From: Squalus acanthias | Lineage: Eukaryota | Assembly (NCBI GenBank): GCA_030390025.1 | Contig: CM059431.1 | Location: 158,040,001-158,104,000 of the forward strand | DNA: 64,000 nucleotides | Reading direction: 5' to 3' | Shown here: positions 1 to 64,000 of the stretch, in pieces | How positions within the stretch are numbered: position 1 is the first letter of the stretch | Layout of the letters: every line of letters begins with the position of its first letter | Notes under the pieces: generated by a model | Told to the model about the DNA's origin: nothing | Seen by the model: only the letters and a program-made list of their open reading frames with translations | Database searches by the model: none | Made by a program: the position numbers and the translations under genes

Positions 1-894
1 CGATATTTCCATTTCTCAGTTCCTGTTTCACAATTTAGTCATCCTTAAAATAAAGAAGGAAAAATGGAAGCACGAATGCAGTTGCATTTAATGTTTCATA
101 CTATGAAACTCTGTATGTTATTTATTAGCTCTTCAGGCAAACATGTGAAAGTCACGAGTATGTCAAATTGCTCAACAGCATCAGCTGATTCCAAGAATTT
201 AAATCAAACCTGCAGTCTCAGATCACCGTCAGGAACAACTATAGGTTATATTTCTGGACATGCACTTCCATGTGAATATATGCTTGTACTTTATCCATGC
301 TTTTGTGAGCTTTAGACGAGATTCCTCAAACAATTTTTGAGCCTAGCTCATCATAAACTGTAGATTGTCCACAGCTCTATTGCTTCAATTCAAATTCACC
401 CTCAGTTTTGTAAACCGCTTGATCACTGACTTACATTCACTTCTAATCCCAAATTGATCCTGTGTGAAATGGTCCTACTCATCTTCAACTACATCTACGG
501 TCCCACCCACCTCATCCCTACAGTCTTCTTAACATCCCCTCTGTTGCACACCTCTCCCTCCCTGTGGTCTCCAGTGTATCGGTTCTTCTGCTCCGCACTC
601 CAGGCAAATAAGTCAATCCCACTGTCTCCGTTCCTAAGGAACCCCTCTTTCTACTTCTTACTTACTTGAACCAGCCTCCGAATTTTGAAAGGACTTGATC
701 GTTCCTCCTAACTATACCAAAAAGAGACAACATTCATTCTTAATTCCACCTCTGTGAGGCGCCACTGGCGGTATGACTGCTTGAAAAGCTTTAATTAACG
801 CTGTTGCTATATCAGTTGGTCCAGAGTATTCATTGTTTTTTAGCGGGCTAAGTATTTTAATCTGTTCTCATTGACACCTTGACGTTAAATTCAG

Positions 895-1055
895 ATACTA
901 AAACATTACTGATGCTGAAGAGCTACACGGATATCCAGCTGCGGAGAATTATGAAGCACCACCGTCAGATTCTAGAACATTCAATTGAAGAATTCGTGGA
1001 GACTGTTAGTCAGACGCTTTTTGATGTAAAAGTATTTACTGAAACTGATTATGAG
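895..1055 (+). CDS. CARD module exon A1
   Basis: ttcag|AT ACT...TAT GAG|gtatgc; (D)[53 protein letters not shown]. Confidence 0.85.
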
Positions 1056-4000
1056 GTATGCAAAAAATAGGGTGGAATTTCATTGTCTTAATTGAGTCAT
1101 GAGTCAGAGTTAGATTAACTCTATTCCGTGAAACGCAACTATATAAGCATTACTCAATAGTGACTCTGAAATTGAGTCCTTTGCCAATGAAATGAACATT
1201 TTAAGTGCTCCTCTGAGATATATCTCTGGTAAGTTAAATTGTTCCTTAATCTTGAATTATTGCATTAAATAATGAGAGAACAGCATCTCATGGTTCAACT
1301 ATGTTTGCTTCCTGGCAGCGTCCTAGGCCCAAATATCGTTAAGTGCTTCTTCAATGGCCATCCCTCAAGATATCAGAATTGGGGCTAGTCACTGATGATT
1401 GCCCTGTGTTCAGCTCCATTTGCAATTCCCCCAACAATGAAGTAGTACTTCCTCAATTGAAGCTAGACATGGAGAACATACAGGTTTGCCAGGAAAAGTG
1501 ACAATTAAAATTCGCGCAACTCAAGTTCCAGGGAATGACTATCTCCACAAAGAGAGAGTCACATCATCTCTCCCTGATATTTAATGGAATTACCATCGGC
1601 GAATCGGCCACCATCAACATCCTGGAGGACAGGACTAAAACCAGCTCTGTGAATTCACTGTGAAACATGCGGCTGTTAAGGTAATTCCAAAGGCCGCATT
1701 TTTGCAGGGAATGGATTTAGTCCAGTTTCTGAAAGGGCGTCCTATCAAATGATCAATTGCCCCAAATTACAGGATTGCACGGGCCAAACCCAGACGAATC
1801 GAAATTAATATTTTAGTAAGAGACCACTAGCAGAACTACCATCATGCGTCCTCAGCATAGCCCCAGTGGAAAACCTGGAGATAGATAAAACTTGTAATAG
1901 CGACATACTTCTAATATCACATGAAGAAATTAAATGACGTTTAAAAGCTAAGCTGCCGCAATTAAAGTCCATGAATTTCCGTCCATTCTCTATCAAAGGA
2001 GCCCTGTTTCCCCAGTGAACGATCTGATTGGTTTTAGCCATTGCCGGTGCCTCGGATCTCTAGAAATTGGAAGTGAACGATCTAAAAGGCTGCTTCGATT
2101 TATCAGCTCCTTTGATCTTCAGAGCACTACTGCCTCTCTCTGCCTTTTTAAGATCTTCCCTGCCACAAGTTTTACGTCGAACTAAGAACCTTTCTTAATT
2201 TCTAAACTCACAGAATCTGCATTATCTGACGTATCACCGAGGACTCGCAACATTCATTCAGTCTACGGGATATGCAACCTACTGCCTTGATTCCTGGCTA
2301 GCGCAGGTCATGCCCATTCTTCGGCTCACTACTCAATGTCGTCACTAATACTGGCCTCTCCTCAGTCATCATTCTCTGAGGTCAAGACTGACATAATGAC
2401 CCATTCCATAAAAAAAATATCTAGACTCATCTATAATGCCCACATGCCTGCTTCTACGAATATCACCGACAATTACCGAAAAGGTATATCCAACGTAGTC
2501 CGAATATAGCTGGTTAGTTGAAGACACAGATTGTCTGGGGATATGCTATAAATTATGATGTACAGACATTAATAGCTTATCTGGCTTAGTTAAGGACAGG
2601 ATTTGAAGGGAGAAGGTATTATTAAAAGATACAATTGCAGCACGGGATCTCATGACTGATATAAATAATGCTTCGCCAAATTAATCCATAAGTTTAGGGT
2701 TTCAGAATAATAAAGGAGCTGTTATCATTCATCGAATAGTGGGAAATGCATAGAAGAAGATCAATAGAGAAATTTGAGAAAGTGCAGCAATAACAGTAAT
2801 ATGGTTATTGATGACTTTAAATCTCCAAAGGATAGAAGTAACGTAAGTGTGGGATAAGAACATAAGAACATAAGAAATAGGAGCAGGAGTAGGCCAATCG
2901 GCCCTTCGAGCCTGCTCCGCCATTCAATAAGATCCTGGCTGATCTGTTCCTCACCTCAAATCGAAAGAACACAAGAAGTAGGAGCAGGACCCGGCCACTC
3001 AGCCCCTGGGCCCGCTACGCCACCCACAGGGCCTCGACCGATCCGAACTCAGCCTCATGTCCAATTTCCTGCCCGCTCCCCGTAACCACTAATTCCCTTT
3101 ACTTCTAGGAAACTGTCTATTTCTGTTTTAAATTTATTTAATGATGTAGCTTCATAGGGATAAACGGCATGCTTTTCGCATGTCCGGTAGGATGTTTAGA
3201 TTTCTATTTTTTTTAGGGAAACAAGAAATGAATGAGTATTGGTCCAATTTCTAGAAACGGGGAGGGACTAGTAGGTGATCTAAGGGTAGTGAAACATCCA
3301 GGAAAATATGATATCATTAGGATTCATATGAAGCGTAAAATATAACGGATCAATGAAAGCAATATACATTTTACAGGAATAAAACAAATTTGAACGAAAC
3401 TAAAATACTAGCCCGAATATATTCGCACGTTAATGAGCAGAAAAAGCCGCGGAGAAGCAATGAGAATCTGCCGAATAGGAGAAGATTGCGATAGAAGATA
3501 CACAAAGTACACGAGAATAATAGAGTCGCAGCACAAACGAGAATTGCTTGGACCTGCATAGAAAATAAGCCAAAATGGAGATTTTAAAATAAATATATCT
3601 TAGAAGGACTGATTAAGTAAAACAAAGCAAGGAAACATGGAGAATATAAAATAGACGCGAAAACATTCAATATTTATGAAACAAATGAGTGGCAGGTGTC
3701 AGAATTAGAGTCAATTATCATATTGCATAAAATCCTCAAAAACAATTAATCAAAGAACAGAGCTGTTTAGAGATGAAAACTACAAGGTTCATAAAGAGCA
3801 TGAAGAAGTAACTGATAAGCTTTTGCTACTGTTGCGATGAAGAAAGGTGATCATTGGAATGAATGAAAGGCTCATTGAAGTAAATAGAATTAAACTCGGA
3901 TGCGGCGTAAAGAGGGCCACCTATTCGCTATCAGCCCCTTTCCTGCTACTGAACAACAATAAAATCACACACATTGTTATGTTTTTCAATTTCTGCAATT

Positions 4001-7000
4001 TGAATTTCTGAAAGCACGTTGTGAGCTTTCCAAAATATTACTGTTACTATCAACCAATAATGTTTGATTTTGGTCGAATCCCATTCCTGCAAAACTAACT
4101 TTCCCTCTTTTATTCAGCACTTTATCCTTTTCCATCTATTAGCTGAGAATATAGAGTTTTCTTGGCTGGCTCAACGATGCTCCTCTCTGTCTTTGCAACT
4201 CTCCGTGATCTCTGTGCTCATCGAATTCAGGGCATTTGCTCTTCTCCGATTTTCTTCGCCTCACCATTGGCAGCAGAGCCTTCAGATTCCTTGGCCCGAA
4301 ACTCTGAAATTCCTCAGCTGATCATCTCCTTTAAGAAGCTCCATAAATCTTAACACATGCCCAAGCTTCTGGTCATCTGGTTGTGAGATTTTCTATTCAT
4401 TCATCTCATAATGAGAGGGAGAAAAAGAAAATCGTTTTTTAGCTGGTTATTGAGTTACTTGGCTCAATATGAATGACATTTTTTTTTAGAAAATCTTACC
4501 TCTCGCTGAAAGTCAGCGCAGATGCGACGCTTCCAGTCACATTTTCGATATCGTGCTGGAAAAGGGAGCTCGGGGAAGAAGAACAATCTGGAACATTTTT
4601 CTTCAACTGCAGAACAACGAACCCCATCTGAAAGAGATAATTTCAGACGAACAGAACAGAGATACATGGTTAGAAAATAATCTGGAAGGTATGTGGTGCC
4701 CAATTATAACTTGCAAAAGATCGTGTTTACTGTTAGAGTAAAAAAGTTCTTTATTTATGGCGAGGACATTATTTTAAGTTTGGCTGTGAGGATGACATTC
4801 TACATGGGCGGGTAAACAAAACAGGCGGATTTGCATTTGCCGACCTGTATAAAACACGCCTAGTACTCAATTCTATTCAAGGTTATTCGGGCGCAGTGTA
4901 TAATAGGAGATCGATGCAATTCCGCCTGCAATATAGCTTCGATAAAAAATGTGCGAAACCGCCTCTGAACATAGACATTTAAGAGGGGAAGTGAAAAGGA
5001 AAGTAAAGGGGGCAAAGATGCAGCATGGGAATAGATTGGCAACTAACATAAATGTGAATCCAAAAGTTTCTATAGGCATATAAATAATAAACAGTTAGTA
5101 AGAGAAGGATTGGGCCCGACGAGGGAACAAAAAAGAGACCTACGCACGCAGCCAGAGGGCATGGCTGAGATACTAAATGTGTACTTTGCATCTAACTTTC
5201 CAAGGAAGAAAATGCTGTAACGGTCATAGTGAAATAAGAGGTAGTCACAATACTGTATGGGGTACAAATTGGTAAACAGGAGGTATTAGAAAGGCTTGCT
5301 GACCGGCTGGTATGAATCCTTGGATGCTGAGGGAGGCAAGGGTGAAAATTGAGGAGGTACTGGCCATAATCTTCCAATCCTACTTTGAAACGGGAGAGGT
5401 GCCAGAGGAGTGGAACATTTCAAATTTGTTCAAACGAATGTGTACGTTTAAATCGAGCAACTACAAACCAGACAGTTTAACCTCTTTAATGAGTAAGCTT
5501 TTCAAAGCGATAAATCTTGACAAAATTAAGAGCTACTTCGACAAGTGTGGATTGATTATGGAAAAGCAACACTGATTTTAGAAAAGCAAATCGTGTTTAA
5601 CTAAATTGATTCATTTTTCTGATGCGGTAACAGAGAAAGTTGGGGGCTGGAGGGGTTGGGCTGGTGAGGGCAATGCGGTTGACGTCGTGTACGTGGACTT
5701 CCAAAAGCCGTTTGGTAAAGTGCCGCTTAATAGGCTTGACAGCAAAGTTGAAACTCATGGAATAAAAGAGAAAGTGGCAGCATCGATGCCAAATTGGCTT
5801 AATTACAGGAAACAGATAGTATTGGGGAACGGTTGTCTTTCGGACTGGAGGCAGGTGTTCCACATGGGTCGGTACTAGGTCCACTGATTTTCTGGATATA
5901 TAGTTAAGATTTGGACATGGTTGTACCGCGCACAATTTCAAAAAATTGAGGATCACAAAATACTTTGAAGTTATAGTGAAAAGTGAAAAGAAAAGTGATA
6001 GACTTCAATAGGACATAGACAGGTGGTGGAATGTGCGGACACGTGGCAAAAAAAATTAACGCAGAAACGTGCGAAATGATACATTTAGGCAGGAAGAACG
6101 AGGAGAGGCAATATAAAATAAAGGTAAGAATTCGAAAAGGGCTGCATGATCAGAGAGACCTGAGGGTATATGTGCACAAATCGTTGAAGCTATCAGGGCT
6201 GTTTGAGAAAGAGGTTAAAAAGCTTATGGGAGACTGGGATTCATAAATAGAGAAATAGAGGACAAAAGCAAGGTCGTTATAATGAACATTTATTAAACAA
6301 TGCCTCGATCTGAACTGGTGCATTTTGTCCAATTCTGGGACCGAACTTTAGCAATAATATTAAGGCCTTAGAGAGAGTGCAGAAAAGATTTACGAGAATG
6401 ATTCCAGGGATGTGGGTCTTTGGTTATTTGGTTGACTGAAGAAGCTGGTTGCGTTCTCTTTAGAGCAGAGAAGGTTGAGAGGAGATTTAATTGTAGAACT
6501 GTACTAGCTACAGTCATGTCTAAGCTAAAGTATTTCCCTTTGTGCGATTATTTTCGATTGAAAAATAAAACTGTTTCCCCAAAGATTTGTTTCCTGCACT
6601 CGGTGTATTGATATCCTTAAAGTTTAGGGTGACTGCCTGTTGGCTTCAAATTATTTCCATTTCTCAGTTCCTGTTTCACAATTTAGCCTTCCTTGGAATA
6701 ATGAAGGAAAAATGGAAGCAGGAATGAAGTTATATTTAACTTTTTCATTCTTTTAATCTCTGTATGTTATTTATTACCTCTTCAGACAGAAATGTGAAAG
6801 GCACGACTATGTCTAATTGTTCAACAGCATCTGCTGATTCCGAGGCATTAAATTTAACCTGGAGTCTCAGATCATCGTCAGGAACAATTATAAGTTAATA
6901 TTCTTGACATGCACTTCCATATGAATATTTGCTTGTACTTTTTCCATTTTCCTGTAAGCTTCAGATACGTTTCCTCAAATGACCTTCAGGCCGAGACCGT

Positions 7001-10000
7001 CATTAACTCCAGCTTGTCCAAAGCTCTATTGCTTCAATTCAAATTCAGCCTCAGTTCCCTAAACCAAATAGTCACTGACTTACATTCACTTCTTATCCCA
7101 AATTGATCATGTGTGAAATGGTCCTACACATCCTCAACTAAATCTACGTCCCCACCCAGCTTATCCCTACGGACTTCGTAACATGCCCTCTGTTACACAA
7201 CTCTCCCTCGCTGTGGTCTCTAGTATATCGGTTCTTCTGCTCTGCCCTCCAGGCATACATGTCCATCCCACTGACTCCGTTCCTAAGGGTCCGCTCTTTC
7301 TACTTCTTACATACTTGAACCAGCCTTCGCTTTCGGAAGGATTGGGTCTTTCCTCCTAACTATACCAAAAAGAGATAGCATTAAACCTTAATTCCTCCTC
7401 TGTGAGGCTCCACTGACGGTATCACTGATTGAAAGGCTTTAATAAACGTTGTTGCTATATCATTTGGTCCACAGTATTCATTGTTTTATAGCGGGCACAG
7501 TATTTTAATCTGTTCTCATTTACATCTTGACATTAAATTCAGATACTAAAACCTTACTGATGCTGAAGAGCTATACGGATATCCAGTTGCGGAGAATTAT
7601 CGAGTGCTACCGTCAGAGACTAGAACATTCAATTGAAGAATTCGTGGATGCTGTTAGTCAGACGCTTTTTGATGTAAAAGTGTTTACTAAAACAGATCAT
7701 GAGGTATGCAACAAATATGGTGAAATTTCACAGTGTTAAAGAGTCATTAGTCAGAGTTCAATTAACGTTATTCCGTGCAACCCAACGATGTAAGAAGTAT
7801 TCGATAGTGACATTGAGATTGTGTCCGCTGTCAATTAAAACAACATTTTAAATGTTCCTCTGAGATATATCTCCGTTAAAGTAATTGATTCTTTAATCTT
7901 CAGTTAATGCATTAAGTAATGAGAAAACAGCATCTCATGGTTTAACTATGTTTGCTTCATGCCAGCGTCCGAGATCCAAATATCGTTAAGTGCTTCTTCA
8001 ATGGCTATCCCTCATGAGGTCAGAATTGGGGCTAGTCATGGATGATTCAGTGTTCAGCTCCATTTACAATTCCACCAATAATGAAGTATTCCATCCCCAT
8101 ATGAACCTAGACTTGGACAACCTCCAGGTTTGTCCAGATAAGTGACAAGTAGCATTCGCGCAACTCAAGTTACAGGGAATGACCATTTCCGCAAAGAGAG
8201 AGTCACATCATCTCTCCCTGATATTTAATGGAATTACCATCAGCGAATCGGCCACCATCAACATCCTGGAGGACAGGACTAAAATCAGCTCTATGAATTC
8301 ACTGTGAAACGTGCGGCTGTTAAGTTAATTCCACCGGCCGCATTTCTGCAGGGAATGGATTTACTCCAGTTTCTGAAAGGGCGTCATATCAAATGATCAA
8401 TTGCCCCAAATTACAGGATTGCAATTGCCAAGCCCAGACGAATCGAAATTAATATTTTAAAAAGAGACCACTAGCAGAACTACCATCATGCGTCCTCAGC
8501 ATAGCCCCAGTGGAAAACCTGGAGATAGATACATCTTGTAATAGCGACATACTTCTAATATCACATGAAGAAATTAACTGACGTTGAAAAGATAAGCTGC
8601 CGGAATGAAAGGCAGTGAGTTTCCGTCAATTCTCTATCAAAGGAGCCCTGTTTCTCCAGTGAACCATCATATTGGTTTTAGCCATTGCCGGTGCCTCGGA
8701 TCTCTAGAAATTGCTAGTGAACGATCTAAATCGTCGCTTCGATTTTTCTGCTCCTTTGATCTTCAGAGCATTACTGCCTCTCTCTGCCTTTATAATACCT
8801 TCCCTGCCACAAGTTTTATGTCGAACTAAGACATTTTATTAATTTCTAAGCTCACAGAATCTGCCTTATTTCACGTATCACCGATGACTCGCAGTCTTCA
8901 TTCAGTCTATGGGATATGCAGCATACTGCCTTGATTCCTGGCCAGCCATGGTCATGCCCCTACTTGGGCTCACTGCTCAGTGTCGTTACTAATACTGGCC
9001 ACTCCGCAGTCATCATCCACTGAGGTCAAGACTACCATAATGACCCATTCCATAAAAACAATCTCTAGACTCATCTATAATGTTCACATGCTTGCTTTTA
9101 CGAATATCTCCGACAATTACCTAAAAAGTATATCCAAAGTTTTCCGAATACAGCTTGTTAGTTGAAGGCACAGAATGTCTGGGGATATGCTATAAATTCT
9201 GATGTACAGACATTAATAGCTTATCTGGCTTAGGTAAGGACAGGATTTGGAGGGTGAATGTATTATTAAAAGATACAATTGCAGCACGGGATCTCATGAC
9301 TGATATAAACAATGCTTCGCCAAATTAAACCATAAGTTTAGGGTTTCAGAATAATAAAGGAGCGGTTATCATTCATCGAATAGTGGGAAATGGATAGAAG
9401 AAGATCAATAGTGAAACATTGAGAAAGTGCAGCAATAACAGTAATATGCTTATTGCTGACGTTAAATCTCCAAAGGAAAGAAGTATCATAAGTGTGGGAT
9501 AAACGGCATGTTTTTCGCATGTCCGGTACGTTGTTTAGATTGCTATTTTTTTTAGGAAAACAAGAAGTGAATGAGCATTGATCCAATTTCTTGAAACGGG
9601 GAGGGACTAGTAGGTGATCTAAGGGTAGTGAAACATCCAGGAAAATATGATATCATTAGGATTCATATGAAGCGTAAAAGAAAACGGATCAATGAAAGCA
9701 ATATACATTTTACAGGAATAAATCAAATTTGAACGAAACTAAAATACTAGCCCGAATATATTCGCACGTTAATGAGCAGAAAAAGCCGCGGAGAAGCAAT
9801 GAGAATCGGCCGAATAGGAGAAGGTTGCGATAGAAGATACACAAAGTACACGAGAATAAAAGTGTCGCAGCAAAAACGAGAATTGCTTGGACCTGCATAG
9901 AAAATGAACCAAAATTGAGATTTTAAAATAAATATAGATTAGAAGGGCTGATTAAGTAAAACAAATCAATGAAACACGGAGAATATAAAATAGAATCGAA

Positions 10001-13000
10001 ACTATCAAAATTTATGAAACGAATGAGTGGCATGTGTCAGAATTAGAGACAATTATCATATTTCATAAAATCCTCAAAAACAAATATTCAAAGAACAGAG
10101 CTGTTTAGAGATGTAAACTACAAGGTTCATAAAGAGCATGAAAAAGTGACTGATAAGCTTTTGCTGCTGTTGCGATGAAGGAAGGTGATTCTTGGAATGA
10201 ATGAAAGGCTCATTGAAGTAAATAGAATTAATCTCGGATGCGGCGTAAATAGGGCCACCTATTCGCTTTCAGCCCCTTTCGTGCTACTGAACAACAACAA
10301 ATTCACACACATTTTTATGTTTTTTAATTTCTGCAATTTGAATTTGTGAAACCACGTTGTGAGTTTTCCAAAATATTACTGTTACTAAAAACCAATAATG
10401 ATTGATTTTGGTCGAATCCTATTCCTGCAAAACTAACTTTCCCCCTTTTTTCAGCACTTTATCCTTTTCCATCTATTAGCTGAGAATTTGTTGTTTCCCT
10501 GGATGGCTCAACGAGGCTCCTCTCTGTCTCTGCAACTCTCCGTGATCTCTGTGCTCATCCAATATAGGTCATTTGCTCTTCTCCAATTTACTTCGCCTCA
10601 CCATTGGCAGCAGAGCCTTCAGATGCCTCGGTTCGAAGCTTTGAAATTCCTCAGCTGCTCATCTCCTTTAAGAAGCTCCTTAAATCTTAACCCTTGCCCA
10701 AGCTTCTGGTCACCTGATTGTGAGATTTTCTATTCATTCATCTCATAATTAGAGGGGGACAAATTTAAGACGTTTTTCGTCTGGTTATTGAGTTACTTGG
10801 CTCAATATGAATGACATTTTTTGTTCAGAAAATCACAGCTCTCGCTGAAAGTCAGCGCAGATACGACGCTTCCATACACATTTTCGATATCGTGCTGGAA
10901 AAGGGAGCTCGGGGAAGAAGAACAATCTGGAACATATTTCTTCAACTGCAGAACAACGAACCCCATCTGAAAGAGATAATTTCAGAGATACAGAACAGAG
11001 ATACATGGTTAGAAAATAATCTGGAAGGTATGTGGTGTCCAATTATAATTAGCAAAAAATCGTGTTTACTGTTAGAGTAACAAATATCTTTATTTATGGC
11101 GAGGAATTTATTTTAATTTTGGTTGTGAGGATGACATTCTACATGGGCGCATAAACAAGACAGGCGGATTTGCATTTGCTGACCTTTATACAACACGCCT
11201 AGTATTCAATTCTATTCAAGGTTATTCGGGCGCAGTGTACAATAGGAGATTGATGCCATACCGCCTGCAGTATGGCTTCGACAAAAACGGCCTCTGAACA
11301 TAGAAATTTAAGAGGGGAAGTGAAAAGGAAAATAAAGGGGGCAAAGAGGAAGCATGAGAATAGATTGGCAGCTAACAGAAATGTGAATCCAAAAGATTCT
11401 ATAGGCATATAAATGATAAACAGGTAGTAAGAGAAGGATTGGGCCCGACTACGGAACAAAAAAGAGACCTACGTACGCAGCCAGAGGGCATGGCTGAGAT
11501 ACTAAATGTGTACTTTGCATCTAACTTTCCAAGGAAGAAAATGCTGTAAAGGTCATAGTAAGAGAGGAGCTAGTCGCAATACTGGAAGAGATACAAATTG
11601 ATAAAGAGGAGGTACTAGAAAGGCTTGCTGACCGGCTTGTATGAATCCTTGGATGCTGAGGGAGCTAAGGGTGAAAATTGAGGAGGTACTGGCCATAATC
11701 TTCCAATCCTACTTAGAAACGGGAGAGGTGCCAGAGGTCTGGAAGATTTCAAAAGTTGCACACTTGGTCATAAGAACGTGTACGTTTAAATCGAGCAACT
11801 ACAAACCAGTCAGCTTAACCTCTTTAATGACTAAGCTTTTAGAAACGATAAATCTTGACAAAATTAACAGCCACTGCGACAAGTGAGGATTGATTAAGGA
11901 AAGTCAACACTGATTTTAGAAATGCATATCGTGTTTAACTAAATTGATTCATTTTCCTGATGCGGTAACAGAGAGGGTTGTGGGCTGGTCGGGGTTGGGC
12001 TAGTGAGGGTAATGCGGTTGACGTCGTGTACATGGACTTCCAAAAGCCGTTTGGTAAAGTTCCGCTTAATAGGCTTGACAGCAAAGTTGAAACTCATGGA
12101 ATAAAAGGGAAAGTGGCAGCATCGATACCAAATTGGCTTAATTACAGGAAACAGAGGGTATTGGGGAACGGTTGTCTTTCGGACTGAAGTAATGTGTTTC
12201 CCTTGGGTAGGTACTAGGGCCACTGATTTTCTGGATAATTAGTTAAGATTTGGAATTGGGTGTACCGCACACAAGTTCAAAAATTTGAAGATCACAAAAT
12301 ACTTGGAAGTATAGTGAAAAGTGAAAAGGATAGTGATAGAATTCAATAGGACATAGACAGGCAGATGGAATGGGCAGACACGTGACAAATGAAATTTAAC
12401 GCAGAAACGTGCGAAATTATACATTTAGGCAGGAAGAACGAGGAGAGGCAATATAAAATAAAGGTAACAATTCTAAAATGGCTGCATGATCAGAGAGAAC
12501 TGGGGTATATGTGCACAAATCGTTGATGCTATCAGGGCTTCATTAATAGAGAAATAGAGGACAAAAGCAACAAAGTTATAAAGAACATTTATTAAACACT
12601 GCCTCGATCTGAACTGGTGCATTTTGTCCAATTCTGGGACCGCACTTTAGGAAGAATATGAAGGCGTTAGAGAGAGTGCAGAAAATATTTTCAAGAATGG
12701 TTCCAATGATGTTGGACTTTGGTTATTTGCTTGCCTGGAGAAGCTGGTTGCGTTCTCCTTAGAGCAGAGAAGGTTGAGAGGAGATTTAATTGTAGAACTG
12801 TATTAGCTACAGTCATGACTAAGCTAAAGTATGTCTCTTTGTGCGATTATTTTCGATTGATAATGAAAACTATTTCCCCAAAGATTTGATTCCTGTACTC
12901 GGTGTATTGATATCCGTAAAGTTTAGGGTGACTGCCTGTTGGCTTCACAATATTTCCATTTCTCAGTTCCTGTTTCACAATTTATTCTTCCTTGGAATAA

Positions 13001-16000
13001 TGAAGGAAAAGTGGAAGCACGAATGAAGTTATGTTTAATGTTTCATACTATTAATCTCTGTATGTTATTTATTAGCTCTTCAGACAAAAATGTGAATGGC
13101 ACGACTATGTCTTAGTGTTCAACAGCATCTGCTGATTCCTAGGCATTAAATCTAACCTGGAGTCTCAGATCATCGTCAGGAACAATTATAAGTTAATATT
13201 CTGGACATGCACTTCCATATGAATATTTCCTGGTACTTTATGCATGTTCTTGTGAGTTTCAGATTCGTTTCCTCTAACGTTCTTAGGGCCTAGCCCGTCA
13301 TTAACTACAACTTGTCCAAAGCTCTATTGCTTCAATTCAAATTCAACCTCAGTTCCCTAAACCAATTAGTCGCTGACTTACATTCACTTCTTATACCAAA
13401 TATATCATATGTGAAATGGTCCTACACATCTTCAACTAAATCTAACGCCGCACCCAGCTTATCCCTACGACTTCGTAACATCCCCTCTGTTACACACCTC
13501 TCCCTCGCTGTGGTCTCCAGTGTATCGGTTCTTCTGCTCTGCCCTCCAAGCAAAGATGTCAATCCCACTGACTCCGTTCCTAAGGGACCTCATCTTTCTA
13601 CTTCTTACTTACTGGAACCAGCCTTCGAATTTTGCAAGGACTGGGTCTTTCTTCCTAACTATACCAAAAAGAGATAACATTAAATCCTAATTGCTCCACT
13701 GTGAGGCTCCACTGACGGTTTCACTGCTTGAAAGGATTTTATAAACGCTGTTGCTATATCATTTGGTCCAGAGTATTGATTGTTTTATAGCGGGCACAGT
13801 ATTTTAATCTGTTCCCATTTACATCTTGAACTAATATTCAGAGACTAAAACCTTACTGATGCTGAAGAGCTACACGGATATCCAGCTGCGGAGAATTATC
13901 GAGTGCTACCGTCAGAGACTAGAACATTCAATTGAAGAATTCGTGGAGGCTGTCAGTCAGAATCTTTTTGATGTAAAAGTGTTTACTGAAACAGATCATG
14001 AGGTATGCAACAAATATGGTGAAATCTCATAGTGTTAAATGAGTCATGAGTCAGAGTTAGATTATCTTTATTCCGTGCAACCCAGCGATGTAAGCAGTAC
14101 TCAATAGTGACATTGAGATTGAGTCCGCTGTCAATGAAAACAACATTTTAAGTGCTCCTCTGAGATATATCACTGGTAATTTAATTTGTTCCTTAATCTT
14201 CAATTAAAGCATTAAATAATGGGAAAACAGCATCTCATGCTTGAACTATGTTTGCTTCATGGCAGCGTCCGAGATACAAATATCGTTAAGTGCTTCTTCA
14301 ATGGCCATCCTTCATGTGGTCAGCATTGGGGCTAGTCACTGATGATTGCAGTGTTCAGCTCCATTTGCAATTCCCCCAATAATGAAGTAGTCGATCCCCG
14401 TATGAAGCTAGACTTGGACAACATCCAAGTTTCTCCGGATAAGTTACAAGTAATATTTGCACAACTCAAGTTCCAGGGAATGACCATCACCGCAAAGAGA
14501 GAGTCACATCATCTCTCCCTGATATTTAATGGAATTACCATTGGCGAATCGGGCAGCATCAACATCCTGGAGGACAGGACAAAAACCAGCTCTGTGAATT
14601 CACTGTGAAATGCACAGCAGTTAAGGTAATTCCAGTGTCCGCATTTCTGCAGGGGATGGATTTTCTCCAGTTTCTGAAAGTGGACATAGAGGGCGTCCTA
14701 TCAATTGATCAATTACCCCAAATTACTGGATTGGTAGGGCCAAGCCCAGACGAATCGAAATTAATATTTTAGTAAGAGATCACTAGAAGCACTACCATCA
14801 TGCGTCCTCAGCATAGCCCCAGTGGAAAACCTGGAGAAATTTGAAACTTCCAATAGCGACATACTTCTAATATCACATGATAAATTAACTGATGTTTAAA
14901 AGCTAAGCTGTCGGAATTAAACATCAAAGGAACTCTGTTTTTCCAGTGAACCATCTGATTGGCTTTAGCCATGCCGGTGGAGCGGATGTCTAGAAATTTG
15001 AAGTGAACGTATCTAAATCTTTGCATCGATTTCTCTGCTCCTTTGCACTTCACAGCATGGCTGCCTCTCTCTGCCTTTCTAATACCTTCCCTGCCACAAT
15101 TTTTACATCGAAATAACCACTTTCTTATTTTTTACTCTCAAACAATCTGCATTATCTCATGAATCACCGAGAACTCGCAACATTCGTCCAGTGTATGGGA
15201 TATGCAACCTACTGCCTTGACTCCTGGACAGCTCAGGTCATGCCCCTTGTTGGACTCAATACTCAGTGTCGTCACTAATACTGGCCTCTCATCAGTTTTC
15301 AACCTCTGACGTCAAGACTGCCATAATGACCCATTCCATAAAAAAAATCTCTGGACTCATCTATAATGTTCACATGCTCGGTTTTCCGAATATCTCCTAC
15401 AATTACCTAACACATGTATATACAAAGCATTCCGAATATAGCTGGTTAGTTCAAGGCACAGATTGTCAGGGGATATGCTATAAATTATGATGTACAGACA
15501 TTAATAGTTTATTTGGCTTAGGTAAGGACACGATTAGGAGGGAGAAGGTATTATTAAAAGATACAATTACAGCACGGGAACTCATGGCCGATATAAACAA
15601 TGCTTCGCCAAATTAACCCTTACATTAGGGTTTTTAGAATAATAAAGGAGCTATTATCATGCATCGAATAGTGGGAAATGCATAGAGGAAGAGTAATAGA
15701 GAAAATATGAGAAAGTGCAGCAATAACAGTAGAATGCTTATTGGTGACTTTAAATATCCAATGGATAGAAGTAATATAGGTGTTGAAAAACGGCATGTTA
15801 TTCGCTGCCTGTCCGGTACGTTGTTTAGATTGGTATGGTTTTATGAAAAAAAGGAAGGAATGAGTATTGGATCCATTTCTAGAAACAGGGAGGGCATTGT
15901 AGGTGATGTACGGGTAGTGGAACATCCAGGTAAATATGATATCATTGGGATTCATATGAATCGTAAAAGATAACGGGACAATCAAAGCAATATTCATTTT

Positions 16001-19000
16001 ACAGGAATAAAATTAATTTTAACGAAACTAAAATACTAGCCTAAAATATTGGCACGTTAATGAGCAGAAAAAGCAGCGGAGAAGCAATACGAATCTGGCA
16101 AATAATAGAAGATTGCCATAGAAGACACACAAATTACACGAGAATAAAAGAGTCACAGCACAGACGAGAACAGCTTGGACGTGAATAGAAAATCAACCAA
16201 AAATGAGATTTTAAAATAATTAGAGGGTAGTAGGGCTGATTAAGTAAAACAAATCAAGGAAACATGGAGAATATAAAATAGAAGCGAAAACGTTCAGAAT
16301 TTATGAAAGGAATGTTTGGCAGGTTTCAGAATTGGAGACAATTATCATATTTCATGAACTCCTCAAAAGTAGTTAAACAAAGGGCAGAGCTGTCTGGAGA
16401 TGAAAATTACATGGTTCATATAGAGCATGAAGAAGTGGCTGATAAGCTGTTGCTGCTGTTTCGATGAATGAAGGTGATACTTGGAATGAATGAAAGACTC
16501 ATTGATGTAAATAGAATGAAAATCGGAAGTGGCATAAAGTGGGTCACCGATTCTCTATCAGCCCCTTTCGTGCAACTGGCAAACAAAAAATTCACACACG
16601 TCTGGATCAGTTCCGATGGAGTGGAGGGTGGCCAATGTAACCCCTCTTTTTAAAAAAGGAGGGAGGGAGAAAGCAGGGAATTATAGACCGGTCAGCCTGA
16701 CATCGGTCGTGGGTAAAATGATGGAAGCAATTATTAAAGTTGTCATAACAGACCATTTGGAAAGTGGCGACATGATAGGTCCAAGTCAGCATGGATTTGT
16801 GAAAGGGAAATCATGCTTGACAAATCTTCCGGAATTTTTTGAGGATGTTTCCAATAGGGTGGACAGGGGGGAACCAGTAGATGTGGTGTATTTGGACTTT
16901 CAGAAGGCCTTCGACAAGGTCCCACACAAGAGATTGGTGAGCAAAGTTAAAGCACATGGGATTGGGGGTAATGTGTTGACGTGGATTGAGAACTGGTTGG
17001 CACACAGGAAACAAAGAGTAGGAGTAAATGGGTACTTTTCAGAATGGCAGGCAGTGACCAGCGGGGTACCGCAGGGTTCGGTGCTGGGTCCCCAGCTGTT
17101 TACATTATATATTAATGATTTGGACGAAGGGATTAAATGTAATATCTCCAAATTTGCGGATGACACTAAATTGGGAGGCAGTGTGAACAATGAGGAGGAT
17201 GCTAGGAGGCTACAGAGTGACTTGGACAGGTTGGGTGAATGGGCAAATGTATGGCAGATGAAGTACAATGTGGATAAATGTGAGGTTATCCACTTTGGTG
17301 GTAAAAATAGAGAGGCGGACTATTACCTGAATGGTGGCAGATTAGGGAAAGGGGAGGTGCAACGAGACCTGGGCGTCATGGTACATCAGCCACTGAAGGT
17401 GGGAATGCAAGTGCAGCAGGCAGTCAAGAAAGCAAACGGAATGATGGCCTTCATAGTAAGGGGATTTGAGTACAGGAGTAGGGAGGTGATGCTGCAGTTG
17501 TACAGGGCCTTGGTGAGGCCACACCTGGAGTATTGTGCGCAGTTTTGGTCTCCTAACTTAAGGAAGGACATTCTTGCTATTGAGGGAGTGCAGCGAAGGT
17601 TCACTAGATTGATTCCTGGGATGGCCGGACTGACATATCAAGAAAGATTGGGTCAACTGAACTTGTATCCTCTGGAGTTCAGAAGAATGAGGGGGGATCT
17701 TATAGAGACATTTAAAATCCTGACTGGTTTAGACAAATTAGATGCGGGCAGAATGTTCCCAATGTTAGGGAAAACTAGAACCAGGGGTCACAGTTTAAGG
17801 ATTAAGGGGAAGCCATTTAAGACTGAGCTGAGGAGGAACTTCTTCACCCAGAGAGTGGTGAATCTATGGAATTCTCTTCCACAGAAGGTTGTTGAGGCCA
17901 GTTCGCTAAATATATTCGAAAGGGAGTTAGATATAACACTCACAACTAGGGGGATCAAGGGGTATGGCGAGAAAGCAGGAATGGGGTACTGAGGTAGCAT
18001 GTTCAGCCATGAACGCATTGAATGGCAGTGCAGGCTCGAGGGCCGAATGGTCTACTCCTGTACCTATTTTCTATATGTTTTCCAATTTCTGCAATTTGAG
18101 TTTCTGTATCCACGTTGTGAGATTATGAAAAATTACTTTTACTAACAAACAATCATGCTTTATTTTGGTCGAAGCCTATTCCTGCAACTTAACTGTTCCC
18201 ATTCTATTCTGCACTTTATCCTTTTCCATCTATTGCTGAGAATTTAGAGTTTCACTGGATAACTCAACGATGCTCCTCTCTGTCTCTGCCACTTTCCGTG
18301 ATCTCTGGGTTCATGCAATTCTGGGCATTTGCTCATCCCAGATTTTCTTCCCCTCACTATTGGCAGCAGAGGCTTCAGCTGCCTCGGCCCTAAGCTCTGA
18401 AATTCATTTGCGTATATTCTCCTTTTTGAAGCTCCTTAAAACTTAACACTTTGAACAAGCTTCTGCTCAACCGATTGTGAGATTTTCTATTCATTCATCC
18501 CATAAAGAGAGGGAGAAAGAGAAAATCCTTTAATATCTGATTATTGTGTTACTTGGCTCTATATTTTTGCAACTTTTCTTTTAGAAAATCAGATCTCTCG
18601 CTGAAAGTCAGCACAGAAACGACGCTTCCAGATACATTTTCGATAACGTGCTGGAAAAGGGAGCTCGGGGAAAAAGAACAATCTGGAACATATTTCTGCA
18701 ACTTCAGAGCAACAAACCCCAGCTGAAAGCGATACTTTCAGAGATACCGAACAGAGGTCCATGGTTAGAAAATAATCTGGAAGGTATGTGGTGTCCATAT
18801 CTAACTTGCAAAAGATCGTGTTCAGGGTCAGAGTAACAAAGTTCATTATTTATGGCGAGGACCTTATTTTAAGTTATTCTGAATAGTCTGGCAGCTAACA
18901 AAGAAGGGCAACCAAAAATCACCAATGCGGTTGAAGTGGATTACAAGGAATTCCAAAAGACGACTGGAGAGTGCCACTTAATAGGCTTGACAGCAAAGTT

Positions 19001-22000
19001 GAAACCCATGGACTGAAAGAGACAGTGGCAGCATCGATGCGAAATTGGCTAAGTAACAATAAACAGATAGTATTGGGGAACGGTTGTCTTTCGGACTGGA
19101 GTAATGTGTTCCCCTGGGGTCGGTACTAGGTTGAGAGGTCGCACAACACTAGGTTATAGTCCAACAGTTTTATTTGAGATCACAAGCTTTCGGAGCTATC
19201 GATTGCTCCTTCCTCAGGTGAAGTAAATTAGATACAGAATCGCCAAAGCATATATAGATAGAGACAAAGCATGTGTACCTTACAATTGCAGACCACTAAA
19301 TTAAATCATCCTGACTATCTGCCGAGGTGTGATAAATTTAATCAAGTCAGCCAGGAAGGTACCACATCAAAGACATAGCAAGATACAACTGAGACAATGA
19401 GGTGTAGTCGCAGGGGTTCTAACGTGTCAAAAGCTGCCGTCTGTATGTAAAATGAAAAGCTGTAAAATGTTTACTTTTTTATTGGGAAAATGTTTACTTT
19501 TTTACTGGGAATCACATCTGTGAACAAGCCAACGACGACTCGAGTCCGGATCACGTCATGTATCGTCACATAAACTCAAGATCCCGGTTGAGACCGTCTT
19601 CATGAGTGCGGAACTTGGCTATCAGTTTCTGCTCGATGATTTTGCGTTGTCGTGTGTTTCTAAGGTTGCCTTGGAGAACGCTTACCCGCAGACCCGAGGC
19701 TGAATGTCTCGGATTTGCGGGTAAGCGTTCTCCAAGGCAACCTTAGAAACACACGACAACGCAAAATCATCGAGCAGAAACTGATAGCCAAGTTCCGCAC
19801 TCATGAAGACGGTCTCAACCGGGATCTTGGGTTTATGTCACGATACATGACGTGATCCGGACTCGAGTCGTCGTTGGCTTGTTCACAGATGTGATTCCCA
19901 GTAAAAAAGTAAAAATTTTCCCAGTAAAAAAGTAACATTTTTAAAGCATTTCGTTTTACATACAGACGGCAGCTTTTGACACATTAGAACCCCTGCGACT
20001 ACACCTCATTGTCTCAGTTGTATCTTGCTATGTCTTTGATGTGGTACCTTCCTGGCTTACTTGATTAACTTTATCACACCTCGGCAGATAGTCAGGATGA
20101 TTTAATTTAGTGGTCTGCAATTGTAAGGTACACATGCTTTGTTCTCTATCTATATATGCTTTGGCGATTCTGTATCTAATTTACTTCACCTGAGGAAGGA
20201 GCAATCGATAGCTCCGAAAGCTTGTGATTTCAAATAAAGCTGTTGGACTATAACCTGGTGTTGTGCGACCTCTCAATGTTGTCCACCCCAGTCCAACACC
20301 GGCATCTCCGCATCACGTCGGTACTAGGGCCACAGCTTTTCTGTCTATATAATTTGGTCATGATGCGGAGATGCCGGTGTTGGACTGGGGTGGACAAAAT
20401 TGAGAGGTCGCACAACACCAGGTTATAGTCCAACAGTTTTATTTGAAATCACAAGCTTTCGGAACTATCGCTCCTTCCTCAGGTGAAGTAAATTGGATAC
20501 AGAATCGTCAGAGCATATATAGATGGAAAAAAAAGCATGTGTACTTTACAATTGCAGACCAATAAATTAAATCATCCTGACTATCTGCCGAGGTGTGATA
20601 AAGTTAATTAAGTCAGCCAGGAAGGTACCACATCAAAAGACATAGCAAGATACAACTGAGACAATGAGGTGAAGTCGCAGGGGTTCTAACGTGTCAAAAG
20701 CTGCCGTCTGTATGTAAAACGAAAAGCTTTAAAAAAAAAAAATTTACTTTTTTACTGGGAAAATTTTTACTTTTTTACTGGGAATCACATCTGTGAACAA
20801 GCTAACGACGACTCGAGTCCGGATCACGTCATGTATCGTGACATAAACCCAAGATCCCGATTGAGACCGTCTTCATGAGTGCAGAACTTGGCTATCAGTT
20901 TCTGCTCGATGATTTTGCGTTGTCGTGTGTTTCTAAGGTTGCCTTGGAGAACGCTTACCCGCAGATCCGAGGCTGAATGTCCTTGACTGCTGAAGTGTTC
21001 CCCGACTGGGAGGTAACAATCCTGCCTGGCGATTGTTGCGCGGTGCTCGTTCATACGTTGTCTCAGTGTCTGCATGGTCTCGCCGATGTACCATGCCGCG
21101 GTGCATTCTTTCCTGCAACGTATGAGGTAGACAACGTTGGCCGAGTCACATGAGTATGTACCATGTACCTGGTGGGTAGTGTCCTCACGTGTGATGGTGG
21201 TATCTGTGTTGATGATCTGGCATGTCTTGCAGAGTTTGCCATGGCAGGGTTGTGTGGTGTCGTGGTCGCTGTTATCCTGAAAGCTGGGTAATTTGCTGCG
21301 AACGATGGTACTTCTGAGGTTAGGCGGCTGTTTGAAGGCAAGTAGTGGAGGCGTGGGGATGGCCTTAGCGAGGTGTTTGTCGTCATCGATGACATGTTGA
21401 AGGCTGCGAAGAACATGTCGTAGTTTCTCCGCTCCGGGGAAGTACTGGACGACGTAGGGTACACAGAATACACAGGATCTGCTCAGACGAGGAGGAACGC
21501 GATGGACACCTACGGACGCTGAAAAACGCCCTCGTAAGAACGGGATATGACGCTCGACTCATCGATCGACAGTTCCGACGGGCCACAGCGAAAAATCGCA
21601 TAGACCTCCTCAGAAGGCAAACACGGGACACAACCAACAGGGTACCCTACGTCGTCCAGTACTTCCCCGGAGCGGAGAAACTACGACATGTTCTTCGCAG
21701 CCTTCAACATGTCATCGATGACGACAAACACCTCGCTAAGGCCATCCCCACGCCTCCACTACTTGCCTTCAAACAGCCGCCTAACCTCAGAAGTACCATC
21801 GTTCGCAGCAAATTACCCAGCTTTCAGGATAACAGCGACCACGACACCACACAACCCTGCCATGGCAAACTCTGCAAGACATGCCAGATCATCAACACAG
21901 ATACCACCATCACACGTGAGGACACTACCCACCAGGTACATGGTACATACTCATGTGACTCGGCCAACGTTGTCTACCTCATACGTTGCAGGAAAGAATG

Positions 22001-25000
22001 CACCGCGGCATGGTACATCGGCGAGACCATGCAGACACTGAGACAACGTATGAACGAGCACCGCGCAACAATCGCCAGGCAGGATTGTTACCTCCCAGTC
22101 GGGGAACACTTCAGCAGTCAAGGACATTCAGCCTCGGATCTGCGGGTAAGCGTTCTCCAAGGCAACCTTAGAAACACACGACAACGCAAAATCATCGAGC
22201 AGAAACTGATAGCCAAGTTCTGCACTCATGAAGACGGTCTCAATCGGGATCTTGGGTTTATGTCACGATACATGACGTGATCCGGACTCGAGTCGTCGTT
22301 AGCTTGTTCACAGATGTGATTCCCAGTAAAAAAGTAAAAATTTTCCCAGTAAAAAAGTAATTTTTTTTTTTTTAAAGCTTTTCGTTTTACATACAGACGG
22401 CAGCTTTTGACACGTTAGAACCCCTGCGACTTCACCTCATTGTCTCAGTTGTACCTTGCTATGTCTTTTGATGTGGTACCTTCCTGGCTGACTTAATTAA
22501 CTTTATCACACCTCGGCAGATAGTCAGGATGATTTAATTTATTGGTCTGCAATTGTAAAGTACACATGCTTTTTTTTCCATCTATATATGCTCTGACGAT
22601 TCTGTATCCAATTTACTTCACCTGAGGAAGGAGCGATAGTTCCGAAAGCTTGTGATTTCAAATAAAACTGTTGGACTATAACCTGGTGTTGTGCGACCTC
22701 TCAATTTTATATAATTTGGTCCAGAGTATTGATTGTTTTATAGCGGGCACAGTATTTTAATCTGTTCCCATTTACATCTTGAACTAATATTCAGAGACTA
22801 AAACCTTACTGATGCTGAAGAGCTACACGGATATCCAGCTGCGGAGAATTATCGAGTGCTACCGTCAGAGACTAGAACATTCAATTGAAGAATTCGTGGA
22901 GGCTGTCAGTCAGAATCTTTTTGATGTAAAAGTGTTTACTGAAACAGATCATGAGGTATGCAACAAATATGGTGAAATCTCATAGTGTTAAATGAGTCAT
23001 GAGTCAGAGTTAGATTATCTTTATTCCGTGCAACCCAGCGATGTAAGCAGTACTCAATAGTGACATTGAGATTGAGTCCGCTGTCAATGAAAACAACATT
23101 TTAAGTGCTCCTCTGAGATATATCACTGGTAATTTAATTTGTTCCTTAATCTTCAATAAAAGCATTAAATAATGGGAAAACAGCATCTCATGCTTGAACT
23201 ATGTTTGCTTCATGGCAGCGTCCGAGATACAAATATCGTTAAGTGCTTCTTCAATGGCCATCCTTCATGTGGTCAGCATTGGGGCTAGTCACTGCTGATT
23301 GCAGTGTTCAGCTCCATTTGCAATTCCCCCAATAATGAAGTAGTCGATCCCCGTATGAAGCTAGACTTGGACAACATCCAAGTTTCTCCGGATAAGTTAC
23401 AAGTAATATTTGCGCAACTCAAGTTCCAGGGAATGACCATCACCGCAAAGAGAGAGTCACATCATCTCTCCCTGATATTTATTGGAATTACCATTGGCGA
23501 ATCGGGCAGCATCAACATCCTGGAGGACAGGACAAAAATCAGCTCTGTGAATTCACTGTGAAATGCACAGCAGTTAAGGTAATTCCAGTGTCCGCATTTC
23601 TGCAGGGGATGGATTTTCTCCAGTTTCTGAAAGTGGACATAGAGGGCGTCCTATCAATTGATCAATTACCCCAAATTACTGGATTGGTAGGGCCAAGCCC
23701 AGACGAATCGAAATTAATATTTTAGTAAGAGATCACTAGAAGCATTACCATCATGCGTGCTCAGCATAGCCCCAGTGGAAAACCTGGAGAAATTTGAAAC
23801 TTCCAATAGCGACATACTTCTAATATCACATGAGAAATTTACTGATGTTCAAAAGCTAAGCTGTCGGAATTAAACATCAAAGGAACTCTGTTTTTCCAGT
23901 GAACCATCTGATTGGCTTTAGTCATGCCGGTGGAGCGGATGTCTAGAAAATTGAAGTGAACGTATCTAAATCTTTGCATCGGTTTCTCTGCTCCTTTGCA
24001 CTTCACAGCATGGCTGCCTCTCTCTGCCTTTCTAATACCTTCCCTGCCACAATTTTTACATCGAAATAACCACTTTCTTATTTTTTACTCTCAAACAATC
24101 TGCATTATCTCATGAATCACCGAGAACTCGCAACATTCGTCCAGTGTATGGGATATGCAACCTACTGCCTTGACTCCTGGACAGCTCAGGTCATGCCCCT
24201 TGTTGGCCTCAATACTCAGTGTCGTCACTAATACTGGCCTCTCATCAGTTTTCAACCTCTGACGTCAAGACTGCCATAATGACCCATTCCATAAAAAAAA
24301 TCTCTGGACTCATCTATAATGTTCACATGCTCGGTTTTCCGAATATCTCCTACAATTACCTAACACATGTATATACAAAGCATTCCGAATATAGCTGGTT
24401 AGTTCAAGGCACAGATTGTCAGGGGATATGCTATAAATTATGATGTACAGACATTAATAGTTTATTTGGCTTAGGTAAGGACACGATTAGGAGGGAGAAG
24501 GTATTATTAAAAGATACAATTACAGCACGGGAACTCATGGCCGATATAAACAATGCTTCGCCAAATTAACCCTTACATTAGGGTTTTTAGAATAATAAAG
24601 GAGCTATTATCATGCATCGAATAGTGGGAAATGCATAGAGGAAGAGTAATAGAGAAAATATGAGAAAGTGCAGCAATAACAGTAGAATGCTTATTGGTGA
24701 CTTTAAATATCCAATGGATAGAAGTAATATAGGTGTTGAAAAACGGCATGTTATTCGCTGCCTGTCCGGTACGTTGTTTAGATTGGTATGGTTTTATGAA
24801 AAAAAGGAAGGAATGAGTATTGGATCCATTTCTAGAAACAGGGAGGGCATTGTAGGTGATGTACGGGTAGTGGAACATCCAGGTAAATATGATATCATTG
24901 GGATTCATATGAATCGTAAAAGATAACGGGACAATCAAAGCAATATTCATTTTACAGGAATAAAATTAATTTTAACGAAACTAAAATACTAGCCTAAAAT

Positions 25001-28000
25001 ATTGGCACGTTAATGAGCAGAAAAAGCAGCGGAGAAGCAATACGAATCTGGCAAATAATAGAAGATTGCCATAGAAGACACACAAATTACACGAGAATAA
25101 AAGAGTCACAGCACAGACGAGAACAGCTTGGACGTGAATAGAAAATCAACCAAAAATGAGATTTTAAAATAATTAGAGGGTAGTAGGGCTGATTAAGTAA
25201 AACAAATCAAGGAAACATGGAGAATATAAAATAGAAGCGAAAACGTTCAGAATTTATGAAAGGAATGTTTGGCAGGTTTCAGAATTGGAGACAATTATCA
25301 TATTTCATGAACTCCTCAAAAGTAGTTAAACAAAGGGCAGAGCTGTCTGGAGATGAAAATTACATGGTTCATATAGAGCATGAAGAAGTGGCTGATAAGC
25401 TGTTGCTGCTGTTTCGATGAATGAAGGTGATACTTGGAATGAATGAAAGACTCATTGATGTAAATAGAATGAAAATCGGAAGTGGCATAAAGTGGGTCAC
25501 CGATTCTCTATCAGCCCCTTTCGTGCAAATGGCAAACAAAAAATTCACACACGTTATATGTTTTCCAATTTCTGCAATTTGAGTTTCTGAATCCACGTTG
25601 TGAGATTATGAAAAAATACTTTTACTAACAAACAATCATGCTTTATTTTGGTCGAAGCCTATTCCTGCAACTTAACTGTTCCCATTCTATTCTGCACTTT
25701 ATCCTTTTCCATCTATTGCTGAGAATTTAGAGTTTCACTGGATAACTCAACGATGCTCCTCTCTGTCTCTGCCACTTTCCGTGATCTCTGGGTTCATGCA
25801 ATTCTGGGCATTTGCTCATCCCCGATTTTCTTCCCCTCACTATTGGCAGCAGAGGCTTCAGCTGCCTTGGCCCTAAGCTCTGAAATTCATTTGCGTATAT
25901 TCTCCTTTTTGAAGCTCCTTAAAACTTAACACTTTGAACAAGCTTCTGCTCAACCGATTGTGAGATTTTCTATTCATTCATCCCATAAAGAGAGGGAGAA
26001 AGAGAAAATCCTTTAATATCTGATTATTGTGTTACTTGGCTCTATATTTTTGCAACTTTTCTTTTAGAAAATCAGATCTCTCGCTGAAAGTCAGCACAGA
26101 AACGACGCTTCCAGATACATTTTCGATAACGTGCTGGAAAAGGGAGCTCGGGGAAAAAGAACAATCTGGAACATATTTCTGCAACTTCAGAACAACAAAC
26201 CCCAGCTGAAAGCGATACTTTCAGAGATACCGAACAGAGGTCCATGGTTAGAAAATAATCTGGAAGGTATGTGGTGTCCATATCTAACTTGCAAAAGATC
26301 GTGTTCAGGGTCAGAGTAACAAAGTTCATTATTTATGGCGAGGACCTTATTTTAAGTTATTCTGAATAGTCTGGCAGCTAACAAAGAAGGGCAACCAAAA
26401 ATCACCAATGCGGTTGAAGTGGATTACAAGGAATTCCAAAAGACGACTGGAGAGTGCCACTTAATAGGCTTGACAGCAAAGTTGAAACCCATGGACTGAA
26501 AGAGACAGTGGCAGCATCGATACGAAATTAGCTAAGTAACAATAAACAGATAGTATTGGGGAACGGTTGTCTTTCGGACTGGAGTAATGTGTTCCCCTGG
26601 GGTCGGTACTAGGGCCACAGCTTTTCTGTCTATATAGTTATGAATTGGACTTGGGTGTACAGGGCACAATTACAAAATTTGCAGATCACAACGTACTTGG
26701 AAGTATAGTGAACAGTGAGAAGAAAAGTGTTGGACTTCAAGAGGATATTTACAAGCTGGTGGAATGGGCGGACACTTGGCAGAAGGAATTTAGCGCAGAA
26801 AAGTGCAAAATTATACATTTTTGTAGGAAGAACAAGGAGAGGCAATATAATCTAAAGGGTACAATTCTAAACGGGCTGCATGATCAGAGCGACCTGGGGG
26901 TATATGTACACAAATCGTTGAAGGTATCAGGGCTAGTTGAGAAAGTGGTTAAATAGCTGACGGGAAACTGGGCTTCATAAATAGTCATGATGCGGAGATG
27001 CCGGTGTTGGACAGGGGTGGACAAAATTGAGAGGTCGCACAAAACCAGGTTATAGTCCAACAGTTTTATTTGAAATCACAAGCTTTCGGAGTTCCGCACT
27101 CATGAAGACGGTCTCAACCGGGATCTTGGGTTTATGTCACGATACATGACGTGATCCGGACTCGAGTCGTCGTTGGCTTGTTCACAGATGTGATTCCCAG
27201 TAAAAAAGTAAAAATTTTCCCAGTAAAAAAGTAAAAATTTTAAAGCTTTTCGTTTTACATACAGACGGCAGCTTTTGACACGTTAGAACCCCTGCGACTA
27301 CACCTCATTGTCTCAGTTGTATCTTGCTATGTCTTTGATGTGGTACCTTCCTGGCTGACTTGATTAACTTTATCACACCTCGGCAGATAGTCAGGATGAT
27401 TTAATTTAGTGGTCTGCAATTGTAAGGTACACATGCTTTGTTCTCTATCTATATATGCTTTGGCGATTCTGTATCTAATTTACTTCACCTGAGGAAGGAG
27501 CAATCGATAGCTCCGAAAGCTTGTGATTTCAAATAAAATTGTTGGACTATAACCTGGTGTTGTGCGACCTCTCAACTTCATAAATAGAACATAGAGTTCA
27601 AAAGCAAGGAAGTTATAATAAACCATTATTAAAAAACTGCCTCGACCTCAACTGGAGTAGTGTGTCCAACTCTGGGCAACGCATATTAGGAAGAATGTGA
27701 ATGCCATAGAGAGAGTGCAGAATATATTGAAAGAATGGTTCCAGGGACGAGGGACTTTGGTTATGTGGATTGACTGGAGAAACTGGTTGTGTACTCGTTG
27801 GAGCAGAGACGTTTGAGAGGCGATTTAATTGTGGAACTGCACTAGCTACAGTCATGTCTAAGCTAAAGTATTTGTCTTAATGTGATTATTTTCTACTAAT
27901 AGTGAAAACTATTTTTCCAAAGTTTTGTTTCCTGTACTTGGTGTTTTGATATATGTAAAGTTTAGTGTGACTGCCTGTTGGCTTCACAATATTTCCATTT

Positions 28001-31000
28001 CTGAGTTCCTGTTTCACAATTCCGTATTCCTTAAAATAAAGAAGGAAAAATAGAAGCACGAATGAAGTTGCCTTTAGTGTTTCATACTATAAATCTCTGT
28101 ATGTTATTAATTAGCTCTTTAGGCAAACATGTGAAAGTCACGATTATGTCTAATTGTTCAACAGCATCTGCTGATTCCAAGGGTTTAAATCTAACCTGGA
28201 GTCTCAGATCACCATCAGGAAAAAATATAGGTTATTTTCTGGACATCCATTCCAATATGGATATTTTCTGATACTTTATCCATGATTTTGTGAGCTTTAT
28301 ACTCGATTCCTCAAACGACCTGTGGGCCTTGCGCATCATGAACTCCAGCTATTCCACAAGTCAATTAGTTATATTCAAATTCAACCTCAGTTCCGTAAAC
28401 CACTTGATCACTGACTTACATTCACCTCTTATCCCAAATTGATCATGTGTGAAATGAACTTAGCCATCTTCAAATAAATCTACGGCCCCACCCTCCTTAT
28501 CTCTACAGTCTTCTTAACATCCCCTCTGTTACACACCTCTCCCTTGCTGTGGTCTCTAGTGTATCGGGTCTTCTGCTGCGCACTCCAGGCAAAGATGTCA
28601 ATCCCACTGATTCCGTTCCAAAGAGCGCACCTCCTTCTACTTCTTACTTACTTTAACCAGCCTCCGAATTTTGAAAGAACAGATCTTTCCTCCAAACTTT
28701 GCCAAAAAGAGACAGCATTCATTCTTAATTCCTCCTCTGTGAGGCGCCACTGGCGGTATCACTGCTTGAAAGGTTTTAATAAACGCTGTTGCTATATCAG
28801 TTGGTCCAGAGTATTCATTGTTTTATAGCGGACAAAATATTTTAGTCTGTTCTCATTTACATCTTGACATTAAATTCAGATACTAAAACCTTCCTTATGC
28901 TGAGGAGCTACACGGATATCCAGCTGCGGAGAATTATCGAGTGCTACCGTCAGAGACTTGAAGAGTCAATTGAAGAATTCGTGAAGGCTGTTAGTCTGAC
29001 TCTTTTTGATGTAAAATTATTTACTGAAGCAGATCATGAGGTATGCAACATATATAGTGGAATCGCATACTTTTAAATGAGTCAAAGTCAGTGTAACTGT
29101 ATTCCGTGCAACCCTTCGATATAATCAGTACTCAATAGTGATTCTGAAATTGAGTTCGATGCCAATGGAAACAACATCTTAAGTGCTCCTCTGAGATATA
29201 TCTCTGGTAACATAATTAGTTCTTTCATATTCAATTAATGCATTAAATAATGAGAGAACAGCATCTCATGGTTTTACTATGTTTGCTTCATGGCAGCGTC
29301 CTAGGCCCAACTATCGTTAATTGCTTCTTCCATGGCCAGCCATCAAGAGGTCTGAATTGGGGCTAGTTTCCGATCATTGCACAGTGTTCAGCTCCAGTCG
29401 TAAATCCTCCAATAATGAGGTAGTACATCCACGTATGAAGCCAAACCTGGACAACTTCCAGGTTTGGCCGGATAATTGGCAAGTAACATTCGCGCAACTC
29501 AGGTGCCAGGCAATGACAATCTCCACCAAGACAGAGTCACATCATCTCTCCCTGATATTTAATGGAATTACCATCGGCGATTCGGGCAGCATCAACAACC
29601 TGGAGGACCGGACTATAACGAGCTCTATGAATTCACTGTGAAAAGTGCGGCTGTTAAGTTAATTCCAGTGGCCGCATTTCTGCTGGGGATGGATTTACTC
29701 CAGTTTCTGAAAGCGGACATAAAGGAAGTCCTTTCAAGTGTTCAATGACTCCAAATTACAGGATTGCACGGGCCAAGTCCAGACGAATCGAAATTAATAA
29801 TTTAATAATCCACGACTAGCAGCACTACCATCATGCGTCATCAGCATAGCCGCAGTGGAAAACCTGGAGAAAGTTAAAACATGTAATAGCGAAATACTCA
29901 TAATGTCACATGAATAAATTAAGTGACGTATACCAGATAAACTGTCGGAATAAAAGGCCTTGAGTTTCCGTCCATTCTCTACCAAATCAGCCCTGTTTTT
30001 CCAGTGAACCATATGATTGGTTTGTGCCATAGCCGGTGGTGCGGTTTTTTAGACATTTGTAGTGAACGTATCTAAATCGTTGCTTCGATTTCTCTGCTCC
30101 TTTGCACTTCACAACATGGCTGCCTCTCTCTGCCTTTATAATATCTTCGCCGCCACAAGTGTTACATCGTCATAAACACTTTTTTAATTTCTAACAGCTC
30201 ACAATCTACATTATCTCACGTATCACCGAGGAGTCGCAACATTCATCCAGTGTATGGGATATGCAAACTACTGCCTTTATTCCTGGCCAGCTCAGGTCAT
30301 GCCCCTTCTTCGGCTCACTGCTCAGAGTTGTCACTAATACTGGCCTCTCCTCAGTCGTCATCCTTTGACGTCAAGACTGCCATAATGATCAATTCCATAA
30401 AAACAATCTCGGACTCACCTATTATGTCCACATGCACGCTTTTCCGAATATCTCCTACCATTACCTAACACATGCATATGCAAAGTGTTCCGAATATAGC
30501 TGGTTATTTCAATGCACTGATTGTCTGGGGATATGCTATACATTATGATGTACAGATATTAATAGCTATCTGGCTTAGGTAAGGACAGGATTAGATGCTA
30601 AAGTGTCATGTTACTAAACATTAATGGGGAATCAAGTTTTAAAGAAAATAGGGAGAAGCTATTTTAAAAGATTCAATTGCAGCCCGGGAACTCAGGGCTG
30701 ATATAAGGAATGCATCGCAAAATTAATCTATATGTTTGGGGTTACGGAATAATAAAGGAGCTATTATCATGCACTGAATAGTCGGAAATGGATAGAAAAG
30801 CAGTAATCGAGAAAAATAGACAAAGTGCAGCAAAATCAGCAACAGAGTGACTGGTGATTTGAAATAGCCAATGGATAGATGCAACCTAACTGTAAGAGAA
30901 AGGGCATGGTATTTGCCCTGTCCGGTACGTTCTTTAGATTGATATGGTTTTAGGAAAAGAAGGAAGGAATGAGTATTGGATCAATTTCTAGAAACGGAGA

Positions 31001-34000
31001 GGGAATAGTGATCGAGCTAAGTGTAGTGGACTATCCAGGAAAATATGGTATCATTAGGATTCATATGAACTGTAGTAGGTAACATGACAATCAAAGCAAC
31101 ATATCTTTTACAGGACTAAAATTAATTTTAACGCAACTAAAATACTAGCCCAGATATATTGGCACGTTAATGATTAGAAAAGGCAGCGGAGAAGCAGTAA
31201 GAATCTGCCAAATAGGAGAAGATTGTCATAGAAGATACACAAATTACACAAGAATAAAAGAGGTGCAGCACAAACGAGAATTGCTTGGATGTGCATAGAA
31301 AATGACCGAAAAATGAGATTTTAAAATACGTATAGGGTAGGAGGGCTGATTAAGTAAAACAAATCAAGGAAACATGGAGAATATAAAATAGAAGAGAAAA
31401 CATTCAATTTTTTTGAAACGAATGAGTGGCAGGTGTCAGCATTAGAGACAATTATCTTATTTCATAAACTCTTCAAAAACAATTAATCAAAGGACAGAGC
31501 AGTTTAGAGATGAAAACTTCAAGGTTCATAAAGAGCATGAAGAAGTGACTGATAAGCTGTTGCTGCTGTTTTGATGAATGAAGGTGATACTTGGAATGAA
31601 TGAAAGGCTCATTGAATTAAATAGAATGAAAATCGGACGTGGCATAAAGTGGGCCACCGATTCTCTATCAGCCCCTTTCGTGCAACTGGCCAACAAAAAA
31701 ATCACACACATTATATGTTTTTCAATTTCTGCAATTTCAGTTCTGAATCCACGTTGTGAGATTATGAATAATTACTTTTACTAACAACCAGTAATGCTTG
31801 ATTTTGGTCGAAGCCTGTTCCTGGAACTTAACTTTTCCCATTCTATTCTGCACGTTATCTTTTTCCATCTATTACTGAGAATTTAGAGTTTCATTGGATA
31901 ACTCAACGATGCTCCTCTCTGTCTCTGCCACTCTCCGTGATCTCTGGGTTCATGCAATTCTGCGCATTTGCTCATCCCCGATTTTCTTCGCCTCACTATT
32001 TGCAGCAGAGCCTTCAGCTGCCTCGGCCTAAGCTCTGAAATTCCTTCTCTAATCCTCTCCTTTAAGAAGCTCCTTAAATCTTACACTTTAAACAAGCTTC
32101 TGCTCACCCGATTGTGAGATTTTCTATTCATTCATCTCATAAAGAGAGGGAGAAAGAGAAAAGTCGTTTAATATCGGATTATTATGTTACTTGACTCAAT
32201 ATGTTTGCAATTTTTATTTTAGAAAATCAGATCTCTCGCTGAAAGTCAGAGCAGAAACGACGCTTCCAGACACATTTTCGATACCGTGCTGGAAAAGGGA
32301 GCTCGGGGAGAAAGAGCAATCTGGAACATATTACTTCAGCTTCAGAACACCAAACCCCAGCTGAAAGCGATACTTTCAGAGATACCGAACAGAGGTCCAT
32401 GGTTAGAAAATATTCTGGAAGGTATGTGGTGTCCAAATCTAACTTGGAAAAGGTCGTGTTCAGTGTCAGAGAAACAAAGGTCATTATTTATGGCGAGGAC
32501 CTTATTTTAAGTTATTCTTGGAGGACGAAATTCTACATGGGCGGGTAAACAAAACAGGCGGATTCGCATTTGCCAACCGCCATAAAAAACAACGGGCATT
32601 CAGTTCTATTCAATGTTATTCGGGCGCAGTGTACAACAGGTGATCGATGCAATACCGCCTGTAGTATAGCTTCGCCGGAACCGAGCGGTATCGCTAATGA
32701 ACATAGAAATTTAAGAGAAGTGAAAAAGGAAATAAGAGGGTTACAGCGAGAGGATTAGTATAGACTGGCAACTAACATAAAAGGGAATCCAAAAGTCTTC
32801 TATATGCATCTAAATAATTAACTTGTAGTAAGAGAATGGTTGTGGACGACTTGGGACCAAAAAGGAGACCCACGCATGCAGATAGAGGGCATGACTGAGT
32901 TACTAAATAAATACTTTGCATCTGACTTTACCAGGGAAGAAGATGCTGTCAACGTCATAGGAAAGAGGAGATAGTTGCAATACTGGATGGGATAAAAATG
33001 GATAAAGAGAAGGCACTGGAAAGTGTGGCTGACCGGATTAGAATGAATCCTAGGATGCTAAGGGTGGTAAGGGTGAATATTGTGGAGGTACTGGCCAAAA
33101 TCTTGCAATCATCCTGAGATACGGGGGTGCTGCCAGAGGACTAGAACATTGCAAATGTTACACGCTTGCTCAAAAGACGGTGTAAGGATATAACCTACAA
33201 TTACAGACCAGTCAGTTTAACCTCGGTAATGGGCAAGCTTTTAGAAACGATAAATGGGGAAAAAATTAACAGTCACTTGGACAAGTGTGGATTGATTAAG
33301 GAAAGTCAGCACGGATTTGTCAAAGGCAAATCGTGTTTAAATAACTTAATTTTTTTTTATTTTTGATGCGGTAACAGAGAGTTTGGGGGTCTGGTTCGGG
33401 CAATGCGGTTGACGTGGCTTACATGGACGTCCAAAAGACGTTTGATAAAGTGCCACTTGGGCCGAAAATTGATCCCGGGACGCGAGAGTACGCACTGCGT
33501 ACTCTCGCGTATTCCCACTCCAATTGCCGGTTTTCTGCATGCCCTGCGCATGCGCTGAAAACCGGCAATTGCTCTTCTGAAAAGGGGGCGGGTCCTCGGT
33601 GCATCGCGTGCGCTCTACAGGCTGCGCGCACGCTGTGCACTTCATGCTTTGGACGCGCAGGTAAGTACTGAAGATTTTGGAAATGTAAAAAGGAGGAGTA
33701 AGACCCACTTTTAAGAAGGTAAGTAGTGAATAAAGTAGTTTTTTGAATTTTTTTTAACAGGTATATCTTTTTTAGAGACTTTCAAGACAGGTAAGTTTAT
33801 TTTTATAACTTTTTAAAAGATTTTAAATTTTTTCAAAAATTTAATTTTTTATTTAAAATGGTTAATTTAATTAACTATACTTATTTTATTAATGTGATGG
33901 TTTTTTTTTAATTTAATTGAGGTTTAGCTGTTATTTTGGGGGGGTGTAAGATTCATAGATTTCACAGCAGGTCTGTGAAACTTATGAATAAAAATGAGAA

Positions 34001-37000
34001 GTCGCACAACACCAGGTTATAGTCCAACAGATTTATTTAATTTTACAAGCTTTCGGAGCTATCGCTCCTTCGTCAGGTAAGTTAGCAATGAGAGAATCTC
34101 CCAGAATTCACAATTTAAACCCAGACAAAATCTATTCACATTATTCGCTACAACAAAGAGCACAGCCAAGACAATGAGATGTGTCCCAGGGGGTCCAGCG
34201 TGTCAAACCACCTGCTGGCTGCATATCCTGTCAATTTGTGTTCTTGTGTTTTTAAAAAAAAAAAAAACAAAACACCTGGGAAGACCGGCCATGATGTCAA
34301 GTCACGTTCTGTATCGTGACATGAACCCGATATCGCGATTGAGGCCATCCTCATGAGTGCGGAACTTGGCTATCAGTTTCTGCTCTATGATTTTGCGCTG
34401 TCGTGTATCTCGAAGGCCGCCTTGGAGAACGCTTACCCGCAGATCCGAGGCTGAATGCCCCTGGCTGCTGAAGTGTTCCCCGACTGGGAGGCAACCCTCC
34501 TGCCTGGCGATTGTTGCGCGGTGTCCGTTCATACGTTGTCTCAGTGTCTGCATGGTCTCGCCGATGTACCATGCTCTGGAGCATCCTTTACTGCAACGTA
34601 TCAGGTAGACAACGTTGGCCGAGTCACATGAGTATGTACCGTGTACCTGGTGGGTAGTGTCCTCACGTTTAATGATGGTATCTGTGTCCATGATTTGGCA
34701 TGTCTTGCAGAGGTTGCCGTGGCAGGGTTGTGTGGTGTCTTGGTTGCTGTTCTCCTGAAAGATGGGTAATCTGCTGCGAACGATGGTACTTTTGAGGTTA
34801 GGCGGCTGCTTGAAGGCGAGCAGTGGAGGCGTGGGGATGGCCTTAGCAAGGTGTTCGTCGTCATCGATGACATGTTGAAGGCTGCGAAGAACATGGCGTA
34901 GTTTTTCCGCTCCGGGGAAGTACTGGACGACGTAGGGTACTCTGTTGGTTGTGTCCCGTGTTCGTCTTCTGAGGAGGTCTATGCGGTTTTTCGCTTATGA
35001 ATGGAAGATGGTGTGCTGCCATTGGCTCTAACTGAGTCACGTGATCCCACAGCTCGCACGAATTCACTACGCCGGTGGGATACGCAAGCACTGCACAGCA
35101 GCTGTCCAGAACATCAAGTTCGTGCGAGCTGGATCTGAAAAAGCACAAGCGAGGTGAGAGAACGCGGGGAAGGCTTACCCCCGCGGGAACAGAGCGAGAT
35201 CAATTTCTGGGCCAATAGGTTAGACAGCAAAGTTGAAACCCATGGAAAAAAAATGACAGTGGCAGCATTGATACGAAAATGGCTAACTGACAGGAAACAG
35301 GGAGTATTGGGTAACGGTTGTTTTTCAGACTGGAGGAAGGTGTTCCACTGGGGTCGATATTAAATTGAGAGGTCGCACAACACCAGGTTATAGTCCAACA
35401 GTTTTATTTGAAATCACAAGCTTTCGGAGCTATCGATTGCTCCTTCCTCAGGTGAAGTAAATTAGATACAGAATCGCCAAAGCATATATAGATAGAGAAC
35501 AAAGCATGTGTACCTTACAATTGCAGACCACTAAATTAAATCATCCTGACTATCTGTCGAGGTGTGATAAAGTTAATCAAGTCAGCCAGGAAGGTACCAC
35601 ATCAAAGTATAGCAAGATACAACTGAGACAATGAGGTGTAGTCGCAGTGGTTCTAACGTGTCAAAAGCTGCCGTCTGTATGTAAAACGAAAAGCTTTAAA
35701 AGGTTTACTTTTTTACTGGGAAAATTTTTACTTTTTTACTGGGAATCACATCTGTGAACAAGCCAACGACGACTCGAGTCCGGATCACGTCATGTATCGT
35801 GACATAAACCCAAGATCCCGGTTGAGACCGTCTTCATGAGTGCGGAACTTGGCTATCAGTTTCTGCTCGATGATTTTGCGTTGTCGTGTGTTTCTAAGGT
35901 TGCCTTGGAGAACGCTTACCCGCTTGGAGAACCCATGCGACTACACCTCATTGTCTCAGTTGTATCTTGCTATATCTTTGATGTGGTACCTTCCTGGCTG
36001 ACTTGATTAACTTTATCACACCTCGACAGATAGTCAGGATGATTTAATTTAGTGGTCTGCAATTGTAAGGTACACATGCTTTGTTCTCTATCTATATATG
36101 CTTTGGCGATTCTGTATCTAATTTACTTCACCTGAGGAAGGAGCAATCGATAGCTCCGAAAGCTTGTGATTTCAAATAAAACTGTTGGACTATAACCTGG
36201 TGTTGTGCGACCTCTCAATTTTGTCCACCCCAGTCCAACACCTGCATCTCCGCATCATGATCGATATTAAAACCAGTGCTTTTCAGGATATAGAGCTATG
36301 ATTGGGACTTGGATGTACCAGGGACAATTTCAAAATTTGCAGATCACACAATACTTGGAAGTATAATGAACAGTGAGAAGAATAGTGAAAGACTTCAAGA
36401 GGACACAGATCGGCTGGTGGAATGGGCGGACACGTGGCAGAAGAAATTTAACGCAGAAACGTGCAAAATGATACATTTTGGTAGGAAGAACGAGGAGAGG
36501 CATTATAAAATAAAGGGTACAATTCTAAACGAGCTGCATGATCAGAGGTACCTGGGGGTATATGTACACACATTTTTGAAGGTATCAGGGCTTATTGAAA
36601 AAGTGGTTAAAAGCTTACGGGAGACTGGGCTTCATAAACAGAGTAATAGAATAGAAAAGCAAGGAACTTAGAGTGAAAATTTAGTAAACACTGCCTCGAC
36701 CACAACTGGTGAATTATTTCCAATTCTGGGCACCGCACTTTAGGACGAATGTGAAGGTCTTAGAGAGAGTGCAGTAAAGATTTTCAAGAATGGTTACAGG
36801 GATGAGGGACTTTTGTTATGTGGATTGACTGGAGAAGCTGATTGTGTTCTCCTTATAGTAGAGAAGTTTCAGGTGAGATTTTTTAAAGGTGTTCAAAATC
36901 ATGAGGGGTCTGGACACAGTAGAGAGAGAGAGAGAAACTTCTCCCATTGGCGAATGGGTCTCGAAACAGAGATCACAGATTTAAGGTGATGAGCAGAAGT

Positions 37001-40000
37001 GCCAAAGGCGACATGAGGAAAAAAATGTTTATGCAACAAGTGTTTAAGTCTCTAATCCGCTGCGTGAAAGGATGTTGTCGAACTGTACTAGCCACAGTCA
37101 TGTCTAAGCTAAAGTTTGTCTCTTTATGCGATTATTTTCGATTGATAATGAAAACTATTGCCCCAAATATTTGATTCCTGCACTCCGTGTATTGATATCC
37201 GTAAAGTTTAGGGTGACTGCCTGTTGGATACACAATATTTCCATTTCTCAGTTCCTGTTTCACAATTTAGTCTTCCTTGGAATAATGAAGGAAGAATGGA
37301 TGCACGAATGAAGTTATGTTTAATTTTTCATACTATTAATCTCTGTATGTTATTTATTAGCTCTTCAGACAAAAACGTGAAAGGCACGACTATGTCTAAT
37401 TGTTCAACAGCATCTGCTGATTCCAAGGCATTAAAGCTAACCTGGAGTCTCAGATCATCGTCAGGAACAATTATAAGTTAATATTCATGACATGCACTTC
37501 CATATGAATATTTCCTGGTACCTTATCCATGTTCTTGTGAGCTTCAGATTCGTTTCCTCAAACTGCCTTAGGGCCTAGCCCGTCATTAACTTCAGCTTGT
37601 CGATAGCTCTATTTCTTCAATTCAAATTCACCCTCAGTTCCCTAAACCAATTAGTCACTGACTTACATTTACTTCTTATCCCAAACAGATCATGTGTGAA
37701 ATGGTCCTACACATCTTCAACTAAATCTACGGCCGCACCCAGTTTATCCCTTGGGTCAGAGCGATCATAACATGATCGATTTCTCACTCGAAATGGAGAG
37801 CGAAGAAATTGACTCAGAGACTAAGGTCATGAATTTAAACAAGGGGAATTATGATGCCATTAGACGGGAACTGAGTAGGTCTGATTGGACAACGTTCCTG
37901 GGAGGACTGGAGGTAGATAAACAATGGCAAGCATTTAAAGATAGAATGACAAAATTGCAAAAATTGTTTATACCAATCTGGCATAAAAGGAAATCTAAAA
38001 AGGTGACTCAACCGTGGATAACAGGGGAAATTAGAGACAGCATAAAATCCAAAGATAGGGCGTATAAAATAGCCAAAAAAAGCGCCAGAGCGGAAGATTG
38101 GGAACAGTTTAAGATAGAGCAAAGGAGGACAAAGGGCTTAATCAAGAGGGGCAAAATAGCTTACGAAAGCAAGCTGGCGGAAAATATAAAAACTAACTCC
38201 AAAAGCTTTTATAAGTATATCAAGAGGAAAAGACTGGTGAAAACCAAAGTTGGTCCAATGCAGTCAGATACGGGGGAATATATAACGGGAAATAAGGAAA
38301 TGGCAGACCAACTAAATGCATAGTTTGGGTCAGTCTTTACGAAGGAAGACACAGAAAACCTCCCTGGGATATCGGGAAAAATAGGGACATTGGCAAAGGA
38401 GGAACTGACGCAAATCAATATCTCTAAGGATATGGTGTTAAGGAAGCTAAAGGGATTGAAGGCGGACAAATCCCCAGGGCCTGATAACATGCATCCTAGG
38501 GTACTGAAGGAGGTGGCCCTAGAGATAGCGGATGCACTAAGTATGATTTTTCAGAATTCATTAGACTCGGGAACAGTGCCCATGGATTGGAGGGTAGCTA
38601 ACGTTACCCCACTATTCAAAAAGGGGGGTAGGGAAAAAGCAGGTAATTACAGACCTGTAAGCCTTACATCAGTTGTGGGCAAAATGCTGGAGTCCATCAT
38701 TAAGGATGAAATAGCGGAGCACTTAGCAAATGGGGACAGGATAGGACAGAGTCAACATGGATTTACAAAGGGTAAATCGTGCTTGACTAATCTATTTGAA
38801 TTTTTTGAGGGAGTAACTGGTAAAATAGATGGGGGAGAGCCAGTAGATGTGGTGTACCTGGACTTCCAAAAGGCCTTCGATAAGGTCCCACATAAAAGAT
38901 TAGCATGGAAAATTGAAGCTCATGGGATAAAGGGGAAAGTATTGACGTGGATAGAGAACTGGCTGTCAGATAGAAAACAGAGAGTTGGAATAAACGGCTC
39001 ATTTTCTGAATGGCAGGCAGTAACAAGTGGGGTACCACAGGGATCTGTCCTGGGTCCCCAGCTGTTCACAATTTACATTAATGACCTGGATCAGGGAGTC
39101 GGATGCAGCATTTCCAAATTTGCAGACGACACTAAACTAGGAGGGGTGGGTGGGCTCAGAGGAGGAGACCAGGAAGCTCCAGAGCGATTTGGACAGACTG
39201 GGTGATTGGGCGGATAAATGGCAGATGCACTATAATGTGGACAAGTGCGAAGTTATCCACCTTGGGTGCAGGAACGGGAGGGCAAATTATTATTTAAATT
39301 GCAATAAATTGGGAGAGGGGGAAGTACAGAGAGACCTGGGTGTTCTTGTACACCAGTCACTGAAGGCGAGCATGCAGGTGCAACAGGCGGTCAAGAAGGC
39401 AAACGGTATGCTGGCCTTCATAGCAAAAGGGTTGGAATACAGGAACAGGGATACCTTGCTGCAGCTGTACAGGGCACTGGTGAGACCACACCTCGAGTAC
39501 TGTGTACAGTTTTGGTCGCCTCATCTGAGGAAAGATGTTCTTGCCATGGAGGGGGTGCAGCGGCGATTCACCAGGCTGATACCAGGAATGGCAGGATTGA
39601 CCTATGAGGAGAGACTATGTAGTTTAGGGATGTACACACTGGAGTTTAGAAGATTGAGAGGGGACCTCATAGAAGTGTATAAAATTCTGACAGGTCTAGA
39701 CAGACTAGATGCAGAAGGAATGTTTCCCTTGGCGGGTGAGAACAGAACTAGAGGACATAATTTAAGGATAAGGGCTAAACCATTTAGGACAGAAATGAGG
39801 GGGAATTTCTTCACTCAGAGGGTGGTGAACCTGTGGAACTCATTGCCACAGAGGGCAGTGTACGCCAGCTCATTAAATATGTTTAAGAGGGAATTAGATA
39901 TATTTCTACAGGCAAAAGGGGTTAAGGGTTACGGAGAGAAGGCGGGGACGGGATATTGAATTGGAGGATCAGCCATGATCTCATTAAATGGCGGAGCAGG

Positions 40001-43000
40001 CTCGAAGGGCCGGATGGCCTACTCCTGCTCCTATCTTCTATGTAATCTATGTAATCCCTACGACTTCGTAACATCCCCTCAGTTACACACCTCTGCCTCG
40101 CTGTGGTCTCCAGTGTATCGGTTGTTCTGCTCTGCCCTCCAGGCATACATGTCAAACCCACTGACTCCGTTCCTAAGGGACCTCCTCTTTCTACTTCTTA
40201 CATACTTGAACCAGCCTTCGAATTTTGCAAGGACTGGGTCTTTCTTCCTAACTATACCAAAAAGAGATAACATTAAATCCTAATTGTTCAACTGTGAGGC
40301 TCCACTGACGGTTTTACTGCTTGAAAGGCTTTTATAAACGCTGTTGCTATATCATTTGGTCCAGAGTAATGATTGTTTTATAGCGGGCACAGTATTTTAA
40401 TCTGTTCTCATTTACATCTTGACATTAAATTCAGATACTAAAACCTTACTGATGATGAAGAGCTACACGGATATCCAGCTGCGGAGAATTATCGAGTGCT
40501 ACCGTCAGAGACTAGAAAATTCAATTGAAGAATTCGTGGAGGCTGTCAGTCAGAATCTTTTCGATGTAAAAGCGTTTACTGAAACAGATCATGAGGTATG
40601 CAACAAATATGGTGAAATCTCATAGTGTCAAATGAGTCATGAGTCAGAGTTAGATTATCTTTATCCCGTGCAACCCAAAGATGTAAGCAGTGCTCAATAG
40701 TGACATTGAGATTGAGTCCGCTGTCAATGAAAACAACATTTTAAGTGCTCCTCTGAGATATATCACTGGTAATTTAATTTGTTCTTTAATCTTCAATTAA
40801 TTGATTAAATAATGAGAAAACAGCATCTCTTGGTTGAACTATGTTTGCTTCATGCCAGCGTCCGAGATCCAAATATTGTTAAGTGCTTCTTCAATGGCCA
40901 TCCCTCATGAGGTCAGAATTGGGGCTAGTCACTGATGATTGCAGTGTTCAGCTCCATTTGCAATTCCCCCAATAATGAAGTAGTCGATCCCCGTATGAAG
41001 CTAGACTTGGAAAACATTCAGGTTTCTCCGGATAAGTGACAAGTAACACTTGCGCAACTCAAGTTCCAGGGAATGATCATCTCCTCAAAGAGAGAGTCGC
41101 ATCATCTCTCCCTGATATTTCATGGAATTACCATTGGCGAATCGGCCAACATCAACATCCTGGAGGAGAGGACAAAAACATGCTCTGTGAATTCACTGTG
41201 AAACGCAAAGCTGTTAAGGTAATTCCAGTGTCCGCATTTCTGCAGGGGATGGATTTACTCCAGTTTCTGAAACTGGACATCGAGGGCGTCCTATCAATTG
41301 ATCAATTACCCCAAATTACTGGATGGCAAGGGCCTATCCCAGACGAATCGAAAATAATATTTTAATAAGAGATCACTAGAAGCACCACCATCATGCGTGC
41401 TCAGCATAGCCCCAGTGGAAAACCTGGAGAAAGTTGAAACATCCAATAGCGACATACTTCTAATATCACATGATAAATTAACTGATGTTTAAAAGCTAAG
41501 CTGTCGGAATTAAACTACTTGCGTTTCCTTCCATTCTCTATCAAAGGAGCCCTGTTTTTCCAAATAACCATCTGATTGGCTTTAGTCATGCCGGGGTTGC
41601 GGAAGTCTAGAAATTTGAAGTGAACGTATCTAAATCTTTGCTTCGGTTTCTCTGCTCCTTTGCACTTCACAGCATGGCTGCCTCTCTCTGTCTTTCTAAT
41701 ACCTTCCCTGCCACAATTTTTACATCGAACTAAACACTTTCTTATTTTTTAATCTCAAACAATCTGCATTATCTCACATATCACCGAGGACTCGCAACAT
41801 TCTTCCAGTGTATGGGATATGCAACCTACTGCCTTGACTCCTGGCCAGCTCAGATCATGCCCCTTCTTGGACTCACAGTTCAGTGTCGTCACTAATACTG
41901 GCCTCTCCTCTGTCTTCATCCTCTGACGTCAAGACTGCCATAATGACCCATTCCATAAAAAAAAAATCTCTGGACTCATCTATAATGTTCACATGCTCGG
42001 TTTTCCGAATATCTCCTACAATTACCTAACACATGTATAAACAAATTATTCCGAATATAGCTGGTTAGTTGAAGGCACAGATTGTCAGGAGATATGCTAT
42101 AAATTATGATGTACAGACATTAGTAGTTATTTGGATTAGGTATGGACACGATTAGGAGGGAGAAGGTCTTATTAAAAGATTCAATTACACCACGGGAACT
42201 CATGGCCGAGATAAACAATGCCTCGCCAAATTAACCCATAAATTAGGGTTCTCAGAGTAATAAAGGAGCTATTATCATGCATCGAATATTGGGAAATGCA
42301 TTGAGGAAGAGTAATAGGGAAAATGTGAGAAAGTGCAGCAATAACAGTAAAATGCTTATTGGTGACTTTAAATATCCAATGGATAGAAGTAATATAGGAG
42401 TTGAAAAACGGCATGTTATTAGCAGCCTGTCCGGTACGTTGTTTAGATTGGTATGGTTTTATGAAAAAAAGAAATGACAGAGTATTGGATCCATTTCTAG
42501 AAACGGGGAGGACATTGTAGTTGATGTACCGATAGTGGAACATCCAGGAAAATATGATATCATTGGGATTCATATGAATCGTAAAAGATAACGGGACAAT
42601 CAAATCAATATTCATTTTACAGGAATAATATTAATTTTAAAGAAAGTAAAACACTAGCCTAAATTATTGGCACGCTAATGAGCAGAAAAAGCAGCGGATT
42701 AGCAATACGAATCTGGCAAATAATAGAAGATTGCCATAGAAGACACACAAATTACACGGGAATAAAAGAGTCGCAGCACAGACGAGAAAAGCTTGGACGT
42801 GAATAGAAAATCAACCAAAAATGAGATTTTCAAATAATTATACGGTAGTAGGGCTGATTAAGTAAAACAAATTAAGGAAACATGGAGAATATAAAATAAA
42901 AGCGAAAACCTTCAGAATTTATGAAAGGAATGTGTGGCAGGTTTCAGAATTGGAGACAATTATCATATTTCATAAACTCCTCAAAAGTAGTTAAACAAAG

Positions 43001-46000
43001 GACAGAGCTGTCTGGAGATGAAAACTACATGCTTCATATAGAGCATGAAGAATTGACTGATAAGCTGTTGCTGCTGTTTCGATGAATGAAGGTGATACTT
43101 GGAATGAATGAAAGGCTCATTGAAGTAAATAGAATGAAAATCGGCCGTGGCATAAAGTGGGCCACCGATTCTCTATCAGCCCCTTTCGTGCAACTGGCGA
43201 ACAAAAAATTCACACACGTTATATGTTTTTCAATTTCTGCAATTTGTGTTTCTGAAGCCACGTTGTGAGATTATGAAAAATTACTCTTACTATCAAGCAA
43301 TAATGATTGATTTTGGTCGAAACATATTCCTGCAACTTAACTGTTCCCATGTTATTCTGCACTTTATCCTTTTCCATCTATTGCTGAGAATTTAGAGTTT
43401 CACTGGATGGCTCAACGGTGCTCCTCTCTGTCTCTGCAACTCTCCGTGATCTCTGGGTTCATGCATTTCTGGGCATTTGCTGATCCCCGATTAACTTCGC
43501 CTCACCATTGGCAGCAGATCCTTCAGCTGCCTCGGCCCTAAGCTCTGGAATTCTTTCTCGAATCCTCTACTTTATGAAGCTCATTAAAACTTAACACTTT
43601 GAACAAGTTTCTGCTCACCCGATTGTGAGACTTTCTATTCATTCATCTCATAAAGAGAGGGAGAAAGAGAAAAGTCATTTAATATCTGATTATTGTGTTA
43701 CTTGGATCTATATTTTTGCAATTTTTTTTTTAGAAAATCAGATCTCTTGCTGAAAGTCAGAGCAGAAACGACGCTTCCAGATACATTTTCGATACCGTGC
43801 TGGAAAAGGGAGCTCGGGGAGAAAGAGCAATCTGGAACATATTTCTGCAACTTCAGAACACCAAACCCCAGCTGAAAGCGATACTTTCAGAGATACCGAA
43901 CAGAGGTCCATGGTTAGAAAATAACCTGGAAGGTATGTGTTTTCCATATCTAACTTGCAAAAGATCGTGTTCAGTGTCAGAGTAACAAAGTTCATTATTT
44001 ATGGCGAGGTCCTTATTTTAATTAATTCTGACTAGTCCAGCAGCTAACAAAGAAGGGAAACCAAAAATCACCAATGCGGTTGACGTGGTGTACAAGGAAT
44101 TCCAAAAGACGATTGAGAGAGTGCCACTTAATAGGCTCGACAGCAAAGTTGAAACCCATGAACTGAAAGGGACAGTGGCAGCATCGATACGAAATTGGCT
44201 AAGTGACAATAAACAGATAGTATTGGGGAACGGTTGTCTTTCGGACAGGAGTAATGTGTTTCCCTGGGTCGGTACTAGAACCACAGCTTTTGTGTATATA
44301 TAGTTATGAATTGGACTTGGGTGTACAGGGCGCAATTACGAAATTTGCAGGTCACAAAGTACATGGAAGTATAGTGAACAGTGAGAAGAAAAGTGTTGGA
44401 CTTCAAGAGGATATAGACAGGCTGGTGGAATGGGCGGACACCTGGCAGAAGAAATTTAGCGCAGAAAAGTGCGAAATTATACATTTTGGTAGGAAGAACG
44501 AGGAGAGGCAATATAAACTAAATGGTACAATTCTAAACGGGCGGCATGTTCAGAGAGACCTGGGGATATATGTGCACACTTCTTTGATGGTATCAGGGCT
44601 AGTTGAGAAATTGGTTAAAAAGCTGACGGGAAACTGGGCTTCATAAATAGAACATAGAGTACAAATACAAGGAAGTTATAATTAACCTTTATTTAAAACT
44701 GCCTCGACCTCAACTGGAGCAGTGTGTCCAACTCTGGGCACCGTAATTTAGGAAGAATGTGAATGCCATAGAGGGTGTGCAGAATATATTCACAAGAATG
44801 GTTCCAGGTATGAGGGACTTTGATTATGTGGATTGACTGGAGAAACTGGTTGTGTACTCGTTAGAGCAGAGAAGTTTGAGAGGCGAATTAATTGTGGAAC
44901 TGCACTAGCTACAGTCATGTCTAAGCTAAAGTATTTGTCTTAATGTGATTATTTTCTATTAATAATGAAAAGTATTTTTCCAAAGTTTTGTTTCCTGTAC
45001 TTGTTGTTTTGATATAAGTAAATTTTTGTGTGACTGCCTGTTGGCTTCACAATATTTCCATTTCTGAGTTCCTGTTTCACCATTCAGTCTTCCTTAAAAT
45101 AAAGAAGGAAAAATAGAAGCACGAATGAAGTTGCCTTTAGTGTTTCATACTATAAATCTCTGTATGTTATTATTTAGCTCTTTTGGCAAACATGTGAAAG
45201 TCACGATTTTGTCTAATTGTTCAACAGCATCTGCTGATTCCAAGGGTTTAAATCTAACCTGGAGTCTCAGATCACCGTCAAGAAAAATTATACGTTATTT
45301 TCTGGACATGCATTCCAATATGGATATTTTCTGATACTTTATCCATGATTTTGTGAGCTTTATACTCGATTCCTCAAACGACCTGTGGGCCGAGCGCATC
45401 ATGAACTCCAGATTTTCCACAAGTCTATTACTTATATTCAAATTCAACCTCAGATCCGTAAACCACTTGATCACTGACTTACATTCACCTCTTATCCCAA
45501 ATTGATCATGTGTGAAATGAACATAGCCATCTTCAAATATATCTACGGCCCCACCCTCCTTACCCCTACAGTCTTCTTAACATCCCTTCTGTTACACACC
45601 TCTCCCTTGCTGTGGTCTCTAGTTTATCGGTTCTTCTGCTGCGCACTCCAGCCAAATATGACAATCCCACTGACTCCGTTCCAAAGGGCACCCCTCTTTC
45701 TACTTCTTACTTACTTTCACCAGCCTCCGAATTCTGCAAGGACTGGGTCTTTCCTCCAAAATATACCAAAAAGAGACAGCATTCATTCTTAATTCCTCCT
45801 CTGTGAGGCGCCATTGGCGGTATCACTGCTTGAAAGGTTTTAATAAACGCTGTTGCTATATCAGTTGGTCCAGAGTATTCATTGTTTTATAGCGGACAAA
45901 GTATTTTAATCTGTTCTCATTTACACCTTGACATTAAATTCAGATACTAAAATCTTACTGATGCTGAGGAGCTACACGGATATCCAGCTGCGGAGAATTA

Positions 46001-49000
46001 TCGAGTGCTACCGTCAGAGACTTGAAGAGTCAATTGAAGAATACGTGAAGGCTGTTAGTCAGACGCTTTTTGATGTAAAATTATTTACTGAAGCAGATCA
46101 TGAGGTATGCAACATATATAGTGGAATCGCATACTTTTAAATGAGTCATGAGTCAAAGTCAGTGTAACTGTATTCCGTGCAACCCTTCGATATAATCAGT
46201 ACTCAATAGTGATTCTGACATTGAGTTCGATGCCAATGAAAACAACATCTTATGTGCTCCTCTGTGATATATCTCTGGTAACATAATTAGTTCTTTCATA
46301 TTCAATTAATGCATTAAATAATGAGAGAACAGCATCTCATGGTTTTACTATGTTTGCTTCATGGCAGCGTCCTGGGCCCAACTATCGTTAATTGCTTCGT
46401 CCATGGCCAGCCCTCAAGAGATCAGAATTGGGGCTAGTTTCTGATCATTGCACAGTGTTCAGCTCCATTCGTAAATCCTCCAATAATGAGGTAGTACTTC
46501 CCCGTATGAAGCCAAACCTGGACAACTTCCAGGTTTGGCCGGATAAGTGGCAAGTAACATTCGCGCAACTCAGGTGCCGGGCAATGACAATCTCCACCAA
46601 GATAGAGTCACATCATCTCTCCCTGATATTTAATGGAATTACCATCGGCGATTCGGGCAGCATCAACAACCTGGAGGACCGGACTATAACGAGCTCTATG
46701 AATTCACTGTGAAAAGTGCGGCTGTTAAGTTAATTCCAGTGGCCGCATTTCTGCTGGGGATGGAATTACTCCAGTTTCTGAAAGCGGACATAAAGGAAGT
46801 CCTTTCAAGTGTTCAATGACTCCAAATTACAGGATTGCACGGGCCAAGTCCAGACGAATCGAAATTAATAATTTAATAATCCACGACTAGCAGCACTACC
46901 ATCATGCGTCATCAGCATAGCCGCAGTGGAAAACCTGGAGAAAGTTAAAACATGTAATAGCGAAATACTCATAATGTCACATGAATAAATTAAGTGACGT
47001 ATACCAGATAAACTGTCGGAATAAAAGGCCTTGAGTTTCCGTCCATTCTCTGCCAAATCAGCCCTGTTTTTCCAGTGAACCATCTGATTGGTTTGTGCCA
47101 TTTCCGGTGGTGCGGCTTTCTAGAGATTTGTAGTGAACGTATCTAAATCGTTGCTTCGATTTCTCTGCTCCTTTGCACTTCACAACATGGCTGCCTCTCT
47201 CTGCCTTGCTAATACCTTTCCTGCCACAATTTTTACATCGTAAAAAATACTTTCTTTATTTCTAACAGCTCACAATCTGCATTATCTCACGTATCACCGA
47301 GGAGTCGCAACATTCATCCAGTGTATGGGATATGCAACCTACTGCCTTTATTCCTGGCCAGCTCAGGTCATGCCCCTTCTTCGGCTCACTGCTCAGAGTC
47401 GTCACTAATACTGGCCTCTCCTCAGTCGTCATTCTTTGACGTCAAGACTGCCATAATGATCAATTCCATAAAAACAATCTCGGACTCTCCTATTATGTCC
47501 ACATGCACGCTATTCCGAATATCTCCTACCATTACCTAACACATGCATATGCAAAGTGTTCCGAATATAGCTGGTTATTTGAAGGCACAGATTGTCTGGG
47601 GATATGCTATACATTATGATGTACATATATTAATAGCTATCTGGCTTAGGTAAGGACAGGATTAGATGCTAAAGTGTCATGTTACTAATCATTAATGGGG
47701 AATCAAGTTTTAAAGAAAATAGGGAGAAGCTATTTTAAAAGATTGAATTGCAGCCCGGGAACTCAGGGCTGATATAAGGACTGCTTCGCAAAATTATTCT
47801 ATATGTGTGGGGTTACAGAATAATAAAGGAGCTATTATCATGCATTGAATAGTCGGAAATGGATAGAAAAGCAGTAATCGAGAAAACAGACAAAGTGCAG
47901 CAAAATCAGCAACAGAGTGACTGGTGATTTGAAATAGCCAATGGATAAATGCAACCTAACTGTGAGAGAAAGGGCATGGTATTTGCCCTGTCCGGTACGT
48001 TCTTTAGATTGGTATGGTTTTAGGAAAAGAAGGAAGGAATGAGTATTGGATCAATTTCTAGAAACGGAGAGGGAATAGTAATCGAGCTAAGTTTAGTGGA
48101 CTATCCAGGAAAATATGGTATCATTAGGATTCATATGAACTGTAGTAGGTAACATTACAATCAAAGCAACATATCTTTTACAGGAATAACATTAATTTTA
48201 ACGCAACTAAAATACTAGCCCAGATATATTGGCACGTTAATGATCAGAAAAGGCAGCGGAGAAGCAGTAAGAATCTGCCGAATAGGAGAAGATTGTCATA
48301 GAAGATACACAAATTACACGAGAATAAAAGAGGTGCAGCACAAACGAGAATTGCTTTGATGTGCATAGAAAATGACCGAAAAATGACATTTTAAAATAAG
48401 TATAGGGTAGGAGGGCTGATTAAGTAAAACAAATCAAGGAAACATGGAGAATATAAAATAGAAGAGAAAATTTTCAATTTTTTTGAAACGAATGAGTGGC
48501 AGGTGTCAGCATTAGAGAAATTATCTTATTTCATAAACACCTCAAAAACAATTAATCAAAGGACAGAGCTGTGTAGAGATGAAAACTTCAAGGTTCATAA
48601 AGAGCATGAAGAAGTGACTGATAAGCTGTTGCTGCTGCTTCGATGAATGAAGGTGATACTTGGAATGAATGAAAGGCTCATTGAATTAAATAGAATGAAA
48701 ATCGGTCGTGGCATAAAGTGGGCCACCGATTCTCCATCAGCACCTTTCGTGCAACTGGCCAACAAAAAATTCACACACATTAAAAGTTTTGCAATTTCTG
48801 CAATTTGAGTTTCTGAAACCACGTTGTGATATTATGATAAATTACACTTACTAACAACCAATAATGCTTGATTTTGGTCGAAACCTATTACTGCAACTTA
48901 ACTGTTCCCATTCTATTCTGCACTTTATCCATTTCCATCTGTTGCTGAGAAGTTAGAGTTCCACTGGATGGCTCAACGGAGCTCCTCTCTGTCTCTGCCA

Positions 49001-49491
49001 CTCTCCGTGATCTCTGGTTTCATGCAATCCTGGGCATTTCCTCATCCCCGATTTCCTTCGCCTCACCATTGGCAGCAGAGCCTTCAGCTGCCTCGGCCTA
49101 AGCTCTGAAATTCCTGCTCTAATCCTCTCCTTTAAGAAGCTCCTTAAATCTTACACTTTAAACAAGCTTCTGCTCACCCGATTGTGAGATTTTCTATTCA
49201 TTCATTTCATAAAGAGAGGGAGAAAGAGAAAAGTCGTTTAATATCTAATTATTATGTTACTTGGCTCAATATGTTTGCAATTTTTATTTTAGAAAATCAG
49301 ATCTCTCGCTGAAAGTCAGAGCAGAAACGACGCTTCCAGACACATTTTCGATACCGTGCTGGAAAAGGGAGCTCGGGGAGAAAGAGCAATCTGGAACATA
49401 TTACTTCAGCTTCAGAACACCAAACCCCAGCTGAAAGCGATACTTTCAGAGATACCGAACAGAGGTCCATTGCTAGAAAATAGTCTGGAAG
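895..49491 (+). CDS. Multi-exon gene segment encoding 7 tandem CARD-like domains (14 exons, 2520 nt, ~840 aa); 5' end outside window, 3' end not identified
   Basis: join(895..1055,4490..4688,7543..7703,10829..11027,13842..14002,18585..18783,22795..22955,26068..26266,28880..29040,32223..32421,40435..40595,43734..43932,45944..46104,49293..49491). All junctions are AG/GT, phases are compatible, and there are no stops. The module fits the CARD pattern (YRQRL..I...V..V...L....VFT..D.E...D.S..IFD.VLEKG....IW..F.......P.L). Domain call is by eye, no HMM run. Confidence 0.8.
2856..3157 (-). mobile_element. CR1-type 3'-end fragments (LINE tail or SINE), unit-1 specific
   Basis: (ataagaac)n tail followed by aggagcaggagtaggccaatcggcccttcgagcctgctccgccattc. 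Absent in unit 2 and flanked by gggataa on both sides. Confidence 0.75.
4490..4688 (+). CDS. CARD module exon B1
   Basis: tttttag|AAA ATC...CTG GAA G|gtatgt; [66 protein letters not shown]. Confidence 0.85.
4870..6490 (+). mobile_element. Old degenerate CR1 ORF2 remnant downstream of exon B (homologous copy in every unit)
   Basis: Broken RT peptides such as [30 protein letters not shown] and [10 protein letters not shown], with many stops and frameshifts. Boundaries approximate. Confidence 0.85.
7543..7703 (+). CDS. CARD module exon A2
   Basis: ttcag|AT..GAG|gtatgc; (D)[53 protein letters not shown]. Confidence 0.85.
10829..11027 (+). CDS. CARD module exon B2
   Basis: gttcag|AAA..GAA G|gtatgt; [66 protein letters not shown]. 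Confidence 0.85.
13842..14002 (+). CDS. CARD module exon A3 (absent from ORF track)
   Basis: ttcag|AG ACT..GAG|gtatgc; manually translated (E)[53 protein letters not shown]. Confidence 0.85.
16601..18075 (+). mobile_element. Young 5'-truncated CR1 LINE; uninterrupted 458-aa RT C-terminal ORF (16616..17992)
   Basis: [32 protein letters not shown] and FADD motifs, followed by a CR1 3' UTR. Absent from the twin unit at ~25552. Confidence 0.95.
18585..18783 (+). CDS. CARD module exon B3
   Basis: ttttag|AAA..GAA G|gtatgt; [66 protein letters not shown]. Confidence 0.85.
19131..20316. mobile_element. Penelope-like element insertion 1: two truncated 3' ends in inverted orientation
   Basis: Arms invert at ~19708 and encode the GIY-YIG ORF C-terminus (..[14 protein letters not shown]). 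12-bp TSD gtcggtactagg at 19119..19130 and 20317..20328. Confidence 0.9.
20186..20227 (+). ncRNA. Minimal type-I hammerhead ribozyme motif in Penelope terminal region; copies at + 22618-22655, 27485-27526, 36128-36169, 59530-59571, 62716-62752 and - 19180-19221, 20449-20486, 34043-34080, 35414-35455, 52365-52401, 58549-58590
   Basis: tcac-CTGAGGA-a-ggagc(loop)gctcc-GAAA-gc-TT-gtga contains the catalytic cores CUGANGA and GAAA, stems I and II, and a palindromic mini stem III (AAGCTT). Confidence 0.75.
20358..22707. mobile_element. Penelope-like element insertion 2: ~1.07-kb inverted arms with ~180-bp spacer
   Basis: The + arm has an open frame at 21465..22280 (RIHRICSD...CKTC...NVVYLIRC...[21 protein letters not shown]). 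Its mirror image lies at 20397..21462. TSD tatataatttgg at 20346..20357 and 22708..22719. Confidence 0.92.
22795..22955 (+). CDS. CARD module exon A4 (absent from ORF track; same peptide as A3)
   Basis: ttcag|AG ACT..GAG|gtatgc; open frame. Confidence 0.85.
26068..26266 (+). CDS. CARD module exon B4 (B3 with S>N)
   Basis: ttttag|AAA..GAA G|gtatgt; open frame. Confidence 0.85.
26985..27575. mobile_element. Penelope-like element insertion 3 (short inverted arm plus direct arm)
   Basis: Junction at ~27091. 12-bp TSD cttcataaatag at 26973..26984 and 27576..27587. Empty site at ~44640. Confidence 0.9.
28880..29040 (+). CDS. CARD module exon A5
   Basis: ttcag|AT..GAG|gtatgc; (D)[53 protein letters not shown]. 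Confidence 0.85.
32223..32421 (+). CDS. CARD module exon B5
   Basis: ttttag|AAA..GAA G|gtatgt; [66 protein letters not shown]. Confidence 0.85.
33459..35213. mobile_element. Non-autonomous TIR DNA transposon (MITE-like), unit-5 specific
   Basis: Imperfect TIRs GGGCCGAAAATTGATCCCG / CGAGATCAATTTCTGGGCC (15/19 match). Empty site gtgccactt|aata at ~50515. GC-rich internal hairpins. Confidence 0.75.
33990..34993 (-). mobile_element. Penelope-like element of a second subfamily, 5'-truncated, nested in the TIR element
   Basis: GIY-YIG ORF 34302..34691 ([14 protein letters not shown]) with a different 3' UTR. Flanked by cttatgaat on both sides. Confidence 0.88.
35365..36260. mobile_element. Penelope-like element insertion 4 (inverted arms)
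   Basis: Junction at ~35923-35936. 11-bp TSD tcgatattaaa at 35354..35364 and 36261..36271. Confidence 0.9.
37752..40053 (+). mobile_element. 5'-truncated CR1 LINE (end of endonuclease through RT) with one nonsense codon (~38321) and one frameshift (~39150)
   Basis: ORF pieces 37751..38323, 38390..39205 and 39150..39959 carry SDHN, QGSVLGP and FADD. Tail is (ctatgtaat)2, with short TSD atccct. Confidence 0.93.
40435..40595 (+). CDS. CARD module exon A6
   Basis: ttcag|AT..GAG|gtatgc; (D)[53 protein letters not shown]. Confidence 0.85.
43734..43932 (+). CDS. CARD module exon B6
   Basis: tttttag|AAA..GAA G|gtatgt; [66 protein letters not shown]. Confidence 0.85.
45944..46104 (+). CDS. CARD module exon A7
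   Basis: ttcag|AT..GAG|gtatgc; (D)[53 protein letters not shown]. Confidence 0.85.
49293..49491 (+). CDS. CARD module exon B7
   Basis: ttttag|AAA..GAA G|gtatgt; [66 protein letters not shown]. Confidence 0.85.
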
Positions 49492-51959
49492 GTATGTGGT
49501 GTCCAAATCTAACTTGCAAAAGGTCGTGTTCAGTGTCAGAGTAACAAAGTTCATTATTTATGGCGAGGATACTTATTTTAAGTATTCTTGGAGGACGAAA
49601 TTCTACATGGGCGGGTAAACAAAACAGGCGGATTCGCATTTGCCGACCGCCATAAAAAACAACGGGCATTCAGTTCTATTCAATGTTATTCGGGAGCAGT
49701 GTAGAACAGGTGATCGATGCAATACCGCCTGTGGTATAGCTTCGCCGGAACCGGGCGGTATCGCTACTGAACATAGACATTTATGAGAAGTGAAAAAGGA
49801 AATAAGAGGGTTAAAGCGAGAGGATTAGAATAGACTGGCAACTAACATTAAAGGGACTCCAAAAGTCTTCTATATGCATCTAAATAATTAACTTGCAGTA
49901 AGAAAAATGTTGTGGCCGACTTGGGACCAAAAAGGAAACCCACGCATGCAGACAGACGGCATGACTGAGTTACTAAATAAATACTTTGCATCTGACTTTA
50001 CCAGGGAAGAAGATGCTGTCAAAGTCATAGGAAGAAGGAGGTAGTTGCAATACTGGATGAGATAAAAATGGATAAAGAGAAGGTACTGGAAAGATTGGCT
50101 GACCGGATGGAATGAATCCTAGGATGCTAAGGGTGGTAAGGGTGAATATTGTGGAGGTACTGGCCAAAATCTTGCAATCATCCTGAGATACGGGGGAGCT
50201 GCCAGAGGACTAGAACATTGCAAATGTTACACGCTTGCTCAAAAGGATATAACCTACAATTACAGACCAGTCAGTTTAACTTCGGTAATGGGCAAACTTT
50301 TAGAACGATCAATGGGGACAAAATTAACAGTCACTTGGACAACTGTAGATTGATTAAGGAAAGTCAGCACGGATTTGTCAAAGGCAAATCGTGTTTAAAT
50401 AACTTAAAATTGTTTTTGTTTCATGCGGTAACAGAGATTTTGGGGGTCTGGTTACGGCAATGCGGTTGATGTGGCGTACATGGACGTCCAAAAGACGTTT
50501 GATAAAGTGCCACTTAATATGTTAGACAGCAAAGTTGAATCCCATGGAAAAAATTGACAGTGGCAGCATTGATACGAAATTGGCTAAGTGACGGGAAACA
50601 GAGAGTATTGGGGAACGGTTGTTTTTCTGACTGCAGGAAGGTGTTCCCCTGGGGTCGATATTAATACCAGTGCTTTTCTGGATATATAGCTATGATTTGG
50701 ACTTGGATGTACCAGGGACAATTTCAAAATTTGCAGATCACACAATACTTGGAAGTATAATGAACAGTGAGAAGAATAGTGAAAGACTTCAAGAGGACAC
50801 AGATCGGCTGGTGTAATGGGCGGACACGTGGCAGAAGAAATTTAACGCAGAAACGTGCAAAATGATACATTTTGGTAGGAAGAACGTGGAGAGGCATTAT
50901 AAAATAAAGGGTACAATTCTAAACGAGCTGCATGATCAGAGGTACCTGGGGGTATATGTACACACATTTTTGAAGGTATCAGGGCTTATTGAAAAAGTGG
51001 TTAAAAGCTTACGGGAAACTGGGCTTCATAAACAGAGTAATAGAATAGAAAAGCATGGAACTTATAGTGAAAATTTAATAAACACTGCCTCGACCACAAC
51101 TGGTGAATTATTTCCAATTCTGGGCACCGCACTTTAGGAAGAATGTGAAGACCTTAGAGAGAGTGCAGTAAAGATTTTCAAGAATGGTTACAGGGATGAG
51201 GGACTTTGGTTATGTGGATTGACTGGAGAAGCTGGTTGTGTTCTCCTTAGAGTAGAAAAGTTTGAGATGAGTTTTTTTAAAGGTGTTCAAAATCATGAGG
51301 GGTCTGGACACAGTAGCGAGAGAGAGAGAGAGAAACTGTTCCCATTGGCGAATGGGTCTCGAAACAGAGATCACAGATTTAAGGTGATGAGCAGAACTGC
51401 CAAAGGCGACATGAGGAAAAAAATGTTTATGAAACAAGTGGTTAGAGTCTCTAATGCGCTGCGTGAAATGATGTTGTAGGCAGACTCAATCGTGGATTTC
51501 AACAGGGAATTGGGTAAGTAACTGAAGTAAAAATAAATGTGCAGAGCTACTGGGAATACGCTGAAGAGAGGGAATCGCTGCAGTGCTCTTCTGGAGATCT
51601 GGCACGGCCACGACGGGCCAAATGGTCTCCTTCTGTGCTGTAACCATTTATGATTCTCTGCTGTCCGTTAAGCGCTCGGTCTGATGAGCACTTCCATCGA
51701 GTTCAATAGAACTCAATAGCGGTAGGATTGAAGTTTGTGCGGTTTGAGTTCAGCTCTGGTCCGATAATGAGTTACATATTTGAAGCGGAGTTTTCAACTT
51801 GCTCATTCCTGCTTTTTGTGGGTATAATACAGCTCCACTGCACTCCCAAATATGGCAACTTCTTATTTTGATAATGATGTATTTATATATATATGCATTT
51901 ATATTCAGTTACATGTCTAAATATAAAGATACATTTGTATGCCTAGCTGGAGCATCCCG

Positions 51960-52260
51960 TTACACCGTGAAACAGCATACACACCTGTCCGGTACCCGAT
52001 GAAATTCAAAAGTCCATGCTGAACAGGCAGTATGCTGATACACTGTGAAACCCCATGCTGACAGGATGCTGATAAACTGTGAATCCGCTTACATATGTGG
52101 AGGTATCCTGGTAGGCTGTGATTCACTGTGCACATCTGTCTGAAAGTTTTTTACACTAACTCTCCGAGACTCATCTGCAGGATCCCAATACACTCTATCC
52201 CCATACAAATTAGACAGGTTGCTGATACACTGAAAATCTCCATACACATCTGGCATGGGA
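51960..52260 (+). repeat. Degenerate copies of the 38-39-bp minisatellite also found at 58-60 kb
   Basis: gctgatacactgtgaaacccca / caggat motifs recur. Confidence 0.65.
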
Positions 52261-52304
52261 ACGGTAGGATAGTTTTTATGTTGCTCGACTAGTAATCCAG
52301 AGAT

Positions 52305-53070
52305 ACAAACAGAAAATGCTGGATATACTCAGCAGGCCAGGCAGCACCTGGGAGAGAGAAACAGAGTTAACGTTTCAAGTCGATGACCCTTCGTCAGAAC
52401 TGGAAAAAAAACTGTAGATGGAACAGGTTTTGAAGCAAGTGTAGGGGCAGGAAAAGGGAGAGGGGAAGATAGAATAAAAGGGATTTATACTGACTCGCTG
52501 GAATCAAGTATCCACAGTCTGCGGGAAAGCTCTGCACATGTGCGTTTGCAGGGATACGCCAGGTTCCATTCGCGGCCTGTAAATTCTTCACATTTTAAGG
52601 GTCTGGGCCGGCACTGTTTGCATGGTTAAACTATTTAAAAAAAAATTCTGCTGCAGTTTAGTAAATGACTCAAAGGTTTATTGGATTCCCTGAGCAGTTT
52701 TTAAACTCATTTGACACCACACTGGAGTTATGCTTCATGTGGTGTTAAGTTGAAACAATATGAGATGGAAGGTCTGTGATAGGATGGGAGGCAGGAGAGA
52801 TTAAGAGACAAAAGGGATGATGATGCAAGGCAAAAGGAGATGGTAATGGGACAAGTTTAGAAACGAAAGATGTCTCTAGATCAAGAGTAAATGGCAATGG
52901 CAGAATGATGGACAGCTGTCATGTGAGAGAGAGAAAAGTATGGAAAAAAAAGATGGGGGCAGATGTTATGTTCTGAAATTGTTGAATTCGATGTTGAGTC
53001 CAGAAGGCTGTAAAGTGCCGAATCAAAAGATGAGGTGCTGTCCCTGGAGCTTACGTTGAGCGTCTGGCAA
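52305..53070 (-). mobile_element. Old Penelope-like 3' portion (third family), interrupted at ~52490-52760
   Basis: Minus strand reads ..QHLIF*FGTLQPSGLNIEFNNFRT*, typical of a PLE ORF C-terminus. Terminal region carries a hammerhead-like motif at 52365..52401. Confidence 0.7.
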
Positions 53071-54059
53071 ATGAGCACAGACAGACACACACATGCACCC
53101 CTCACACACGGACTTCACACAAACACGGGGCCCTTCATTCAGAATTAAGGAATCGCCACCCCAACGGAACCACGCAACTGCACCAGACTATGTGGCGGCT
53201 GCAGCCTCTACTGGCACGCTTTCCTCAGCTCTCTGTGGAGAACTTCAGAGATCGGATGGTGGGCGTGTGAACGTCGGAACTCATAGAGGAAAGGTCAGAA
53301 GCACGGGCGGGGGTCGGGTGTGGCGTCAGGAATCCGGGGAGAGATGGTCAGGAACTCGGCGGGAGAGAATGTCAGGAACCTGTTGCGGGGGTGAAGGTCA
53401 GGAAGTCTGGGAGAGGTTCAGCTTATCGCAGTGTATGGGAAGGTCAAGAAGTTGATGGGGGGAGCACTGTGAGAACAGTGAGGAGGGTGAAGAATGTGAT
53501 CCAAGTCTAAAGGGCGAGGATGAGATCAAGTACGTGATCCAGCTGGGAAGATGGATCTCGTTCTCCCGCCCTCTGTTCGTCCTAGATCACAATCTGCAGG
53601 TCCCACGCAGAGAGCTCATGCAGTAATTTGAATGGGCCGCAAACCCCTGAATGGAGCCGCGCACAGAAAAAATAACGGGAGCATTCATCGGCTCATGGTC
53701 CACCAACAACTGATATTAAAATTCTAATCCTCATGTCGAATTCCTTCCATGGCCTCACCCCTTCCTATCTGAACTCGGCAGTGTGAATGCGGTGAGAGCC
53801 GGTAACCCAGAGGGTGAGCTCTGTCTCTTAACTGAAAGCAGTAGTGTTAGCAGTATTCGCTCTGGAGCCCGACTATCAGAAAGAAATGGATCAAATACAC
53901 ATTGCAAAGATGTTGATTACTCAGGCAGGCAGGATCTAATTACACATTCCAGACAAACTGCTGGCTGTGACTTGTCCTTCAAGGTGACCAATCAGAAGCA
54001 TGGTATTGACCCCCAATGGTCCAATCAAAAATTTGGTGTTGCAAATAGGGACGATCTAA

Positions 54060-54680
54060 TATGAAAACTGTTTTGCTAGCCAAGGCTATTAATGGATACA
54101 AAACAAAGGCGATTTTATTGAGTTAAGATACGGATATGCAATGATCTCATTGAATGGCGGAACGTGCTCGAGAATCTGAATCGCAAACTCCTTTTACAAA
54201 ACTAATGGTACATCGCTGGATAGAAAATAGAAGGAGGCCATTCGACCAATCGTTCCTCTAAATTTGTAAATGACACAAAACGTCGGGGTGTGTGCAAAAA
54301 GTGATGATGATACCAATCGACTGCAACAGGACATAGAAAGGCTAGCAGAATGGGCAGACAAGTGGCAGAAGGAATTTAATACAGGGAAGTGTGAGGTGAT
54401 GCATTTTGGCAGAAGGAGCAGGGAGAGGCAATATACAATTAATGGCAAAATTTTACAGAGTGTGCAGGGACAGAGGGACCTGGGAATTAATGTGAATAGG
54501 TCCCTGAATGTGGCAGGTCATATTGAAAGAGTGGTTAACAAAACATATGGAATCTTGGTCTTCATAATTAGAGGTATTTACTACAAAAGTAAATAAGTTA
54601 AGCTGAAAATGTATAAAGCGCTGGTTATGCGAAAACTGGAGTATTGTATCCAGTTCTCGTCACTACACATTAGGGAGAAT
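54060..54680 (+). mobile_element. CR1 fragments
   Basis: LQQDIERLAEWADKWQKEFNTGKCEVMHFG peptide and CR1 3' UTR pieces. Confidence 0.8.
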
Positions 54681-54689
54681 AACAACTTG

Positions 54690-57215
54690 AGAACTTCAGA
54701 AATAGGAGCAGTAATAGCCCACTTGGCTCCTCGAACCTACTCCGCCATTCAATAAGATCATCGGTTATCTTGTGGTCTAAGCTACTTCCCTCTCAGCTCC
54801 CCCATACCCCTTCACTCCCTTATCTTGCAAAAAATGTCTCTATCTCCACCTTAAATGGATTTAATGACCCGGCCTCCACAGCTCAATGCGGCAGAGAATT
54901 CCACAGATTTACGATCCGCTAAGAGAAGAAATTCCTCCTCATCTCCGTTTCAAAATGGCGACCTTTATTCTGAAACTATGCCCAAGAGTTCTAGATTTCC
55001 CCACGTGGGGCAACATCCTCTCCGCATCCACCATGTCGAGATCCCTCAGTATCTTATATGTTTCAATAAGAACAGCTCTCATTCTTCTAAATTCAAATAG
55101 TATAGACCAAACCTGCTCATAAGTTAACCCCTTCATCGCTGGAATTAACACAGTGAATCGTCTCTGAACTGCCTCCAATGCAACTATATCCTTCCTTAAA
55201 TAAGGACACCAAAACTATACGCAGTACTCAAGGTGTGGTCTCACCAATACTCTGTACAGTTGTAGCAGGACGTCCCTGCTTTAATACTCTAACCCCCTTG
55301 AAATAAAGGCCAAAATTGCATTTGCCTTTTTGATTACGTGTTGCACCTGCATGATATCTTTTTGTGTTCCATGCACAAGGACCCCCCAGGTCCCTCTGAA
55401 CTGTAGCATTTTGTAATCTCTCTCCATTTAAATTAGAATTAGCTTTTTATTTTTTCCTGCCAAAGTGGATATCCTCGCACTTCCCCACATTATACTCCAT
55501 CTGCCAAATGTTTGCCCACTCACATAGCCTGTCTATATAACGTTGCAGATACTTTGAGTCCTCTCCACAACTTGCTATCCCACCCATCTTTGTATCATCC
55601 ACCAACTTGGCTACATTACACTCGCTCCATTCATCCAAGTCATTAATGTAGATTGGAAATAGTTGAGGCCCCAGCACCGATTCTTGTGGCACCGCACTAA
55701 TTACCGTTTTCCAACCGTAAAATTCACCATTTATCCCGACTCTCTGCTTTCTCTTAGTTAGACAATTCTCCATCCATTCTAATATATTACCCCCAACTCC
55801 GTCAGCTCTTATCTTATGCAATAACATTTCATGTGGCACCTTATCGAATGCCTTCTGTATCTTCAAATGCACCACATCCACTGGCTCACCTTTGTCCAAC
55901 CTGCTTTGTCACATCCTCAAAGAACTCCAGAAAGTTTGTTAAACAAGTCTTTCCTTTCATAAAGCCATGCTGATTTTGCTTGACTGCATTATGATTTTCC
56001 AAATGCCCTGCTACTGCTTCCTCAATGAAGCACTCCAGCATTTTCCCAACGACAAATGTTCGGCTAACTGGTATATAGTTGCCTGCTTTCTGTCTCACTC
56101 CTTTCTTGAATAGGGGTGACTCATTTGCGGTTTTTTTCAATCCGCTGGGACCTCTCCAGAGTCCAGGGAATTTTGGTATATTGCAAGCAATGCATGCACT
56201 ATCTCTGTAGCAACTTATTTTAAGACCCTGGGCTGCAGGCATTCCGGTCCAGTGGTATTGTCATCTTTTATTCCCCTTATTTTATCAAGTACTTTTCCTT
56301 AGTGATAGTGATTGTCTTTAGTTCCCCATTCCATCTGGCCGCTTGATTATCCATTATTGGGATGTTGTTAGTGTCATCCATCATGAAGAATGATACAAAA
56401 TATTTTTTCACAGACTCTGTCATTTCCCCGTTCCGCATTATTAATTCTTCAGTCTCATCCTCTACGGGACCAACGTTTACATTATCAACTCTATTCCTTT
56501 TTATATTCCTATTGAAGCTCTTACTAACTGTTTTAATATTTCTTGCCAGATTACTCTCATAATTCATCTGCTCTCTCTTTGTAAATTTTTTTAGTCATCC
56601 TTGGCTGGTTAATAAAAAAAAATCAATCCTCTGACCTCCCACCAATCTTAGCAATATTGTATGCCTTCGTTTTCAATTTGGTACCATCCTTTACTTCCTT
56701 ATTAGAGACGGATGGTGCTCCCTTCTCTTAAGATCTTTCTCTCTCACTGGAATATATTTTTGTTGAGAGTAATGAAATATCTCCTTCAATGTCCACCATA
56801 GCATTTCAACTGTCTTAACCTTTAATTTATTCTTCACGTCCACTTTAGCCAATTCTGCCCTCATGCCATTGTAATTGCTTTTGATTAAGATCAGGACATT
56901 TTTTTGATATACAACTTTGTCACCCTCCAAATAAATTTCAAATTCAAGCATGCTATGACCACTCTTTCCTAGAGGATCCTTTATTATGAGATGAGTTCTT
57001 AATTCTGCCTCATTACACAGTACCAGATCCAAGATAGCCTGCTCCCTATTTAATTCCATTACATACTGTTCTCGGAAACCATCCCGGATGCATTCTATGA
57101 ACTCCTGCTCAACGCTACCATGGCCAATTTGATTTGTCAAAACAATATGGAGATTAAAATCTATCATGATTATTACCGTACCTTTTTTACAGGCCTCCAT
57201 TATTTGTTGATTTTT
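54690..57215 (-). mobile_element. Degenerate CR1 LINE ORF2 (endonuclease end to 3' UTR)
   Basis: Consecutive frameshifted peptides at 56691..57200, 56277..56567, 55886..56242, 55447..55899 and 54939..55178. Confidence 0.9.
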
Positions 57216-57224
57216 AATCAGTCC

Positions 57225-57742
57225 CAGAGTATTGCTATTGTGAATGCTCTTGAGAGGATGCAGAGGAGAATTACCAGAATGTTTCAGGGGGTGAGGTATG
57301 TTAGCTACAAGGACAAGTTAGAAAATCTGGATTTGTTTTCATTCGATCAAAGGAGGTTGAGGGGTGATTTGATAGAGGTGTACAAGATTATGACCGGCTT
57401 GGATAGGCAATATGGGGAAAGGCTGTTCCCACTACTTGATGCAACAAGGACTAGGGGACACAGATGCAAGGTTTTGGCAAGAGATACAGGGCGGATGTGA
57501 GAAAAAAAACAATCTTCCACAGCGAGTGTTGAGAACCTGGAACTCGCTGCCGACGGAAGTGGTGGAAGCGGAGACACCAATGTTTTTCAGGGGAAACTGG
57601 ATAGGCACTTGAGGGAAGTAAGTTTGCAGGGCTACGGGGAAAGAGCGGGGGAAAGGGACTGACTGAATTGCTCTACAGAGGGACGGCACGGACTCGATGG
57701 GCTGATGGCCTCGTTCTGTGCAGTTATGACTCTATGACTCTA
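57225..57742 (+). mobile_element. CR1 3' fragment
   Basis: [29 protein letters not shown] peptide and tatgactc tail. Confidence 0.85.
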
Positions 57743-58065
57743 TGAGGAGGGGTTCAAGTATAGATTCCTGGGAGGGGTGTGCACTAGAGGGAACGGTGCG
57801 GGAGCGGGAAGAAAAGCCATTGCAGGTGATTCGGTGGCTACTATTAGAGAGATAACAATGGAACCGGAGTGTTGCAGTCACACCCAGCTGGACGACGGTG
57901 GAGAGGCGTTGTAGGAAGATGGAGTGCTCAATCGATTCAAAGGCTGCAGGCAGGTCGTGAAGTGCGAGGAGAGAGAGTTTACCTTTGTGACAGTCACAAA
58001 GGATGTCTTTTGCGATTTTGATAATAGCCGTTTCGGTATTGTGGCAGGAGCAGAAACTGATTGAA
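57743..58065 (-). mobile_element. L2-type LINE RT fragment
   Basis: HNTETAIIKIAKDIL..SLLALHDLPAAFESIEHSIFLQRL resembles the L2 HSTETAL..LLDLSAAFDTVDH motif. Confidence 0.75.
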
Positions 58066-60260
58066 TTCTGATAATCTGTATGGCCCCATACAAAACTGGC
58101 AGGATTCCATAGAATGCGAATCTTCATACACAACTTGCAGAATCCTAATACACTCTAACACCCCATACATTATTTGCAGGTACCTGTTAATTTTTGAAAC
58201 ACCGTGCACACCTGACAGGGTACCGATTTACAGTGAAGCACCATATATAACTTGCTGGTTCCTGATACACTGTGAAACCCCATACACACCTGGCAGGATC
58301 CTAATACACTGTAAAACCTTTGCACACCTGGCAGGATCCTGATGCACTGTGAAACCCCATAGACACCTGGCAGGATCCTGATGCACTGTGAATCCCCATA
58401 CTCACCTGGCTGGATCCTAATACACAGTGAAATCCCATAAACACCTGGCAGGATCCCGATACACTGTGAACCCTTGCATATCTGGCATTATCCTCATAAT
58501 TGAGAGGTCGCACAACACCAGGTTATAGTCCAACAGTTTTATTTGAAATCACAAGCTTTCGGAGCTGTCGATCGCCCCTTCCTCAGGTGAAGTAGTAAAG
58601 AAATACAGACTCGATAAAGCATATATAGATAGAGAACAATGCATGTGTACCTTACAATTGCAGACAACTAAATTAAATCATCCTGACTATCTGCCGAGGT
58701 GTGATAAAGTTAATCAGGTCAGCCAGGAAGGTACCACTTCAAAGACATAGCAAGATACAACTGAGAAAATGAGGTGGAGTCGCAGGGGGTCTAACGTGTC
58801 AAAAGCTGCCGTCTGTATGTAAAATGATAAGCTGTAATTTTTTTTACTTTTTTACTGGGAAAATTTTTACTTTATTACTGGGAATCACATCTGTGAACAA
58901 GCCAACGACGACTCGAGTCCGGATCACGACATGTATCGTGACATAAACCCAAGATCCCGGTTGAGACCGTCTTCATGAGTGCTGAACTTGGCTATCAGTT
59001 TCTGCTCGATGATTTTGCGCTGTCGTGTGTTCCTAAGGTTGCCTTGCCTCGGATCTGCGGGTAAGCGTTCTCCAAGGCAACCTTAGGAACACACGACAGC
59101 GCAAAATCATCGAGCAGTAACTGATAGCCAAGTTCCGCATTCATGAAGACGGTCTCAACCGGGATCTTGGGTTTATGTCACGATACATGACGTGATCCGG
59201 ACTCGAGTCGTCGTTGGCTTGTTCACAGATGTGATTCCCAGTTAAAAAGTAAACATTTTCCCAGTAAAAAAGTAAAAAAAAATTACAGCTTATCGTTTTA
59301 CATACAGACGGCAGCTTTTGACACGTTAGACCCCCTGCGACTCCACCTCATTATCTCAGTTGTATCTTGCTATGTCTTTGATGTGGTACCTTCCTGGCTG
59401 ACCTGATTAACTTTATCACACCTCGGCAGATAGTCAGGATGATTTAATTTAGTTGTCTGCAATTGTAAGGTACACATGCATTGTTCTCTATCTATATATG
59501 CTTTGTCGAGTCTGTATTTCTTTACTACTTCACCTGAGGAAGGGGCGATCGACAGCTCCGAAAGCTTGTGATTTCAAATAAAACTGTTGGACTATAACCT
59601 GGTGTTGTGCGACCTCTCAATTTTGTCCACCCCAGTCCAACACCGGCATCTCCGCATTATTATCCTCATACACTGTGAAGCCTTTGCACACCTGGCAGAA
59701 TCCCGAAACACTGTGAAACCCTTGCAAACGTGGCAGGATCCTGATAAAATGTGAAACCCGATACACACCTGGCAGGATCGCCATATACATTAAAAACCCT
59801 TAATATTATGACAGGATCCTGATATACTTTTAAACCCTAATATATTTCGCAGATTCCCGTTACAATCAAAACCCCAAACACAAATGACAGGTTCCTGATA
59901 AACTGCAAAGCCTCATACATACCTGGCAGGATCCTGATACAGTGTGAAAACCATAAACACCGAGCAGGATTTTAATACAATGTTGAATCCGAAGATAACT
60001 GATATGATCCCTACAAAATTTGAAAGCCCATACATTCATGGCATTTTCCTGATGCACTATGAATCCCCAATCACACCGGCAGGATCCCAAAAACTGTGAA
60101 ACCTGGTACACAGATGTCAGGATCCTGATACACTGTGAATCCGCATACACACCTGACAGGATCAAGATTATCTGAAACCCAGTACACACCTGTCAGGATC
60201 CTGATACACTGAGAAACCCCATAAACATATGTTTCGATGCTGATACACTCTGAAACAAAA
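58066..60260 (+). repeat. Minisatellite, 38-39-bp unit (cacacctggcaggatcctgatacactgtgaaacccca), split by a Penelope insertion
   Basis: tggcagg recurs at 58291, 58329, 58368 and onward; degenerate at the edges. Confidence 0.88.
58499..59658. mobile_element. Penelope-like element insertion 5 (near-perfect inverted arms)
   Basis: Centre at ~59046. 12-bp TSD attatcctcata at 58487..58498 and 59659..59670. Confidence 0.9.
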
Positions 60261-61869
60261 TAAAGAACTCAAAAAAAATCAAAAATGAGTATTCTGTTCA
60301 CTGTGATTAGCGATATTCTTAGATTCATTCAAAATAATCGTGTTTACTATTATGAAGGAGTCAAATTCTCAAAAAATAACTATTATCCATTACAAGTCCA
60401 TTTATTAAAATAAAGGGATGAAATATATTGTACGCGTGAAAGAACATTTAATTAATAATAAACCGTGAAAGTCACCTGATTTCCTTGAGATTCACTGGAT
60501 GAGATGGCGAAATGACGAAACAGAATTTTCAGTCAATCTGTTGGCCTGTTCGTCATCCTAATTATCGTTACTCAGGTCCAGCTCCGTCAGTGAACCATTT
60601 ACACGGAGAGCAGAGATTATACTTTCCATACAATCATCTGAGAGGTAGTTAGATTTTAACCTGCAGTGATCGAAAAATAAATAGAGATAATATAAAAAAA
60701 CTCACTCATGTTAAAATAGTCACCACTTGCAAATAATTTTGTGTTGGAGATGCAAAATTCCGGGGGAATCCAGTTCCTGATGTTTGTACGCTCTCTCCCT
60801 TTCTAGATTAATTCCTTCTTAAAGTTACTTGAACAGAGAGATTTTCTGATCATCAATAACCCAGACATTTTTATCCAGAAATATCCTTCTGGTGGTGCTG
60901 TTCAATATTTTAAACACAACTACTCACTCCAGTCTCTTTATTTTACAATCATTTTTCTTCAGAACTGCAGAGAGCCGTTTCATTCCCGAATCTCCCAGTT
61001 TATTCTCATTGAGTCTAAATACAAAATCGAAAAACTCAGTAAAGAATATGGAATGATGCATCAAGCAGAAAATATTGCTAATTAATTAGTATATCTAACG
61101 TGGGGTACGTTGTGCACATCGAAGTCTCGAATATAGGACACGCAATTCAACTTCCATTCTATGACTTGCATTAAGTTAATTGTATATAGCGCATGCGGTA
61201 TATTCAGTGACCAGCAGAGAATGTGGTTGCTTAACCCGGAAGATCCTCTAACGCCCGAGGTCAAAATGTAAGCACACATTATGAAACGTATACATGTAAA
61301 TTAAGCAATGAGGAGTTGGCGGTTTAAATGCTGTAAACTTCTGGTCTGCAACGAAGATAAATTCACTACAAATGTCTCTCAGGGAATGATTCTCTTTATT
61401 CAATAAAGTACATTTAAGGTAAATATGGGGACCGTACCCCCGACCTTGTCATTATTTTAGGAAATGTATCTTTTCGATGCTTTGAGGTTCACAAATACAC
61501 TAAATTACTGCCCAAAACACACAGGATTTTCTGAGAACTTCATTGGAGCACCAATGAGGCTGATTGTAACATATCACTCGAATATGTAGAAAAATAGGTG
61601 GAGCAATATTCAACATCATATTCTTTTCATCCCGGCCTCTGATCATGCCTTAACATAGCAGTGCCTCTGGAAAGAGTGCTCAGAGTTTGAGGAAGAGCAG
61701 ACGAGAACACATATCTAATTGTCTCAATTGGCATCAGTGAGCTCAACAATAAAGTTATTGATTCGGCAAATCCGTTCTGTCGGAGAATTTAGAATTTTCC
61801 AAAAGCTTGTAATTTAATTAAACTGCCAAATTAAAGCAATTTTCTTTGTTTTTTTGTTTAACACAAAGC

Positions 61870-62195
61870 TAAATATTTTCTTAATGACCAGGTACCAATG
61901 GCAGTTACGGGAGGACAAAGATTTAAGTGAATTGGCAAACAGAAACAGAGGTGAGATGGGAAGAATTTGCTTTATGCAGCAAGTTGATAGGAGTTGCAAT
62001 GCAGTGCCTGAAAGAATTGTGGAAGCAGATTCTATCGTTCCTTTCAAAAGGGAATTCGATAAATACATGAATGGGAGTTAATTGTAGGGCTATGGGGAAA
62101 GAGCAGGAAAGTGGGCCTAATTAGAGAACTGTTTGGCAGTGCCGGCATGTGTATGATAAGCTGAATGACCTTCTTCAGTGCTGTAAGGTTCTGTG
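61870..62195 (+). mobile_element. Old CR1 3' fragment in NLR intron
   Basis: FMQQVDRSCNAVPERIVEADSIVPFKREFDKYM peptide and CR1 tail. Confidence 0.75.
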
Positions 62196-62549
62196 AAATT
62201 GCGATTTTTTCTGAAAGTAATCGAACATATGATGGTCTTATATCCCACTGGTTAATTCAGAGTCCCAGATGGTACAAAGAGTGCGCTAAATTCGGATGTG
62301 ATGTTGTTAACATCCATTCTGATCACTTTAAATAAGCAGCACAAAGCTTCCAGGTATTTCTGCAACAGAAACACCAATGCCGTCTCTTGCCATTCCACTG
62401 AACACATTGGAGTGAGAGAATGTGCTTATTAATGGGACAAATCGAAAATAGGTTTTGCTTTTCACCAATATTTTCCCACATACCAATAAAACAGTTGCTG
62501 TTTCTAATGCAATTGTAACTATTTCTACGCAATACCTGAGTATTTTACA

Positions 62550-62824
62550 GTAATACAAAAAAAAATACAGCAGATGCCGGAATATCTCTTAATTTCTCTC
62601 AACCTCTTCCGCCTTCTATCCTATCACTGAACTTCCCTTTTGTTCTTTCCTCCCCTCTCCTCTTTCCCAGCCTCTACACTTGCTTAAAAATCTGTTCCAT
62701 TTCGTGTTTTTTTACAGTTCTGAAGAAAGGTCATCGACCTGAAACGTTAACTCTGTTTCTCTCTTCACAGATGCTGCCTGACCTGCTGAGTTTCTACAGC
62801 AGTTTCTGTTTTTAATCCGGAATC
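62550..62824 (+). mobile_element. Penelope-like terminal fragment inserted in the last codons of the NACHT exon
   Basis: Same family as 52305-52490 in the opposite orientation. 7-bp TSD ttttaca at 62543..62549 and 62825..62831. Hammerhead motif at 62716..62752. Confidence 0.75.
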
Positions 62825-64000
62825 TTTTACATTTGTGCATCATGGGCTCCAGCTGACGGATCCCTTCATCTTGTACATCGCAAGTGTCCATATTCTGCTC
62901 TTCCATGACTTCAACGGCCACGAACGTGGTTGAAAGAATCGCACAGTCACAAGGTTTAAGAGGACATTGTTTGAAAATTACTTTCTTTAGCGGTGTTAAT
63001 GCGGCCTGCATCAGGTCTGTGTCTCCGAAAACACGAAAATAATCCAATATTTTTAAGAACGTCCATTGGGTTTGCCCTTCTTCTAAGTTTTTAACACGCG
63101 TGTTGAAATATTTTTCGAGCCAAAGCAACAAACTAGCGATTGTTTCAGAAGGAATTGGACCCAATTTCAGCTCAAGCTGACAAGTTGAATAGCGTGAGCA
63201 AACAACAACAAGAAACCGTGAAAATGTCTTAAAATTGTCGTCAGCGCACGGTAATCCGTTATCGAGCAATCGTGTCAGTCCATTTCCTGCTGGACTTTAT
63301 GCAAGAGCAGCGAGAAAGTCCTGCATAACGCAGTGAGTGAATGTGTAGACAACAGTACACATGTCTTTGTCTGGAATCTCCATCATAAACGCACAGATAA
63401 GATTAGGAAGTTCGATTATGTGGCGATTGAATTGGTCTGACTTAATCAAAACGGTTTTGTTGCAAACTCCCTTGTCGGCTAACTCGCCCAAATTTAAGCA
63501 ACATGTCGCGAGAGTTTAACGCGTCACAAACGCATCTCTCCAAAAGGACAGTGACGTAACTGGATAACACCCGTGTGCTGGTTGAGAAAAACAATGGTCT
63601 CTCCCTCACTCCTTGTGACCGGCGTGACTCTAATAGCGAATCGAGGACCGAGCAGTACAGGGCATTATTGCACATGGTGGACAACATCTTATTCTGCTCA
63701 ATGTACTCGATTACATCTGTCCCAAATTGTTCATCTACAAAATAACGACGAAAGTATTGTTCAATTTTCTCAGAGGTGAAACGCTGGATTTCGACCGACA
63801 AATTTATGTTTGCCTTTCCCGCTGACTCCAGTTTCCACGGCCGGCTTGTGATCAGCACTGAGCAGCCTTTCAGCAACTCTCCCTGTATGAGGCAGCGCAC
63901 GATGTCTGAAACTTCACAGCAGCACTCGGGATCGAAACACAGATTTTTGGGGTCGTTGTTTCTCTGATTATCGGTGAAATCAATGGTTTGCTCAAATTGA

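Follow-up and report, generated by a model that had tools for sequence, protein, structure and literature searches.

An intact tandem array of two-exon CARD-type cassettes, probably coding, beside a dead NLR body in Squalus acanthias

In a 64,000-nucleotide stretch of the Squalus acanthias genome (contig CM059431.1, here C7, positions 158,040,001 to 158,104,000, referred to below as the window), we found the greater part of an intact block of exons that has been amplified in tandem and that probably represents real coding sequence, its likeliest product being a chained poly-CARD protein built of CARDs only. The exons have stayed open beside the decayed NACHT and LRR exons of an NLR gene, and related arrays in the same genome lie upstream of intact NACHT exons.

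The window array comprises 14 exons on the plus strand, seven of 161 nt (exon A) alternating with seven of 199 nt (exon B), which together form a 7-fold direct repeat with a spacing of 5.5-11.6 kb. All 14 are open in frame and bounded by an AG acceptor and a GTATG donor. The first cassette in the window, unit 3 of the array as a whole, has its A exon, assigned to the half with helices 1-3, at 895..1055 (with a GTATGC donor) and its B exon, assigned to the half with helices 4-6 plus a linker, at 4490..4688. The A and B exons of the following cassettes lie at 7543..7703 and 10829..11027 (cassette 2), 13842..14002 and 18585..18783 (cassette 3), 22795..22955 and 26068..26266 (cassette 4, a duplicate of cassette 3 with 99.4% identity), 28880..29040 and 32223..32421 (cassette 5), 40435..40595 and 43734..43932 (cassette 6), and 45944..46104 and 49293..49491 (cassette 7), the last of these B exons being the final exon of the array. 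Two further intact units were located upstream at C7:158025774-158038047, which brings the array to nine units and 18 exons; across the nine copies, units are 85-100% alike and all 36 splice dinucleotides are kept.

The exon phases allow these units to be read as one chain. Exon A opens with AT in five of the seven window copies and with AG in the other two, so that the last G of each B exon completes a GAT or GAG codon with the A exon that follows. Joined by script, the 14 exons give 2520 nt that read through without a stop codon in one frame; the two remaining frames contain 46 and 56 stops. This confirms the original prediction of alternating 161- and 199-bp exons with AG/GTATG borders and a stop-free frame of ~840 aa, and its expectation of more units to the left was borne out by the upstream pair. 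Each cassette (161 + 199 nt) adds exactly 360 nt, entering and leaving in phase 1, and can therefore be chained in any number with the frame kept. Similarly, because exon A ends and exon B begins in phase 0, any A can be joined in frame with any later B. Every A exon starts mid-codon behind an acceptor and every B exon ends mid-codon at a donor; the acceptors of the A exons have poor pyrimidine tracts, and those of the B exons are strong.

Profile and fold comparisons support the assignment of the module to the CARD-type death folds, each unit being read as a single CARD of divergent sequence (a death fold with six helices, ~90 aa) followed by a linker of ~30 aa. The Pfam CARD model PF00619 remained below its cut-off of 23.9 bits on the window exon halves, the best value being 13.3 bits (E 0.089) in one of ten exon peptides. 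Among relatives, it reached E <= 0.01 in 3 of 53, with P0003 above the cut-off at 30.3 bits and P0002 (23.4 bits) and P0008 (22.9 bits) slightly under it. In contrast, a profile built from 12 canonical CARDs of the same genome scored 18.8-25.1 bits on all nine spliced units, compared with 8.2 bits for the best of 200 shuffled controls, and hhalign of the module family against canonical CARDs returned a probability of 72% (E 3.3e-5). The original prediction of a CARD or death-fold peptide is thus supported by the genome's own CARDs, by the family alignment and by the folds predicted for relatives, which match CARDs before anything else, although the Pfam check fell short on the exon halves.

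These fold predictions were made on relatives 38-51% identical to the window unit. The AF2 model of P0055 (pLDDT 88.5, six core helices) matched the solved CARDs of NLRC4, ARC and zebrafish ASC with VIA Z values of 11.7, 11.4 and 11.3, respectively, with an rmsd of 1.9 over 87 residues for the NLRC4-CARD; CARD entries occupied 32 of the 34 top rows of the ranking, and the first death domain appeared at rank 35 (Z 7.6). Foldseek placed the CARDs of ARC, NLRC4 and CARD8 at the top, with TM scores of 0.75-0.80 on the target but E values of at least 0.14, and ICEBERG was also among its matches. Additionally, two modules of P0001 are predicted to fold as separate six-helix bundles (pLDDT > 90). The closest solved structures of the module, as represented by the models of relatives and not by the window's own product, are therefore CARDs rather than DD, DED or PYD. 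Neither exon B by itself nor its profile retrieved a CARD chain from the PDB sequences, all matches being at chance level, and a word-based protein search of exon B against longer proteins scored none. Some divergent copies of exon B lie within long open frames and were considered as single-exon CARDs; this reading was rejected, since they proved to represent the split exon again.

Matches to public gene models identify the cassette as the N-terminal effector region of an NLR family of cartilaginous fish. An exon-B profile search of the protein library retrieved 93 proteins at E <= 0.001 (72 at E <= 1e-10), of which 85 carry the module: 75 once, seven twice, two three times and one four times. 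NACHT was present in 10 of 20 library relatives scanned, and the body of the family consists of NACHT, NOD2_WH, NLRC4_HD2 and LRR. P0096 has five modules followed by NACHT; P0004 has three, also followed by NACHT, and its module boundaries coincide with the same exon junctions, the two halves of a module aligning with exon A and exon B separately and the alignments breaking off where the exons end. The window unit is 51% identical to the P0004 modules and 47-51% identical to family modules in public models. A Met conserved within exon A aligns with the start of the catshark model P0001, and short single-module models are present in other species.

Automatic gene models with several modules include those of Mustelus asterias (XP_078087540.1, three), Scyliorhinus torazame (XP_072354261.1, five; GCB66031.1, four) and Cetorhinus maximus (XP_078390056.1, two), and further family entries come from Pristis, Hypanus, Hemitrygon, Carcharodon and Callorhinchus. 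The suspicion that repeated N-terminal modules might already sit in automatic shark annotation was correct, as the three modules of Mustelus and the five of Scyliorhinus illustrate; with two to five tandem copies in public models, the principle is not new. All public names derive from automatic annotation and read 'NACHT, LRR and PYD domains-containing protein 3-like' ('NLRP3-like') or 'uncharacterized protein'; the reference to PYD appears misleading for modules that are predicted to be CARD-type. Our literature search found no paper on a multi-CARD NLR architecture of cartilaginous fish.

Exon searches of the genome revealed sister arrays of 15, 12-13 and 8 pairs in strict ABAB order, their exons being judged from search tables; at the 15-module locus, pieces of 9 kb and 6 kb were also read. 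The new aspect is this scale, with nine units here and 8, 12-13 and 15 in the sister loci. The sister arrays end 2.2-5 kb upstream of intact NACHT exons; loci with a same-strand intact NACHT downstream of the cassettes lie at C7:154.71, 153.80 and 155.52 Mb (the sister loci extending over C7:154.61-154.72, 153.72-153.80 and 155.45-155.52 Mb), and the NACHT exon of an intact paralog has phase-1 acceptors, compatible with the phase in which the cassettes exit. Automatic gene models of other species contain both the B-to-A joins and a join of the last B to the NACHT exon. Genome-wide, scored matches were free of stops in 148 of 150 cases for exon B, 105 of 112 for exon A and 18 of 39 for NACHT. 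The front ends of these NLRs are intact far more often than their NACHT bodies, a hint that the front ends may be functional in themselves.

At the window locus, intact same-strand NACHT-LRR exons downstream of the cassettes are absent. A NACHT-WH-HD2 exon on the minus strand, at 62814..64000 and continuing to 64526 outside the window, is a pseudogene (PF05729, E 5.4e-8) with at least three in-frame stops and two frameshifts; what is left of two of its LRR exons, one of them interrupted by an in-frame stop, lies at 60495..61016 on that strand. A second NACHT exon, on the plus strand like the array and 36.5 kb downstream of its final B exon, is also a pseudogene. The two NACHT copies have stops and frameshifts in common and form an inverted duplication, with the inverted copy situated between the array and the plus-strand copy. 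Immediately after the final B exon, the plus-strand segment 49492..51477 is a remnant of a B-to-A intron in which homology to the other B-to-A introns stops. Since this homology is lost ~1.8 kb past the last B exon and no A exon follows, the array is truncated on its 3' side inside a B-to-A intron.

Apart from the 18 CARD exons and the two pseudogene arms with NACHT/LRR, comparison of the 93 family proteins with the 154-kb region found no family exon, and no first or terminal exon between units. Searches of the 154 kb with the N-terminal ends of P0004, P0008 and P0096 yielded no credible start exon, and when the 26 kb upstream of the array were aligned with the 6 kb preceding the 15-module paralog, only LINE elements and the immediate flank of exon A were recovered. 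Neither a terminal exon with a stop codon nor a polyadenylation site was identified in the 154 kb. A terminal transmembrane exon like those of P0008 and P0096 was considered at 29247-29339 and 46318-46410 (E 0.03-0.05) and rejected, as it comes right after a stop codon, lies in the A-to-B intron and is interrupted in unit 2.

The exons have been spared the damage seen around them. No indel event occurred in 360 exon columns, compared with 77 in 2516 flanking intron columns, in agreement with the earlier remark that indels are confined to the introns. Among a minimal set of 103 substitution variants, 4.7 stops were expected and none was seen (P = 0.008). Together, the indel contrast and the stop deficit exclude chance as the reason for the open exons. 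When the divergence of the pseudogene arms is used as a clock, which presumes that the dead NACHT was the former partner of the array, the 18 exons should have collected 10.5 disabling changes but carry none (P = 2.7e-5); a rough discount for young duplicates lowers the expectation to ~8.6 (P ~2e-4). Residue-level constraint, however, is weak, and the substitutions look almost neutral: dN/dS among units is 0.93 (36 pairs), and variants fall on codon positions 1, 2 and 3 in the ratio 35/33/35. Variability avoids family-conserved columns only weakly (rho -0.20, p 0.03), with 13 of 38 such columns variable compared with 39 of 78 others (Fisher p 0.12), and exon diversity (0.088) is moderately under that of well-aligned intron flanks (0.10-0.17). 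The proposal of a 'hidden poly-CARD gene' therefore holds for the units, which are intact and phase-compatible, but is tempered by the pseudogene state of the nearby NACHT/LRR exons, by the truncation and by the near-neutral substitutions. As a counterpoint to selection, the exons could be held open by gene conversion from sister arrays that are intact, with no selection acting at the locus itself.

One alternative, a doubtful but serious possibility, takes the array for the silent front end of a dead NLR, left intact because several of its units are young duplicates and because its exons are converted by functional sister arrays. Such a relic would fit the defects common to both NACHT copies, the 3' truncation, the lack of any start or end exon found in 154 kb, the near-identity of cassettes 3 and 4, the dN/dS of 0.93 with its even spread over codon positions, and the moderate gap in diversity between exons and flanks. 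It sits poorly with zero disabling changes where ~9-10 were expected since the pseudogene arms split, with the contrast between 0 indel events in the exons and 77 in the flanks of those units, and with the preservation of all 36 splice dinucleotides; conversion tracts would also have to leave the adjacent intron indels untouched. It is improbable, in our view, that each transcript draws one or a few cassettes from the array, through the skipping of exon pairs or the joining of an A(i) to a B(j), to yield alternative or hybrid CARDs and no nine-CARD protein. Frame-neutral cassettes in which any A joins any later B would permit this, and the contrast between pyrimidine-poor A acceptors and strong B acceptors, as well as the limit of one to five modules in public gene models, point in the same direction; yet skippable cassettes would tolerate breakage, whereas none of the 18 exons here is broken and broken ones are rare genome-wide, and the gene models with three to five modules chain them serially.

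That the units are nine separate single-CARD genes with promoters and ends of their own, B never being joined to the next A, is extremely improbable, even though the exon-A Met matches the start of P0001 and single-module models occur in other species. We rejected this reading on the exon phases, with A starting and B ending mid-codon at an acceptor and a donor, and on the absence of first or last exons between the units; also, the models of relatives join B to A.

We therefore favour an intact, amplified coding block with a chained CARD-only product. Unequal crossing-over would have multiplied the cassette to nine copies here and to 8, 12-13 and 15 in the sister loci, after which the NACHT/LRR body at this locus would have died and been rearranged with the CARD exons staying open. 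With the body dead and yet all CARD exons and splice sites intact, we infer that selection continues to keep the array open. The compatible phases would allow all exons to be spliced into one mRNA, presumably expressed today. By analogy with primate CARD-only proteins derived from caspase-1 duplicates, the product would most likely work by homotypic contacts between CARDs, as a multivalent recruiter or decoy, and a role as a filament nucleator or decoy is conceivable. More tentatively, and rather unlikely as a whole, the cassette could be a frame-neutral, amplifiable CARD block that gives rise to working NLRs with 8-15 CARDs and, after death of the NACHT, either to a nine-CARD protein of ~1080 aa that serves as a pre-assembled filament seed or sink, or to diversified signalling domains through variable A-B joining. 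Were that so, it would be an innate-immune architecture without a described counterpart.

Known CARD sensors have one or two CARDs, and their signalling requires many receptor molecules to gather and seed a CARD filament; if the chained reading is right, a single chain of 9-15 CARDs would alter this logic, as it could by itself nucleate filaments or cap them. Shark loci and gene models form a natural series in module number (1, 2, 3, 5, 8, 9, 13 and 15), in which NACHT is live in some members and not in others, and the array illustrates how a folded domain may be expanded by unequal crossing-over through a phase-symmetric two-exon cassette.

CARD16/COP, CARD17/INCA and CARD18/ICEBERG are primate single-CARD proteins that arose from caspase-1 duplicates and regulate through CARD-CARD contacts. 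The present case may resemble them in that CARD exons would have outlasted the remainder of an inflammasome gene; they differ in carrying a single, caspase-1-derived CARD, whereas the shark product would have nine CARDs of NLR origin. A public vertebrate gene model with many serial CARDs also exists in the teleost Arctogadus glacialis (CAL8349490.1, P0063, an unnamed protein), with eight CARD stretches (PF00619, 304.8 bits) and Death domains; it is without NACHT and unmatched by the unit profile, and so falls outside the module family. NOD2, RIG-I and MDA5 (PMC8455134, PMC12436146) have two functionally differentiated CARDs each. They too are innate sensors with more than one N-terminal CARD in a row, and P0055 has the CARDs of RIG-I and MDA5 among its structural matches, but their number is exactly two, in contrast to nine near-equivalent copies here from recent tandem duplication.

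In the zebrafish NLR-B30.2 family, as described by Howe et al. 2016 (PMC4852459), exon-encoded N-terminal repeats are extensively duplicated, and a module of variable number is shuffled between genes in large tandem clusters, much as in the shark; that repeat, however, is a peptide motif of ~30 aa and not a folded death domain, while the shark cassette spans two exons and encodes what is predicted to be a whole CARD. Closest of all are the cartilaginous-fish 'NLRP3-like' models, which have the same ~120-aa module, split between two exons at the same position, the same serial chaining of B to A and the NACHT-NOD2_WH-NLRC4_HD2-LRR body. In these automatic predictions the module number reaches at most five, compared with nine in the present array, where the NACHT body is a pseudogene, and up to 15 in its sister loci.

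In the window, which lies at C7:158,040,001–158,104,000 of a 3.7-Gb genome, seven direct repeat units follow one another at a spacing of 5.5–11.6 kb. Each comprises a 161-nt A exon and, 3.1–4.6 kb further on, a 199-nt B exon, and all 14 exons have AG as acceptor and GTATG as donor. The first two bases of the A exon belong to a split codon and the exon ends in phase 0, as the B exon starts; because B ends with a single leftover G and A opens with two bases, the codon joining one unit to the next reads GAT or GAG, and every unit adds 360 nt. Computational concatenation of the 14 window exons gave 2520 nt with no stops in one frame and 46 and 56 in the other two, confirming the original prediction of alternating 161- and 199-nt exons in a single open frame. 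Additional units had also been suspected to the left, and a tblastn search over 154 kb around the window indeed revealed two intact units upstream and no further intact unit downstream, enlarging the array from seven to nine units (18 exons), in which all 36 splice dinucleotides are intact.

The assignment of the module to the CARDs was likewise supported. When applied to separate exon halves, the Pfam CARD model produced one sub-threshold match (13.3 bits, E = 0.089; one of ten peptides), and a genome search with this model returned 51 canonical single-exon CARDs elsewhere and no matches inside the array. A profile built from 12 of these 51 CARDs matched nine of nine spliced units at 18.8–25.1 bits, the best of 200 shuffled control units reaching 8.2. 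Among relatives in public databases, Pfam CARD scored the family member P0003 at 30.3 bits, above cut-off, and two others narrowly below, with E ≤ 0.01 in only three of 53 members; a profile-profile alignment between the family and the canonical CARDs of this genome gave a probability of 72% (E = 3.3e-5, 66 columns). AlphaFold modelled P0055, a single-module relative, with good confidence (pLDDT 88.5) as a fold of six core helices. Its top Foldseek matches were the CARDs of ARC, NLRC4, CARD8, Apaf-1 and caspase-1 (TM 0.7–0.8 on target; E ≥ 0.14), and an independent structure aligner matched it to the NLRC4 CARD (Z 11.7, rmsd 1.9, 87 residues); CARD entries made up 32 of its first 34 hits, and no death domain ranked above 35th (Z 7.6). 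Additionally, of the four modules of the catshark protein P0001, the two that are well covered are each predicted as a six-helix bundle of their own (pLDDT above 90), with a linker of low confidence between them. Together, these results identify the module as a divergent CARD, with the caveat that its fold was predicted on relatives 38–51% identical to the window's unit.

Comparison of the nine units showed no indel events in 360 exon columns versus 77 across 2516 columns of adjacent intron, and a nucleotide diversity of 0.088 in exons versus 0.10–0.17 in well-aligned flanks. Among at least 103 substitution variants, 4.7 stops were expected and none was observed (P = 0.008). Residue-level constraint was weak: mean dN was 0.093 and mean dS 0.100 (ratio 0.93, 36 unit pairs), variants were spread 35/33/35 over the three codon positions, and avoidance of family-conserved columns was slight (rho −0.20, p = 0.03), with 13 of 38 such columns variable versus 39 of 78 others (Fisher p = 0.12). 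The signature of the array exons is a strictly maintained reading frame with relaxed individual residues, which is expected for redundant modules within one long reading frame.

Homology to the B-to-A introns reaches 2.8 kb beyond the first A exon on the upstream side; past the last B exon it continues for 1.8–2.0 kb and then ends without an A exon, which marks the array as truncated at its 3′ end. Apart from the CARD exons, the 154 kb contain family exons in two NACHT/LRR sets only, namely an NLR pseudogene with a NACHT-WH-HD2 exon and two LRR exons on the minus strand (window 60495–64000, continuing to C7:158104526) and its mirror copy on the plus strand (C7:158125800–158129894), 36.5 kb past the last B exon. 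These sets are the arms of an inverted duplication (~11 kb, 94% identical, 18.5-kb spacer) and have in-frame stops and frameshifts in common, so the NACHT exon was dead before its duplication, which complicates the unproven reading of the array as one hidden gene. The arms differ by 529 mismatches and 41 gap openings over 10,613 aligned bases. Used as a clock, this divergence predicts ~10.5 disabling changes in the 3240 nt of CARD exons after the arms split, and none was observed (P = 2.7e-5); roughly discounting the youngest unit duplications lowers the expectation to ~8.6 (P ~2e-4).

Window units 3 and 4 (13755–22707 and 22708–28800) are 99.4% identical over ~3.9 kb, apart from a 1.47-kb LINE piece in unit 3 (~16600–18070; reverse transcriptase ORF at 16538–17989), showing that amplification has been recent and is probably ongoing; the pair represents a very recent duplication or, possibly, an assembly duplication. 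Overlapping ORFs on both strands at window 20827–22277, in the intron between these units, match a GIY-YIG nuclease weakly (E = 5e-4, below the Pfam cut-off) and may be the remnant of a Penelope-like retroelement. A similar ORF lies at 34305–34994.

Sister loci on C7 carry A and B matches in strict alternation, ending shortly before intact NACHT exons on the same strand: at least (AB)x15 at C7:154613184–154714372, with NACHT 2.2 kb beyond; at least B(AB)x12 (12–13 pairs) at C7:153719776–153800260, then NACHT; and at least (AB)x8 at C7:155454232–155519429, with NACHT 5 kb beyond. At C7 158.57–158.61 Mb, at least (AB)x5 is followed by a NACHT exon with two stops. Because the underlying searches scored 150 of 438, 150 of 240 and 39 of 1701 candidates, these counts are lower bounds. 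Spacing is almost identical between the loci at 153.8 and 154.7 Mb, which resemble copies of a segmental duplication. In the part examined of the 154.61–154.71 Mb locus, the last B exon has a donor and the NACHT frame is open for 614 codons, with phase-1 acceptors at which the junction would read G+AG, the same codon as at B-to-A junctions. Among scored genome-wide matches, 148 of 150 B exons, 105 of 112 A exons and 18 of 39 NACHT exons were stop-free, a difference between CARD and NACHT exons for which exon length accounts only in part. If the sister A/B pairs are truly chained, they would encode NLRs with 8–15 CARDs.

CARD-bearing NLRs recruit CARD partners upon receptor oligomerisation. We propose that unequal crossing-over multiplies the cassette, a folded building block that leaves the frame unchanged. 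In working family members the CARD chain precedes NACHT-LRR and, by analogy, would bring in CARD partners when the receptor oligomerises. In the array described here the receptor body is lost and the nine CARDs are still open. We lean towards the array being still a selected coding unit, probably made as a CARD-only poly-CARD chain, which could serve as a multivalent recruiter or decoy. The chief alternative, a silent relic that stays open through youth and gene conversion, appears rather unlikely; gene-conversion patching could also yield the frame-kept, residue-relaxed pattern. Selective or combinatorial use of the cassettes, which would be the more novel outcome, seems less probable still, and independent single-CARD genes are highly improbable because the exon phases do not fit.

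An exon-B profile searched against 1.84 billion representative proteins matched 93 at E ≤ 0.001. Named members come from sharks, rays, a sawfish and a chimaera and are usually called 'NACHT, LRR and PYD domains-containing protein 3-like' or 'uncharacterized', one being a 'CARD domain-containing protein' in UniRef; NACHT was present in 10 of 20 scanned members, with NOD2_WH, NLRC4_HD2 and LRR as usual companions. A whole-unit profile located the module in 85 of the 93 proteins, once in 75, twice in seven, three times in two and four times in one. In Mustelus asterias XP_078087540.1 (P0004), three modules lead into NACHT-WH-HD2-LRR, and their halves match the window's A and B exons separately, with the alignments breaking where the exons end; in Scyliorhinus torazame XP_072354261.1 (P0096), five modules precede NACHT. 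Chains of CARD modules on shark NLRs are thus present in automatic annotation, as the original prediction had anticipated.

A hydrophobic segment, IMREQ..TLL...FLLGAL, is conserved at the C-terminus of Cetorhinus maximus XP_078390056.1 (P0008), after two CARD modules, and recurs in P0096 between its fourth and fifth modules, a hint that the family includes membrane-anchored CARD-only proteins and that P0096 may be a fusion of two neighbouring genes. Hydrophobic stretches are also present at the N-terminus of P0004. A short intronic open frame beginning with IMREQH, ~210 nt past the A exons in all seven window units (e.g. window 29247–29339 and 46318–46410), directly follows a stop codon and is interrupted in unit 2; its weak resemblance to the P0008 tail (E 0.03–0.05) probably arose by chance.

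The chained-CARD principle is already in automatic annotation; what is new and undescribed is its scale, with nine modules here and up to at least 15 in sister loci, and a CARD array outliving NACHT loss. Eight Pfam CARD stretches, together with Death domains, occur in an unrelated gene model from a teleost, P0063 (Arctogadus glacialis CAL8349490.1), so chains of many CARDs may extend beyond cartilaginous fish. Literature searches on NLRs with multiple or tandem CARDs in fish, Scyliorhinus and elasmobranchs found no paper on this architecture. In the portions consulted, the whale shark genome paper (PMC8455134) handles NLRs via NACHT domains, and a 2025 review of fish NLRs (PMC12436146) names tandem CARDs for NOD2 only, with sharks absent. 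The nearest described analogue, according to the portion of its report consulted, is the zebrafish NLR-B30.2 family (PMC4852459), in which the extensively duplicated N-terminal repeat is a peptide of ~30 aa.
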